Positions 1-60,000 of a stretch of DNA of 60,000 bases are shown in pieces. The translations under genes were made by a program, and so were the position numbers. This DNA is from Mobula hypostoma (taxonomy: Eukaryota). The DNA lies in contig NC_086097.1 of the NCBI RefSeq assembly GCF_963921235.1, positions 149,732,001-149,792,000 of the forward strand. Reading direction: 5' to 3'. Below the pieces are notes generated by a model. That model was not told the origin of the DNA and did no database searches. It saw nothing but the letters and a program-made list of their open reading frames with translations. Within the stretch, counting starts at the first letter, position 1. The number at the start of each line of letters is the position of its first letter.

Positions 1-2095
1 CAAAAAGTCCCTGAATGGTGCAAAAAGCCAAAAGATGTTATTGATGTGGCAGATTCTCCCATGATGCAAATAACTGTTGGTTCAAAGGTCTGCAGAAAGT
101 GTCACAAACAAGGTCACATAGAGAGATTGTGCAAGGCAGATGAAAAGCACAACCGAGTGAAAAGTCTCAAACACAAAACTAAGCAAATGCATAAAGCTAC
201 CAAATGTAAAACAGCATCAGACAAACTAGAGTCTGACAAAGGTGAACTGTCATGCCTAGAACTGCATAGTATAATTGAAGCAGATCACAAAATCATCGGG
301 ATCACAATAGATGTGTCAGATGTAAAACTGAAAATGTCAGCTTTGTCCATAATTCCAGAGGCTGACAACAACAGACTGCTTTCTAAGATTCCATTAGAGA
401 AGACCTCAGTGATGCTAAAGACCTACTCAGATAAAGCAGTTAGAGCTTTATGTATTGTAAAGTGATGGGCCAGCACTTTTCAGACATGGATTTTTCTCAA
501 TCATTCATCTAGATTGGTACTCAGTGTGTCATCAACAAACAATGGCAGTCCAAATGGTAGCACTAACCAGAGATTGTCACAGCTGCTTAATGCTAATGAG
601 AAGCTATTTGAGAAAGGGATTGGTAAACTCAAAGCCATGAAGGCCAGAACTGAACTGAATGAGGCAGCAACACCAAAATGCCGTAAAGCACGTCCCGTGC
701 CTTACATATTACCTTCTGAAGTGGATGCTGAACTGCAGAGCTTGGAATCGTCTGGAATTTTCTCCAAGGTTGAGTGGAGTGATTGGGCCATGCCTATTAT
801 CCTGATTATCAGGAAAGGGAAGGCCAGAGCCGTTCGCATATGTGGGGATTTCAAGGTGAGCATCAACCCGGTGCTGTGTAATGTGGAGTATCCCCTGCCA
901 CAAATAGAAGATATTTTTGCATCTTTGACAGAGGTTTTCAAAGATTGACTTATCACAAGCCTATCTGCAAATGGAGATTGAGGAGTCAAGGAGGAAGTTT
1001 CTCTCAATCAACACTAAAAGAACAAGGGACAGTATTATCGTCTCGTCTTTAACATCACATCAGCTCCAGTAACTTGGCCTTGAGGACATCATCGTGACCG
1101 GCGAAATGATGAAGAACACCTCCTGAACCTTGGTAAAGTGCTTACCAGGCTGAGTGAGTATGGTCTGTATGCAACAAGAGAGAAATGAAAGTTTTTTTCG
1201 AGAATGAAATCTCATTACGGACATGTCATTGACAAACAGGGCTTATATAAATCACAGAAATGGTTTCCAGAACAAATTGTGAGTGACAATGCACATGTCA
1301 GAAGAATTCCAACTGTTGATGAGAAAAACACGGCATCAGACATTTCAAGTCAGCTCCTCACCACCCAGCAACAAATGGGTTTAACCAAATCTTCAAGAAA
1401 TCCATTGTAGCGATTGTCAAGGGGGTCATTTCTCTAGAAGGTGGACAGCTTCCTCTTTGAGTATGAGAACTCTGTTAATGCAAAGACAGATCAAACACCT
1501 GCAACAGGAATCTAGGATCTTGCATAGACCTCCTGAAACCAGATGTACAGAGAGAAGTGCAGAATAAATGGTTTAGCCAGTTGCCAAGTGAAGCAGCAAG
1601 GAGCTTCGAGATTGGGCAGGAAGTCCTAGTGTGTGGTTACCGAGGAGAAAAGTGGACACCCGGTAGGATATCTAAAATAACTAGACCACTGATGCACACA
1701 GGGAATGCAGATGATCAGACAAGGAGACGTCATGTGGACCAGATAATGGATGCTCAATTGAAGAACACACCCGAGGCAACTGCATCCAACAAGACAGACA
1801 CACCGTAGTCGCTGGACTTGCCTCTCAGTGATGCTGTCACTGACAGCAATGTGACACCAGAAACTGAGAACTTTCTCTTAGACAAGACACCTACCAAACC
1901 TGATGTCACCCCACAGGTCCAGAGGCACTATCCTGAAAGAAACTGAGAACCACCCAGAAGACTGAATCTTTAGAACTGTGAAGCTGGTTATGGACTGTTA
2001 TTGCGAAAGCATGTTTATTTGGAATATGGTTTTTGAAAGGGAAGTTGACTGTTTTGTACCTATACAGTTTTGTGTTGTATTAAAGGGGGAGGAAG
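1..2095 (+). mobile_element. Decayed Ty3/Gypsy LTR retrotransposon internal region (gag-pro-RT-integrase remnants)
   Basis: Gag zinc knuckle CRKCHKQGHIERLC (~91-132); protease remnant lacking DTG; RT segments ARPVPY, ICGDFKVSINP, YPLPQIEDIF, DLSQAYLQM; integrase-like QIVSDN and C-terminal KWTPG..RRRHVDQI. Many stops, frameshifts and deletions. Polypurine tract AAAGGGGGAGGAAG at 2082-2095. Confidence 0.9.
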
Positions 2096-2295
2096 TGTAA
2101 TTTATGGATCTATTTCTTTTAATGACCCCCCCCCCCCTTAGCACTATGTATGGATTGCTGTCTACACATGCATACTGATCTGTTTCTGTGCATTGCTTTG
2201 TCTCTCTCACGCTACAATTCAAATTAACCAGTTAAACCAGTCTCCCATGAATGTGCTTTTATGTTGTTGATATGTAGTTGTGCACAGACACAACA
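2096..2295 (+). repeat. Putative 3' LTR of the Gypsy element
   Basis: Starts TGTAAT directly after the PPT; candidate end ...ACACAACA at 2295 (TG...CA rule). The 5' LTR is not in the window, so the end cannot be confirmed. Confidence 0.6.
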
Positions 2296-2959
2296 GAAGT
2301 ATCCTCTGCACAACACCTCAGGATCTTGTCTATTTCAGCAAGTTGCCACTCATTCTTCAAACTCCCAGCGGTACAATTCCTTCACATTTCTTCACATCAG
2401 ACAATCACTTTTCTCCAACTAGCTTTTCTCTTAATCTCTCCACTGTGAATTTCTTTTGTTCCTTTGAGCCTTTAATATTAGGTTCGTTGCCTATTGAAAG
2501 GTCTTTCTTTGTTCATTGCACCAGTGTAGAATTCATAAAGTAAGCTAGTTATGCCCCTGTATGGGATTTGGACCAGTTATGGTCCCAGGTGGTAGTACTG
2601 GAGAGGATAGTGATTGTGACTGATTTTGGAAGGGTAGGGATAGAAACCAATTCATAAATAGAGGGTTCAGGTTAACAGTTGGTGGGGAACGTGTGTGAAG
2701 ATAAGGGGGCCAAGGACCCTTGGAGGAAAGATTAAAGGCTCTGATGAAGCAATGGGGTGTATTGGTGGAAGAATTAGTACTTACAGGTTGGGATTGTAGG
2801 GCATGGGGGCCGATTTGGAGATGGAGAAAGTTTGTTGTTGGAGTAAATCGGTATTTGTGGAGAGGTGGTATTGGACAACTGAACAGATTGGAGGTAGATG
2901 AATTCGCAGCCATGGTAGGAAGGTGCTGCCTGAGGTGGAGATAGGGCTTAAATTTCAAA

Positions 2960-3365
2960 GCTCAAAGTAAATCTATTATCAAAGTACATATTTATCACCA
3001 TATACAATCTTGAGAATTCATTTTCTTGCATAGTCAATAAATCCTAATAGAATAATAACCATAATAGGATCAACCAAAGGTTGGGTGTCCAACCAGTGTT
3101 CAAAAGAGAACAAATTGTGCAAACACAAAAAGAAATAAATAAGCAATAAAATATCGAGAAGTGAGTCCGCTGATGGTGGGAACATTTCAATCATGGGGCA
3201 TGTGTAGTTGAGTGAAATTATCCTCTCTGGTTGAAGAGCCTGAAGCTGGAGGGTTAATAAATATTCCTGAACCTGGTGGTGTGAGTCCTGAGGCTCCTCT
3301 ACCTCCTTCCTGATGGCAGCAGTGAGAAGAGAGCATGACCTGGGTGGCAAGGGTCCCTGATGATA
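2960..3365 (-). mobile_element. Rex1/Babar-type LINE 3' end fragment
   Basis: CAAAGTAAAT..TATTATCAAAGTACAT end and AAGAGCCTGA..GTTCCTGAACCTGGTGGTG-type motif shared with the copies at 55.1 and 58.8 kb; the latter motif also occurs at 52.3 kb. The 52.3 and 58.8 kb copies continue into Rex1-like RT sequence. Confidence 0.65.
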
Positions 3366-4569
3366 AGGACCTAATAGTACTTGTATAGTGTGTGGAGTAT
3401 GTTTGTTATCTGTCGTCAATGAGTCATTAATATAAATGGCATGCACTTCCTAGGACTGACAGTGGTGGAAACTGGATCATCAAAATAATTTAAAGTGGAT
3501 GTGGATATATATTTGATGGATCAAGGAATAGAAGTGGCACAGAAGAGGAGTTGCATTCAGCATAGATTACCCAAAGTCATATTAAATGGTAGACCAGGCT
3601 TGAAAGGCCTGCTGGTCTGCTCCTCTGCCATTGCGTTTTGTGGTAAAATGCATCTACTGAGTCAGATCCCTACTGCTAAACTGGGAGGTCTTCAGTAATC
3701 TCTTCTTTCAGTAGTGAAATTTGCAATCTAGAGCTGATATGATCTGGATTATACATGTTCTATTGTCATAAATATTGATTGGCAGGGCAAACAAAAATCT
3801 AATTCTCAGTAAATGATAGCAAAGGGAATATGAATAAACAAAGCTGAATAGTACATGAGGTGAATGGTATAATGCAGAGTCATAAACCTTAAAGAATCTC
3901 ATCAGTACTGACCTTTCTAAACCCAAAGAAGTTTCAGTCAAAGTCTGGCCACTCACAAAACAAACCATGCAACATTTATAAAACTATAAACATAAAGTCT
4001 TTACAGTATCAGAGTATAGTATCTTCAGTTAATCAGAAGTCAGGAAAATGAACTGTGAAAGACTTTTTTTTAAATCTATGCCCTAGACTGAAATTAATGG
4101 TGGGTGAGATAGACGGTATGCACAAACCAAATAGGTGGAGAGGTCTATCCAGACAGATTGTATAACTGCTCACTCTTCAGCCTGACTGAACCATGCAGTT
4201 TGGAATAGCAAAACCTTCCAATGTATTTTTGTTCTCCTTGAGCAGAGTAAACAGTTATTTGGCAATCTGTGGCTGTGACACACCCATACATTTTGTGCAA
4301 AATCATGTCCTAAGCAGAGGTCCCTGTGTTTTTCACAATCAACAATGAATTTTCAATTCTGCAGTGTGTTTAGGAGATGGTGTATGCAGGTCATGAGCGC
4401 AGGAGAGGCATGTTGTCCATATCAGTGACAATGCATTCATTGTAGATTATCTACATTTGCATGCTTACGCAACTTACCCAGTAAAGGAGCTATGACGCTG
4501 AATATCAATGTGAGCACACAATTGTTTCAATAGGAAACCAAGGATAAATGAGAGGCTGACTCCAGTGAA

Positions 4570-4985
4570 TGCAGGCACTAGAATCTGGAGCAACAAATAA
4601 ACTGATGTAGGTGAAGCAGCGTCTATGGGTGGGGGTGCGGAGGAAGGAATTTTGGGTCAAAACTGCGTATTAGGATCAAGATTTGAGAAAGGACTCCAGC
4701 AGATGTCTCCACCTTCTTCATCCCTCACTCTACTTGGCTCCTTATTCCTTTGTTATTGTCTGCCTCCATCTATCATTTACCCGCCTCAGTCCCCAACTCC
4801 ACCCTCCCCCTCATTTGTGTGGCTCGACTACCACCACCACAGTCCTATTTCTGGCCATGGCTCTCCACTCCCCCTCTTCTCTTTATACTCCCCTCTGCAC
4901 TCTATATGGTTTTAACCTAAAACAGTCTTCCATCTCCACAGATACTGTTTGACCCGCCGAGTTTCTCCAGCAGATTGTTTATTGC
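4570..4985. mobile_element. Degenerate Penelope-like (PLE) terminal-repeat fragments, inverted pair
   Basis: Diverged match to the PLE terminal repeat at both ends in opposite orientations (GCAGGCACTAGAATCTGGAGCAACA... / ...GAGTTTCTCCAGCAGATTGTTT). Confidence 0.5.
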
Positions 4986-6374
4986 TATAACTGAAATGCT
5001 ACCCTTTAAATTGCGCTTTGTAGCTGAAGTTCACTGCAGTTATGCAGTATATAAAAAAAAGACACTAAATGGTTAACTCATCCCTTCCCCTTGGTAAGTT
5101 ATAATCGCATACAAGCCTCCTTCATTCACCTTTGAAATGCAGCTCTCTGATTTCTGGAGTTGTTTCACATCAGGACAGATTTTGCAATTGGTTATGCCTA
5201 ACTGACAGCCAAGCAGAAAGACCAAAGTTCCATTACACGAGATTTCTGCACCCAACGTTCTTCCAGTTTCCCTCTTTGCCGTTTATATCCCAGCATTTCG
5301 TAATATGCTAACTTCTGATCTGGAGAGCCCTGTGTTTTGAGCATCTCTAGTGTAAAACACTTTGTTTCCTCCAAGCATGCAGTTAGCTACAACTAAAATG
5401 GCACTCCAGCTAATTACTCCAGGAACTAATGTCTCTGTGATGTACCCTTTAACGTCTTCCCAATGTTAACTAGCTCCCCCTGCCCTGGATGCAAAGAATG
5501 ATTAACAAACATAAGGTTGTAGGAACCTCACTGACATGCTCAGCAGATTTGTTTTGATGTATACAGCTCTGCATAAAGAGTACAATAAGTAATCCAATAA
5601 TTGAAAAGAAACAATCGTGTGTAAAATAATAAAGCATGGAACAAAATGCTCACATAAACAAAGCCTTTTCTTGGACACCAAGTTCTTCCAACTGTAAACT
5701 GTACCCATTCAAGTTCCAGAAAGAGGAAGCTTCTATGAAAAGATACAATTCAAATAATGCCTGAAGAGGCTTCTATAAACTCATTGCCAATAATTTAACT
5801 TTATTATCTTTAGAGTAACCATTTAATGGATTTTTCTACTACAGAAACACAGCCATGAATTAGATGTCCTTAAACATCTATAGATTGTATTTTTAAAATC
5901 ATATTGTTGGTGTAACATGTCTATTCTTCATTCTATGTAAACCTTTCAAAAGGTGACTTTCTGGTGATTCCCATTCAGACTCCGGCTTTATTAGGCAACA
6001 CAGCAACTCTGTCCTTTCATTAAAAAGCACTTGGGCAAGAGCTATTTCACGGCTGATTGCTACTAAACTGTCCTGTGAATTCCAGACATGGTCGTGTGAG
6101 CAAAGGGGTGTTACATGGTTGGATAGTGCCCTTCAGTTCATTGTGTAAGTGCACTCATCTTGCATAAAGCAATAACCTGCAGAACACAAAATCTTTAGTG
6201 CAGTGCCAAGTCTGTGCTGAGTTGGCTAACCATGACTGGCACAGCAAGGCAAACTGGCACATGCTTAGTTATGTTATTGGATTAGGGCCAGAGTATATTG
6301 TTCAAATCCTAACATAGCAGATAGAAAATATGAATTCAGCTTACAGTTTTGACAGTGTTGCTTAGGGAACTTGA

Positions 6375-6715
6375 CCTTTCATCTTTACCCCTACAAGTGG
6401 AAGAAGTGCTACACCTGCCCATTCACCTCCTCCATCATCTCCACTCAGGGCCCCAAACAGTCCCTCCAGGTGAAGCCACACTTCACCTGAGAACCTGCTG
6501 GGGTCATCTATTGTGTCCAGTGCTCCCGATGTGGTCTCCTCTACATTGGTGAGACCCTTCATAAATTGTGGGGATGCTTTGTTGAGCACCTCTGCTCCAT
6601 CTACCAAAAGCAGAACGTCCCGTTGGCCACACATTTTAATTTTGATTACCATTTCCATTCTAACATGTCGGTCCTTCAGGGTGGTAGAGCAACACCTTAT
6701 ATTCTGTCTGGAAAC
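6375..6715 (+). mobile_element. Penelope-like element, GIY-YIG endonuclease remnant (family 1)
   Basis: Reads HFT*EPAGVIYCVQCSRCGLLYIGET, the PLE GIY-YIG region. A paralogous segment lies at 13.7-13.9 kb. Confidence 0.8.
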
Positions 6716-6719
6716 AGAG

Positions 6720-8152
6720 TGCCAGAGCCGATAGTGGACAGGTTGAGGGGAAAGATGTTGTTAAACCTACATACAAAAATCAGGCATCAAAGGTTGAGCA
6801 TGGTGAAATTAATGTTCTGAGTTGCATATATTTCAATGCAAGGAGCATTGTAGGAAAAGCGGATGAGCCGAGGGCAGGGATCAGCATGTGGAGTTATGAA
6901 ATTGTGGCCAATAGTGAGACATGGTTGCAGGAGGTTCAGGACTGGCAGCTAAATATTCCTGGGTTCCGTGGTTTTAGACATGATATAGCAGGAGGGATTA
7001 AAGGAGGAAGGATGGCATTACTAGTCAGGCAAGATATCATGGCAGTACTCAAACAGGACAGACTGAACCTCAGTAGATGAGATCTCCAGTGGGTGGAACT
7101 GAGTAATAAGAAATGGATACCTACGTTAATGGGATTATATTATTGACCACCCAACAGTCGGTAGAATTTAGAGGAGCAAATTTGAAGAGAGACTGCAGAC
7201 TGTTGCAAGAAACAATGTTGCGATAGTAGGTGATTTTAACTTTCCACCAATTGACTGTGACACCCATTTTGTAAAAAGGCTCGATGGAATGGGGCTTGTC
7301 AAATATGTTCAGGAAAGTTTCCTCAAGCTATACACAAGGGATCTCAGCTAGAAAGTGCGATACTAAAATCAGAATTAGAAGCAGAATCAGATTTAATATC
7401 ACTGGGATATGTTGTGAAATTTGTTTTTGATAGAAACTGTACATTGCAATACATAATAATAAAAACTGAATGACAGTAAGTATATATAAGCACACATAAG
7501 GCCATGGATGTTTCAATATGGACTTTAGCAAGGCCTTTGACAAAGTCCCACATAGAAGGTTGGTCAAGAAGGATTAGTCACTTGGCATTCAAGTTGAAGT
7601 AGCAAACTGGATTAGACAAAGGCTTTGTAGAATAAGCCAGAGAGTGGTGGTAGGTGGTTGCCTCTCTGAGAGGAGGCCTGTTATTAGTGGTGTGCCTCAA
7701 GGGTTGAAGCTAGGCCCAATGTTTTTTTTTGCCCTCTATATCAATGATCTGGATGATAATGTGGTAGAATGGATAAGCAAATTTAGTAGATTACAGCAAG
7801 TCTGTGGGTGTAGTGAACAGCAAGGAAAACTACTGTAGTTTGCAGCAGAATCTGGATCAGCTGGAATAATGGATTGAGTAATAGCAAGTGGAATTTAATG
7901 CAGACAAGTATGAGATGTTGCATTTTGGGAGGGCCAACCAGGGGAGGTCTTACACAGTGAGTGGTAGGGCACTGAGAAGAGAACAAAGGGTTCTAGAAAT
8001 GCAGATTCGTAATTCGTAGTCAGTGGCATCACAGTCAGATAACTTTTGGCACATTGGGCTTCATAAATCAAGGCATTATGTATAGGAGTTGGGACGCAAT
8101 GTTAAAATTATATAAGATGTTGGTGAGGCCTAATTTGAAGTATTGTGTGCAG
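6720..8152 (+). mobile_element. Fragmented CR1 LINE ORF2 (APE to RT), interrupted by a short unrelated repeat at ~7345-7500
   Basis: YFNARSIVGK, SETWLQ, VGDFNFP (APE); MDFSKAFDKVPH, SGVPQG, YINDLD, LVRPNLKYCVQ (RT). Many stops. Confidence 0.85.
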
Positions 8153-8737
8153 GTGGTGAGTGGAGATTCAGGACTTGAATCTTTTGTTTTAATTACAAAC
8201 TATTATGGTAAGAAAAAGAAACCTGCAAATCATTTACAAACAAGAGAAAATCTGCAGATGCTGGAAATCTGAGCAACACGCACAGAATGCTGGAGGAACT
8301 CAGAAAGCCAGGCAGCATCTATGCAGAAGAGTACAGTTGACGTTTAGGGCCAAAACCCTTCCAGTTCTCTATCAGGAGTGGAATGCTAATGTCCTGGGTT
8401 CATTGTGGTTCTTATCCAGAACTGTTCCAGGGCTACTTCAGGTGAAAATCTTGGTGTGCTGCAAAATTATACTCCATAAGCAAGTCAAAATATTCTTAAT
8501 AACAAATGAATTCCTGGAGTTCAAATATATGAGGTGTCACCTGAATGAAAATCCAGAACAAGACCACGTCATTTTAAAAATAAATCTAAAAGCTGGGGGA
8601 AATCTAAATGTTCCTGGCAAACAGCAGCAAATTTAGAGTCCATTAATGATTTCAAAATGCAATTGTTAGACTTTTGTCTTCTATTTTTTCTGATCAACAA
8701 GTGGGATTTAGACTTGGTGGAAGTTCACCAAATAAGG

Positions 8738-9480
8738 GTGGCATGGTAGTGTAGATATTAGCATCACACTATTACAGCACCAGTAATCTTTGATTGAAGT
8801 TTAATTGCCACTGCTGTCTATAAGGAGTTCATGCATACTTCCGTAACCACAGAGGTTTCTTCAGGTGCTCCAGTTTCCTTATGGTTAGAAAACACGAGGG
8901 AATCTGCGGAAGCTGGAAGTTCAAGCAACACACAAAAAATGCTGGTGAACACAGCAGGCCAGGCAGCATCTATAGGAAGAGGTACAGTCGACGTTTTGGG
9001 CCGAGACCTTTCGTCAGGACTGACTGAAAGAAGAGATAGCCCAGGGCTCCCCTCCCCCTTTCTTTCTCCCTAGGCCTCCTGTCCCATGATCCTCTCCCTT
9101 CTCCAGCCTCGTATCCCTTTTGCCAATCAACTTTCCAGCTTAGCTCAATTCCTCTCCCTCCTGTCTTCTCCTATCATTTCAGATCTCCCCCTCCCCCTCT
9201 CAAATCTCTTACTATCTCTTCTTTCAGTTAGGCCTGACGAAGGGTCTTGGCCCAAAACGTCAACTGTACCTCTTCCTATAGATGCTGCCTGGCCTGCTGC
9301 GTTCACCAGCACTTTTTGTGTGTGTTCCTTACGGTTAGAGTTACCGAGTTGTATGGACATGCTATATTAGCGTCTGAAGTGTAGCGACACTTGTAGGCTG
9401 CCGGGTACAGTCGTCGCTAATTTAATTTGACGTGAATGACATAGTTCACTGTATCAATGAAGGGTAACAGAACTAATACC
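8738..9480 (+). mobile_element. tRNA-derived V-SINE-like element split by a PLE palindromic insertion
   Basis: GGTGGCATGGTAGTGTAG head and GGTTTCTTCAGGTGCTCCAGTTTCCT V-domain-like motif; the sequence resumes after 9325. Confidence 0.6.
8890..9324. mobile_element. Non-autonomous PLE-derived inverted-repeat unit with two hammerhead-like motifs
   Basis: Arms ~8890-9040 (-) and ~9041-9324 (+) are inverted copies. Flanked by the direct repeat TTCCTTAYGGTTAGA (8875-8889 / 9325-9339). Hammerhead-like motifs at 8986-9021 (-) and 9230-9265 (+). Confidence 0.85.
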
Positions 9481-10164
9481 AATCTTTATAAAGTGGATGA
9501 ATGGTGTTACACAAATCAAACTTCTTCTGTTGTAATGCATGAAAAACCACAACTAATTTATACTTCTCAAAATCTGATAATAACCAGTCAACTTATCTTA
9601 AGTAATGTTGGTTGAGAGATAAATATTAGTCAGATATTAGGCTGAAAGAAAGTTTCTTTGCTCTACTTCAGAGAATATTTCTTCTCTCATTTTCATACAG
9701 TTTCTCAATTCTAGTTAGCAGTTCCAGGTTGGCTAGCATCTAGTAATGTCCACAGCCAGCTGGCACGGTTCATTATTATATCTTACTTTATCAAAAAGAA
9801 CATTCCATTAACAGGGAATATCTAACCTAACGTGTGAGCAGCCATTGAAAGAAAGCCAGAAAGTAATTATTATTTGAGGGCAAATTTCAACAAGTTCTAT
9901 TCCTGCCATAAAGGATGGTGAAAGGATATCTAAATATATCTAAAGAGTAACCGTAAGTAAAGTTAATTAGTATTTTCCTTATGAAGTTGGATGGATGTGC
10001 TTAGAACTGAGGCTTCTAAAGGATGATGGATTTGTACTAAAATAACTGCATGATCAGATCTTAAAGTTAACTTCCCTGACAAAATAAATTTTAACCATGC
10101 AGTGGTCACTCAAAACCACATTTTCAGTGCTTTATCTGTTTCTAACAATTATTGTTTAATTAGA

Positions 10165-12940
10165 AAAGCATAAGGCATAGAAGCAGAATTAGGCCATTTG
10201 ACCCATCGAGTATGCTCCACCATTCCACCAGGCTGATTTACTATCCCTTTCAACCACATTCTCCTGCCTTCTCCCTGTAACATTTGATGCCCTGACTCAT
10301 CAGGAAACTATCAACCTCTGCTTTAAATATACTCAGTGACTTGGCCCCCACAGCCATCCATGGCAATGAATTCCACAGATTCACCACTCTCTGGCTAGAC
10401 AGATTCCTACACATTTCTTTTGTAAATGGACATCCCTCTATTCTGAACCTGTGCCCTCTGGTCCCAGACTCACCTAGTATAGGGAAAGGTATTGGTGTGG
10501 GTGGAGAATTGGTTAGCAGACAGGAAGCAAAGAGTGAGAATAAACGGGACCTTTTCAGAATGGCAGGCGGTGACTAGTGGGGTACCGCAAGGCTCAGTGC
10601 TGGGACCCCAGTTGTTTCCAATATATATTAATGACTTGGATGAGGGAATTAAATGCAGCATCTCCAAGTTTGCGGATGACACGAAGCTGGGTGGCAGTGT
10701 TAGCTGTGAGGAGGATGCTAAGAGGATACAGGGTGACTTGGATAGGTTGGGTGAGTGGGCAAATTCATGGCAGATGCAATTTAATGTGGATAAATGTGAA
10801 GTTATCCACTTTGGTGGCAAAAATAGGAAAACAGATTATTATCTGAATGGTGGCCGATTAGGAAAAGGGGAGGTGCAACGAGACCTGGGTGTCATTATAC
10901 GCCAGTCATTGAAAGTGGGCATGCAGGTACAGCAGGCGGTGAAAAAGGCGAATGGTATGCTGGCATTTATAGCGAGAGGATTCGAGTACAGGAGCAGGGA
11001 GGTACTACTGCAGTTGTACACGACCTTGGTGAGACCACACCTGGAGTATTGTGTGTGCAGTTTTGGTCCCCTAATCTGAGGAAAGACATCCTTGCCATAG
11101 AGGGAGTACAAAGAAGGTTCACTAGATTGATTCCTGGGATGGCAGGACTTTCATATGAAGAAAGACTGGATGAACTGGGCTTGTACTCATTGGAATTTAG
11201 AAGATTGAGGGGGGATCTGATTGAAACGTATAAAATCCTAAAGGGATTGGACAGGCTAGATGCAGGAAGATTGTTCCCGATGTTGGGGAAGTCCAGAACG
11301 AGGGGCCACAGTTTGAGGATAGAGGGGAAGCCTTTTAGGACCGAGATGAGGAAAAACTTCTTCACACAGAGAGTGGTGAATCTGTGGAATTCTCTGCCAC
11401 AGAAAACAGTCGAGGCCAGTTCATTGGCTATATTTAAGAGGGAGTTAGATATGGCCCTTGTGGCTACGGGGGTCAGGGGGTATGGAGGGAAGGCTGGGAC
11501 GGGGTTCTGAGTTGGATGATCAGCCATGATCATAATAAATGGCGGTGCAGGCTCGAAGGGCCGAATGGCCTACTCCTGCACCTATTTTCTATGTTTCTAT
11601 GTTACATCCACTCTCTAGACCTTTCAATATTCAAGAGGTTTCAGTGAGATCCCCCCACTTCATTCTTCTAAACTCCAGTGAGAACGGGCCCATAGCTATC
11701 AAATGCTCCTCATGCATCAACTCTAACTCAGGGAATCATTCTCATAAACCTCCTTTGGACCCTCTCCAATGCCAAAACATACTTTCCAAAGCTGCACACA
11801 ATACACTACATGTAGCCTAACGGATGCCTTATAAGGCCTTAGCATTATATCTTTGTTTTTATTTTCTAGTCCTCTCAAAATGAATGCTAATATTGCATTT
11901 GCCTTCCTTACCACCAACACAACCTGCAAGTTAACCTTTACAGAATCCTGTTCAAGGACTCCTAAGTCCCTTTGTACCTCTGATATTTGAATTTTCTTCC
12001 CATTTAGAAAATAGTCTACACCTTTATTCCTTCCACTGAAGTGCATGACCATATACTTCCCTATACCATATTCCATCAGCCACTTCTTTGCCCATTTTCC
12101 CAATCTATGTAAGTACTTCTGCAGATTCCCTGCCTACGGGTTCTTCCACCTATCTTCGTATCATCTGCAACCTTGGCCACAAACCCATCAATTCCATCAC
12201 TCAAGTAATTGCCATATAGTATGAAAGCAATGGTCCCAATAACAACACCTGTGGAACACCACTAGTCACTGGCAGCCAACCAGAAAAGGTCCCCTTTATT
12301 CCCACTCTTTGCCTCCTGCCAGTCCGCCAATCATCTATGCTAGTATCATTCCTGCAAGACCATGGTCTTCTATGTTGTTAAACAGTCTCAGGTGCAGTGC
12401 TTTGCTAAAGACCTTCCAAGTTGACCACACCACTGACTCTCCTTTCTCCTGCCTGATATTTCCCAAAAGAATGGCAACAGATCCGTCAGGCAAGATTTCC
12501 CCTAAAGGAAACCATGCTGACTTTGGCCTATTTTATCATGTGCCTCCAAGTACCTCAAAACCTCATCCTTAATAATGGACTTCAACATCTTCCAACCACT
12601 GAAGTCATGCTAACTGGCCTATAATTTCCTACCTTTTGCCTCCCTCCCTTCTTAAAGAGTGGAGTGACATTTGCAATTTTCCAGTCCTCCAGAATCTAGT
12701 GATTATTGAAAGATCATTATTAATGCCTCCACAATCTGTTCAGCTACCCCTTTCAGAACCCTGGGGTGTAGTCCTGCTGGGCAATGTGGCTTAACTATCT
12801 TCAGATCTTTCAGCTCCCAAGCACCTTGGCATTAGTAATAGCAACTAAACTCATTACTGTCCCCTGAAACTCCTGAATTTCTGGCATATTGCTAGTGTTT
12901 TCCATAGTGAAGCCGAAACACAAAAAATCTTATTAGTATT
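10165..12940 (-). mobile_element. Older CR1 LINE 3' portion, interrupted by a younger CR1 at ~10473-11603
   Basis: Minus-strand RT C-terminal peptides (QRDLGVL, VVRKANAILAFI) and a CR1 3' UTR at 10165-10470. The host sequence continues at ~11604. Confidence 0.85.
10473..11603 (+). mobile_element. Young 5'-truncated CR1 LINE (RT C-terminal half and 3' UTR)
   Basis: SGVPQGSVLGP, YINDLD, KFADDTKLG, RLRGDLIETYKI, FFTQRVVNLWNSLP. One frameshift at a GT repeat (~11051), stop at 11510, tail TTCTATGTTTCTATGTT. Confidence 0.95.
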
Positions 12941-13039
12941 TCAAACAAACATTAGGAAGGAGAGGAAGAGTGTGCTTTGTTTGAAGTGAATGGGGGAAAG
13001 GCGGCTAATAGCCAAGGATCGGCAAGATGTGCCCAAAAT

Positions 13040-13306
13040 CAGAGATTCAGCATGGAACAGGCCCTCCTGGCACCTCAAGCCATGCTGCCCCAGCAACCCC
13101 TGATTACCCTGATTTACAATGACCAGTTAACCTACCCAGTACATCTTTGGACCATGGGAGGAAACTGGAGCACCCAGTAAAAACCCACATATTCCATGGG
13201 GAGGACATATTGAGGCTCCTTACAAATAGTGCTGGAATTGAATTCCGAACTCCAATTGCCAGAGTTGCAACATCATCCCAATAACCACTATGCTACCATG
13301 GTGCCA
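13040..13306 (-). mobile_element. tRNA-derived V-SINE-like element
   Basis: The reverse strand starts GGCACCATGGTAGCATAGTGGTTA. The + strand shows GGAGGAAACTGGAGCACCC (V-domain complement) and a CR1-like tail ATGGAACAGGCCCT. Confidence 0.6.
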
Positions 13307-13434
13307 AGATAATTGGCCAAGGTTCAACTAATGTCTGTTTTACATCTCAAGGTCTGCACTGGGAGCTTCAAAGGATTGCACTGTCTGAGATGAATCAACA
13401 GAGGGTTGGGCTTCAGGAACTGAGGCCATAAACT

Positions 13435-14045
13435 CCAGAAATTCTGCAGATGCTGGAAATCCAGAGTAACACACACAAAATTCTGGAGAAACATAGATGG
13501 ATCCATCCTCAACATGATCCGATCACCAAACACATATTTACCTTCCCCCACTCTTTGCTTTCTGCAGGGATCTCTCTCTTCATGATTCTCTTGTCTATTT
13601 ATCTCTCCCCACTAATCTCCTTCCTGACACTGATCACTGAAAGCAGAAGAATGCTACGTCTGCCCATTCACTTCTTCCATTACCTCCATTCAGGGCCCCA
13701 AACAGTCCTTCCTGATGAGACAACACTTAATCTATGAATCTGTTAGTGTCATCAACAGTATCCAGTGCTCCTGATGCGCCTTCTCCATACAGGTGGAACC
13801 CAATGTAGATTGGGGGACCGCTTTGTTGAAGACCTTTGTTCCATCATCAACAAGCAGGAATTCCTTGTGGTCAACCATTTTCATTCCAATTTCCATTCCG
13901 ATTTGAACATGTTGGTCTTTGGCTGCCTCTAATTCCATGATGGGTCAATAGATTGAAGAAGCAACATCTCATATTGTCTCTGGGTATCCTCCAACCTGAT
14001 AGCTTAACATCCATTTCTCCAACTTCCATTAATTTTTTTCCCCTC
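13435..14045 (+). mobile_element. PLE family 1 fragment (inverted terminal-repeat piece plus GIY-YIG C-terminus)
   Basis: Matches 6375-6715 and ends GILQPDSLTSIS, the ORF-end motif also seen at 17.15, 18.13 and 41.77 kb. Confidence 0.75.
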
Positions 14046-14179
14046 TCCTCAAAGACAGTGAATGCAAAGGTAAAAAATGTGATCAAAAGCATAGAGTGTT
14101 TCAAAAGAAGAAGGAAAGGACAAGGAAGTGGTATTCACCCTGCATCAGTTGTTTAAAAGTTTTATGGAGTTAATTTTGA

Positions 14180-14625
14180 ACATATATATTTAATGGGATG
14201 GCCCGCCGCCACCCACTCCGAACTCGAGCCCAAGGCCGTGTCGGCCTCCAACCACGGCCGCTTCTTCAAGCTCGGCCCTTCCTTAGGCGGAGGCCTTGGG
14301 CAGGCCCAGGCACACGGTGCAGCGCCCAAGTTCATCTTGTCTCTTCTAGCTAAGTGTATAGGATACGATTCATAGATATATGGTGAGGCTTTAATCTCTT
14401 CCATGGAAGATGGCCGTTGGCTCACAAGGAGCTCATCCGCCCTTTGTCAGGTCTTGTTTTCTTCAGTCCTGCTGGGTGTCCTCACACCCTCCTCACCAGA
14501 CTAAGTCCAATGGGGGAGCCGGCCCAAGTTGCCAACCACTCGACCATGGCCCCTGGCCGAGCGCCAGGCAACCTTCCCCCGCCGAATCTCTCCGAGCGTC
14601 TGGCACCCGACCGAAAACCATGATA
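14180..14625 (-). mobile_element. GC/CpG-rich non-coding insertion, probably an RTE-derived non-autonomous element
   Basis: Abrupt GC/CpG-rich block in an AT-rich context. The minus strand has AAAGGGCGGATGAGCTCCTTGTGAGCCAACGGCCATC, which resembles (from memory) fish RTE 5'-UTR sequence. ATATATAT tail at ~14180. Confidence 0.4.
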
Positions 14626-14659
14626 CACACTAGTAACCCATGACCAGCAACCCATGACC

Positions 14660-16990
14660 ACATTCTCCCACCCAACCTCAGTGGAAAAAGCTTGCTTGCA
14701 TTTACCCTTTCTATACCCATCATAATTTTGTATACCTCTATCAAACCTCCTCTCAATCTTCTATGTTCTAAAAAACAGTCCTAACCAATTCAATCTACTT
14801 ATACCTCAGGTCCTCCAGAGCTGAAAACATCCTTTTAATTTTTTTCTGCACTCTTTCAATCTTGTTTACAACTTCCCTGTAGGTAAGTGACCAAAACTGC
14901 ACACAATACTCCAAATTAGGCCTTACCAATGTCTTGTACAACATAACATCCCATCTCCTCTACTCAATACATTGATTTATGAAGGCCAATGTGCCAAAAG
15001 CTTTCTTTACGACTCTATCTACCTGTGATGCCACTTTCAAATAATTATATACCTGTATTCCCAGATCCCTTTGTTCTACTATGCTCATTAATGCCCTGCT
15101 GTTCACTGTGTAAGAACAATCCTGGTTGGTCCTACCGAAGTGCAAAACCTCACACTTGTCTGCATTAAACTCCATCTGCCATTTTCACACTAACACAAGG
15201 GACGAAGGGTCTCAGCCCAAAACGTCAACTGTACCTCTTCCTAGAGATGCTGCCTGGCCTGCTGCGTTCACCAGCAACTTTGATGTGTGTTGCTCTGCCA
15301 TTTTCAGCCCATTTTTCCAGCTAATACAAGTGCCTCTGCAAGCCATGATAACCTTCCTCACTGTCTACTACACCCCCAATCTTGGTGTCATCTGCAGACC
15401 ACAGTTACTGATCCAGTTAACCACATTCTCATCGAGATCATTGATATAGGTGACAAACAACAAAGGATCCAACACCAATCCCTACGTCACTCCACTAGTC
15501 ACATCCCTCCAAACAGAAAGGCAACCATATACTCTCCGCCTTCTCCCGCAAAGCCAATGTCTAATCCAATTTACCACCTCATCTTGAATACCAAGTGACT
15601 AAACCTTCCTGACCAGCCCCCCCATGCAGGACTTTGTCAAATGCCTTACTAAAATCCATATCGACTGCCTTTTCTTCATCCACTTTCCTGGTAACTTCCT
15701 CAAAAAACTCTATATGATTGATTAGACGCAGCCTACCATGCATGAAGCCATGGTGACTATCCTTAATCAGACTATGTCTATCCAAATGTTTACGTATCCA
15801 ATCTCTTAGAATACTTTCCAATAACTTTCCCACAACTGATGTCAGACTCACCAGCGTATAATTTTCCGGTTTATGTTTAGAGCCTTTCTTAAGCAACAGA
15901 ACAATGTTGGCTGTCCTCCAATCCTCTGGTACCTCTCCTGTTGCTAAGGATGTTTAAAATATCTTTGCCAGAGCCCTGGAAATTTCCATACTTGCCTCCT
16001 GTAGGGTCCGAGGGAACATTTTGTCAAGCCCTGGGGATTTATCCACCATTATTTGCCTCAGGGTAGCAAACACCTTCTCCAGTGTAATTTGTACAGGGTC
16101 CATGACTTTGTTGCCACTTTGCCTCACTTCTATCCATCTCCCAAGTAATACAGATGCAAAAAAAATGCATTTAAGATCTACACCATCCATTTTGGCTCCA
16201 TACATGGATTACCATTCTGGTCATCCAGAGGATTAATTTTGTGCCCTACAATCCTTTTGCTCTTAACATATCTGTAGAGTCCATTAGTATTCTCTTTTAC
16301 CTTGTCGGCTAGAGCAATTTTATGCCTTCTTTTAGCATTCCTGATTTCTTTCTTAAGTGTTCACTTACAATTCTTGTACTCCATAAGCACCTCATTTGCT
16401 CCTACCTGCCTATACTTGCTATGCATCTCCTTTTTTTTCTAAACCAGGGCCTCAATATCTCTTGAAAACCCTACACTTGTTATCTTTAACTTTTATTCTG
16501 AAAGACACATACAAACTTAGTACTCTCAAAAATTCATTTTTTTAGGCCTCCCACTCACCAAGTACACCTTTACCAAAAAAACAGCCTCTCCCAATCCACA
16601 CTTGTCAGATCATTTCTGATACCATCAAAATTGGCCTTTCTTCAATTTAAAATCTCAGTTTGCAGACCAGACTCATCTTTTTGCATATTTACTTTGAAAC
16701 TAATGGTATTATGGTCACTAGATACAAAGCGTTCCCCGACACAAACATTTGTCAGCTGTCCTGCCTCATCCAGTATCACATGCTTTCTCATTGGAACTTA
16801 AATGAACTGATGAAGGAAACTTTCCTGAACAGATTTGACAATCTCTATCCCATATAGTCCCTTTAGAGTATGGGATTCCTAGTCAATACATGAAAAGTTT
16901 AAATCACCTACTGTAACAACTTGTTTCTTGCAACAGTCTGTCCTCTTTACAAATTTGTTCCTCTAAACCCCTAGGACTGTTGGGTAGTCT
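14660..16990 (-). mobile_element. CR1 LINE ORF2 remnant (RT region)
   Basis: Minus-strand peptides DKSPGLD, NYTLVSLTSVVGKLLESILRD, MDFSKAFDKV, MEFNADKCEVLHFG, RGGLIEVYKIM. Confidence 0.9.
15188..15293 (+). mobile_element. 106-bp PLE terminal-repeat fragment inserted in CR1
   Basis: Perfect 13-bp TSD TCTGCCATTTTCA (15175-15187 / 15294-15306). Contains GACGAAGGGTCTCAGCCCAAAACGTCAACT. Confidence 0.9.
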
Positions 16991-17084
16991 TCAATGTTTA
17001 ACTGAGGAAAATTACTGCATAATTGAAACTATTCATGGGATATGACGAGTTTCAATTGTGCAGTAACTGTTCTGGGATGTCGGT

Positions 17085-17550
17085 TTATGACTTCTTCTTG
17101 TGCCACAATGAGGCCACCTTCAGGAGCAACACCTCAAATTTTGTCTGGGTAGCCTCCAACCCAATGGCATAAATATCAATTTCTCTTTCCTATTTAAAAA
17201 AAAAATTCTCTGCCCCTCCCCTCTCCTTCTATTCCCCACTCTTGTCCCTTACCTCTTCTCACCTTCCAATCACCACCCCCTAGTCCCCTCCATCTTTCTC
17301 CTATAGTCCACCTTCTTCTCCTTTCAGATTCCTTCCTCTCCAGCCCTTCATTCCCACCGTTTAGCTTCACCTATTATTTTCTAGCTATCCTTCTTCCCCT
17401 CCCCCCTCCACCTTTTCACTCTGGCATCCTCCCCCTTCTTTTCCAATCCTGAAGAAGGGTCTTGGCCCAAAACATCAACTGCATGTTCATTTCTATAGAT
17501 GCTGCCTGAACTGCTGAGTTCCTCCAGCATTTTGTATGTGTTGTGTGGGA
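17085..17550 (+). mobile_element. PLE family 1 3' end (ORF end plus terminal repeat)
   Basis: GSLQPNGINI ORF end, pyrimidine-rich UTR, CCTGAAGAAGGGTCTTGGCCCAAAACATCAACT. A second partial copy lies at ~18065-18235. Confidence 0.8.
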
Positions 17551-19014
17551 TTAATAGTCTGAAGAAAAGTAACTGTTTGGAGTGAAAAAAGACATGGAGA
17601 AAATAAATCATTACTTCATTTCTGTGGTGCAATGTCAGCAGGGATGTAATGCATAGGGAAAGTGGATCAAAGAAGATTCTTGGAGATGGACTTGAATAGT
17701 GACAGTTTTGCTAGGTGGATAAATGAAGCCTAAACTAGGGTAGTCCCATTAAGCTGCAGTATAGTATTAGAGGAGGTACATATGGCAGACTGCCTTAAAC
17801 ATTACAAAGAACAAGCAAAAAGGGAGGGAAAATGCCCTATGGTGATGTCCTTAGAGAATTTTATGACTTTAGTTTGGGTCTTTTAATGCTATGGGCAGGG
17901 TAACATCTGCTTTGAGTGATTCTAACTGGGAGGAATTAACATGAAACTGAAAGAAGAAACACTATTAGGACTATTTATGCTGTATCAGGGTGGTATAGAA
18001 TGCTTCCTCGATGCTTATATGACTAGTTTCAATGGTGCACTAATTGTTTTGACATATCAGTCTACGGCCTCTGCTTGTGCCACAACGAGGCCACCTTCAG
18101 GGTGGAGGAGCAACATCTGAAATTCTGTCTGAGTCACCTCCAACCTAATGGCATGAATATCAATTTTTCTTTCCTGTTAAAAAATATTCTTTCACCCTTC
18201 CCTCTTCTTCTATTCCCCACTCTTGCCCCTTACTGAATCTGGATGGGCCTGAGCATGTATCTGCTTTAAATTCCTGCAATGCTGTTGGATATGACAAACT
18301 AACCGATGTGATGTTTGAACTATAACTTCAGTTAAAAATGCTTCTGAAGCATCACTTCATATCACTGAGCAGCAGAACTCATTACATAATAGGGTTATGT
18401 GACAGTTTTAAAAGAAAGGCATGATCTCTGATATAATGCACTTTTATAACATCAGTTTGTAGGAGGCAAATGTTTGATATAAATGAGATTAAGGGAATGT
18501 GTGATGATCCAGGAAAAATTAGCTAAAAATGACAGAATGGAATGCAAGTAAAAAGTAGAAAGTGTCTGGCTTCAGAGCAAGATTTTAAAATTGGACTGGA
18601 GAAAGACCATTTTACTTTTCATTAGTGTTGAGAGTGTTGGAGAAGTGGCAACTTTCATACAAAATTATGCTCAGTGATAGACAGAGTTCCAGCAACTCAG
18701 GTCCCACCAAGTAAAAAGTACTTAGCTAGATAACCCATTGTTAATGCTTCTTGAATCGTGCTGTGCAAGGGGTAATTACAAGGAATGATGCAGATTTTAC
18801 TGGATGGAACGTATAATGGATGGATGCCTTGAGCATTCATTGCTGAAGTGAATGAAATGTCAAAGGCCAAATTATGAAGACTTTCAGAGACTGATTGAAT
18901 TGACTTCAGAGAGGATATTTTTCCCCCCAGAGAGAATCACAGAAATAAGTAGTAGTTGGTACAAGGAACTGAACTGCAGCAGTCAGGTTAACATTTGATG
19001 CCACAGGAATAGGA

Positions 19015-19640
19015 CTATAAATCTAAGACATGGGAACAGAACTGGGCCATTTGCCTCATCGAGTCTGCACTGCCATTCAATCCTGGCTGATTTATTATCA
19101 CGCCCAACCCCATTCTTCCGCCTTCTCCCCATAACCTTTGACACACTAATCTAGAACCCATCAAACTCCACTTAATACACTCAATAACCAAGCCTCCACA
19201 GCCACCTGTGGCAATGAATTCCACAGATTCACCACTCTCTGGCTAACAAAATTACTTCTCATCTTTGTTATAAATGGACATCCTTCTATTCTGATGCTAT
19301 ACCCTCTGGTCCTAGACACACACACTACAGGAAACATCCTCTCCACGTCCACTCTATCTAGGCCTTTCAATATTCATCAGGTTCCAATGAGATGCCCACT
19401 CATTCTTCTAAACTCCAGTGCTTACAGGCCCAGAGCCATCAAATGCTCCTCATACATTAACCCTTTCATTTCCAGAATAATTCTTGTGAACCTCATCTGG
19501 ACCATCTCCAATGCTAGCACTTCTTAGATAAGGGACACAAAACTGCTCAATACTCTAAATTCAGTTTTACCAATGTCTTATAAAGACTCGGCATTATATT
19601 CTTGCTTTTATGTTCTAGTCTCTTGAAATGAATGCTAACA
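19015..19640 (-). mobile_element. CR1 LINE 3' fragment
   Basis: KGLDRVDVERMFP..SQRVVNLWNSLPQ on the minus strand, followed by the 3' UTR. Confidence 0.9.
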
Positions 19641-21749
19641 TTTCATTTACCTTCCTTAGAAGATAACCATAAGTATGCAAGAGAGCATTTATGTGAAAGT
19701 AGTAGTTCACACTGGTGGAGGATGTGAATGGGGTAAAATGGGGGTCAAGAAGCAAAGAGTTGAGGTTGAAGCTGAAATTGCTAAGGATGAAAGTCACTTG
19801 TTTGAACAGATTAGTAGTATGATGGTCCAAGGATAAGAAGCTCCAAGGTGATAATGGGAGAGTCATCAGTATATGATCTTCAGAAAAATCCTGATGATAT
19901 AAAAGTCTGGAAAAATAGATAATGGAAAATATATCTGTTTTAAGTCGATTGAAATTAGGATGGTGCCATGAACATCCTATTTTCACTCAGGGTCAAGGTG
20001 CCAATTTGAACATTCATATTAGCAATGGATGGCTATGATTTTTCATGAGGAGAGATATTTTAGAGGAATACTCCTATCGGAACAGAATGGTGGAATGCAA
20101 CAACCCATCTTTACCATTCAAGGATGGTGATGAGTGTGGTAATTTGTAAAGAAGGAAAATGGTAAAGCAAATCCCCAGTATTTGGTAGAAAAGTCAATGA
20201 AGTACTAGTGACTTTCTTTACAACGATGTAAAGAAAGTATCATGTAGTTCAATAATTCAGTTACTGAATGGCAGGAGGTTGAGAGAATCAACCACTAATC
20301 ATGTCAGACACTGACCTGCATGGAACACACCATTAGGTTCAGGAACTGTTGTTACCTTTCAACCATCAGGCTCCTAAACCAGTGTCAAGAACTTCACTCA
20401 CTTCAACACTGAACTAATTTCCACAACATACGGACTCACTTTCAAGGGATCTACAACTCGTGTTCTCAATATGTATCTATTTAATTAATTTATTTATTAT
20501 TGTTATGATGTATTTGCACAGTTTGTCTTCCTCTGCACATTGGTTGTTTGTCTGTCTTTGTGTGTAGTTTTTCATTCATTCTATTGTATTGCTTTATTCT
20601 ACTGTGAATGCCTGCAAGAAAGTGATTCTCAGAGTAGCAGATGGTGAAAATAGGCATTTTTCTAATAGATTCTTGAACTTTGCTGTTTTAAAAACATTGC
20701 CATGAGAGAAAAGTTTGAAAACCAAGTGACGGCAAAGACTACTCCTGCTCCCATTTTCCTTTGATTCTTACGTGTTCTTTCTGACATTGTTATTTCTATT
20801 AACCTGTAGTAGCAATCCTTCCTGATAACTTTTCAAAAGAAGAAGTTCAAATCAATCAGTCTTTAAGATTGTTATGGAGAGGAAGAGAAAATAATTAAGG
20901 TATGGTGTGGGAAAGACTGATTTCAAATGGCAAGACCTACCAAAAGTTAATGCAAGTTCCTACTTGCAGATAGGTCCACACAGGACCAGAAGACCATTCA
21001 AAAGCAGAATAGGGGAAGTTCAGAGCTGGTGTGATTTAGTGATGATGAAAAGTATTTTTAACAAGTCCAAGGAATGTTGGATGTCAAGGGATATTGTGAG
21101 ACCCATTTAAAAAAAAAGACGGGTGGGGGTGGGTACCTTGTGGCAGGTTTAGAGAGCAAAATCAAGAGGTCCTACTGGAGTACCAAATATATAGGACGGT
21201 ACTTAAAAAACAGTTAAGAAGAGAAAAAAAAACAGTCAGGCATGTTTACGGAATGTTTAAAAGCAATTTTGTTAGCATATAAAGTAAAGAGAAGAGTCCA
21301 TTTAGGACAAAATAGTTAAACTATATGTTAAGCCATAGGACAAGGGCATGGTCTTAAACAATATTTCTCATCTATATTCACTTTTGAGAAGAACATTGCA
21401 CTTTTGAAGAATTCAGGAACAGCTTGATGGAATTCTAGAGAATATTATCATTAAAAATACCAGTGAATGTGGTATCTTTATTCAAGAACAGCAAGGATAA
21501 GCCATCAGGTCATCTGTCAAACATCATTGCCTACAAAGGATTCTCAAGAATAGAGTTATTCTCCACTTGGAAAAGTAGGGGCTGATCAGGAAGTGTCAGT
21601 AGAACTTTAAGAGGAGATTCTATCTGTCAATTCAATTGATTTTTTCAAGGAGTGCTGTCAAAGTACCTTTAGGGACTTCAGTAAAGTCTTTTGGGACATT
21701 GCTGTAAAAGTTAAGACCCTATGGATTGAGGACAATTTGGCAATGTGGA

Positions 21750-22310
21750 CTGAATCAAACTCAGAATTAATGTTATTGCCATTGCCTTTTGACATGAAAT
21801 GTGTTCTTTTGCACCAGTACAATGAAATAAAATTACTATGAATTACAAAAATTGTATAATAAAAGGAATAATAAAGTGGTGTTCATTGGCCATTCAGAAA
21901 TCTGACAGGGAAAGAAGCTGCTCCTGAATCACTGTGTAAGAGTCTTCAGGCTATTTTACCTTCCTGATGACAATAACAAAAGAGGGCATATCACAGATGG
22001 CGATGGCCCTTAATTATGGATGCCATCTTCTTGTTACATTGCCTTTTGAAGATGCCCTCAATGATACAGATGGTTGTTCCTGAGGGAACTGGTTGACTCT
22101 ACAATCCTCTGCAGTCTCCTGGGGTCCTGTACATTGGAACCTCCATACCAGGCTCCCATGCAACCAGTTAGAAAGCTCTCCACCACATATCTATAGAAAC
22201 TTGCAGAAATCTTTGATGATGTCAAATTTCCTCAAAATTGTAATGAACTAGAGCTGCCGGCATGCCACCTTTCTGATTGAATCAATTTGTCACACCCAGG
22301 TCAGATCCTT
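21750..22310 (-). mobile_element. Degenerate Rex1/Babar-type LINE 3' fragment
   Basis: GAAGCTGCTCCTGAATC, CCATACCAGGC and CTCTCCACCACATATCTATAGAA motifs shared with the other Rex1-type copies. Confidence 0.55.
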
Positions 22311-22509
22311 AATCTAAACTTAATCTACTCACCCTTTCCAAGGTAGGCCCCTCAGTGAGGACTGGTAATGGGAGGCAGAGGAAGACAGTTGAAGGGTTTC
22401 TTTCTTGTAATTTGAAGCTTGTGATGCATCACAGAGATTACTGGTGAGACCTTTGTTTATATTAATGATCTGGATGTGATTGTAGAAGTTATGATTCTCA
22501 GGTTTCTAG

Positions 22510-23280
22510 CCTGGTGAAGGTATTGATTGTAGCCAACGTTTTGATGACAAACTCGGTCATCTTCATCAGGATAATGCCTGGGTATGTCTAGTCTGGTGGT
22601 ATTCATACCCCTCCCCCCCCTGTAGACAGTTCCTCCTGATTGGTTAGCCTTAATCCAATCAGGTTTCTGCTCTACGTCCTTATTTACAATTGATTTCCAG
22701 TTTTTACTTAAAACGAGCCCTTCATCTTTTTAATTTAAAGAATTTAAAGAATTTTAAAATTCTTTTTCTCTAACTTCATTTCAATAGCTTCCTTTACTAG
22801 GTGGTCCCAAAAGCTATTGGCATGGCACGGTAATTTTATACCATTGAAGTCAATTCTATGGCCATTGCAAATGCAGTGTTTTTCTACCACCGATTACTTT
22901 GGGTAACCCAAATTGATACACCTCCTGTGCTCCTTGATGTAGGTTTCCACTGTACGTCCTACTTGACTGATATACACTACTCCGTATTCACAGGGAATCC
23001 TGCAAGTGCCAGCCAACTTGAGTCCCAGCTCATCTTTAACCCACATAGGCTGTGATACAAGCTTCCTTTAGGGTTTATAGATGGTATTAACCTGGTGTTT
23101 CTTCAGGATCCTGACGATACTTCCAGAAACTGTGGAAATATAGGGAAGCCAGGTGTAACGACAGGTTTCTCTGCATTGTTAGGCTTCCTAGTTTTTTCCC
23201 ATCAGCCCTGTTAAGAACCCAATGGATTTCCTTCACCTTGTAGCCATTCTGTAGAAACATTGTGTGTAGCTGTCTTCCCC
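22510..23280 (-). mobile_element. Penelope-like element family 2 (GIY-YIG plus terminal repeat with hammerhead motif)
   Basis: The minus strand reads LKLAGTCRIPCEYGVVYISQVGRTVETYIKEHRRCI (GIY-YIG) and MFLQNGY. Terminal CTGATGAA-GATGAC-CGAGTTT-GTCATC-AAAACGTT at ~22531-22570. Confidence 0.8.
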
Positions 23281-23299
23281 TGTAACTGATGAAGGTCTG

Positions 23300-25990
23300 A
23301 CTAACCAAAAACTTATCAACCTCTGCTTTAAGTATACTCAATGACTTGGCCTCCACAACCATACATAACAATGAATTGCACAATTCACCACCTTTTGGCT
23401 AAAGAAATTCTTTCTCATATCTGTTCTAAACAGATGTCCCTCTATTGTAAGGCTGTATTTTCTGGTGCTAGACTCACCCACTACTGGAAATATTCTCTCC
23501 ACATCCATTCTGTCTAGGCTTTTCAAAATTTGATAGGTTTCAAAGAGATTCCCCCTCTCATTCTTCTAACCTCCAGTGACTACAGGCCCAGAGCCATCAA
23601 ATGCTGCTTATATGTTAACACTTTCATTCCTGGAATCATTCTCATGAATCTCCTCAGGACCCTCTCCAATGTCAGTACATCTTTTGGATAAGGGTCCTAA
23701 ACCTGATCACAATACTCTATGTGAAATCTGATAATGCCTGATAAAGCCTCAGCATCATATCCTTTCTCTTATATTCTAGTCCTCTTGAAATGAATGCTAA
23801 CATTGCATTTGTTTTCCGCACTACTGACCCAACCTGCAAATTAACCTTTAGAGAATCTGGCACAAGGACTCCCAAGTTCCTTTGCACCTCTGATTTTTGA
23901 ATTTTCTTCCTATTTAGAAATCAAGTCAGGCTAACTGGTCAATAATTTCCTTTCTTCTGCTCTCTCCCTTCTTAAAGAGTGTAGTGACATTCACAACTTT
24001 CCAGTCCTCTGGGAACCATTTCTGACTCTAGTGATTCTTGAAAGATCATTACTTATACCTCCACAATCTCTTCAGATACCCCTTTCAGATCCCTGGGGTG
24101 TAGTCCATCTCATCCAGTTGACTCATTTAACTTCAGAGTTTTTTGCTTCCCAAGCACCTTCTCCTTAGTAATAGCAATGACACTCACTTCTACTCCTTGA
24201 CACTCTCAAATTGCCGGCATACTGCTAGTGTCTTCTACAGTGAATACTGATGCAGAATACATATTAGTTCATCCATTATTTCTTGCCTTACTACCTCTTC
24301 TGCATCATTTTCCAGTGGTCCAATATCCATTTACCTCTCTTTTACTCTTTATAAATATGAAAAAAAACTTCTGGTATCCTCTGATATTTTTAACTAACTT
24401 GCTTTCATATTTCACTTTTCTCTCCTTATGTTTCTTTTTAGTTGCCTTCTGGCTGTTTTTAAAAGCTTCCCAATTCTCTAATTTCCCACTGATTTTGGTT
24501 GTATTATATGCCCTGACTTTCACTTTAATGTCGTCTTTGACTTCCCTTGTCATCCACAATTGCCCCCTCCTCCCTTTAGAATACTTCTTTATATTTGGGA
24601 CGCATCTATCCTGTGCCTTCCAAATTGCCCCGGAAACTCAAGCCATTGCTGTTCTGCCATCATCCCTGCTAGTGTTCCCTTCCAATCAACTTTGTCCAGC
24701 TACTTTCTTATTCCTCCAATTCCCATTACTACACTGTAAGGTTGATGCAGCTGGCTTTATCTTCTTCCTCTCAAACCACAGAGTGAATGCTATCATGTTA
24801 TGATCACTGTCTCCCAAGGGTTCCTTTACCTTAAATTTCCTAAACAAATCTGATTCATTACACAACAGCCAATCCAGAATTGCCCTTCCCTTAGTGGGCT
24901 CAACCACAAGCTGATCTAATAAGCTATCTCAGAGGCATTCTACAAGTTCCCCCTCTTGGGATCTGGCACCAAACAGATTTTCCTAATTTACCTGCATATT
25001 AAAATCTCCCATGACTATCACCATTGCCCTTATTACATTCCTTTTCTATTTCCCGTTGAAATGTATATCCCACATTGTAGCTACAGTTTGGGGGCCTGTA
25101 TACAACTCCCACAGTATTTTTATCCTTGTTGTTTCTTTACTCTACCTACAAGGATTCTACATTATCTAATCCCATGTCATCTTTTTCTTAGGATTTGATT
25201 TCATCTTTTAAACCAATAGACCCACCCCACCCCCTCTGCCTACCTGCCTGTTCTTTAGCTGGGTAGTGTATCTTTGGATGTTAAGCTCTCAACTATGATC
25301 TTCTTTCAGCCAGTTCTCAGCGATGTCCACAATGTCATACCTGCCAATCACTAACTGTGCTACAAGATCTGCTTTATTCTGCATGTATTCATCACCCAGT
25401 TTGATTTTGCCCCGATGTTACATTTCATCCCACAAACTGCAATTTTGCAGAGTCATTGGCCTTTCCATCCCCACAGTCTAATTACACACTTGTATTCCAA
25501 CTGCCCCATCCTCAGCCCAATCCCTCTGGCTCCCATTCCCCTGCCAAATTAGTTTAAACCCTCCCCAGCAGCTCGAGCAAACCTGTCCGCAGGGATCTTC
25601 GTCGCCCTCGGGTTCAGGTGTAACCCATTCTTTTTGTATAGGTTATACCTTTCCCAGATGAGATCACAATAATCCAGAAATCTGAAACTCTGCCCCCTGC
25701 ACCACTCCTTCAGCCACTCATTCATCTGTACCATCATCCTATTCCTGCCCTGACTAGCACCTGACACTGGGAGTGTTCCAAAGATTACTATCTTGCAGGT
25801 TCTGTTCTTCAGCCTTTTCCCTAGATCCCTATACTCATTTCACAGGACCTCTTGCCCCTTTCTATCTATATCATTGGTACTAATGTGCACCATATGCTCT
25901 GGCTGCTCGCCCACCCTCTCGAGAATGTTCTGCACCTATTCCGAGACATACTGAACCCTAGCATCTGGGAACCAACACAGCCTCCTGCCT
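23300..25990 (-). mobile_element. Internally deleted CR1 LINE including an ORF1 esterase remnant
   Basis: ORF1 SGNH-esterase-like end NEWLKEWCRGQSFRFLD..GLHLNP..GEGLN (25549-25767); APE C-terminus PTKGRAILDWLLCN..LGDSDHN; RT C-terminus FFSQKVVN. Confidence 0.85.
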
Positions 25991-27500
25991 TCTTTTTTGT
26001 GAACCACGGAATCCATGGAAGAGAAATGGAACCAGGTCAACGTTGACCCATAGGAAGTGCCTCAGAGAATAAAAGTTATATTTTCACCATAATGGGATCT
26101 GATATATCAGTCAAACTGAGCTATAGGCATCTCCTTTCCCATGGAATTCCTTGGACATTATTTGCCTAATAGTCACATGATCACATTCACCAAGGTAAGG
26201 AGGACACTATCAATGCCACATGTCAAGACCTGAAGTCTTTGAGGATGTATGTATTAATCTCAAGTCAGTCTGTTCCTGAGAATCAGACATGCTCACAGCT
26301 CTAGCAGTCTGGGTTCAGTCTTGTCCTCCACTGAAGTCTGCGTGCAGCTTGTGATGATGTGGGCTTCCTTCAGAAGTGGTTTAAAGGGCCTGTTTCCATG
26401 CTGTGATTCTGTGCCTAAAACATTAAGAAAGGCTGTGCAGATGTATTAGTGTGAATGGTAAATCTGGTGCAGGTTGATTGATTATTCCTTCTGACAAATA
26501 CTATGTGTCTGGCACATGGTATTGTTACTTGCCTTGCCAGAATCCTTAACGCGAGTCATCTGTCCACTAGTGTTGCCTGAAATCACAACCTATTCTCCTC
26601 CATCTTTAGCAAACAGTGGTCTTAAATCATAGAGGACAAGCTGTTAGCAACCGTCTCTTGCGGCAGATTGCCCACTTCCGCACTAGTTCTACAAACAGGT
26701 GTGGGAGTGGGCGGCAGGGGGGATTTAAGTTCTATTTATTACCTCAACAGTATGTGCTTTCAGTCTCGGGATTAATTCTTTTCTCTTGTGCTATCAATCT
26801 GAATCCCTTTTTATAAAGCACCAGGATTTTAACATGAATTATTTAGTCACTTGTATTTCTGTGGTGGTGTTAATGCTAGACAGCAGCCTCTTGTAATTCT
26901 GTACGGCTTTTTGTTATAATTGGTGCTTAAGCAGGGAACATACTTGGATAAAGATAACTAATTTCTCCCTCGGTGTTTTACCAGTCTGCTGATTCATCCT
27001 CCTTGTCCAGGGTATGGAAAATGACAGTACATCTAATATTCCACAGCCACAATCCAGTACCTATTGTGTAACATTAAACAGTGAATGTGTTTAATATCCA
27101 AGAGCTTTCACGGGGCTCTAGAGTGTTACTGACGACTTGGCCCAGTCTTCTCCTTTCCCAAATGCACTTCTGAGATGATTGATTAATTTGAGACCTGCAG
27201 CCTTTGCCACAGTTGGTGCAGGAGATGTTTAGTGAGATGGGAAGTTAGTGAGCTCCTTATGCCATTTATGCTTGGCTTCTGTACACTTCTGTATAAATGG
27301 ATTCAAGATAATCAATGTTACTCTGAATGTTCATTGTACAGAAACACATGATTATAAATGTCTTTTCCCTTATGGTATTAAGGTGCTAAGATAAATTAAT
27401 GGCTCACCAAAGAATAACTATTTAGTTTACTTCCATAATAGACAGTACAGAGTCAACTTTTAATCTCTACTCATGAGGTTGTGTTCTCTTCCTGTTTCAG

Positions 27501-27635
27501 TGCAAGTCTTTCCTCAGAGGTTCAGTTTGTTTTTGGGTTGCCTCTCCATCCTGACTCAGAACAGATGTTCACGGTACAAGAGCAAAGCTTGTCACTCACT
27601 ATAATCCAGTACATTGCCAACTTTGTCAAATCGGG
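27501..27635 (+). CDS. TG: Thyroglobulin, third-last exon (cholinesterase-like domain)
   Basis: Pyrimidine tract with ttcag acceptor and gtaagt donor, 135 bp, phase 2/2. Encodes ASLSSEVQFVFGLPLHPDSEQMFTVQEQSLSLTIIQYIANFVKSG, similar to human TG ..ADVQFALGLP..EEKSLSLKIMQYFSHFIRSG (from memory). The cholinesterase catalytic His position is occupied by Leu. Confidence 0.95.
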
Positions 27636-28870
27636 GTAAGTAGTAATTCTTTACCTCACAACCCCACTCTTGGGATAAATACCATGAGGACTAAAGGGGA
27701 CCACAAATCATGAAAGACATTGAGAGATACAAAGTTCTAGAATAAAAGGGAAAGCAAGAGAGAAAAAGTGGGAAAAAAGTGTGAAGTATGATACTCTTCA
27801 TAACAGGGTATTAGCATTAACGTAATGACTTTCAAACTTCTTGCTACAATACTGTTAATAACAAACAATGCATTCATGTGTTTTATTTTACATTTTAAAG
27901 AATCAGACCAATTTAGTACTCCAAAATCCATCCTCTGCTTGTGTTTTCATCTATCGCATTTCCCCACTGAATTGTGTTTGTGGACTATTATGTTAAATGT
28001 AACGAGATTTTTGTTTTATGCTATGTATCTGAAATTTATAGTATTCTGGTCCCTTGAATGTTCTTGAATGTAATTATTCTTCTTTTGCTAGCCTTGCCTT
28101 TAATTACCAAAGCCCTCGATTCCATTATTCCATCCCTACCTCTTTTAAACTTCTCTCTCCCCCACCCCACCTTTAAGAAAACCATTAAAACCTATCTCTT
28201 TGAGCAAGTTTTGGCTCTTCTGTCCGAATATCAGCTTTTATGGTTTAGGTACTAATTCTTTCCCAAAGCACTTCAGTGAAGATTTGCTGCATTAAATCCA
28301 TTACATTTAACCAGTTTAGAATTGTTTAGGATTTAGTGGCTTATTCGCCTCCATGTTATTTTTAATTGACTTTCATCCAGTAATAAAGATCAATATGCAA
28401 AAAGTTAAAATGGAAACTTCCAATGTAAAGTTGGTTGGCTCTAATTAGCAGTCGTAATTCAGTAATTCCTCAGTTTAACTTGGCATAAGAATTTTAGAGA
28501 AGCTCCTCCTGTTGACTTCAAATGTGTAATCCAACAGGAGATTAAGTAACATAGAAGATAATGTTCATTTTAGAACTCAGCTGGATCAAACAATCTACAC
28601 TCTCTTCAGGCCCATCTTGCTTTAGTACCAACTACTGAATATGCAAATCATTCAATCACAAATTCCACTTGTTTAATCAGTAACTTTGATCATGTGTATA
28701 ATCTTAGTTATAATGCTGAACACAGATAATATTTCATGAACATGGGATAGGTCTTTCTTCAAATTCTGCATGTACACTTCATGGGCAAGGATCCCCAAGA
28801 GTAGTTTAAGGTCAACAAATTAACCCTGTGTTGTATTTTTAAATGTACTTATTTATTTCTGTTTTGTCAG

Positions 28871-29064
28871 CAACCCCAACTACCCCTTCACCTTCTCCAG
28901 AAAATCTGCTGATGATACTCTGCCACTGTGGCTCAATTTTTTTGATAATATGGATGGCAACAACTATAAAGAATTCACAAACTGCCTGGAAAATAGAAAA
29001 GGTCTGAAGAAAGCGGAGTGCTCATTCTGGTCCGACTATGTTCCGATGCTGCAAGCATCCACAG
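28871..29064 (+). CDS. TG: Thyroglobulin, penultimate exon
   Basis: ttttgtcag acceptor and gtgaat donor, 194 bp, in frame with the previous exon. Encodes NPNYPFTFSRKSADDTLPLWLNFFDNMDGNNYKEFTNCLENRKGLKKAECSFWSDYVPMLQAST, matching the TG signature NPNYP..NYKEF..GLKKAxCSFWS. Confidence 0.96.
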
Positions 29065-29114
29065 GTGAATACAAGTGAGATTTGAAATTGTAGGTAATAA
29101 ACCAAAGCAGAGGC

Positions 29115-29545
29115 ACCAGAGAGACTGCAAATGCTGGAAATCTGCTGTAATACACAGAAAACGTTGGAGGAACTCAATAGGTCAGGCAGCATCTATGAAG
29201 AGAAGTGAACAGTTGAGATTTGGGTCAAGATTCTTTATCAGGACTGGGGGGGGGGAGAAAGAGGTCAGAAGCCAAAATAAAAGGATGGGGGTGGGGAAGA
29301 ATGAATTGGTTGATGGTAGGTGAATCTAGGTGAGAGAAGGAAGGTAGGAAGTTGAGGGCATGGCAGGAGTGAATGATGTGAGAAATTAGGAGATAATAGA
29401 TGAAAGATGCAAAGGGCCGAAGACAAAGGAATCTCATAGGAGATGTCAGTAGACCATGCCCCATTTCTTTTTAGTCCAAATGTAGAGTCTCAGCACAAAA
29501 CAATGAATAACAAGTTGAGTTCCTCCAGCATTTTGTGTGTGTTGT
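29115..29545. mobile_element. Degenerate PLE terminal-repeat unit (inverted arms)
   Basis: CTGCAAATGCTGGAAATCT..GGAGGAACTCAA..GCAGCATCTATG in one orientation; TGAGTTCCTCCAGCATTTTGTGTG at ~29515-29545 in the other. Confidence 0.7.
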
Positions 29546-30747
29546 TAAGTCAAAGCCCAGTTTTTGTATCCCATGATTATTACTGTCTCCTTCCAATCTT
29601 ATAATTATCCTCTCCTGCTTCCAGCACAGTGCCAATGCGATTCAGAATGACAGTATGTAAAGAGCTCTTCTAGCATCATTCTTGTTGGTGTGGTCTTCAC
29701 AGTTCTCTCATTTTATCTGATAGGTTGCTTTTCTGCCGACAATTCCAATTTTCTCAGTTATCCTGAATGAGGTCAGGAACTCACAAAAGCGAAGCTGTAT
29801 TCATCCATTTTGCTGCCTTGCAGTTTTTTCCATTTGAAACATTATTGGTCACCTCTCACTTGCTTCCACACTGCAACAAATTCACATGAAGTTGCATTTG
29901 CTTTCAAATGAAACCAAATGAAACTGATCATACAGTTAAGGAAGTCCATTGTACCCGACAGTAAAATTGATCATTATTTGAATGTATTGAGAGCTACAAA
30001 TGCAAAAATTTTGTTTATCCCTTCTGAATAGGGAATGGGAATGTCTGTCCTGTGTTAGCTCTGCTCCCATGTGTGTGTGATGTGTGAATTCATAATGTAT
30101 GAGGCCAGAAGCAGTCTCAATCAGGAAGCCAAATACGTTTATAAAGCCTACTCTCCTTTGAGTGTTAGAACTCATTCATTTTGATGAGTTCTAACACTCA
30201 CAAAATAGGTTGTTATTCAAGGAATCAATAATGGCAGGAAAGGAAGGGAGAGTTGAAAATATCCTGCTTAAAATGTAGGAAGTTAGGATACTCATTTAAT
30301 CTATGCAGTTATTTAGTAGATGAAATGAATCAGAGTAAAACACAATTCTTGCGCTAAACTCACTTCTTCAGAAAGACTGCATCTATTCAACTCCCCACAC
30401 ATCCTGTTAAAAAAAATGTACCACATGTTCTCATTGAGGATTCTTACGGAAGTCAGATTACAAAAGATCTAGAATATTTAAGGAGCAAACAGCTGCCTTT
30501 TGTTCACTCTGGGCTGTTTGGATGTATATTTAGAAACCAAAAGAATAATCATTCTCAAATTTTCAGAGGCTTTACTGTTCTGGCAAAAGACGGATGGATC
30601 AGATTGCTCCTTCTCCTTCCCACCTTTCCTCATACCAGACTTCCCTTTCCTTTCTCGTCTTTGATTCATGCTGCGAGATATTTCAATGTGCCAAACTTTC
30701 ATATACGAGTGCAGAATGTGAATATCAATAGGCTATTCCAACAAGCT

Positions 30748-31059
30748 TCATCATAGGCATCCGCTAGTCTTGTGAGACCATGGATTTGCGCCTTGGAAGG
30801 TTTTTCCAGGGCGCAGGCCTGGGCAAGGTTGTATGGAAGACCAGCAGTTGCCCATGATGCAAGTCTCCCCTCTCCACGCCACCAATGTTGTCCAAGGGAA
30901 GGGCACTAGGGCCGATACAGTGTGGCATCGGTGTCATCACAGAGCAATGTGTAGATAAGTGCCTTGCTCAAGGACACAACAAGCTGCCTCAGCTGAGGCT
31001 CGAACTAGCGATCTTCAGATCACTAGACTGACGCCTTCACCACTTGGCCATGTGCCAAC
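30748..31059 (-). mobile_element. tRNA-headed SINE with RTE-derived body and tail
   Basis: Minus strand: A box TGGCCAAGTGG, B box GTTCGAGCC, tail GCCTATGATGA. 13-bp TSD ATTCMAACAAGCT with one mismatch (30735-30747 / 31060-31072). Second copy at 55165-55444. Confidence 0.85.
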
Positions 31060-32034
31060 ATTCAAACAAGCTAGGCATCACCCTAACCCAATCATATCTC
31101 ACTCAATTCTCTCAAAAGACAACTTTTTTCTTGCCTAATTCATACATCTACAAAGATGGGAACAGAAATTTCAAAGGGAGACTGTTCTACAATAAATATA
31201 CAAGATACTTTGTTGGCCTAATCCATGTAGAGTTGATGCTCATAGGACATAATCCTCGCTAATCCAGGCAATATCCTATTGACGTTCTTCCTATAATACA
31301 TTGACCAGCACAGCACACAATGCTCCAAACACAGCCTAACCATAAGTTTATACAACTGCATAACAACTTCCTGACACATGTACTCATTTGCCTTCATTGG
31401 CTGGGGAATTATGCCTTCTTTGCCATCCTATCAATCTATGTTCCACTTTCAGAGAACAGTGGACTTGAACCCTAAAACTCCTCAATGATGTTCAGGGTCC
31501 TGTCACGTACTATCTACTTTTTCCTTACATTTGATGTAAAAAATGCAACTCCTCACATTTGCTCAGATTAAGTTTTCCTCAACCATTTCTCCAATTTATC
31601 TAAATCCTGCTCTATGAAAAGCCAACTTTGAATTCATATCAGGGAGCAAGTGGTTAACTTTGAAGCAAATCCCTATTGAAGATAGTGGAAGAATTTACCA
31701 CTGTTTTGTTCAACTTAATGTAAAATAACTAGGAAAAAGTACTGTGCCATCAACCTCCGAGAAATTTTAGATATGACCTCCAGTAAGAGCAGTAAGCCTG
31801 ACAAGCAATGGCTGCCCATGAACCACTAGTTGACAAGTATTTCCACCACATCCTGTATTCTGGTTCTGCTATAGAAGTTGGAGAAACAAGAGACTGCAGG
31901 TGCTGGGACCAGGAGGAACAGAAACTGGGGATCTCAATGGACCAGGCAGCATCTATGGAGAGAAATGAATGTTCAATATTTCTGATGTAGACCATTTATC
32001 TGGAAGTCCAATCATCTACCACATCTTACATTCC

Positions 32035-33470
32035 TATAGAACATAAAATAATAAAGCAATACAGTTCAGAAACAGGCCCTTTGGGCTACAATCCATGTGC
32101 CAACATTGATACCAATGCAAACTAACCCCATCTGCCTACGTACAAGATAAGGTCATAAGACCAGATGATATAAAAGCAGAATTAGGCCATTTGGCCCATC
32201 ATGCCTGATCCAATTTTCCTCTCAGTCCCAATTTCCTGCCTTTTCCCCGTACCTACTCATGCTCTGACCAGTCAAGAGTCTATCAACTGGTATTACCATA
32301 TAATCTATATCTCTCCCTCCTGTCTGTTAATGTGTGTCTAAATGCCTCTTAAGTGTTGTTTGCACCATCTACCCTGGCACCTACCAATCACTACTTAAAC
32401 AAACATGCTCACAAATCTCCTTCAAACCTGCCCTCTGTCACCTTAAACCTATGGCCTCTATATGCAATTTCCATCCTGGAAAAAAAAAACTCAGACTGTC
32501 TACCCTCACTATGGCTCTCATAAATTTTATACACTCCGATCAAATTGCTCCTCATCTTTTGAAGCTCCAGATAAAGCAATCTAGGTTCATCCAATCTCTC
32601 CTTGTAGCGAATTTCCTAATCCAGGCAACCTCCTGGTGAACCTCTTCTGTACCCTCTCCAAAGTATCAACATTCTTCCTATAGTATATTGATCTGAAATG
32701 CACACAATATGCCAAGTGTAAAAGTTCTATTTCCCGACTTCTATATGCAGCATCCTGACTGATGAAGACAAGGATATCATATGCTTTTTTTGGCCCCTGA
32801 TCTACTTATGTTGTCACTTTCTGGAAGCTATGGTGTCGGACCACAAGACCCATCTGTACTTCAGTGCTTCTAAGGGCCTTGCTACTTACTGCATACTTTC
32901 CTCACACAGAGTGCAGCAACTTATATTTGCCCACATTGAACTCCATCTGCCAGTTCTCAAATGGTATTGCCAACGGGACTCTGTTCTGCTGAAACCTTCC
33001 TCACTATTCAAACTCCTTCAATTTTTGTGTTCTCTGCAAATTCACTAATCAGCCAGCCCAAGTTTAATCCAAATCATTTAAAAGCAAGCAATGACCCCTG
33101 CAGAACATCACTGGTTACAGATATTAGTCTGAATAACAATCCTCCACTAAGCCCATGCCAATTTTGAATCCAGTCTAATATGTCTCCATGAGTCCCATGT
33201 GCTTAATCTTCTGGATCAGCCTATGATGAGGGATTTATCGATGCTTTACTGAAGTTCATGTATACACATCCACTGTCCTGCCCTCATCATTCCTCTTCAT
33301 CATCTCTACAAAAGCACAAAGTTTGCAAAACATGAGCTCCCCTACACAAAGCTATGTTAATTATTCTAAATGTTTATGTTTTTCCTGACGCAAGTAGATC
33401 CTATCTCTGACTATAGTCTCCAATAATTTCCTCAAAGTTCACTAGCTTATAATTTCCTGTTATGTTTTCA
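32035..33470 (-). mobile_element. Degenerate CR1 LINE fragments (with a nested CR1-type 3' tail at ~32150-32290)
   Basis: MRSNLIGVYKI..RGHRFKV on the minus strand, with CR1 3' UTR motifs. Confidence 0.7.
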
Positions 33471-33599
33471 CTGATTTGAAAGTAACTTGGGCCAATATTC
33501 AGGCCAAATTTTTTTACAGATTTTGCATATAGATTGTCAAGTCAAAAGGAAAGAAATCTCAAATTTAGCTTTGTGAAAAATTCTGATTCTGATTATGGA

Positions 33600-36020
33600 A
33601 GCTATTTCAGTGGGTGAAGAGTCATGGAAGACTGAACACAACTCCTTAAGCTTTAAGGGAGCTATTAATCAGGATAAGTATGGACCTTGTGGGGAAGTAT
33701 TAAATTGGAGCAGGGCAAATTATGGGAGCATTACGCAGGAACTAAGGAGAGTTAATCTGGAAGAACTGTTTTTGGGCAAGTCCACATCTGAGATGTGGAG
33801 GGCATTTGAAGACTAATGTTCCAGTAAGAAGAAAGGACAAGGATGGCAAGGTAAAAGAACCTTGGATGTCAGGAGAGGTGATGAACTTAGTCAAGATATG
33901 TTAAGCTTAGAAAGCTAGAATCAAATAGAAGCCTTAAGGATTATAAAGAAAGAAAGAAAAGATCCAAAGAAGGGAATTAAGAAAGCTAGGAGGGGTCATA
34001 AGAAGTCCTTTCAAGAAGGATTAAAGGGAATCCCAAGGCATTCTATACATACATCAGGAACAAGAGAGGGTAACTAGGGAAGAGGATAGGACCACTCAAG
34101 GATAAAAGGGGAACATTTACTTGGATGTGGAGGATGTGCATGAGGTCCTTCATGAGTACTTACAACAAATATTTACTAATGAGAAGGATGTAGAGAATAG
34201 GAAAATCAGTGCTGAGCATTTTGATATACTGGGGCATTTCAAGGTAGAGGAGGAGGCAGTGGTGTGTCTCTTAAAGAACATTGAGGTGGATTATCCCAAG
34301 GCCTGATGGGATATACCCAGGTTATTGAGACCGACAAAAAAAAAGGGAGAGATTGCTGGGGCATTGATCAATATCTTTGTGTCCTTTCTAGCCTCAAGCA
34401 AGGTCCCAGAGGATTAGCAAATAGCTAATGTTGTTCTATTATTCAAGAAGGGAGTGATGGTTAATCCTGAAAACTATAAACCAGCGAGTCTCATGTCAGT
34501 GGTAGGGAAGTTACTGGAGAAAATTCTTAGGGATAGAGCTTTTAGAAATCCATGGCCTAATTAGGGAGAGCCAGCATGACTTTGTACAGGGCAAGTCGTG
34601 TCTTACTAACCTGATAGTTTTATTCCACCCCCTCCCCTCCAACAAGGTGATGCGGATGATTGATGAAGGTAGCTGTGCATGTTATCCACGTGGATTTTAG
34701 TAAGGTATTTGACAAGGTCCCTCATGGGAGGCTCATCCAGTAGATTAAGATGCATGGGGTCCATTGTGATTGGCCATTTGGATTCAGAACAGGCATGTCT
34801 ATAGAATATAGAGTGTACCGGCTGAAGGGACTTACTCTAGGTGGAGGTCTGTCATTTGTGGTTTTCCACGGGGCTCTGTACTGGGACATCAGCTGTCTGT
34901 GATGTATAAAAATTACCTGGATGAAAATATAGAAAGGTGGGTAAGTAAGTGTGCAGATGATAGGAAGATTGGTGGTGTTGTGGATAGTGTAGAAAACTGG
35001 CAAAGAATCCAACAGGATATGGATCAGTTGTAGGTATGGATTGAGAAATGGCAGGTGGAGTTTAACCCAGCCAAATGCGAAGTGTTACACCTTGGTAGGT
35101 CAAACAAAGAGGCAGTACAATATTAAGGGTAAGATTTTGAACAGTGTTGCTGAGTAGAGGGAACTTGAGATCCAAATTCATAGCTCCCTGAAACTGGCTG
35201 CACAGGTTGATAGGGTGGTTAAGAAGGTACATAGCATGCCTGCCTTTATTAATTGAGGCTTTGAATTCAAAAGTCAGGGAGTTATATTAAACAGAAGATA
35301 GTCTACAGACACTGGAAATTTTGAGCAACACATACAAAACGCTGGAGGAACTCAGCAGCTCAGGCAGCATTTATGGAAAATAATAAACAGTTTCTCCTTC
35401 AGGCTGAGACGTTTCATCAGGTCTGCCTGACCTGCTGACTTCCTCCAGGAAGTAACGTTACAGCTTTATAGAACTCAAGTTAGGCCGCATCTGGAATATT
35501 TTCACCTTATTATCAGAAGGGTCGAGGCTTTGGAGAGGGTACAGAAGAGATTTATCAAGGATGTTGCCTGGATTAGAGGGCATATACCATAACAAGAGAT
35601 TGGACAAACCTGCTTTCATTTTCTCTGGAACGGTGGAAGCTGAAGGGAGATCTGGTGGAGGTTTATAAGATTTTGAGAGGCATAGAGTTGACAGACTATC
35701 CTTTTTCCCCAGCATTGAATTGTCTAATACCAAAGGACATGTATTTAAGGTGAGAGGGAATAATTTCAAAGGAGATGTGAGAAGCAAGCCCCCCCACCCC
35801 CGCCAACAAAGAGGATGCCTGGAATGCACAGCCTGGTGTGGTGGTAGAGCAGAAACAGACACTTTTAAGATACATTTTGATAGATACGTGAATGTGAGAA
35901 AAATGGAAGGATACAGATGTGTAGGCAGAAAAGATTAGTTAGCCATTTGATTACTGATTTAATTGGTTCAGCACAACATTGAGGGCTGACGGGCCTGTTC
36001 CTACACTACTCTTCTATGTT
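33600..36020 (+). mobile_element. Decayed CR1 LINE ORF2 and 3' UTR within the last TG intron
   Basis: VLNWSRANY, NYKPASLMSVVGKLLEKILRD, DFSKVFDKVPHGRL, TKGHVFKVRG. A PLE inverted mini-unit is inserted at ~35300-35450. Confidence 0.9.
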
Positions 36021-36720
36021 CTGGGTTCTGTATCCTCAAGCCAGTTGCTGATGAAAAGTTTGCTGGAAAATTGTAGTCCATAAGGAGTTATTTATGCAGC
36101 GATTTCTTCAGTAGATTATAGTTAGTGAGACAGAATCTGTGACATGCAAGTTTAAAGCTGGATTGTGAAAGGAATAAACTCAAGGTCTAAATGGCCTTTT
36201 CTCATTCATTATCTGGAACTAAGTATGTGACGAGGGGGTCAGGGTATTTGTTTCTCCTGGGATCAATAAGAAATTATGGACACATTTTTGTATGTGTATG
36301 TGCCCCTCCAATGGGGACAGGTTCAAATTCCACCTCACTCCTCTTACAGGAAGTACTTTGTGAAGATGGTTTTAAAAAAAGCACATAATTGCTTCATTAA
36401 TATTATTTAATTTTCACTATGAATAATTGATGCTTGTAAAAGGAGGAAAGAAAAGTTTGGATTTAGTTAAGAGGTGTCATTGTGGGATGCTATCTGACTG
36501 GAATGAATAATTGCAATACTGGCAGCTGTGTACACACGGCCATACCACTTACAATGATTTTCACATGTTCCATTTTTAATATTAACCAGTGTTTTCTATC
36601 ACTGTTGTCAGTTAGAATTTTTAATCTTACCCAATCTAAATTTCATACAAACTTAGACTATTATCCATGTTATGCCACCTGCACTGTGCCTAAGACTTTC
36701 ATCCACATTTTGTATTTCAG

Positions 36721-36821
36721 GTGATGTCTCTGAGAATAAGACAAGCATAGTTCAACATGAGCCTGTACTCCCACCACCAATCACACAAAGCCAACCACTG
36801 CAAGGAGAAGCTTATCAATAA
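36721..36821 (+). CDS. TG: Thyroglobulin, last coding exon
   Basis: ttttgtatttcag acceptor, phase-compatible with the preceding exon (G|GT). Encodes GDVSENKTSIVQHEPVLPPPITQSQPLQGEAYQ*, with the C-terminal Tyr typical of TG, followed by AATAAA signals. Confidence 0.85.
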
Positions 36822-36914
36822 TGTATAATGTTTGAAGTCTTCAGTGACAAACACATTCTTTCTGATTAACCTTGGAAGAAAATTAATACAACATGAGAGA
36901 ATAGAAAATAATGA

Positions 36915-36932
36915 AATAAAATAATCAATAAA
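36915..36932 (+). terminator. TG polyadenylation signals
   Basis: AATAAA at 36915-36920 and 36927-36932, about 95 nt after the stop, with GT-rich CCTGTGTGGTTCCTTT downstream. Confidence 0.7.
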
Positions 36933-38169
36933 AATGTTATTCCTGTGTGGTTCCTTTGCCTAACCATCAGCATTATTCTAACATACATTATGTTATCAAG
37001 AGAAAAATCCACAACTGACTGGTATAGAAGTCATAATTTGCTTAGATTATTTTGTAAAATTTGTATATTTCAAACAAGAGAAAAATTTATAGATGCTAGA
37101 AATCCAAGCAACACACACAAAATGCTGAAGGGTTTCATCCAGGAATATGGACTATACTCTTTTCCATTGATGCTGCCTGGCCTGCTGAGTTCCTCCAACA
37201 TTTTGTGTGTAATAATTGTTAATATATTTTATTGTTCAGTTGATAGCTAAAACCAAGTGAATTCAACAGTTGTGAACAGATAAGAACAGACTCTGAATTG
37301 TTTGAAGTCTGAAAAGCAGCTTTCCAATACATGTTGTATTTATGGATAGGAAGAAATTAAAAGACTTAAAATACTCAGCAGGTGGAGCAGCATCGGCAGA
37401 GGAGAGAAACAGGGGACACTTTGCACATCAAAGTGGCTCTTAATTAGATTTGCAAATTATTGGAAGTGAAGCACATTTTAAATAGTTGAAAAAAAACAGG
37501 AAGACACAACAACAACTAAAGGAAAGGTCGGTGAGTTGGTGAAGATAAGGGTTTATGGAATATAGTAAACCATTTTGGAAGAAATAGAATTAGATTGCTT
37601 TTTGACCTAAAGGAGGTTTTTGGGTCCCCAGCTTGCAGGAAGGGAGTGTGTAAAATGTAAGGTTTTGCATCTCTTGTAATTTCATTACAAATGGCACAAA
37701 CAGTGAGGGTGGTGTTAGTTAAAAGACATTGGTTGACTTCCATGTAGATAGGACAACATAAATAAAATCAGAAACCGCAGAAAGCACAAGAGGAAAAACA
37801 ACCCTGAAAATCCATCCATCTACATCGTGTCCGATACTGAAAATATCTGGTAATGTGGACTCTGACAAACACTCCTAACAGGAGACACAGAGTCGAGGCA
37901 AATTCCAATACCAAGAAACCACCTGATTCTCAAAAAAAGTTAAGGCGGTGAAATATTGCCCAAGGTAACAGAGAGTTGAGTGACTTCCCTGATGCAACTG
38001 TGAGCAGAAACTTGTGAGGTAAGGCTAGAAACTGTTTCAGTCACTTGGAATGATCCAGGAACAAGAAAGTTGAGACACAAAGTGCTTCGACCTCCACAGA
38101 AAGAGCAGCTAGGCACAAGTGTGTGGAGGAGTATATTCCCACAGAATATTGGTAAATAAGTGTATATAT

Positions 38170-38700
38170 TATTGTTACCCGCACCAAGGTACAGTGAAAA
38201 TCTTCTCTTGCTTATACAGATCAATCTATTACAACAGTGCATTGAGATAATACAAGGTAAAACAAAAACAGAGTGCAGAATAAAGTGTTCCAATTACAGA
38301 GAAAGTGTTGTGCAGCTTGACACCAAGGTGCAAGGACACAACAAGGTAGATAATGAGGTCAAGAGTCCATCTCTTCATATTAGAGAACTGTTTGGTAGAC
38401 TCATAACAAAGGGATAGAAATGGCCTGGTGATATGTACTTTCAGGCTTTTATATATTCTGCTTGATGAGAGTGGGCAGAAAAGAGAACATCCAGAATGGG
38501 TGGATTCTTCAATCATGCTGGATACTTTACTGAGGCAATGAGAAGTGTACCCAGAGTCCACGGAGGAAAGGATGGTTTCTGTGATGTACTGAGCTGCGTC
38601 CACAACTCTGCAGTTTCTTGGGGTCAAAGGCAGATCCATAGTCATAACAAGTTGTATTGCATCCAGATAGAATGCTTTCTATAGCACATCAATAAAAATA
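38170..38700 (-). mobile_element. Rex1/Babar-type LINE 3' fragment
   Basis: RVVDAAQYIT..YTSHCLSKVSSMI..HSGCSLFCPLSS, the Rex1 C-terminal region. Its 3' UTR is the reverse of the copy at 44.1-44.8 kb. Confidence 0.75.
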
Positions 38701-39069
38701 TCACATATTTCAGTGATAACAGCCTTGTAAAACCCGAGCAACCATGCATTCTTCGTCAGACACGTCTGGATAAGATGTGACATCTTGGAAGACTCTGAAA
38801 GAAGACTCCTTGCTACTGGTCATTTCTTTACCCCTATCCAAGCTCCCCAACACAAGCTGAATGACCAGACATGGATAACTGTTTTTTTGTTCTTTTCTTA
38901 TACAGTCTGACCTATTGTGCATCCCCCACAGCCTTCTGTTTAACTTCGTATTACAAAGAGGACTCATCTGGTTTTAACTGCCTTTAAACTTCCACCTGAG
39001 GTCATACTGTCTCACCCTATCCCAGATACTGCAGATGCTGTGCAGCAACTAGGAACCTGACTTTGGAAT

Positions 39070-39885
39070 TGAAGTTCAAGTTCATTGTCATCTGACTATC
39101 CATATATACAACCAAATGAAACAGCATTCCTCTGGACCACAGTGTACCCACAATATATACTGTATAATCACACACAGCAAAGAAAAGCAAAATATTACCA
39201 CAAATAATTTAATGAAATATAATTCAAAACGCATGTGAAGTGCAGCACAGCTAAACGGTAAACAACTCGCTGTCCGAGTGACGAGACCTCAGTGGAGGCA
39301 GGATATTCATTAGCCTCACAGACCAAGGGAAGCAGCTGTTACCCAGTCTGGCAGTCCTAGCCCTGATGCTCCTATACCTCCTTCCTGATGATAGAGGGTC
39401 AGATTGTGAGATGGGTAAGAGGGATCCTCAATGTTTTGAGCCCTTCATATACGACACTCCCAATAAATGTCACAAATGGGGGGGGGGGAGGTGGAGGGAG
39501 GGAGAACGTTATGATCCTCTTGACAGTTTTTACTATCCTCTGTAGGATCTTACAATCTGATGCCATGCAGCCTGCATACCACACCACACAATGATGCAGC
39601 CAGACAGAACTCCCCCCATGGCGCCCCTGTAGAAAGTTGCTAGAATGGGGTCAGAGAACCTTGCAAGCCTCAGTCTCCTCAGAAAATGTAGATGCTGCTG
39701 TGCCTTCTTGACTAGTAAGGAAGTGTTATGAATCCATGTTAGATTGTCCATTATGAACACACGAAGGAACTTTGTGCCCTTCACTCTCTCCATGGCAGAA
39801 CCATTGGTGTGCAATGGAGAGCGTTTGACCTACGACTTCCTAAAATTCACAATCATCTCTTTTGTCTTCTCCATGTTGAGAATCA
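39070..39885 (-). mobile_element. Rex1/Babar-type LINE RT C-terminal fragment
   Basis: ERVKGTKFLRVFIMDNLTW..KKAQQHLHFLRRLR..LATFYRG..CIIVW. Confidence 0.8.
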
Positions 39886-40953
39886 TGTTGTTATTTATGG
39901 CAACAGCATATAAGCTCTTAAAAATATTTCAAGATAGCACCTCTTGCACTAAATGGTCTACACTACCTCTGGACAGACATCCAGCTTTCATTAAAAGATA
40001 CTCGGCATTGTTAAGTATACTGCAGGATTTCAGAGTTACATTGTTCCCTGTAGAAAGAGGCACTTCCTGGCAATTAACCTAATTCTGCTTTCTCAGAACT
40101 TGAAATTGCGATTCTTAGCCTTCCCAGCATTTACTTGAGGTAGCTTGTAGCACACACACAATCAATTGCAATCATCGTAGAAAAATTGTCAGATAAATCA
40201 TCCATAATTCAATGTTAGGTGAAACAAATTAGTTCTTGATGCTGTGATGCGGAAACTAACCCTAGTGATCCTTCTCCGTATCATTTCCAAGCCTCCATGT
40301 GAGCAAACCAAAACCAGGCACATGGTTTCAGCAGTGGCCTAACATTTCTTACTGTAACTAAATCCTCCGTTCACTTTCTTAATCACAAATACAATCTAGT
40401 GTGAGTCTTCTCTTCCTCAGAGCAAATAATCCCAGACACTAAGTTCTTATAATTCCACATCCTCCGTGTAAACCATCACATAAATCAACTTCCTTTCCAT
40501 TGACTCCATCCATGGTTTCCAACTACTTTGCAGTCAGTGTAATCAAGGATCCTTCACATCCCAGCTGCTTCCTTTCCTCCCTTTTACCTTTGGGCAAAAG
40601 ATGCAAAAGCCCAAGATCATGAACTACCAGACTCAGTAACAATTTCTATTCCACTGCTAATCAGACCCTTGAATTGACCTCTCGTATGCTAAAGAATGAA
40701 CTCGTGATCTCTTGGGCTGCCAATCTAACTCGTCGTAGGCCTTGCACTTTATTTTTCTACTTGCACTGTATGTTCTGTGTAACTAGAACACTTCTGCATA
40801 TTCTGCATTTTGTTTTCTTCCTGCTACCTCAATGTAATTACATCTTTCCAGATCCTGAAACATGTGACAATAAACCAATAAACAAATCTCATGCTCTTTA
40901 GAGTTTGAAAGCTTCACTTCCTCAGAATGAACAATCCCACCTCTTCAAATACT

Positions 40954-42197
40954 GGGACACGACGAAATTTGCAGATGCTGGAAGTTCAAGCAACACACGC
41001 AAAATGCTGGTGGAACACAGGCCAGGTAGCATCCATAGGAAGAAGCAGTCGATGTTTCTGGCCGAGACCCTTCGTCAGGACTAACTGAAAGAAAAGATAG
41101 TAAGAGATTTGAAAGTGGGAGGGGGAGGTGGAACTCCGAAATGATAGGAGAGGACAGGAGAGGGAGGGATAGAGCTAAGAGCTGGAAAGTTGATTGGCAA
41201 AAGGGATACGAGGCTGGAGGAGGGAAAGGATCATGGGACAGGAGGCCCAGGAAGGAAAAAAAGGGGAGGGGAGCACCAGAGGAAGATGGAGAGGAGGCAA
41301 GGAGTAAATTGTGAGTGGGGGGGGGGAGGTAGAAAAAAGAGGGAGGGAGGGAGAAAAAAAGAGGGAGGGAGGGAGAAAAAAGAGGAAGGGAGGGAGAAAA
41401 AAGAGGAAGAAAAAAGAGGAAGGGAGGGAGAAAAAAGAGGAAGGGAGGGAGAAAAAAGAGGAAGGGAGGGAGAAAAAAAGAGGGAGGGAGGGAGAAAAAA
41501 GAGGGAGGGAGGGAGAAAAAAGAGGGAGGGAGGGAGAAAAAAGAGGGAGGGAGGGAGAAAAAAGAGGGAGGGAGGGAGAAAAAAAGAGGGAGGGAGGGAG
41601 AAAAAAAGAGGGAGGGAGGGAGAAAAAAAGAGGGAGGGAGGGAGAAAAAAGAGGGAGGGAGGGAGAAAAAAGAGGGAGGGAGGGAGAAAAAAGAGGGAGG
41701 GAGGGAGAAAAAAGAGGGAGGGAGGGAGAAAAAAAGAGGGAGGGAGGGAGAAAAAAAGAGGGAGGGAGTACCCTCCAACCTGATGGCATTATCCCCTGGG
41801 ATCAAGTACGACTCTGACTATGATTACTTCTCTAACTTCTGTTAGTGCCCCTCCTCCCATTCTTACCCCATTCTGCATTTATTTATTATTTTTTATTTTT
41901 TCCTTTTTTTCCTCTCTCTCTGTCCCTCTCACAATTACTCCTTGCCTGCTCTCCATCTTCCTCTGGCACTCCACTCCCCGTTTCTTTCTCCCTAGGCCTA
42001 CCATCCCATGATCCTCTCCCTTCTCCAGCCTTGTATCCCTTTTGCCAATCAACTTTCCAGCTCTTAGCTCCATCCCTCCCCCTCCTGTCTTCTCTCACCA
42101 TTTCGGATTTCCCCCTCCCACTCTCAAGTCTCTTACTATCTCTTCTTTCAGTTAGTCCTGACAAAGGGTCTTGGCCTGAAACATCGACTGTGCTTCT
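40954..42197. mobile_element. PLE-derived inverted-repeat unit with central purine minisatellite
   Basis: Arms ~40958-41330 (-) and ~41770-42197 (+) are inverted. Hammerhead-like motifs at 41047-41082 (-) and 42154-42189 (+). Candidate TSD TCTTCAAATWCT (40942-40953 / 42198-42209). Confidence 0.85.
41331..41768 (+). repeat. Pure-purine minisatellite (GA6-7GAGGGAGGGAGG)n, about 20 units of 21-22 bp
   Basis: 438 bp containing only A and G; some variant units read GAGGAAGGG. Confidence 0.95.
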
Positions 42198-42959
42198 TCT
42201 TCAAATTCTTATAGCTCAGTTTTGCTGATCTTGGTAACAGTTCAGTTTACTGTTCCTCTCTGTGCATCTGCCACATCTCTAGAACCACATGATGTAGCCG
42301 CAAGTGCAGAGCGAAAAAAAAAATTACACATTCTTCTCCTGCCTTCTGTTTTGTTATGTTCTTATGTAGATGTTTCATTTGGAAATTGTTAGACTTGAAA
42401 CTTCAAACTAAAGCTGTAATAATACATCACTTCATTTTTTCCCCTGTGTATTTTCTTTTTCTCTGCTTCCATGACTGGAGATTTTGATTAATATCCAACA
42501 CCTGGACAAATAACCATTATTTATGTGTCAATGCTGCCAGTAAACCCAAATTTTCCGATGCAGGGTTTATCATAGACACGTTGAGGGGAGTTAGGGTATC
42601 TGCAGGAACACAGCAACTCCACCTGAATAACCACCAGAGTTAGCATGCAGAATGTCAGGCTTGGACGACATAACCTTAAGGAGATAGGCACATGATTGTC
42701 CAAAAGGCAGTAAATTCAAATTACTGAGTAGATCCCTGGACTGTACGTTTCAGCATCATAAAATAGAAGGTTGGAAGAAGAGGCAGGAAGTGTGTAGGGT
42801 TGGGCTGCAAGCTGAAGAGAGTGGATCTTAGGGCAGGAAATGAGTGTACATGTAGTAAAACAGATCAGAACTCACTTCTTGCCCTTTTTCTTTTTGCAGT
42901 CATTATTGATTTGGGGTTGATCAGGGATCCATCATCTGGGAAGCTTTTTCTGCATTCTG

Positions 42960-43230
42960 ATGTATAGGGCATAGGTTTAAGGTGAGAAGGGGTTGATTCA
43001 ATAGGAGCTTGAGGGGCAACCTTTCACCCAGAGGGTGAACTACCAGAGGAAATGGTTGAGGCAGGTACATAAATAACACTTAGACAGTACTTGGACAAGT
43101 ACATAAATAAGAAGGGTTTAGCGGTCTATGGGGCAACCACATACAAAAGGGACTAGCTTAGACAGGCATGGTCAGCATGGACTAGGTAGGCTGAAAGGCC
43201 CTTTCCAACGCTGTATGACTCTACGACTGT
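42960..43230 (+). mobile_element. CR1 3' end fragment
   Basis: GGGCATAGGTTTAAGGTGAG..GGGGCAACCTTTCACCCAGAGGGTG and tail GCTGTATGACTCTACGACT. A similar fragment lies at ~50430-51125. Confidence 0.7.
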
Positions 43231-44119
43231 GTGACTGTATCTAAAAGATCATTTGACTTAATATAGAGTCAAAGTCAGGACCAAAGTGTGTGACTAGAAA
43301 TTTACCTCACTACAGGATTACCTCAATTTTCATATTTTATTTCTCTCTCTATTTATCTCCTCCTCCCAACTTTTTTTTTAAAACAGTAATCTTGCCTTTC
43401 AAGTGTGTGTGTTTTTTTTTAAAAATATGGCTTTACCCACAACTTTAGCTTTTGGCTATTATTAGTTCAACATACCAAAGACACAAGGAGGACAAAGTGT
43501 CTTATAGCAAATCAACCCTCAACAGGAAGAACGGAAAACTTAGTACTGTTCAGAGCCTTTTTATACTGATGGTTTCAGTCTTGGTCATATGCCGACATTG
43601 TACAGATGCCATCTGTCCCAGCAATCTCTGAAGAGGCTGTTTTACATTCACAAAGTGAGCCTTTAATGACGCAGGCTTGCTTCCCAGCAACATATCTGTT
43701 GGTCAATTACGTGGGTGTAACACAATCACCCACACACTGGTATTAGGTATATGGTTTGAAGCACCAATAACAGGTTTCAGAATGACACAGTAAGGAAGCC
43801 ACGCAAGCAAAGGCAGTAAGTATAGGTAAGGAAACTGAAACTTTTTGGAAGTCATGCAGTGGAAAAGTAGCTTGTGTGTGCTTTATTCTAGACACCAATA
43901 TAGATCAGTCAGGTTATTTAAAATTACCACCTGTTATTTTCTTGGTGATTTGTGAGGATGACGTCAATGCAAAGAAACACTTCAGTTTTATCTACAACAC
44001 TATCATGACAGGTGCAGTATGGTGGCAACCTGCTTCATTCAGAGAAATTGAGTCGTAGAAATTTCCAATTTTAGAGAAGTGGTGGCATACATTTGTTTAC
44101 ATCAATCATGCTGAAGTCG

Positions 44120-44795
44120 AAGGGGTTGAAAGCTTCAGGGTTTTAAAGCAGGGACATCACCTATGATATCATGGCCAAGGAAGCTTCCCAGTGCCTCTAC
44201 TTCCTCAGAAGGCAAAAGAAATTTGGTATGTCCAGGTTAACCTTCACCAATTTTTACTGATGCAGGACAGAAAGCATCATATCCAGATGCATTACAGCTT
44301 GGTACGGCAACTGCTCTGTACACGAGCACAAGAAACTACAGAGTTGTGGACACAGCTCAGCATACCATGGAAACCAGTCTCCCCTGCATGGACCTTGTCT
44401 ACCTCAGATTTCTCACTGTCTCAGTAAAAGTAGCCAACATAATCAAAGAGCTTACTAACCACCTACCCCGAAACATTCTCTTTTCACCTCCTCACTCCCT
44501 TCAGGCAGATGATACAAGAGCTTGAACCAGCATCCCACCAAGCTCAAGGACAGCTTATAACCCACTGTCAAGAGACTATCGAATGGTCCCCTGGTACAAT
44601 AAAATGGACCCTTGACTTCACAATCCACCCCTTTGTCTTGTACCTTATTACACTTTTTCTGTAAATACACTTTATTCTGCATTCTGCTATTGTTTTCCCT
44701 TGTACTTTCTCAATGCACTGTTCTAATGAAATGGTCTGTATGGGAGGCATCAAAACAAGTGTTTCACTGTACCTTGATATGTGACAATAAATAAT
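44120..44795 (+). mobile_element. Rex1/Babar-type LINE 3' fragment
   Basis: CTCTACTTCCTCAGAAGGCAAAAGAAATTTGG (LYFLRRQKKF), CATTACAGCTTGGTACGGCAACTG, and a 3' end GTGACAATAAA. Confidence 0.75.
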
Positions 44796-46377
44796 TTAAT
44801 AAGCCAGTTCATTTACCTTATTCAATGTGAGTAATTTGTTTACATCAATTTTGTTAATTGTCTTTACATGCTTGAATAACTCAAAGACACATCTTCCCTA
44901 AAAAAAAGTTCTCCTTTTCTTAAACTTTTTACATACAAATATGAGTAAATTCCAACAGATTTGATAAATATCTGATAGAAGTGGAATTCACATTTTTGTC
45001 TTGTACGTTTATGTGGACTGGCCTCATTTATTCCGAACTTAACATCTGGCAGAGAAACTGGCTTACAAGTCTGCAAGAGTTCAAACCAAGAATGAGGTCA
45101 CTGCTAGTCCAAATTCCTGTACTACTACAGGGCCTCATCTGTCTCAGTTACTCATAGCTAAAGCCGAGAAAAGAATGAAAAATATTCCATTGTGGCTAGT
45201 TGGAGACAAGAACAGAAACATAACTAAGCATGATGAATTCAGAATTACACATCTCAGGGAACATATGACTTGTATTACCTCCTTCTCAAATTAGACTGGA
45301 AGTCTTCAGGAGTTAGTGTTCAAGCAATGATAAATACCTTGCATATCTCAAAATTTCTCATCATTAGGACCCATTGTTGGAATCCAAATCTATTAGGAAT
45401 TTCAGTACTGTTTTAAGTGTCACAAGAGAGCACTCCTCTTAAGATACTTCAATGCTGGATCTGACCAATACTTTCATTTTTCAAGTTTGTTCAAGTTTTG
45501 CCTTGCTTCTGTTGAACCAGATAGTAAACTGACTAGTTTTGAACTTACATTATCTTTCACAGGGAAAAAACATCCATGGAAATTGTCACAATTTGGGATT
45601 TTAGTTTTATCATAAAAATAAATGGTCATAAAATCTAAGTTAAATTCAGTTTATATTTGACCCCCACCCCCCCCAAAAAAAAACTCCTTGGCCTACTAAG
45701 ATCAGTCAAGATAACGACACAAGTGTAAGTCTTGCACACCCTACCAATCGGAGACCGTAGGCCTTAATACATGCAGGAGCCATTCACAAACAACAGTCAG
45801 AAATTTCAGCTTCAGCAAGGCAAATAATGCTTTACACAAGCTGACAATTGATCGCTATTACATCATAGTCTCCTAAATCATGTCCAAAATGTTAGATTAG
45901 CCTCATTCAATTTGTTCTACTGGGAGGAAGGTGAAGAGCAATCAAGGGAGGAAGGTGAAGAGCAATCAAGGGAGGTTTTCTAAATATCCATTAAAAACAA
46001 TTTATTTCAAGCCACGCCACCCGGCAATACCCCAATTTAATCTAGCCTAATCACGGGATAATTTACAACAACCAATTAACCTACACCTTTTGAGTGTGCG
46101 GTGATGAGAATTTAAAATCAGCCATCCATGTGGTATGTTCTGATATATATTAATGAAGGCAGAGTCTCTCGCAATATTTCAGAAGCATTTGAGTCACCAA
46201 GGCAGTGAAGGCACAGACCAGATGCTGTGAAATAGGATTAATATTTGATGGTGGGAAAAAGGACCATTTCTGTAAGGATGAATTTTAGAGATCTGCTCAT
46301 CTGCAGGTGCAGCACAGTCACTGGCATAAACCAGTAATGTTTTTTGGGAATCGATAGTAAATTGAAAAGAGGGAAAA

Positions 46378-46830
46378 GTGATGATGATGATGATGGCACC
46401 CATCTGTCTCGAAGGACAATGGGTGTGCGCTATGGTTCAAGCCTGGGCAGAAGGTTTGAGACGCTGGGATGCCCAGTCATCAAGATCCCCTCTCAGCTTC
46501 ACCAGTGTAGTCCAAAGCAAAGCGAAACAATACGTTTGGAGCCAGCTCGCTGCAGGAGCTGCCGTAAGGATGTTCAGTGACGTCCAGTCGCCTTTGGGGC
46601 TCCCCTCCAGATTTTCCAGTCTGGGTTTACGCCTGTAGCCTTCGTCTCTCCCGAGGCTGCCCACAAGGAAGTGGGGCTACTTGCCCATAGCTGGGGATCT
46701 GGTTCAAGAGCACACAGAGCTTGCAGTTGGAAAGGCCATTTACTGGCAGGGAGAGACTTACGCGTTCTGCTCTCCTTTCCACAAAACTGCTAGCCGGTAT
46801 TGGAAGCCGAAAACAAGACCGACAGGTACT
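46378..46830 (-). mobile_element. RTE-derived non-autonomous element; its 5' end appears split by the I-group LINE
   Basis: (CAT)n tail on the minus strand (46378-46394). Internal CCCCTCTCAGCTTCACCAGTGTAGTCCAAAG..TACGTTTGGAGCCAGC..GCAGGAGCTGCC resembles RTE/BovB 5'-UTR motifs and the body of the SINEs at 30.7 and 55.2 kb. Confidence 0.6.
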
Positions 46831-49266
46831 GTCTGTATCTTGTTTTACAGCGGTTGGCATCCAGCTTAATGGTGCATTACCGCCACCCTCTGCTCCAGAA
46901 TGTGCACTAGACATATATTCTAAATCCCTTCACCCAATCACGCACACACACCTACACTTCACCCTCCCATCTTTGACCATCCTAGTACCCTATTCCTGTT
47001 TATCCGTCATATCCTATAAAAAACCCCTGTACCCCTTAAAAACACTAAAAATACCCAGACTTGTGCTCTTTCACCCATGCCCAGCAACCCTTTTAATGTG
47101 AATTCCTGCACCCCCAACTCCCTTAATTTAATTCTCATCATCTCTCTCTGTATCCCATACTTCCTGCAACACAAAACTACATGTTCTACTGACTCCTCTT
47201 CCTGACATTCCTCACACAATCCTGTCTGGTGTTTCCCTATCATTTTCAATGTTTTGTTTAATGCACAATGCTCCAGCCTTAACCAAGTCCACACAATTTC
47301 CTCTCTTCTGTTTCCATTACCTACCCTAGTAACTGCAACACTCTTTTGTATTTGATATAAATGCCTCCCTTTCCCCTCCCTGTCCCATTTTTCTTGCCAC
47401 ATTTGGTTGACTTTTTCCCAGATTACACACTTAACCTCTGCTTTACTGATACTAATGTGCATTTCCACGTTTTCTTTCTTTAACGCCCTCTTTGCCAACT
47501 CATCCACCCCCTCATTCCCCTTCACCCCTACATGTGCTGGAACCCATAGAAATTTTACCTGACCTCCCTGATTTGCAATTCTTGTAACTAACTGAAGGAC
47601 TTCATAAAGTACATCTTGCCGACTGTTTGTGTGAAAAGACCTTAAACTTGCTAGAACTGAGGACGAATCTGAACATATCAATGCTTTAGCTTGTCTGGCT
47701 TTCTGCACCCATTGCAACGCAACCAACACTGCCAGCATCTCCATTGTAAACACCCCTAACTTATTAGATGTTCTTCTGCTGATTCCAATTTCTTTTGCTG
47801 GTATTACCACCCCAAACCCTGTCACTCCTGTTTCAGGTTCCTTCGCACCATCTGTATAAATGTGAGTATAATCACTATACTCTTCCATCACATGACAGTT
47901 AAATGCATTTACCAAATCTGTTTTGTATCTTTCTTTCCTTTTTACCTCTAACAAATGCCAGTCTATGTCAGGCCATACAAGCTTCCATGGAGCTACAACC
48001 GGATAAACTACTGAAGGACTTATCCTCAGATCAAACACTCCACATTCTTTCGCGATATCATTCCCTACCCGACTAAAGGTATCCCTCTGAAACCTCCCAT
48101 TTTCCCAGCACTCCTGCAACACTCCTTTAGTAGGGTGAGAATCATTGTGCCCCTGCAAGTTAGCCCAGTAGTTTGCCATCAGTTGCATCCTTCTTAGTTC
48201 CAAAGGCATTATTCCCATTTCTACCTGTAGGGCTGACACTGGTGACGTTTTAAAAGCCCCAGTGCACACTCTCAAGGCCTGAGCCTGAATCACATCCAGT
48301 TTCCTTATAAGAGACCTAGCTGCTGATCCATATGCTATATTTCCATAGTCCAACACAGACCTCACTAAAGCCACATACATTCTCTTCAAAGCTGAACAAC
48401 TTGCTCCCCATTCCCTACCAGTCAAACATCTCATCACATTCATTACTTTTTTACATTTCTCCTCAACTTTCCTGATATGGTCTGCCCACGTTAATCGTGA
48501 ATCAAATATAACTCCCAGAAATTTAAATGATGCAACCCTTTCTAATTCAACCCCATACATCCTTAACTTCTTCCCTACTTCAACCCTTTTCCTGGTAAAA
48601 AATACAGTTTGAGTTTTATCTACTGAAAATCTACATCCCCAATCATAACCCCACTCCACCACTTCATCAATTGCTTCTTGTAGTTTCCTGATTATATGGT
48701 CCATGTTCCTGCCTCTTTTCCACAAGGCCCCATCATCCGCAAACAGTGACCTACCTATATCCACTGGTACCTTTGTGAAGACATCATTGATCATAATGAT
48801 GAAAAGTAACGGGCTAATCACACTACCTTGAGGTGTGCCATTTTCCACTATGTACTGTTTTGATAATTCTGATCCAATCCGAACTTGAATTTTTCTACCA
48901 AACAAAAAATCTTTAATCCAATTAAAAACTCTCCCACCAACCCCCATCTTGTGCAGTTTAATTAATAATCCTTCCTTCCACATCATATCATAGGCTTTTT
49001 CAATGTCAAAGAACACTGCCACTACTGACTCTCTATTTGCCTGGGCCTTCCTTATTTCAGTCTCTAACATTATCACTGAGTCCATGGAATTTCTTCCCTT
49101 TCTAAAACCACTCTGATAACTTGCCAGCATTCCCCTTTTCTCAAGCACATACGATAACCTTTCTGTTATCATCCTTTCCATTATCTTACATATACTTGAT
49201 GTTAATGCAATTGGTCTGTAGCTAGTGGGTTTTGACGGATCCTTGCCAAGCTTCCTTATTGGAATT
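46831..49266 (-). mobile_element. Young 5'-truncated I-group (Nimb-like) non-LTR retrotransposon
   Basis: 9-bp TSD ACAGGTACT (46822-46830 / 49267-49275). 3' UTR contains GGTGGCGGTAATGCACC..GCTGGATGCCAACCGC. Open RT-RNaseH-CCHC frame. Confidence 0.9.
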
Positions 49267-49268
49267 AC
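47007..49268 (-). CDS. Truncated ORF2: reverse transcriptase, RNase H and C-terminal Cys/His knuckle
   Basis: The frame stays open upstream of the listed ATG (VIPIRKLGKDPSKPTSYRPIALTSSICKI-MER). RT: QSGFRKGR, FFDIEKAYD, GTPQGSVISP, LFADD. RNase H: YTDGAK, CSDS, WVPAHVGVKGNE. Knuckle CEEC..ESVEHVVLCC. No endonuclease domain. Confidence 0.92.
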   Translation of the reverse strand, partial: VIPIRKLGKDPSKPTSYRPIALTSSICKIMERMITERLSYVLEKRGMLASYQSGFRKGRNSMDSVIMLETEIRKAQANRESVVAVFFDIEKAYDMMWKEGLLIKLHKMGVGGRVFNWIKDFLFGRKIQVRIGSELSKQYIVENGTPQGSVISPLLFIIMINDVFTKVPVDIGRSLFADDGALWKRGRNMDHIIRKLQEAIDEVVEWGYDWGCRFSVDKTQTVFFTRKRVEVGKKLRMYGVELERVASFKFLGVIFDSRLTWADHIRKVEEKCKKVMNVMRCLTGREWGASCSALKRMYVALVRSVLDYGNIAYGSAARSLIRKLDVIQAQALRVCTGAFKTSPVSALQVEMGIMPLELRRMQLMANYWANLQGHNDSHPTKGVLQECWENGRFQRDTFSRVGNDIAKECGVFDLRISPSVVYPVVAPWKLVWPDIDWHLLEVKRKERYKTDLVNAFNCHVMEEYSDYTHIYTDGAKEPETGVTGFGVVIPAKEIGISRRTSNKLGVFTMEMLAVLVALQWVQKARQAKALICSDSSSVLASLRSFHTNSRQDVLYEVLQLVTRIANQGGQVKFLWVPAHVGVKGNEGVDELAKRALKKENVEMHISISKAEVKCVIWEKVNQMWQEKWDREGKGRHLYQIQKSVAVTRVGNGNRREEIVWTWLRLEHCALNKTLKMIGKHQTGLCEECQEEESVEHVVLCCRKYGIQREMMRIKLRELGVQEFTLKGLLGMGERAQVWVFLVFLRGTGVFYRI

Positions 49269-49349
49269 AGGTACTTCCCATCACAAAAACCATTTGACAC
49301 AAAAAAAACTGAAGAGAAGGAAAAAAAAATCCATAAATTAAATGGTGAC

Positions 49350-50095
49350 AATACTTTCTAGCCAGTGGTTGAGGTGAACAGAATTGGCATTTGAGGGAAG
49401 GATAGTATTGAATGCCAAGCTGTAGTCGATAAAGAGCTTCCCGGTGTAGGCATCTTTGCTGTCCAGATGTTCCAGGGTTGAGAGAAGAGCCAATGAAATG
49501 GCATGTGCCATGGACTTGATATGCCAGTAGGCAAATTGGGGCAGATCGGAGTCGATTTTCAGGCAGGAGTTGATATGCTTCATCAGCAACCTCTCAGATC
49601 ATTTCATCACTGTGAATGCAAGTTCTACTGGGCGATAGTCATTGAGGCTGGCTTCCACGTCCTTCTTAGGTATAATTGAAGCCTGCCTGAAGCAGGTGGG
49701 TACCTCAGACTGGTAAAGCAAGAAGTTAACGATCTTAGTGAACACTGCAGCTAGCTGATCAGCACAGGTCTTTAGTACTTGGCCAGATGCTTTCTGAGGG
49801 TTCACCCTCATGAGGAAGGCTCTCACATTGGCCTCAGAGACTGAAATCACTGGACACAGTGGGAGTTTGTGATGTTTCCTCCATGTTTTGACAGTCAAGG
49901 TGAGCATAGAAAGCATTGCGCTCATCTGGAAGAGAAGCTCTGTTGTCACCTATGTCACTTGATTTCACTTCATAAGAGGAATTAGCATTCAAGCCCTGTC
50001 ACAGCAATTGAGCATCCTTCATTAATGCAAGTTTAGTCCATTTTGCCCGTGATCTGGCTTTCCAGACATCGTACCTTGGACTTTTTGTAACTTTC
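49350..50095 (-). mobile_element. Rex1/Babar-type LINE RT N-terminal fragment
   Basis: RVNPQKASG..LKTCADQLAAVFT..PTCF..LNDYRPV..QFAY..LFIDYSLAFNTI. Confidence 0.85.
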
Positions 50096-51764
50096 TTCCT
50101 CGCCAGACCAAGTGGAAAGGACATAGGTTTAGAAATTCATCTCGAAATTAACTAGGACACTGAATGGGAAACCTCCTTCTACTTCAGTTTAAGACAGTAT
50201 TGCAGAGCTGGTTTTGAGGTGGGTGCTGAAATCTTCCCTTGGATTATTTTAATAGTTAGCTGGAGATAATCGAAAGCTAGACAAGCAATTGCTGTAAACT
50301 GTAGCCCACAAATAATTTATTTGCAGAAAAGTCAATGAATAAAACATTGTTAAAACATGTAGAATAATAACATAAGGAAACAGCTAGAGCAGCAATTATT
50401 TTAATTACTGAGTGTTAAAATAATTGGAAAGTCGTACTAGGACTTGTACTATGAATGGTGGGGCACTAGGGAGTGTAATGGAACAGAGGGGCCTTGGAGC
50501 TCAAATGCATAGTCATTGAAAGCAGAGGCAAAGGTAGACAGGGGAATGAAAATAGCATTTGGCATGCTGGCCTTCATTAGTCAGGGCACTGAACACAGGA
50601 GTTGGGAAATTATGTTGTCATTGTACAAGTTGTTGGTGAGACCACACAGTGTACAGTTTTGGTCATCCTGATACAAGAAAGATGTGGTAAACTGAAAAGA
50701 GTGCAGAAAATATTGCCAGGACTGAAAGTCCCTAGTTATAGGGAAAGGATTGCCAGGCTAAATCTTTATTGGCAGGAGAAAGAGAGGCTACGTTATAGAA
50801 ATGTTCTAAACTATGAGAGGCGTAGATGAAATAATAGCAGTCTTTTCCCAGGGTAGGGGAGTCCAAAACTAGGGGTCAGAGGGGGAAAGATTTCTGAGGG
50901 GCACCATTCTGACAGAAGGTAGTGAGTATACGGAACAAGCTGCCAATTTAGGACAGGTACATCATGTCATTTAAGAAGCACTTGGATAGGCACGTGGAGG
51001 GGTGAGATTTAGAGGGATATGGGCTTATCACAGGAAATTGGGACTTGCTGGGTGAGCACTGTGGACAACATGGATTCATTGAGCTGAATGATCTGTGTCC
51101 ATGCAGTATTGCTCCATGACTCTGCTGAAGCAGTCTTAAACGAAAGAACCTCAAATGCCAAGGTAAATTGGTGATATCTAGTTTTATGGCATAAACATCT
51201 CACCTTTGATCAATCACACTACTTATCTATCATTCTTTCCTGATTATTTTCCCCCCCACTCATCTTCAGCCCAATCCCTTATAACTGACTTTATCCTGGT
51301 CCCTGATATCCATCCTCAATGATCCCATATTTAAAAAAAGCTGTCCTCACTGCCACTAATTCCACCTCAGTAATTTTGCCTGACTCCACGTGATCTCAGA
51401 TCACATCTTGCTCACATGTCATCTTTGCCTTTGATAGATGTCACTCCTGCCTGTCTCTGCAACTGGTTATTAAAGTGGTCTCCTCAGCAACGTTGCTACT
51501 GTTTTCTAACTCATATTAAGTTTCATTCTTCTGTCACCTATTTTTCAGACCTACATTAATTCACAGTCCAATGATGCTTCAATTTAAAATTCTCATCCTT
51601 GGCTTCAATTCCTTATATATTTTGCCCTCGTGCTATCCATCCCAGCAACTCTACCATCTCCAATCTGCAGCTGCACCATTCTGAATCCAGGTACTTCACT
51701 GATTTTAAATGCTTCAATATTGACTGTGCTTTTGGCTCTGAAGGCCATAAACTCCTTCCTTAAG

Positions 51765-52000
51765 TCTCCAGCCTCATATCCCCTTTGCCAATCACCTGTC
51801 CAGCTCTTGGCTCCATCCCTTCCCCTCCTGTCTTCTCCTATCATCTTGGATCTCTCCCTCCCCCTCCCACTTTCAAATCTCTTACTAGTTCTTCCTTCAG
51901 TTAGTCCTGACGAAGGATCTCAGCCCAAAATGTCGACTGCACCTCTTCCCAGAGATGCTGCCTGGCCTGCTGCGTTCACCAGCAAATTTGATGTGTGCTG
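51765..52000 (+). mobile_element. PLE terminal-repeat fragment with hammerhead-like motif
   Basis: Closely similar to 9100-9324; AGTCCTGACGAAGGATCTCAGCCCAAAATGTCGACT at 51903-51938. Confidence 0.85.
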
Positions 52001-52199
52001 CTGTCCTTCTCCTAAGCTGGTTGTCAGCCAAGGCTAGTGAGCCCAGCCTGCCTGCCCAGTTATACCACTGGACACTCGGTCACGCCATGACTTAGCAAAC
52101 TCAGTAAGAACAGGGACACCACATTGAAGGAGTTGCTATGGGCACAATAGTGTAGGAGAAGCCATATGCAAGTGACCTCCTACATGGCAAGCCAAACAA

Positions 52200-53210
52200 T
52201 ATAATGAGAACATGAGATAATAAGAATAAAGCCCTTAAAGTGAGATCACTGGTTGAGAGAACATCTCAATGGCTGGACAAGTGAGTGTAGTTACCCCCTT
52301 TGTTCAAGAGCCTGATGGCTGTGGAGTACTAACTGTTCTTGAACCTGGTGATGCAAGTCCTGAGGCTCCTGTACCTTCTAACCGATGGCAGCAGTGAGAA
52401 AAGAGCATGACGTAGGGATCTCTGATGATGAGTGCTGCTTTCCTACAATACTGTTCCATGTAGATGTGCTCAATGACTGGGGGGGGGGGGGCTTTCCCCG
52501 TGATGTCCTGGGCCAAAGCCATTACATTTTGAAGGATTTTCTGTTCAAAGGCATTGGTTTCCATACCAGGCTGTGGCCAGTCAATATTCTCTCCATTACA
52601 TATCAAAAGAAGTTTGTCAAAGTTTTAGATGTCATGCCATATCTCCGCAGACTAAGGGCTGCCGTGCTTTTTCACAATTGCATTTATATGCTGGGTCCAG
52701 GACAGGTCCTCTGAAACAGCAACACCCAGGAATTTAAAATTGATCACCCTCTCCACTTCTGATCCTCCAAGGACTGACTCATGGGCCTCTGGTTTTCCTC
52801 TCCTGGCCTACAATCAATTCTTTGGTCTCACTAACATTGAGTGAGAGGTTGTTGTTATGACATTACCCAGCCAAATTTTCAGTCTCCCTTCTGTGTGCTG
52901 ATTCAGATGCTACATCCAGATGTATGTATCTTTGTTGTCCAGGGTTGAGTAAAGAGCCAATGAGATGGCATTTGCTGAGGTTCTGATAGGCAAATTGGAG
53001 TGGATCCAATTTGATCCAGGAGCTGATAAGTTACATCACCAACCTCTCAAAACACTTCATCACTGTGGATGTAAGAGATTAAAGAATTCAGTGAACACTC
53101 CAGTCAGTTGGTCAACACAGGTCTTTAGTATATGGCCAGGTACTCCATCTGGGCTGGATGCTTTCCTTGGATTCACCCTCCTGAAGGCAGACTGCGCGTC
53201 AACCTCAGAA
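52200..53210 (-). mobile_element. Internally deleted Rex1/Babar-type LINE
   Basis: [30 protein letters not shown] at ~53.1 kb, and C-terminal KILQNVMALAQDITG..YCRKAALIIRDP. Confidence 0.8.
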
Positions 53211-53319
53211 GTTGTGGTTAATCTGATAATGGTTGATCCATTTAGTCCTATATAATTGTAGGTCACAATTCTGGAATTTTCTAGATCAATTTGGAGACTA
53301 CCTGTTGGTGCACATCTAG

Positions 53320-53985
53320 GGTGGCCACTTTATTAGCTATGCCTGCTCATTAATACAAATCAGCTAATCATGTGGCAGCAACTTAATACATAAAACGCTT
53401 GGCCTGCTGCGTTCACCAGCAACTTTGATGTATGTTACATAAAAGAATGCAGACATGTTCAAATGATTCATTTGTTGTTCAGACTAAACACCAGAATGGG
53501 GAAGAAATGTGATTTAGGTGACTTTAACCACAGACTGACTGTTCATGCCGGACAGGATGGTTTGAGCATCTCAGAAACTGCTGATCTCCTGGGATTTTCA
53601 CACACAACAGTCTCTAGCGTTTACAGAGAATGGTGAAAATAAATAATCGAGTGAGCAGCAGTTCAATGGGCAAAACACCTCTTTAATGAAACACACAAAG
53701 TTGCTGGTGAACGCAGCAGATCAGGCAGCATCTCCAGGAAGAGGTACAGTCAACGTTTCACGCCGAGACCCTTCATCAGACAAAGGGTCTAGGCCTGAAA
53801 CGTCGACTGTACCTCTTCCTAGAGATGCTGTCTGGCCTGCTGCGTTCACCAGCAACTTTGATGTGTGTTGCTTGAATTTCCAGCATCTGCAGAATTCCTG
53901 TTGTTCACCTTTTTAATGAGATAGGTTAGAGGAGATTAATCAGACTGGTCAAGCTGACAGGAAAGCGACAGTAATTCAAATCACT
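53320..53985 (+). mobile_element. Tc1/mariner DNA transposon relic (left part)
   Basis: GTGGCCACTTTATTAG TIR-like start and transposase N-terminus MGKKCDLGDF..SETADLLGFSHTTVS..YREW. Homologous to the element starting at 58346. Confidence 0.75.
53690..53905. mobile_element. Compact PLE-derived palindromic unit inserted in Tc1
   Basis: Inverted arms meet at ~53779. 14-bp TSD CACCTYTTTAATGA with one mismatch (53676-53689 / 53906-53919). Confidence 0.9.
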
Positions 53986-55109
53986 CGATTCCAAAACAGC
54001 TTCTTCCCCTCTGCCATCCGATTTCTATACAGACATTGAACCCATGAACACTTCTTCACTACTTCTTTTATTTCTGTTTTTTTGCACTACTTATTTTTAA
54101 CTTAACTATTTAATAGACATATATACTTACTGTAATTCAGTTTCCCTCTCTGTATTTATCTATCATGTATTTCATTGTACTGCTGCCATAAAGTTAACAA
54201 ATTTCATGGCATATGCCAGTAACATTAAACCCGATTCTGAAATAACCATGAGTTACAACTGGGTTGTAACCATGAGTTACAACAATGTACAATGAACCTT
54301 GAAGTGGATGGGTGACAACAGCAGAAGACCATGAACATGAAATAATGTTCAGCGGGCACATTATTACATATGCTTTATTAGCCATTCTATTAGTGAAGTT
54401 TCTACTGAACGTAGGTTTCCTTCAGTCTGTGTCTGTATATATAGTGGGAAATCATGCACACAAATTAAGCTGGAGTCACAGCGGTACTGGAGAGCAGACA
54501 GATGTCCCATCCCAAATTACATGGGCTCTTAAAGAAGCATAGAGGAAACCGCTGTCTGTATCTTTTTCAGCTAAAATAAGGCTTTTCTGCAATAGCAATA
54601 AAGATTTATCTATTTTCCAGGGCATACAGATCAATTTTCATATGCAATTTAAAAATGAGGTAATTACAATATTAAAACAAGTTGTACCAGAGATGTCAGT
54701 ATAACACTAACTTCCCAACTGATCTGGAAATACTTGATAAAAACTGTTTTAAATTGATTATGTTTTCTACAAATGCTGTACAAGTCATTTTTGATAGATT
54801 TCCATTAAATATCCCTACTATGCTTCACCTAATCTGTGTGGTGAACGCTGAAGCTTAGTCCTTAAGCTGTTCAAAGGCTCTAGAAACCAATATCCTTACA
54901 GCGCAGATACAGGCCACTTGATACATCTCAACTATGTTTGTCCTTGACAGAGAAATCCAAATCAATTCCTTCTACATCGTTTCCCCATTCACAAATCAGG
55001 TATCACCCACTGCCAATTGGAAACCCATGATCCAAGGAGGAGGCCACATGCCGACAGTATTCTAACATTAATGACACACCTTGATAAATGTGCAATCCAC
55101 ATGAAAAAA

Positions 55110-55885
55110 GTTCAAAGTAGATTTATTATCAAAGTACATATATGTCGCCTTGTACTACCCCAAGTGGATACGGCACATGGCCAAGGGGATAAGGTGTCGG
55201 TCTAGTGATCTGAAAGTCGCAATTTCAAGCCTCAGCTGAGGCAGCATGTTGTTTCCTCGAGCAAGGCACTTAACCATTGCTCTGCGACGACACCGGTGCC
55301 AAACTGTATCGGCCCTAGTGCCCTTCTCTTTGACAACATTGGTGTCTTGGAGAGGGGAGGCTTGCAGCATGGGCAACTGCCAGTCTTCCATACAACCTTC
55401 CAAGGCACAAATCCATGGTCTCACGAGACTAACGGATGCCTATAACTACCCCAAGATTCTTGCAGACATTTGCAGTAGATTCAAGAAAATACAATAAAAT
55501 CATGAAAATCAACACACAAAGGTGAATAAGTAACCAATGTGTTAAAGACAGACTGTGTAAATACAAAAAAAAATACATTGAGAACACGAGTTTTAGAGTC
55601 CTTAAAAGTGAAACCATAGGTTGTAGAATTATTCAGTGTTGAAGTGAGTGAAGGTATGCACACCGGTTCTGGACCCTGATGGTTGAAAGGCAATTACTGT
55701 TCTTGAACCTGCTGTGGGACCCAAGACTCCTATACCTCCTTAATGGCAGCAGTGAGAAGAGAGCATGGTCTGGATATAGGTGTAGAGGGTAGGGGAGGGA
55801 ACGGAGTCCTTGATGATTGATGCTACTTTCTTGTGGCTGCACTCCTTAATGTTCAATGGTGGGAGGGCATTTCCTGCAATGGACT
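55110..55885 (-). mobile_element. Rex1/Babar-type LINE 3' fragment with nested SINE
   Basis: Same 3' end as 2960 and 58780; HALFSLLPLRRYRSL..SRFKNS on the minus strand. Confidence 0.75.
55165..55444 (+). mobile_element. tRNA-headed SINE with RTE-derived body (second copy)
   Basis: Homologous to 30748-31059. Perfect 11-bp TSD ACTACCCCAAG (55154-55164 / 55445-55455). Confidence 0.88.
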
Positions 55886-55974
55886 GGAAAAACACACAAA
55901 GTACTGAACTGGGCTCCACACAACTTGGCCTATAAAAATTAAATTCACAGATGTGGATATTTATTAGTTAAACA

Positions 55975-56185
55975 GGCAAAATGCTGGAGGAGCTCAGCAG
56001 GTCACACAGCATGTTTTGGGCCAAGATCCTTCTTCAGGATTGCTGGACTCCCCCAGCCTTGAAAAGGGGCTTCAGCCTGAAACGTTGGCTATTTATTCAT
56101 TTCTATGGACGCTGACTGATCTGCTGAGTTCCTCCAGCATTTTGTATGAGTTGATTTGGATTTCCAGCTTCTGCAGAGTCTCTTG
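55975..56185. mobile_element. PLE-derived inverted mini-unit
   Basis: AAAATGCTGGAGGAGCTCAGCAG... versus ...CTGCTGAGTTCCTCCAGCATTTT form inverted arms, with degenerate hammerhead-like cores between them. Confidence 0.75.
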
Positions 56186-56889
56186 TATGTATTAGTTAAT
56201 GTAAGGATTGCACACAGGGTAAAGAAAACACTTGAAACTACAAAAATATTCTTGGACTGTAAGGAAGCCAAGTTGTCAACATTACTCATCAACTAAATTT
56301 TGGAGATTACACAGGAGATTGAACTGCTCAGAGTTATGAAGTATTTTCTATTGCTGTTTCCAGACTCCAGACTTGGGCAAAATGCAAACAGAAATAATAG
56401 TTGTGCGTCAAGCAGTTGATTCTCCTGCTTACAGCTGATAATCACACACAAACTAGTGCACATCTGCCAGGTCTTTTAACATGGGGCTTACAATTATCCA
56501 GTAGTTTCAATTATTTTTTTAAATTCCAATTAATTAAATTCAAATTCCACAACTGACATGGCATTTATGGATTCTGGCTTCTGGATTACTGTTCGTTAAC
56601 TTAACCAGCTCTTAAGCCATTTCACTGCGCTCCACTATTATCCAAAAATCTCTGAATCCATGTCCTGAATACACTCAACAACTTAAACCTCCTGTGAATT
56701 CTAAAGAGTGAAGGAAGTCTGGTTAACCTAAATAGTGTGTCAATTGTTTTGAAACTCTGAAACCTGGTTCTGGATACTCCAGCCAGGGAAAACACTCTTC
56801 TCCATCCAGCCTGTCAAATTTCATAGGAGCTTGATAAATTTCAATGTGATCATCTCTTACTCTTTTGGGAAAGATGTTACACTCCATTT

Positions 56890-57380
56890 TTCAGTGTGAT
56901 AATCTCTCTCACTGCTCCGCCTCTGTGATACCACCTCTTGTTTCTTCCTCCCCCGCCCCCCACCTCACCTTTTCACTCTGACTTCTACTCTTTTTTTTCC
57001 CCAGTTCTGACAAAGGATCTCAGCCCAAAACTCTGACTCTTTACTTTTCTTCCAAAGATGCTGAATTTCCAGCATCTGCAGATTTTCTCATGTTTGTGAT
57101 TCGACTACGACACAGCAAAGTCTCTTTGAGGGATGCCTGCTCTGAAGTAGTTTAAATCTTCCCTTCAACAGGAGTTCAGTGATGCTCTCTCTCACTGCTC
57201 CCCATCTGTGATACCATCTTGTACTTTTTCCTCCCCTCCACCTACCTTCTTACTCCGACCTCATCTCTTTTTCTCTCCCAGTCCTGATGAAGGGTCTCCG
57301 CCTGAATTGTCAACTGTTTACTCTTTTCCAAAGATGCTGCCTGGCCTGCTGAGTTCCTCCAGCATTTTGTGTGTGTTACT
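56890..57380 (+). mobile_element. Two tandem PLE terminal-repeat fragments within a CR1 relic
   Basis: TCTCTCACTGCTCC..CTGTGATACCA occurs at ~56905 and ~57188. Each copy is followed by a hammerhead-like motif (57003-57038, 57280-57315). Confidence 0.75.
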
Positions 57381-58345
57381 TTCCCAAGCATATTCTTACT
57401 TAAGTCAGACCTATACACAATATTCCAGATGCAGTTTCACAAGAACTCTTTATAATTTGAACACAATCATTCTATTCTTGTATTCAGGTTGTACATTTGG
57501 AATAAAATCGAACATGCCATTTCTCTTCCTCATTGTTTGCTGTGCTTGTATCTTAATCTTCTGGGTACAAGGACAACCAGTCTCTTAACAGACACTTACC
57601 TTTAAAAAATAAACTGCTTTACTACTTTGTGTGGGACATCACATTTTTTTTCACTTGCTATTTCATCTTCCATGGGCTTTCCCTTCCCTTAGCCTGACTA
57701 TATGCCCAGTAAATTCCTAGTCATTTGTAATTAAACCTTTCTGCAACCTCCTCACTGTCCATAATAACACCTCGTTTTGTGTCATCGGAATATCTAGTCC
57801 TCTCATCTAAATTGCTGAAGTAGGTTATGAGCAGCTGAGCCCAGCACCGATCCTTTCTTTCCTGACTAGAAACAGCTTCCCAACCTGAAAATGGTCAGTT
57901 TATTCCCACTCTCTTTTCTGCGCATCAAAAAATTCCCAATCCAGACCTGCATATTACTCCCTATTCCTTGTGCTCTAATATCATTTAATAACCTCCAACA
58001 GCGGGGATGCATTGCTACCATTCAGTCTGTGGAAACCATTTATAATCTATGCTGTAATAAACAATGATACTGTTTATTACAGCATAGATTATAATGGTTG
58101 TGAGTCTACTTAGCTTCAACCTTTTTCCAAAGTATATCAACTAAAGTGGTCAATTTAGCAGCTTTGCTGAGCAGCAACAGTCTGCTGGAAAAACTCAATG
58201 GGCCGAGCAGCATCTGTGGGAGGAAAGGAATTGTCGATGAAATTGCCAATAGGAAGCAGTAACCAATCAGGGATATACACAAAATGTTGTAGGAACCCAG
58301 GCAGGAATGTGAGGATCAGTGCTCTTAATCTATTTCAGCAATGTA

Positions 58346-59566
58346 CTCTCAGTAGCCACTTTATTAAATGCCACCTGCTCATTAATGCAAATTTCAAATC
58401 AGCCAATCGTGTGGCAGCAACTCAATGGATAAAATCATGTAGACATGGTCAAGAGGTTCAGTTGTTATCCAGACCAAACATTAGAATGGGGAAGAAGTGT
58501 GATCCAAATGAATTTGATCGCTGGTGCCTGATGTGGTGGTTTAAGTATCTGAAAAACTGCTGATCTCTTGGGATTTTCATGCACAACAGTCTCTAGAGTT
58601 TACAGAGAATGATGCAAAAAACAAACAAAAAGAGATCAGTGAGTAGCAGTTCCTTTTCTGAAAATGTCTTGTTAATGAAAGAGGTCAGAGGAAACTGGTC
58701 AAGCTGACAGTCACTGAAAAAAAAGTTGAAACAGTGGTGTGCATCTCTGAACAAAAAGTTCAAAGTCATTAACAAAGTTCAAAGCAAATTTATTATCAAA
58801 TTGCACATATGTCGCCGCATACAACCCTGAGATTCATTTTCTTGCAGGCATACTCAAATCCAATAACCATAATAGAATCCATGAAAGGCCACAACAACTT
58901 GGGAAATCAACTAGTGTGCAAAAGACAATGAACTGAAAATTACAAAAATAAATAATAAATAAAAAGTAATAAATATCAAGAACTTGAGATGAAGAGGCTT
59001 TGACAGCGAGTCCATAGCTTATGGGAACATTTCAGTTATGGGGCAAGAGAAGTTGAGTGAAGTTATCCCCTTTGGTTCAAGAGCCTGATGACTAAGGGGC
59101 AATAACTGCTCCTGAACCTAGTGGTGCGATTCTGAAGCTCCTGTACCTTCCTGATGGCAGCAGCAAGAAGAGAGCATGTGGGAGTCCCTGATGACGTATG
59201 CTGCTCTCCTGAGATAATGCTTCGTGTAGATGTGTTTAATGGTAGGGAGGGCTTTACTCATGATGGACTGGGCTGTATCCATTACATTTTGTAGGATTTT
59301 CCATGCAAAGACCTTGGTGTTTCTATACCAGGCTGTGAGGCAGCCAATCAATATACTCTCCACCACACATCTGTAAAAATTTGTCAAAGTTTTAGATGCC
59401 ATATCAAATCTTTGCAAACTTCTAAGGAAGTAGAGCTGCTGTTGTGCTTCCTCTTTAATTGCATTTTGTGCTGGCAACACATGTCAAATCTTGAAGTGGG
59501 TGGACTTGTGGTCACAAAAACACACAACGGATTCACTTCTGTGACTAATAAAGTAGCCACTGATTG
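58346..59566 (+). mobile_element. Internally deleted Tc1/mariner element with both TIRs, containing a Rex1-type insertion (~58755-59460, minus strand)
   Basis: Left TA|CTCTCAGTAGCCACTTTATTA and right TAATAAAGTAGCCACTGATTG|TA (imperfect TIRs with TA duplication); MGKKCD transposase start. The insert encodes QQQLYFLRSLQRF..LTNFYRCVVESIL. Confidence 0.8.
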
Positions 59567-60000
59567 TAGATAAGAGGACCTGATATTCTGATGAAAGTCT
59601 ACCATCTTCAGTCTCTTGTGTTTCCATTTCTTTGAACAGACTTGGAGAATATATTTTTATTCAACTATTGTGCTGAAAAACAAATATCCAGTATAATCTT
59701 GGCCTGGAGGATTGCCCTGACTTACGGAATCCATTAAACTCTTTGGGGAAAGTACTCTTCTGAGAGTCAGTGGACTCGAGGCACATCCATACAGGTTCAA
59801 CTAATATAGAATATTTAACTAAGTAATGTACAGTGTCTGGATGAATTTCTTTCCACCTTATGCTGTTCCTATTGTATAATACGCCTACAGTTTAGTTTAT
59901 TATATTCACAAACCTGCAGGCCAAGCAAAATTATACCATGACGACAGAGAAACTTGGGCAACCATTTGGCAGAACTTCATGGCATAAATGATACTTATTT

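Follow-up and report, generated by a model that had tools for sequence, protein, structure and literature searches.

The short repeats scattered over the window, a 60,000-nt stretch of the Mobula hypostoma genome (NC_086097.1, positions 149,732,001-149,792,000, forward strand), are very probably 5'-truncated or inverted copies inserted by an autonomous Penelope-like retrotransposon of the Neptune type. The pseudo-LTR of this element bears a minimal type I hammerhead motif, for which cleavage is predicted only in a dimer or with the help of a protein. A first-pass annotation had taken them for a short non-autonomous family and derived a 36-nt consensus, AGTC-CTGAYGA-A-...-GAAA-CGTC-GACT, which served as our query motif. 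The motif is present at all 11 places where it was claimed, each copy being 2-8 mismatches off the consensus, and those at 15200, 53748 and 53780 are broken within the motif, with the 5' strand of helix I missing. The claim of at least ten copies holds, and the family is bigger than that. Searching with an nhmmer profile built on the motif and its tail, we obtained 24 units from the window and 69 from 20 unselected 20-kb stretches of the genome, i.e. 93 units in 460 kb, with no match in the reversed sequence of the same 460 kb. It was also claimed that no copy matches the consensus; this is so within the window but not genome-wide, where we found 4,891 exact matches (control 0) along with 32,886 exact copies of the G-U (CCT) variant. 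The search against Rfam gave no hammerhead family among 17 matches at E<=5. One of its matches, mir-5681 at 53738-53818, scores under the gathering threshold and is merely the inverted pair at this place, so we rejected it.

Table 1. Copies and fragments of the element in the window (TD, target duplication).
Positions	Strand	Feature	Motif	Remarks
6386..6711	+	part of the linker and GIY-YIG from the same group of elements (63% to residues 881-977)		no motif attached
8237..8391	-	additional older copy		absent from the first list
8892..9039	-	inverted 5'-truncated pseudo-LTR copy, long (+103) tail	8986-9021	head-to-head with the next row; TD 8874-8889 / 9324-9339
9046..9326	+	5'-truncated pseudo-LTR copy, short (+68) end	9230-9265
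13430..14027		inverted tail 13430-13492 (-) fused to decayed linker/GIY-YIG ORF end 13510-14027 (+)
15201..15294	+	copy cut within motif, short end		helix I 5' strand gone
17118..17543	+	older copy with last ORF codons (full-length protein 991-1013) and 3' UTR	17445-17480
18047..18233	+	C-terminal piece of ORF (residues 974-1013) with beginning of 3' UTR
29114..29545		older copy 29114-29270 (-) plus tail fragment 29514-29545 (+)
35289..35450	-	decayed older copy
37075..37215		older head-to-head pair		broken inside or after motif
40957..41319	-	inverted truncated copy, long tail	41047-41082	intact core; G10.1/A11.1 mismatch; ACAU replaces ACGU
41771..42199	+	truncated copy beginning in last ORF codons	42154-42189	head-to-head with the previous row; 21-nt purine tandem repeat between (41320-41768); TD 40940-40953 / 42196-42209
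51773..52002	+	5'-truncated copy, short end	51903-51938
53696..53779	-	left arm of hairpin-like inverted pair, cut within motif		TD of the pair 53676-53691 / 53906-53921
53779..53905	+	right arm of the same pair, cut within motif, long tail
55966..56186		older head-to-head pair		TD 55957-55971 / 56185-56199
56896..57381	+	tandem dimer of internally deleted unit, period 277	57003-57038, 57280-57315

The window repeats match the 3' ends of full-length elements elsewhere in the genome, and the Penelope origin claimed for them is right. A full-length element consists of a pseudo-LTR, a 1016-aa ORF with an RT, a linker and a GIY-YIG domain, and a second pseudo-LTR. The motif lies in the pseudo-LTR, 294 nt past the stop codon, and the predicted cut is 138 nt ahead of the ATG; in loci with a long ORF the motif sits just downstream of the GIY-YIG end. 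We examined 12 such loci (L143-L154), all of which encode the 1016-aa ORF, and nine of them have direct repeats with the motif on both flanks, most repeats being 96-99.5% alike. Two further loci (L158 and L159) are full tandems, and inverted pseudo-LTRs occur in L153, L061, L063 and L064. Open frames over 1000 aa hold 33 of the 150 scored N-terminal matches. A short non-autonomous family does not fit these data: the same motif and tail flank the 1016-aa ORFs as direct pseudo-LTRs, the left ends vary, and several window copies retain the last ORF codons.

Judged by its sequence, the single ORF combines an RT with a C-terminal GIY-YIG domain, as expected of an EN+ Penelope-like element. It carries a CX4CX2C linker and VIY..YIG, and the nearest Atlas clusters (0.97) bear HTH_animal, RVT_1 and GIY-YIG. 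Its Pfam matches, RVT_1 (E 2e-6) and GIY-YIG (E 0.0099), do not reach the curated cut-offs, and a PDB sequence search with the ORF gave no significant relative. The pseudo-LTRs formed by partial tandems, direct or inverted, and the 5' truncation with an optional 30-40-nt tail are likewise those of EN+ elements. A CX2-5CxxC linker between RT and EN is a feature of Neptune and Nematis (PMC8557442). We take the label Neptune from the CX4CX2C linker motif, and Nematis has the same linker.

The copies vary freely on the left and stop at two fixed places on the right. We took L152 as the reference for 28 copies at least 84% like it, leaving out 26 of the 93 copies that could not be aligned to this young reference. 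Counted from the start of the motif, their 5' ends lie anywhere between -1266 and +100. Eleven 3' ends fall at +65 to +72 and another eleven at +95 to +103, where +103 coincides with the end of the reference copy itself; the interval between the two fits the 30-40-nt tail reported in PMC11167929. Head-to-head pairs number 21 and comprise 42 of the 93 copies, and four of the six pairs in the window are flanked by target duplications of 14-16 nt. We counted 498 breaks at the predicted cut, 164 four nt upstream and 248 four nt downstream. Among the first 30 loci at each of these positions, 20, 26 and 21, respectively, are inverted-copy junctions, often at complementary stems, while 6, 3 and 5 were put down as unrelated flank, although inspection showed some of these to be inverted. 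We do not count the 2-3-fold excess at the cut as evidence for cleavage because most of these sampled breaks are inverted-copy junctions, and these break counts show no clear truncation peak or 5'-end pile-up at the cut site.

Published work on PAc and Penelope suggests how such insertions could arise. The element protein would nick AT-rich DNA, and a tandem transcript would be reverse-transcribed from either of two internal starts, which here would lie 68 and 103 nt beyond the predicted cut. An early stop or a fold-back would give the short and the inverted pieces, which may then decay neutrally. In active lineages the motif is probably kept and would cut tandem transcripts to size at GUC|GACU, but most insertions are likely to be templated by uncleaved RNA.

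The minimal type I hammerhead layout was correctly recognized in the first-pass annotation, with CUGANGA, GAAA and UH in type I order, and this core is intact in the full-length elements. Both helices I and II appear in the predicted fold, and a palindromic ACGU stands for helix III. ViennaRNA favours a fold that buries the core through GACG/CGUC (-10.0 vs -6.0 kcal/mol), and the double hammerhead reaches -9.5 vs -28.3 kcal/mol for the favoured fold. The folding of the intact motif is no better than that of shuffled sequences (z 0.27). A long helix I in L064 (z -5) was considered as a natural stem and rejected, as it is an inversion junction. Cleavage at GUC|GACU is predicted only for a dimer or with protein help. 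In the contigs of 5 of the 19 runs, which are silent on expression, we found no sites where many molecules begin or end.

The window copies are decayed as was claimed: none is a complete hammerhead, and they are likely dead as ribozymes. An intact core is seen in 17 of the 53 copies sampled, and in 2 of 14 from the window. Decay does not account for all variants, since the full-length elements themselves carry CCT-GAAA, and G-U stands at 10.1-11.1 in the dominant lineage. Nor are most deviations of the CpG type; this holds for about half of them (155 of 316 mismatches in 53 copies, at 10 of the 36 positions). Across four subfamilies the majority sequence of CUGAnGA, GAAA, UC and helix I does not differ, except at A6 in one. 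The likeness across these subfamilies is 0.76-0.85 for the motif and 0.57-0.66 for the 36 nt upstream, a comparison that is partly circular because the copies were chosen by the motif and the subfamilies defined by their flanks. The helix covariation proposed as a check was not seen, as no pair changes on both sides between subfamilies and only G-C/G-U alternates at 10.1-11.1; with one genome and little divergence this test is weak. A subfamily with an A6C core has been amplified to 2,216 pattern matches (6,854 for A6 and 210 for the A6G control).

The copies could instead belong to a separate non-autonomous family, SINE-like or a non-LTR retrozyme, that has its own short RNA and borrows the Penelope protein. 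In its favour, a deleted 277-nt unit stands twice in tandem at 56896-57381, giving two motifs, and a similar dimer, L166, has an identical junction in both its units; retrozymes derived from pseudo-LTRs are also described in a preprint (10.64898/2026.07.22.740005). In the window unit, the tail, the 5' UTR and the first ~30 ORF codons (57133-57222) run directly into the final ~70 nt of the 3' UTR, and of 30 loci retrieved with this junction, 20 likewise have the beginning of the ORF fused to a short 3' end. However, the junction sequences differ and lie 39-312 nt from the motif, the cluster at 91-105 (10 loci) being favoured by the query, and we rejected a retrozyme family with a fixed junction. 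A retrozyme should have at least two tandem units with complete hammerheads, but this dimer is the only retrozyme-like one in the window and both its motifs are damaged. Only two tandem neighbours were found among the 93 copies, and neither the 5' ends nor the junctions give fixed boundaries common to many copies, as a non-autonomous family would. This explanation fits at most 2 of the 11 copies first listed, and we consider it highly improbable.

Another question is whether the motif of the Penelope-like element still cleaves in this lineage or has lost cleavage and serves instead to bind protein, to guide the RT or to form part of a 3' splice site. The latter seems rather unlikely to us, though several observations agree with it. 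The A6C subfamily has grown to its present size, and A6C strongly lowers Mg2+ cleavage in the two hammerheads tested (PMC7151607); the 5' ends show no clear pile-up at the cut; PAc insertion in vitro is unimpaired by hammerhead mutants (PMC11167929); and the start of helix I coincides with a pyrimidine tract and YAG. Against it, the core and helix I keep the same majority letters in the four subfamilies, A6 in one excepted, and the PAc motif cleaves once protein is added (PMC11167929). Among the joints listed from the contigs of the 5 of 19 runs, which may not be RNA and are silent on splicing, no GT..AG joint ends at the motif. It is doubtful that the genome holds natural experiments in which cleavage is dispensable for Penelope retrotransposition: an A6C subfamily in thousands, a most active lineage closed by G-U, and inverted insertions primed by fold-back at the stems of the motif and not at the cut, with the motif retained for structure or splicing. 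If so, the A6C core would cripple Mg2+ cleavage or shift it to Mn2+.

The autonomous Penelope-like element that we favour resembles several known systems. Minimal hammerheads in the pseudo-LTRs of metazoan Penelope-like elements were described by Cervera and De la Pena in 2014 (PMC4209133), including fish Xena, Poseidon and Neptune elements; two of the three supplement files of that paper make no mention of shark, skate, Callorhinchus or Leucoraja. As in those, the ray motif is of type I with a 4-5-bp helix I, an extra nucleotide between A9 and 10.1 and a palindromic 15.2-16.2 without helix III; it occurs in both flanking repeats, and mostly singly in truncated copies, at times as close pairs on opposite strands. 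Unlike them, its dominant lineage has the G-U at 10.1-11.1, and helix II is 4-5 bp rather than the 7-8 bp of Schistosoma. The Neptune clade (Craig et al. 2021, PMC8557442) shares the RT followed by a C-terminal GIY-YIG, the linker, the partial tandems, an inverted 5'-truncated copy at the 5' end and the 30-40-nt tail. PAc, a Poseidon element of Anolis carolinensis (Frangieh et al. 2024, PMC11167929), also has a hammerhead near the pseudo-LTR/ORF junction, a tail bounded by two fixed 3' ends and AT-rich targets. Its ORF begins within the hammerhead and reverse transcription starts 111-118 nt into the ORF, whereas in the ray element 138 nt separate the predicted cut from the ATG and the 5' UTR contains both 3' ends. 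The preprint of Li, Clavereau and Pollet (2026) describes non-LTR retrozymes from pseudo-LTRs, one chondrichthyan being among their hosts, as short tandem type I hammerhead units akin to Penelope termini. The 57003/57280 dimer resembles these, but its motifs are decayed and most ray copies are dispersed or inverted truncations. Beyond that preprint our search turned up no publication that treats the family in sharks or rays; it was made without Repbase, Dfam and most subscription papers, so a catalogue entry may already exist.

The finding is real but ordinary, as the motif was already described for such elements and its cleavage is predicted; it adds one host to the published rule that Penelope-like elements carry minimal hammerheads. 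Its practical value lies in a young and very numerous family in which many ORFs are unbroken and the core varies naturally (A6 vs A6C, G-C vs G-U), which makes convenient material for asking what Penelope hammerheads do. The exact ray copies alone number 37,777, compared with 4,000 copies in coelacanth and 9,000 in Xenopus (PMC4209133).

The 36-nt hammerhead motif is real and was correctly recognised in the first-pass annotation, while its setting is ordinary and the element family type is already known. We found the motif at all 11 places named there, with 2 to 8 mismatches to the proposed consensus, within a longer repeat that is pyrimidine-rich 5' of the motif and has a common tail 3' of it. 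We made a profile of 15 natural copies; it detected 24 units in the window and another 69 across 20 stretches of 20 kb taken without selection, whereas the same DNA reversed gave none. The 3.48-Gb genome has 4,891 exact consensus copies and 32,886 with CCT for CCC before GAAA (backward controls 0 and 0). Scaling from 69 per 400 kb (1 to 13 per stretch) gives a rough genome total of ~600,000 pieces.

A search from a GIY-YIG-like fragment at window 6386-6711, in which 150 of 99,574 first-look candidates were scored, pointed to long open frames at other places in the genome, and most of the 12 loci fetched from it carry the motif downstream of the GIY-YIG end. The N-terminal part as query yielded 2,411 candidates, with 33 of the 150 scored in frames of >1000 aa. 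All 12 long-ORF loci (L143-L154) encode a 1016-aa ORF; in nine the motif stands on both sides as direct repeats, in one the 5' copy is inverted, and in two there is a 3' copy only. In the full-length reference element, L152, the motif starts 294 nt past the stop and the predicted cut (GUC/GACU) lies 138 nt 5' of the ATG. Two further loci (L158, L159) are tandems, ~3.5 kb, with the motif at every junction. The protein matches RVT_1 and GIY-YIG in Pfam, both under the cut-off, and lies at 0.97 to Atlas clusters carrying HTH_animal, RVT_1 and GIY-YIG. Its C-terminal part has a CX4CX2C linker and then a VIY..YIG endonuclease. Such a linker between RT and endonuclease marks Neptune or Nematis in PMC8557442, and by that definition the linker motif would place the element in one of these two. 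An array of five ~4.65-kb units was also observed (L155-L157, G000:C58:11268001-11298000), each with one motif, a 462-aa N-terminal ORF half and internal ~210-nt and ~500-nt repeats.

The window copies had been taken for a short non-autonomous family, a reading that our data do not support, as they bear marks of truncation and have no ends of their own. We aligned 67 of the 93 copies to L152, 28 of them at least 84% alike. The 5' ends of these 28 range between -1266 and +100, counted from the motif start, while 11 of their 3' ends fall at +65 to +72 and 11 at +95 to +103 past the cut, +103 being the reference's own end. These clusters are the optional 30-40-nt tail, which PMC11167929 links to a pair of internal RT start sites. 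We counted 21 head-to-head pairs (partners within 1.5 kb; 42 of the 93 copies) and only 2 tandem neighbours, and four of the six window pairs have 14-16-nt flanking repeats in a permissive search (<=2 mismatches). With the free 5' ends, the tail, the inverted pairs, the flanking repeats and the copies starting in the last ORF codons (see table), the window copies are truncated insertions of the autonomous element. The min-HHRs described in PMC4209133 are likewise mostly single in truncated elements, with some opposite-strand pairs, and of matching layout: helix I is short, A9 is followed by one additional base, and a palindrome replaces helix III. A 21-nt purine-rich tandem repeat of about 21 copies occupies 41320-41768, at an inverted-pair junction.

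The stretch 56896-57381 forms a tandem dimer; each 277-nt unit fuses the first ~30 codons to the 3' UTR end. In form it is similar to the retrozymes of a 2026 preprint (10.64898/2026.07.22.740005). Similar joins occur in 20 of the 30 loci fetched with its junction, but their distance from the anchor varies between 39 and 312 nt and their junction sequences differ, and among fetched loci only L166 repeats the junction in tandem. Such joins most likely arose by separate deletion events, with occasional duplication.

Self-cleavage of the motif is predicted. The core is kept in 17 of the 53 full-length motifs among the 93 copies, and in 2 of 14 in the window. Of these two, one closes helix II with a G/A mismatch and has its palindrome broken, and the other lacks half of helix I. 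CpG-type changes make up 155 of 316 motif mismatches. Of 301 distinct copies, four subfamilies take up 141, 27, 15 and 7, and the others are unassigned. The subfamily majorities differ at A6, N7, 11.1, one decayed CpG and two positions in or adjoining loop II, and nowhere else. No compensatory change between subfamilies was seen at any helix pair; pair 10.1-11.1 is G-C in 20 copies and G-U in 22. Between-subfamily likeness is 0.76-0.85 in the motif against 0.57-0.66 in the upstream flank, a difference inflated because copies were chosen by the motif and subfamilies defined by flanks. In the ViennaRNA prediction helices I and II are retained, but GACG pairs with CGUC and the core is buried; the hammerhead fold is less stable than the predicted minimum by 4 kcal/mol (monomer) and about 19 (dimer), and shuffled sequences fold just as well as the motif. 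This agrees with reports that such motifs have low activity or depend on protein (PMC4209133, PMC11167929, PMC6765202), but it lends cleavage no support.

Copying of cut RNA should make insertions begin at the predicted cut. We counted 498 breaks there, about 1% of 37,777 exact intact motifs; four bases upstream there are 164, and four bases downstream 248. Inverted-copy junctions account for 20, 26 and 21 of 30 breaks each at the cut and the two flanking positions, often where the motif's own stems supply complementarity. The excess is small and confounded, and agrees with uncleaved RNA as the main template (PMC11167929). In the loci L205-L294, inversion junctions cluster at the motif's complementary stems (helix I; GACG/CGUC), suggesting cDNA fold-back. 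Core position 6 is C in 2,216 pattern matches genome-wide (L193-L204 among them), against 6,854 with A and 210 in the A6G control, that is about a third and ten times, respectively. Many A6C copies share upstream sequence of their own and hence form an amplified subfamily. In two tested hammerheads A6C strongly lowers cleavage in Mg2+ and much less in Mn2+, according to PMC7151607. The spread of this subfamily means either that spreading can do without cleavage or that the A6C core still functions in vivo.

In all groups a pyrimidine tract, a branch-point-like YTNAY and a YAG stand directly before or inside the helix I 5' strand, resembling the intron end at helix I in Drosophila Penelope (PMC4209133). 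No splice joint was seen at the motif among the listed joints, which are from contigs and not on record as RNA.

Coordinates of individual features (window positions unless a locus is named)
Position	Strand	Feature	Remarks
466-1808	+	Decayed fragments	
9205-9233; L152:2480-2510		Pyrimidine tract/YTNAY/YAG	
10483-11510	+	RT-bearing LINE 3' end	RVT_1 match
17118; 41771		Copies starting in last ORF codons	
30825-31056; 55172-55399	opposite	Repeat copies	87-90% alike
47007-49280	-	Open frame, 757 aa	RVT_1 (E 4e-37), RNase H (E 3e-15)
58032-58101		AT-rich near-perfect hairpin	Weak miRNA-family matches under gathering scores

The 757-aa frame is a well-preserved piece of a non-LTR retrotransposon. 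The LINE 3' end is presumably CR1-like, with many related fragments scattered over the window. We take the decayed fragments to have the look of LTR-retrotransposon pol; Pfam gave no match on 466-945. The opposite-strand repeat is probably a tRNA-derived SINE, its tRNA-like 5' part matching Rfam tRNA at 30990-31052 with 29.3 bits.
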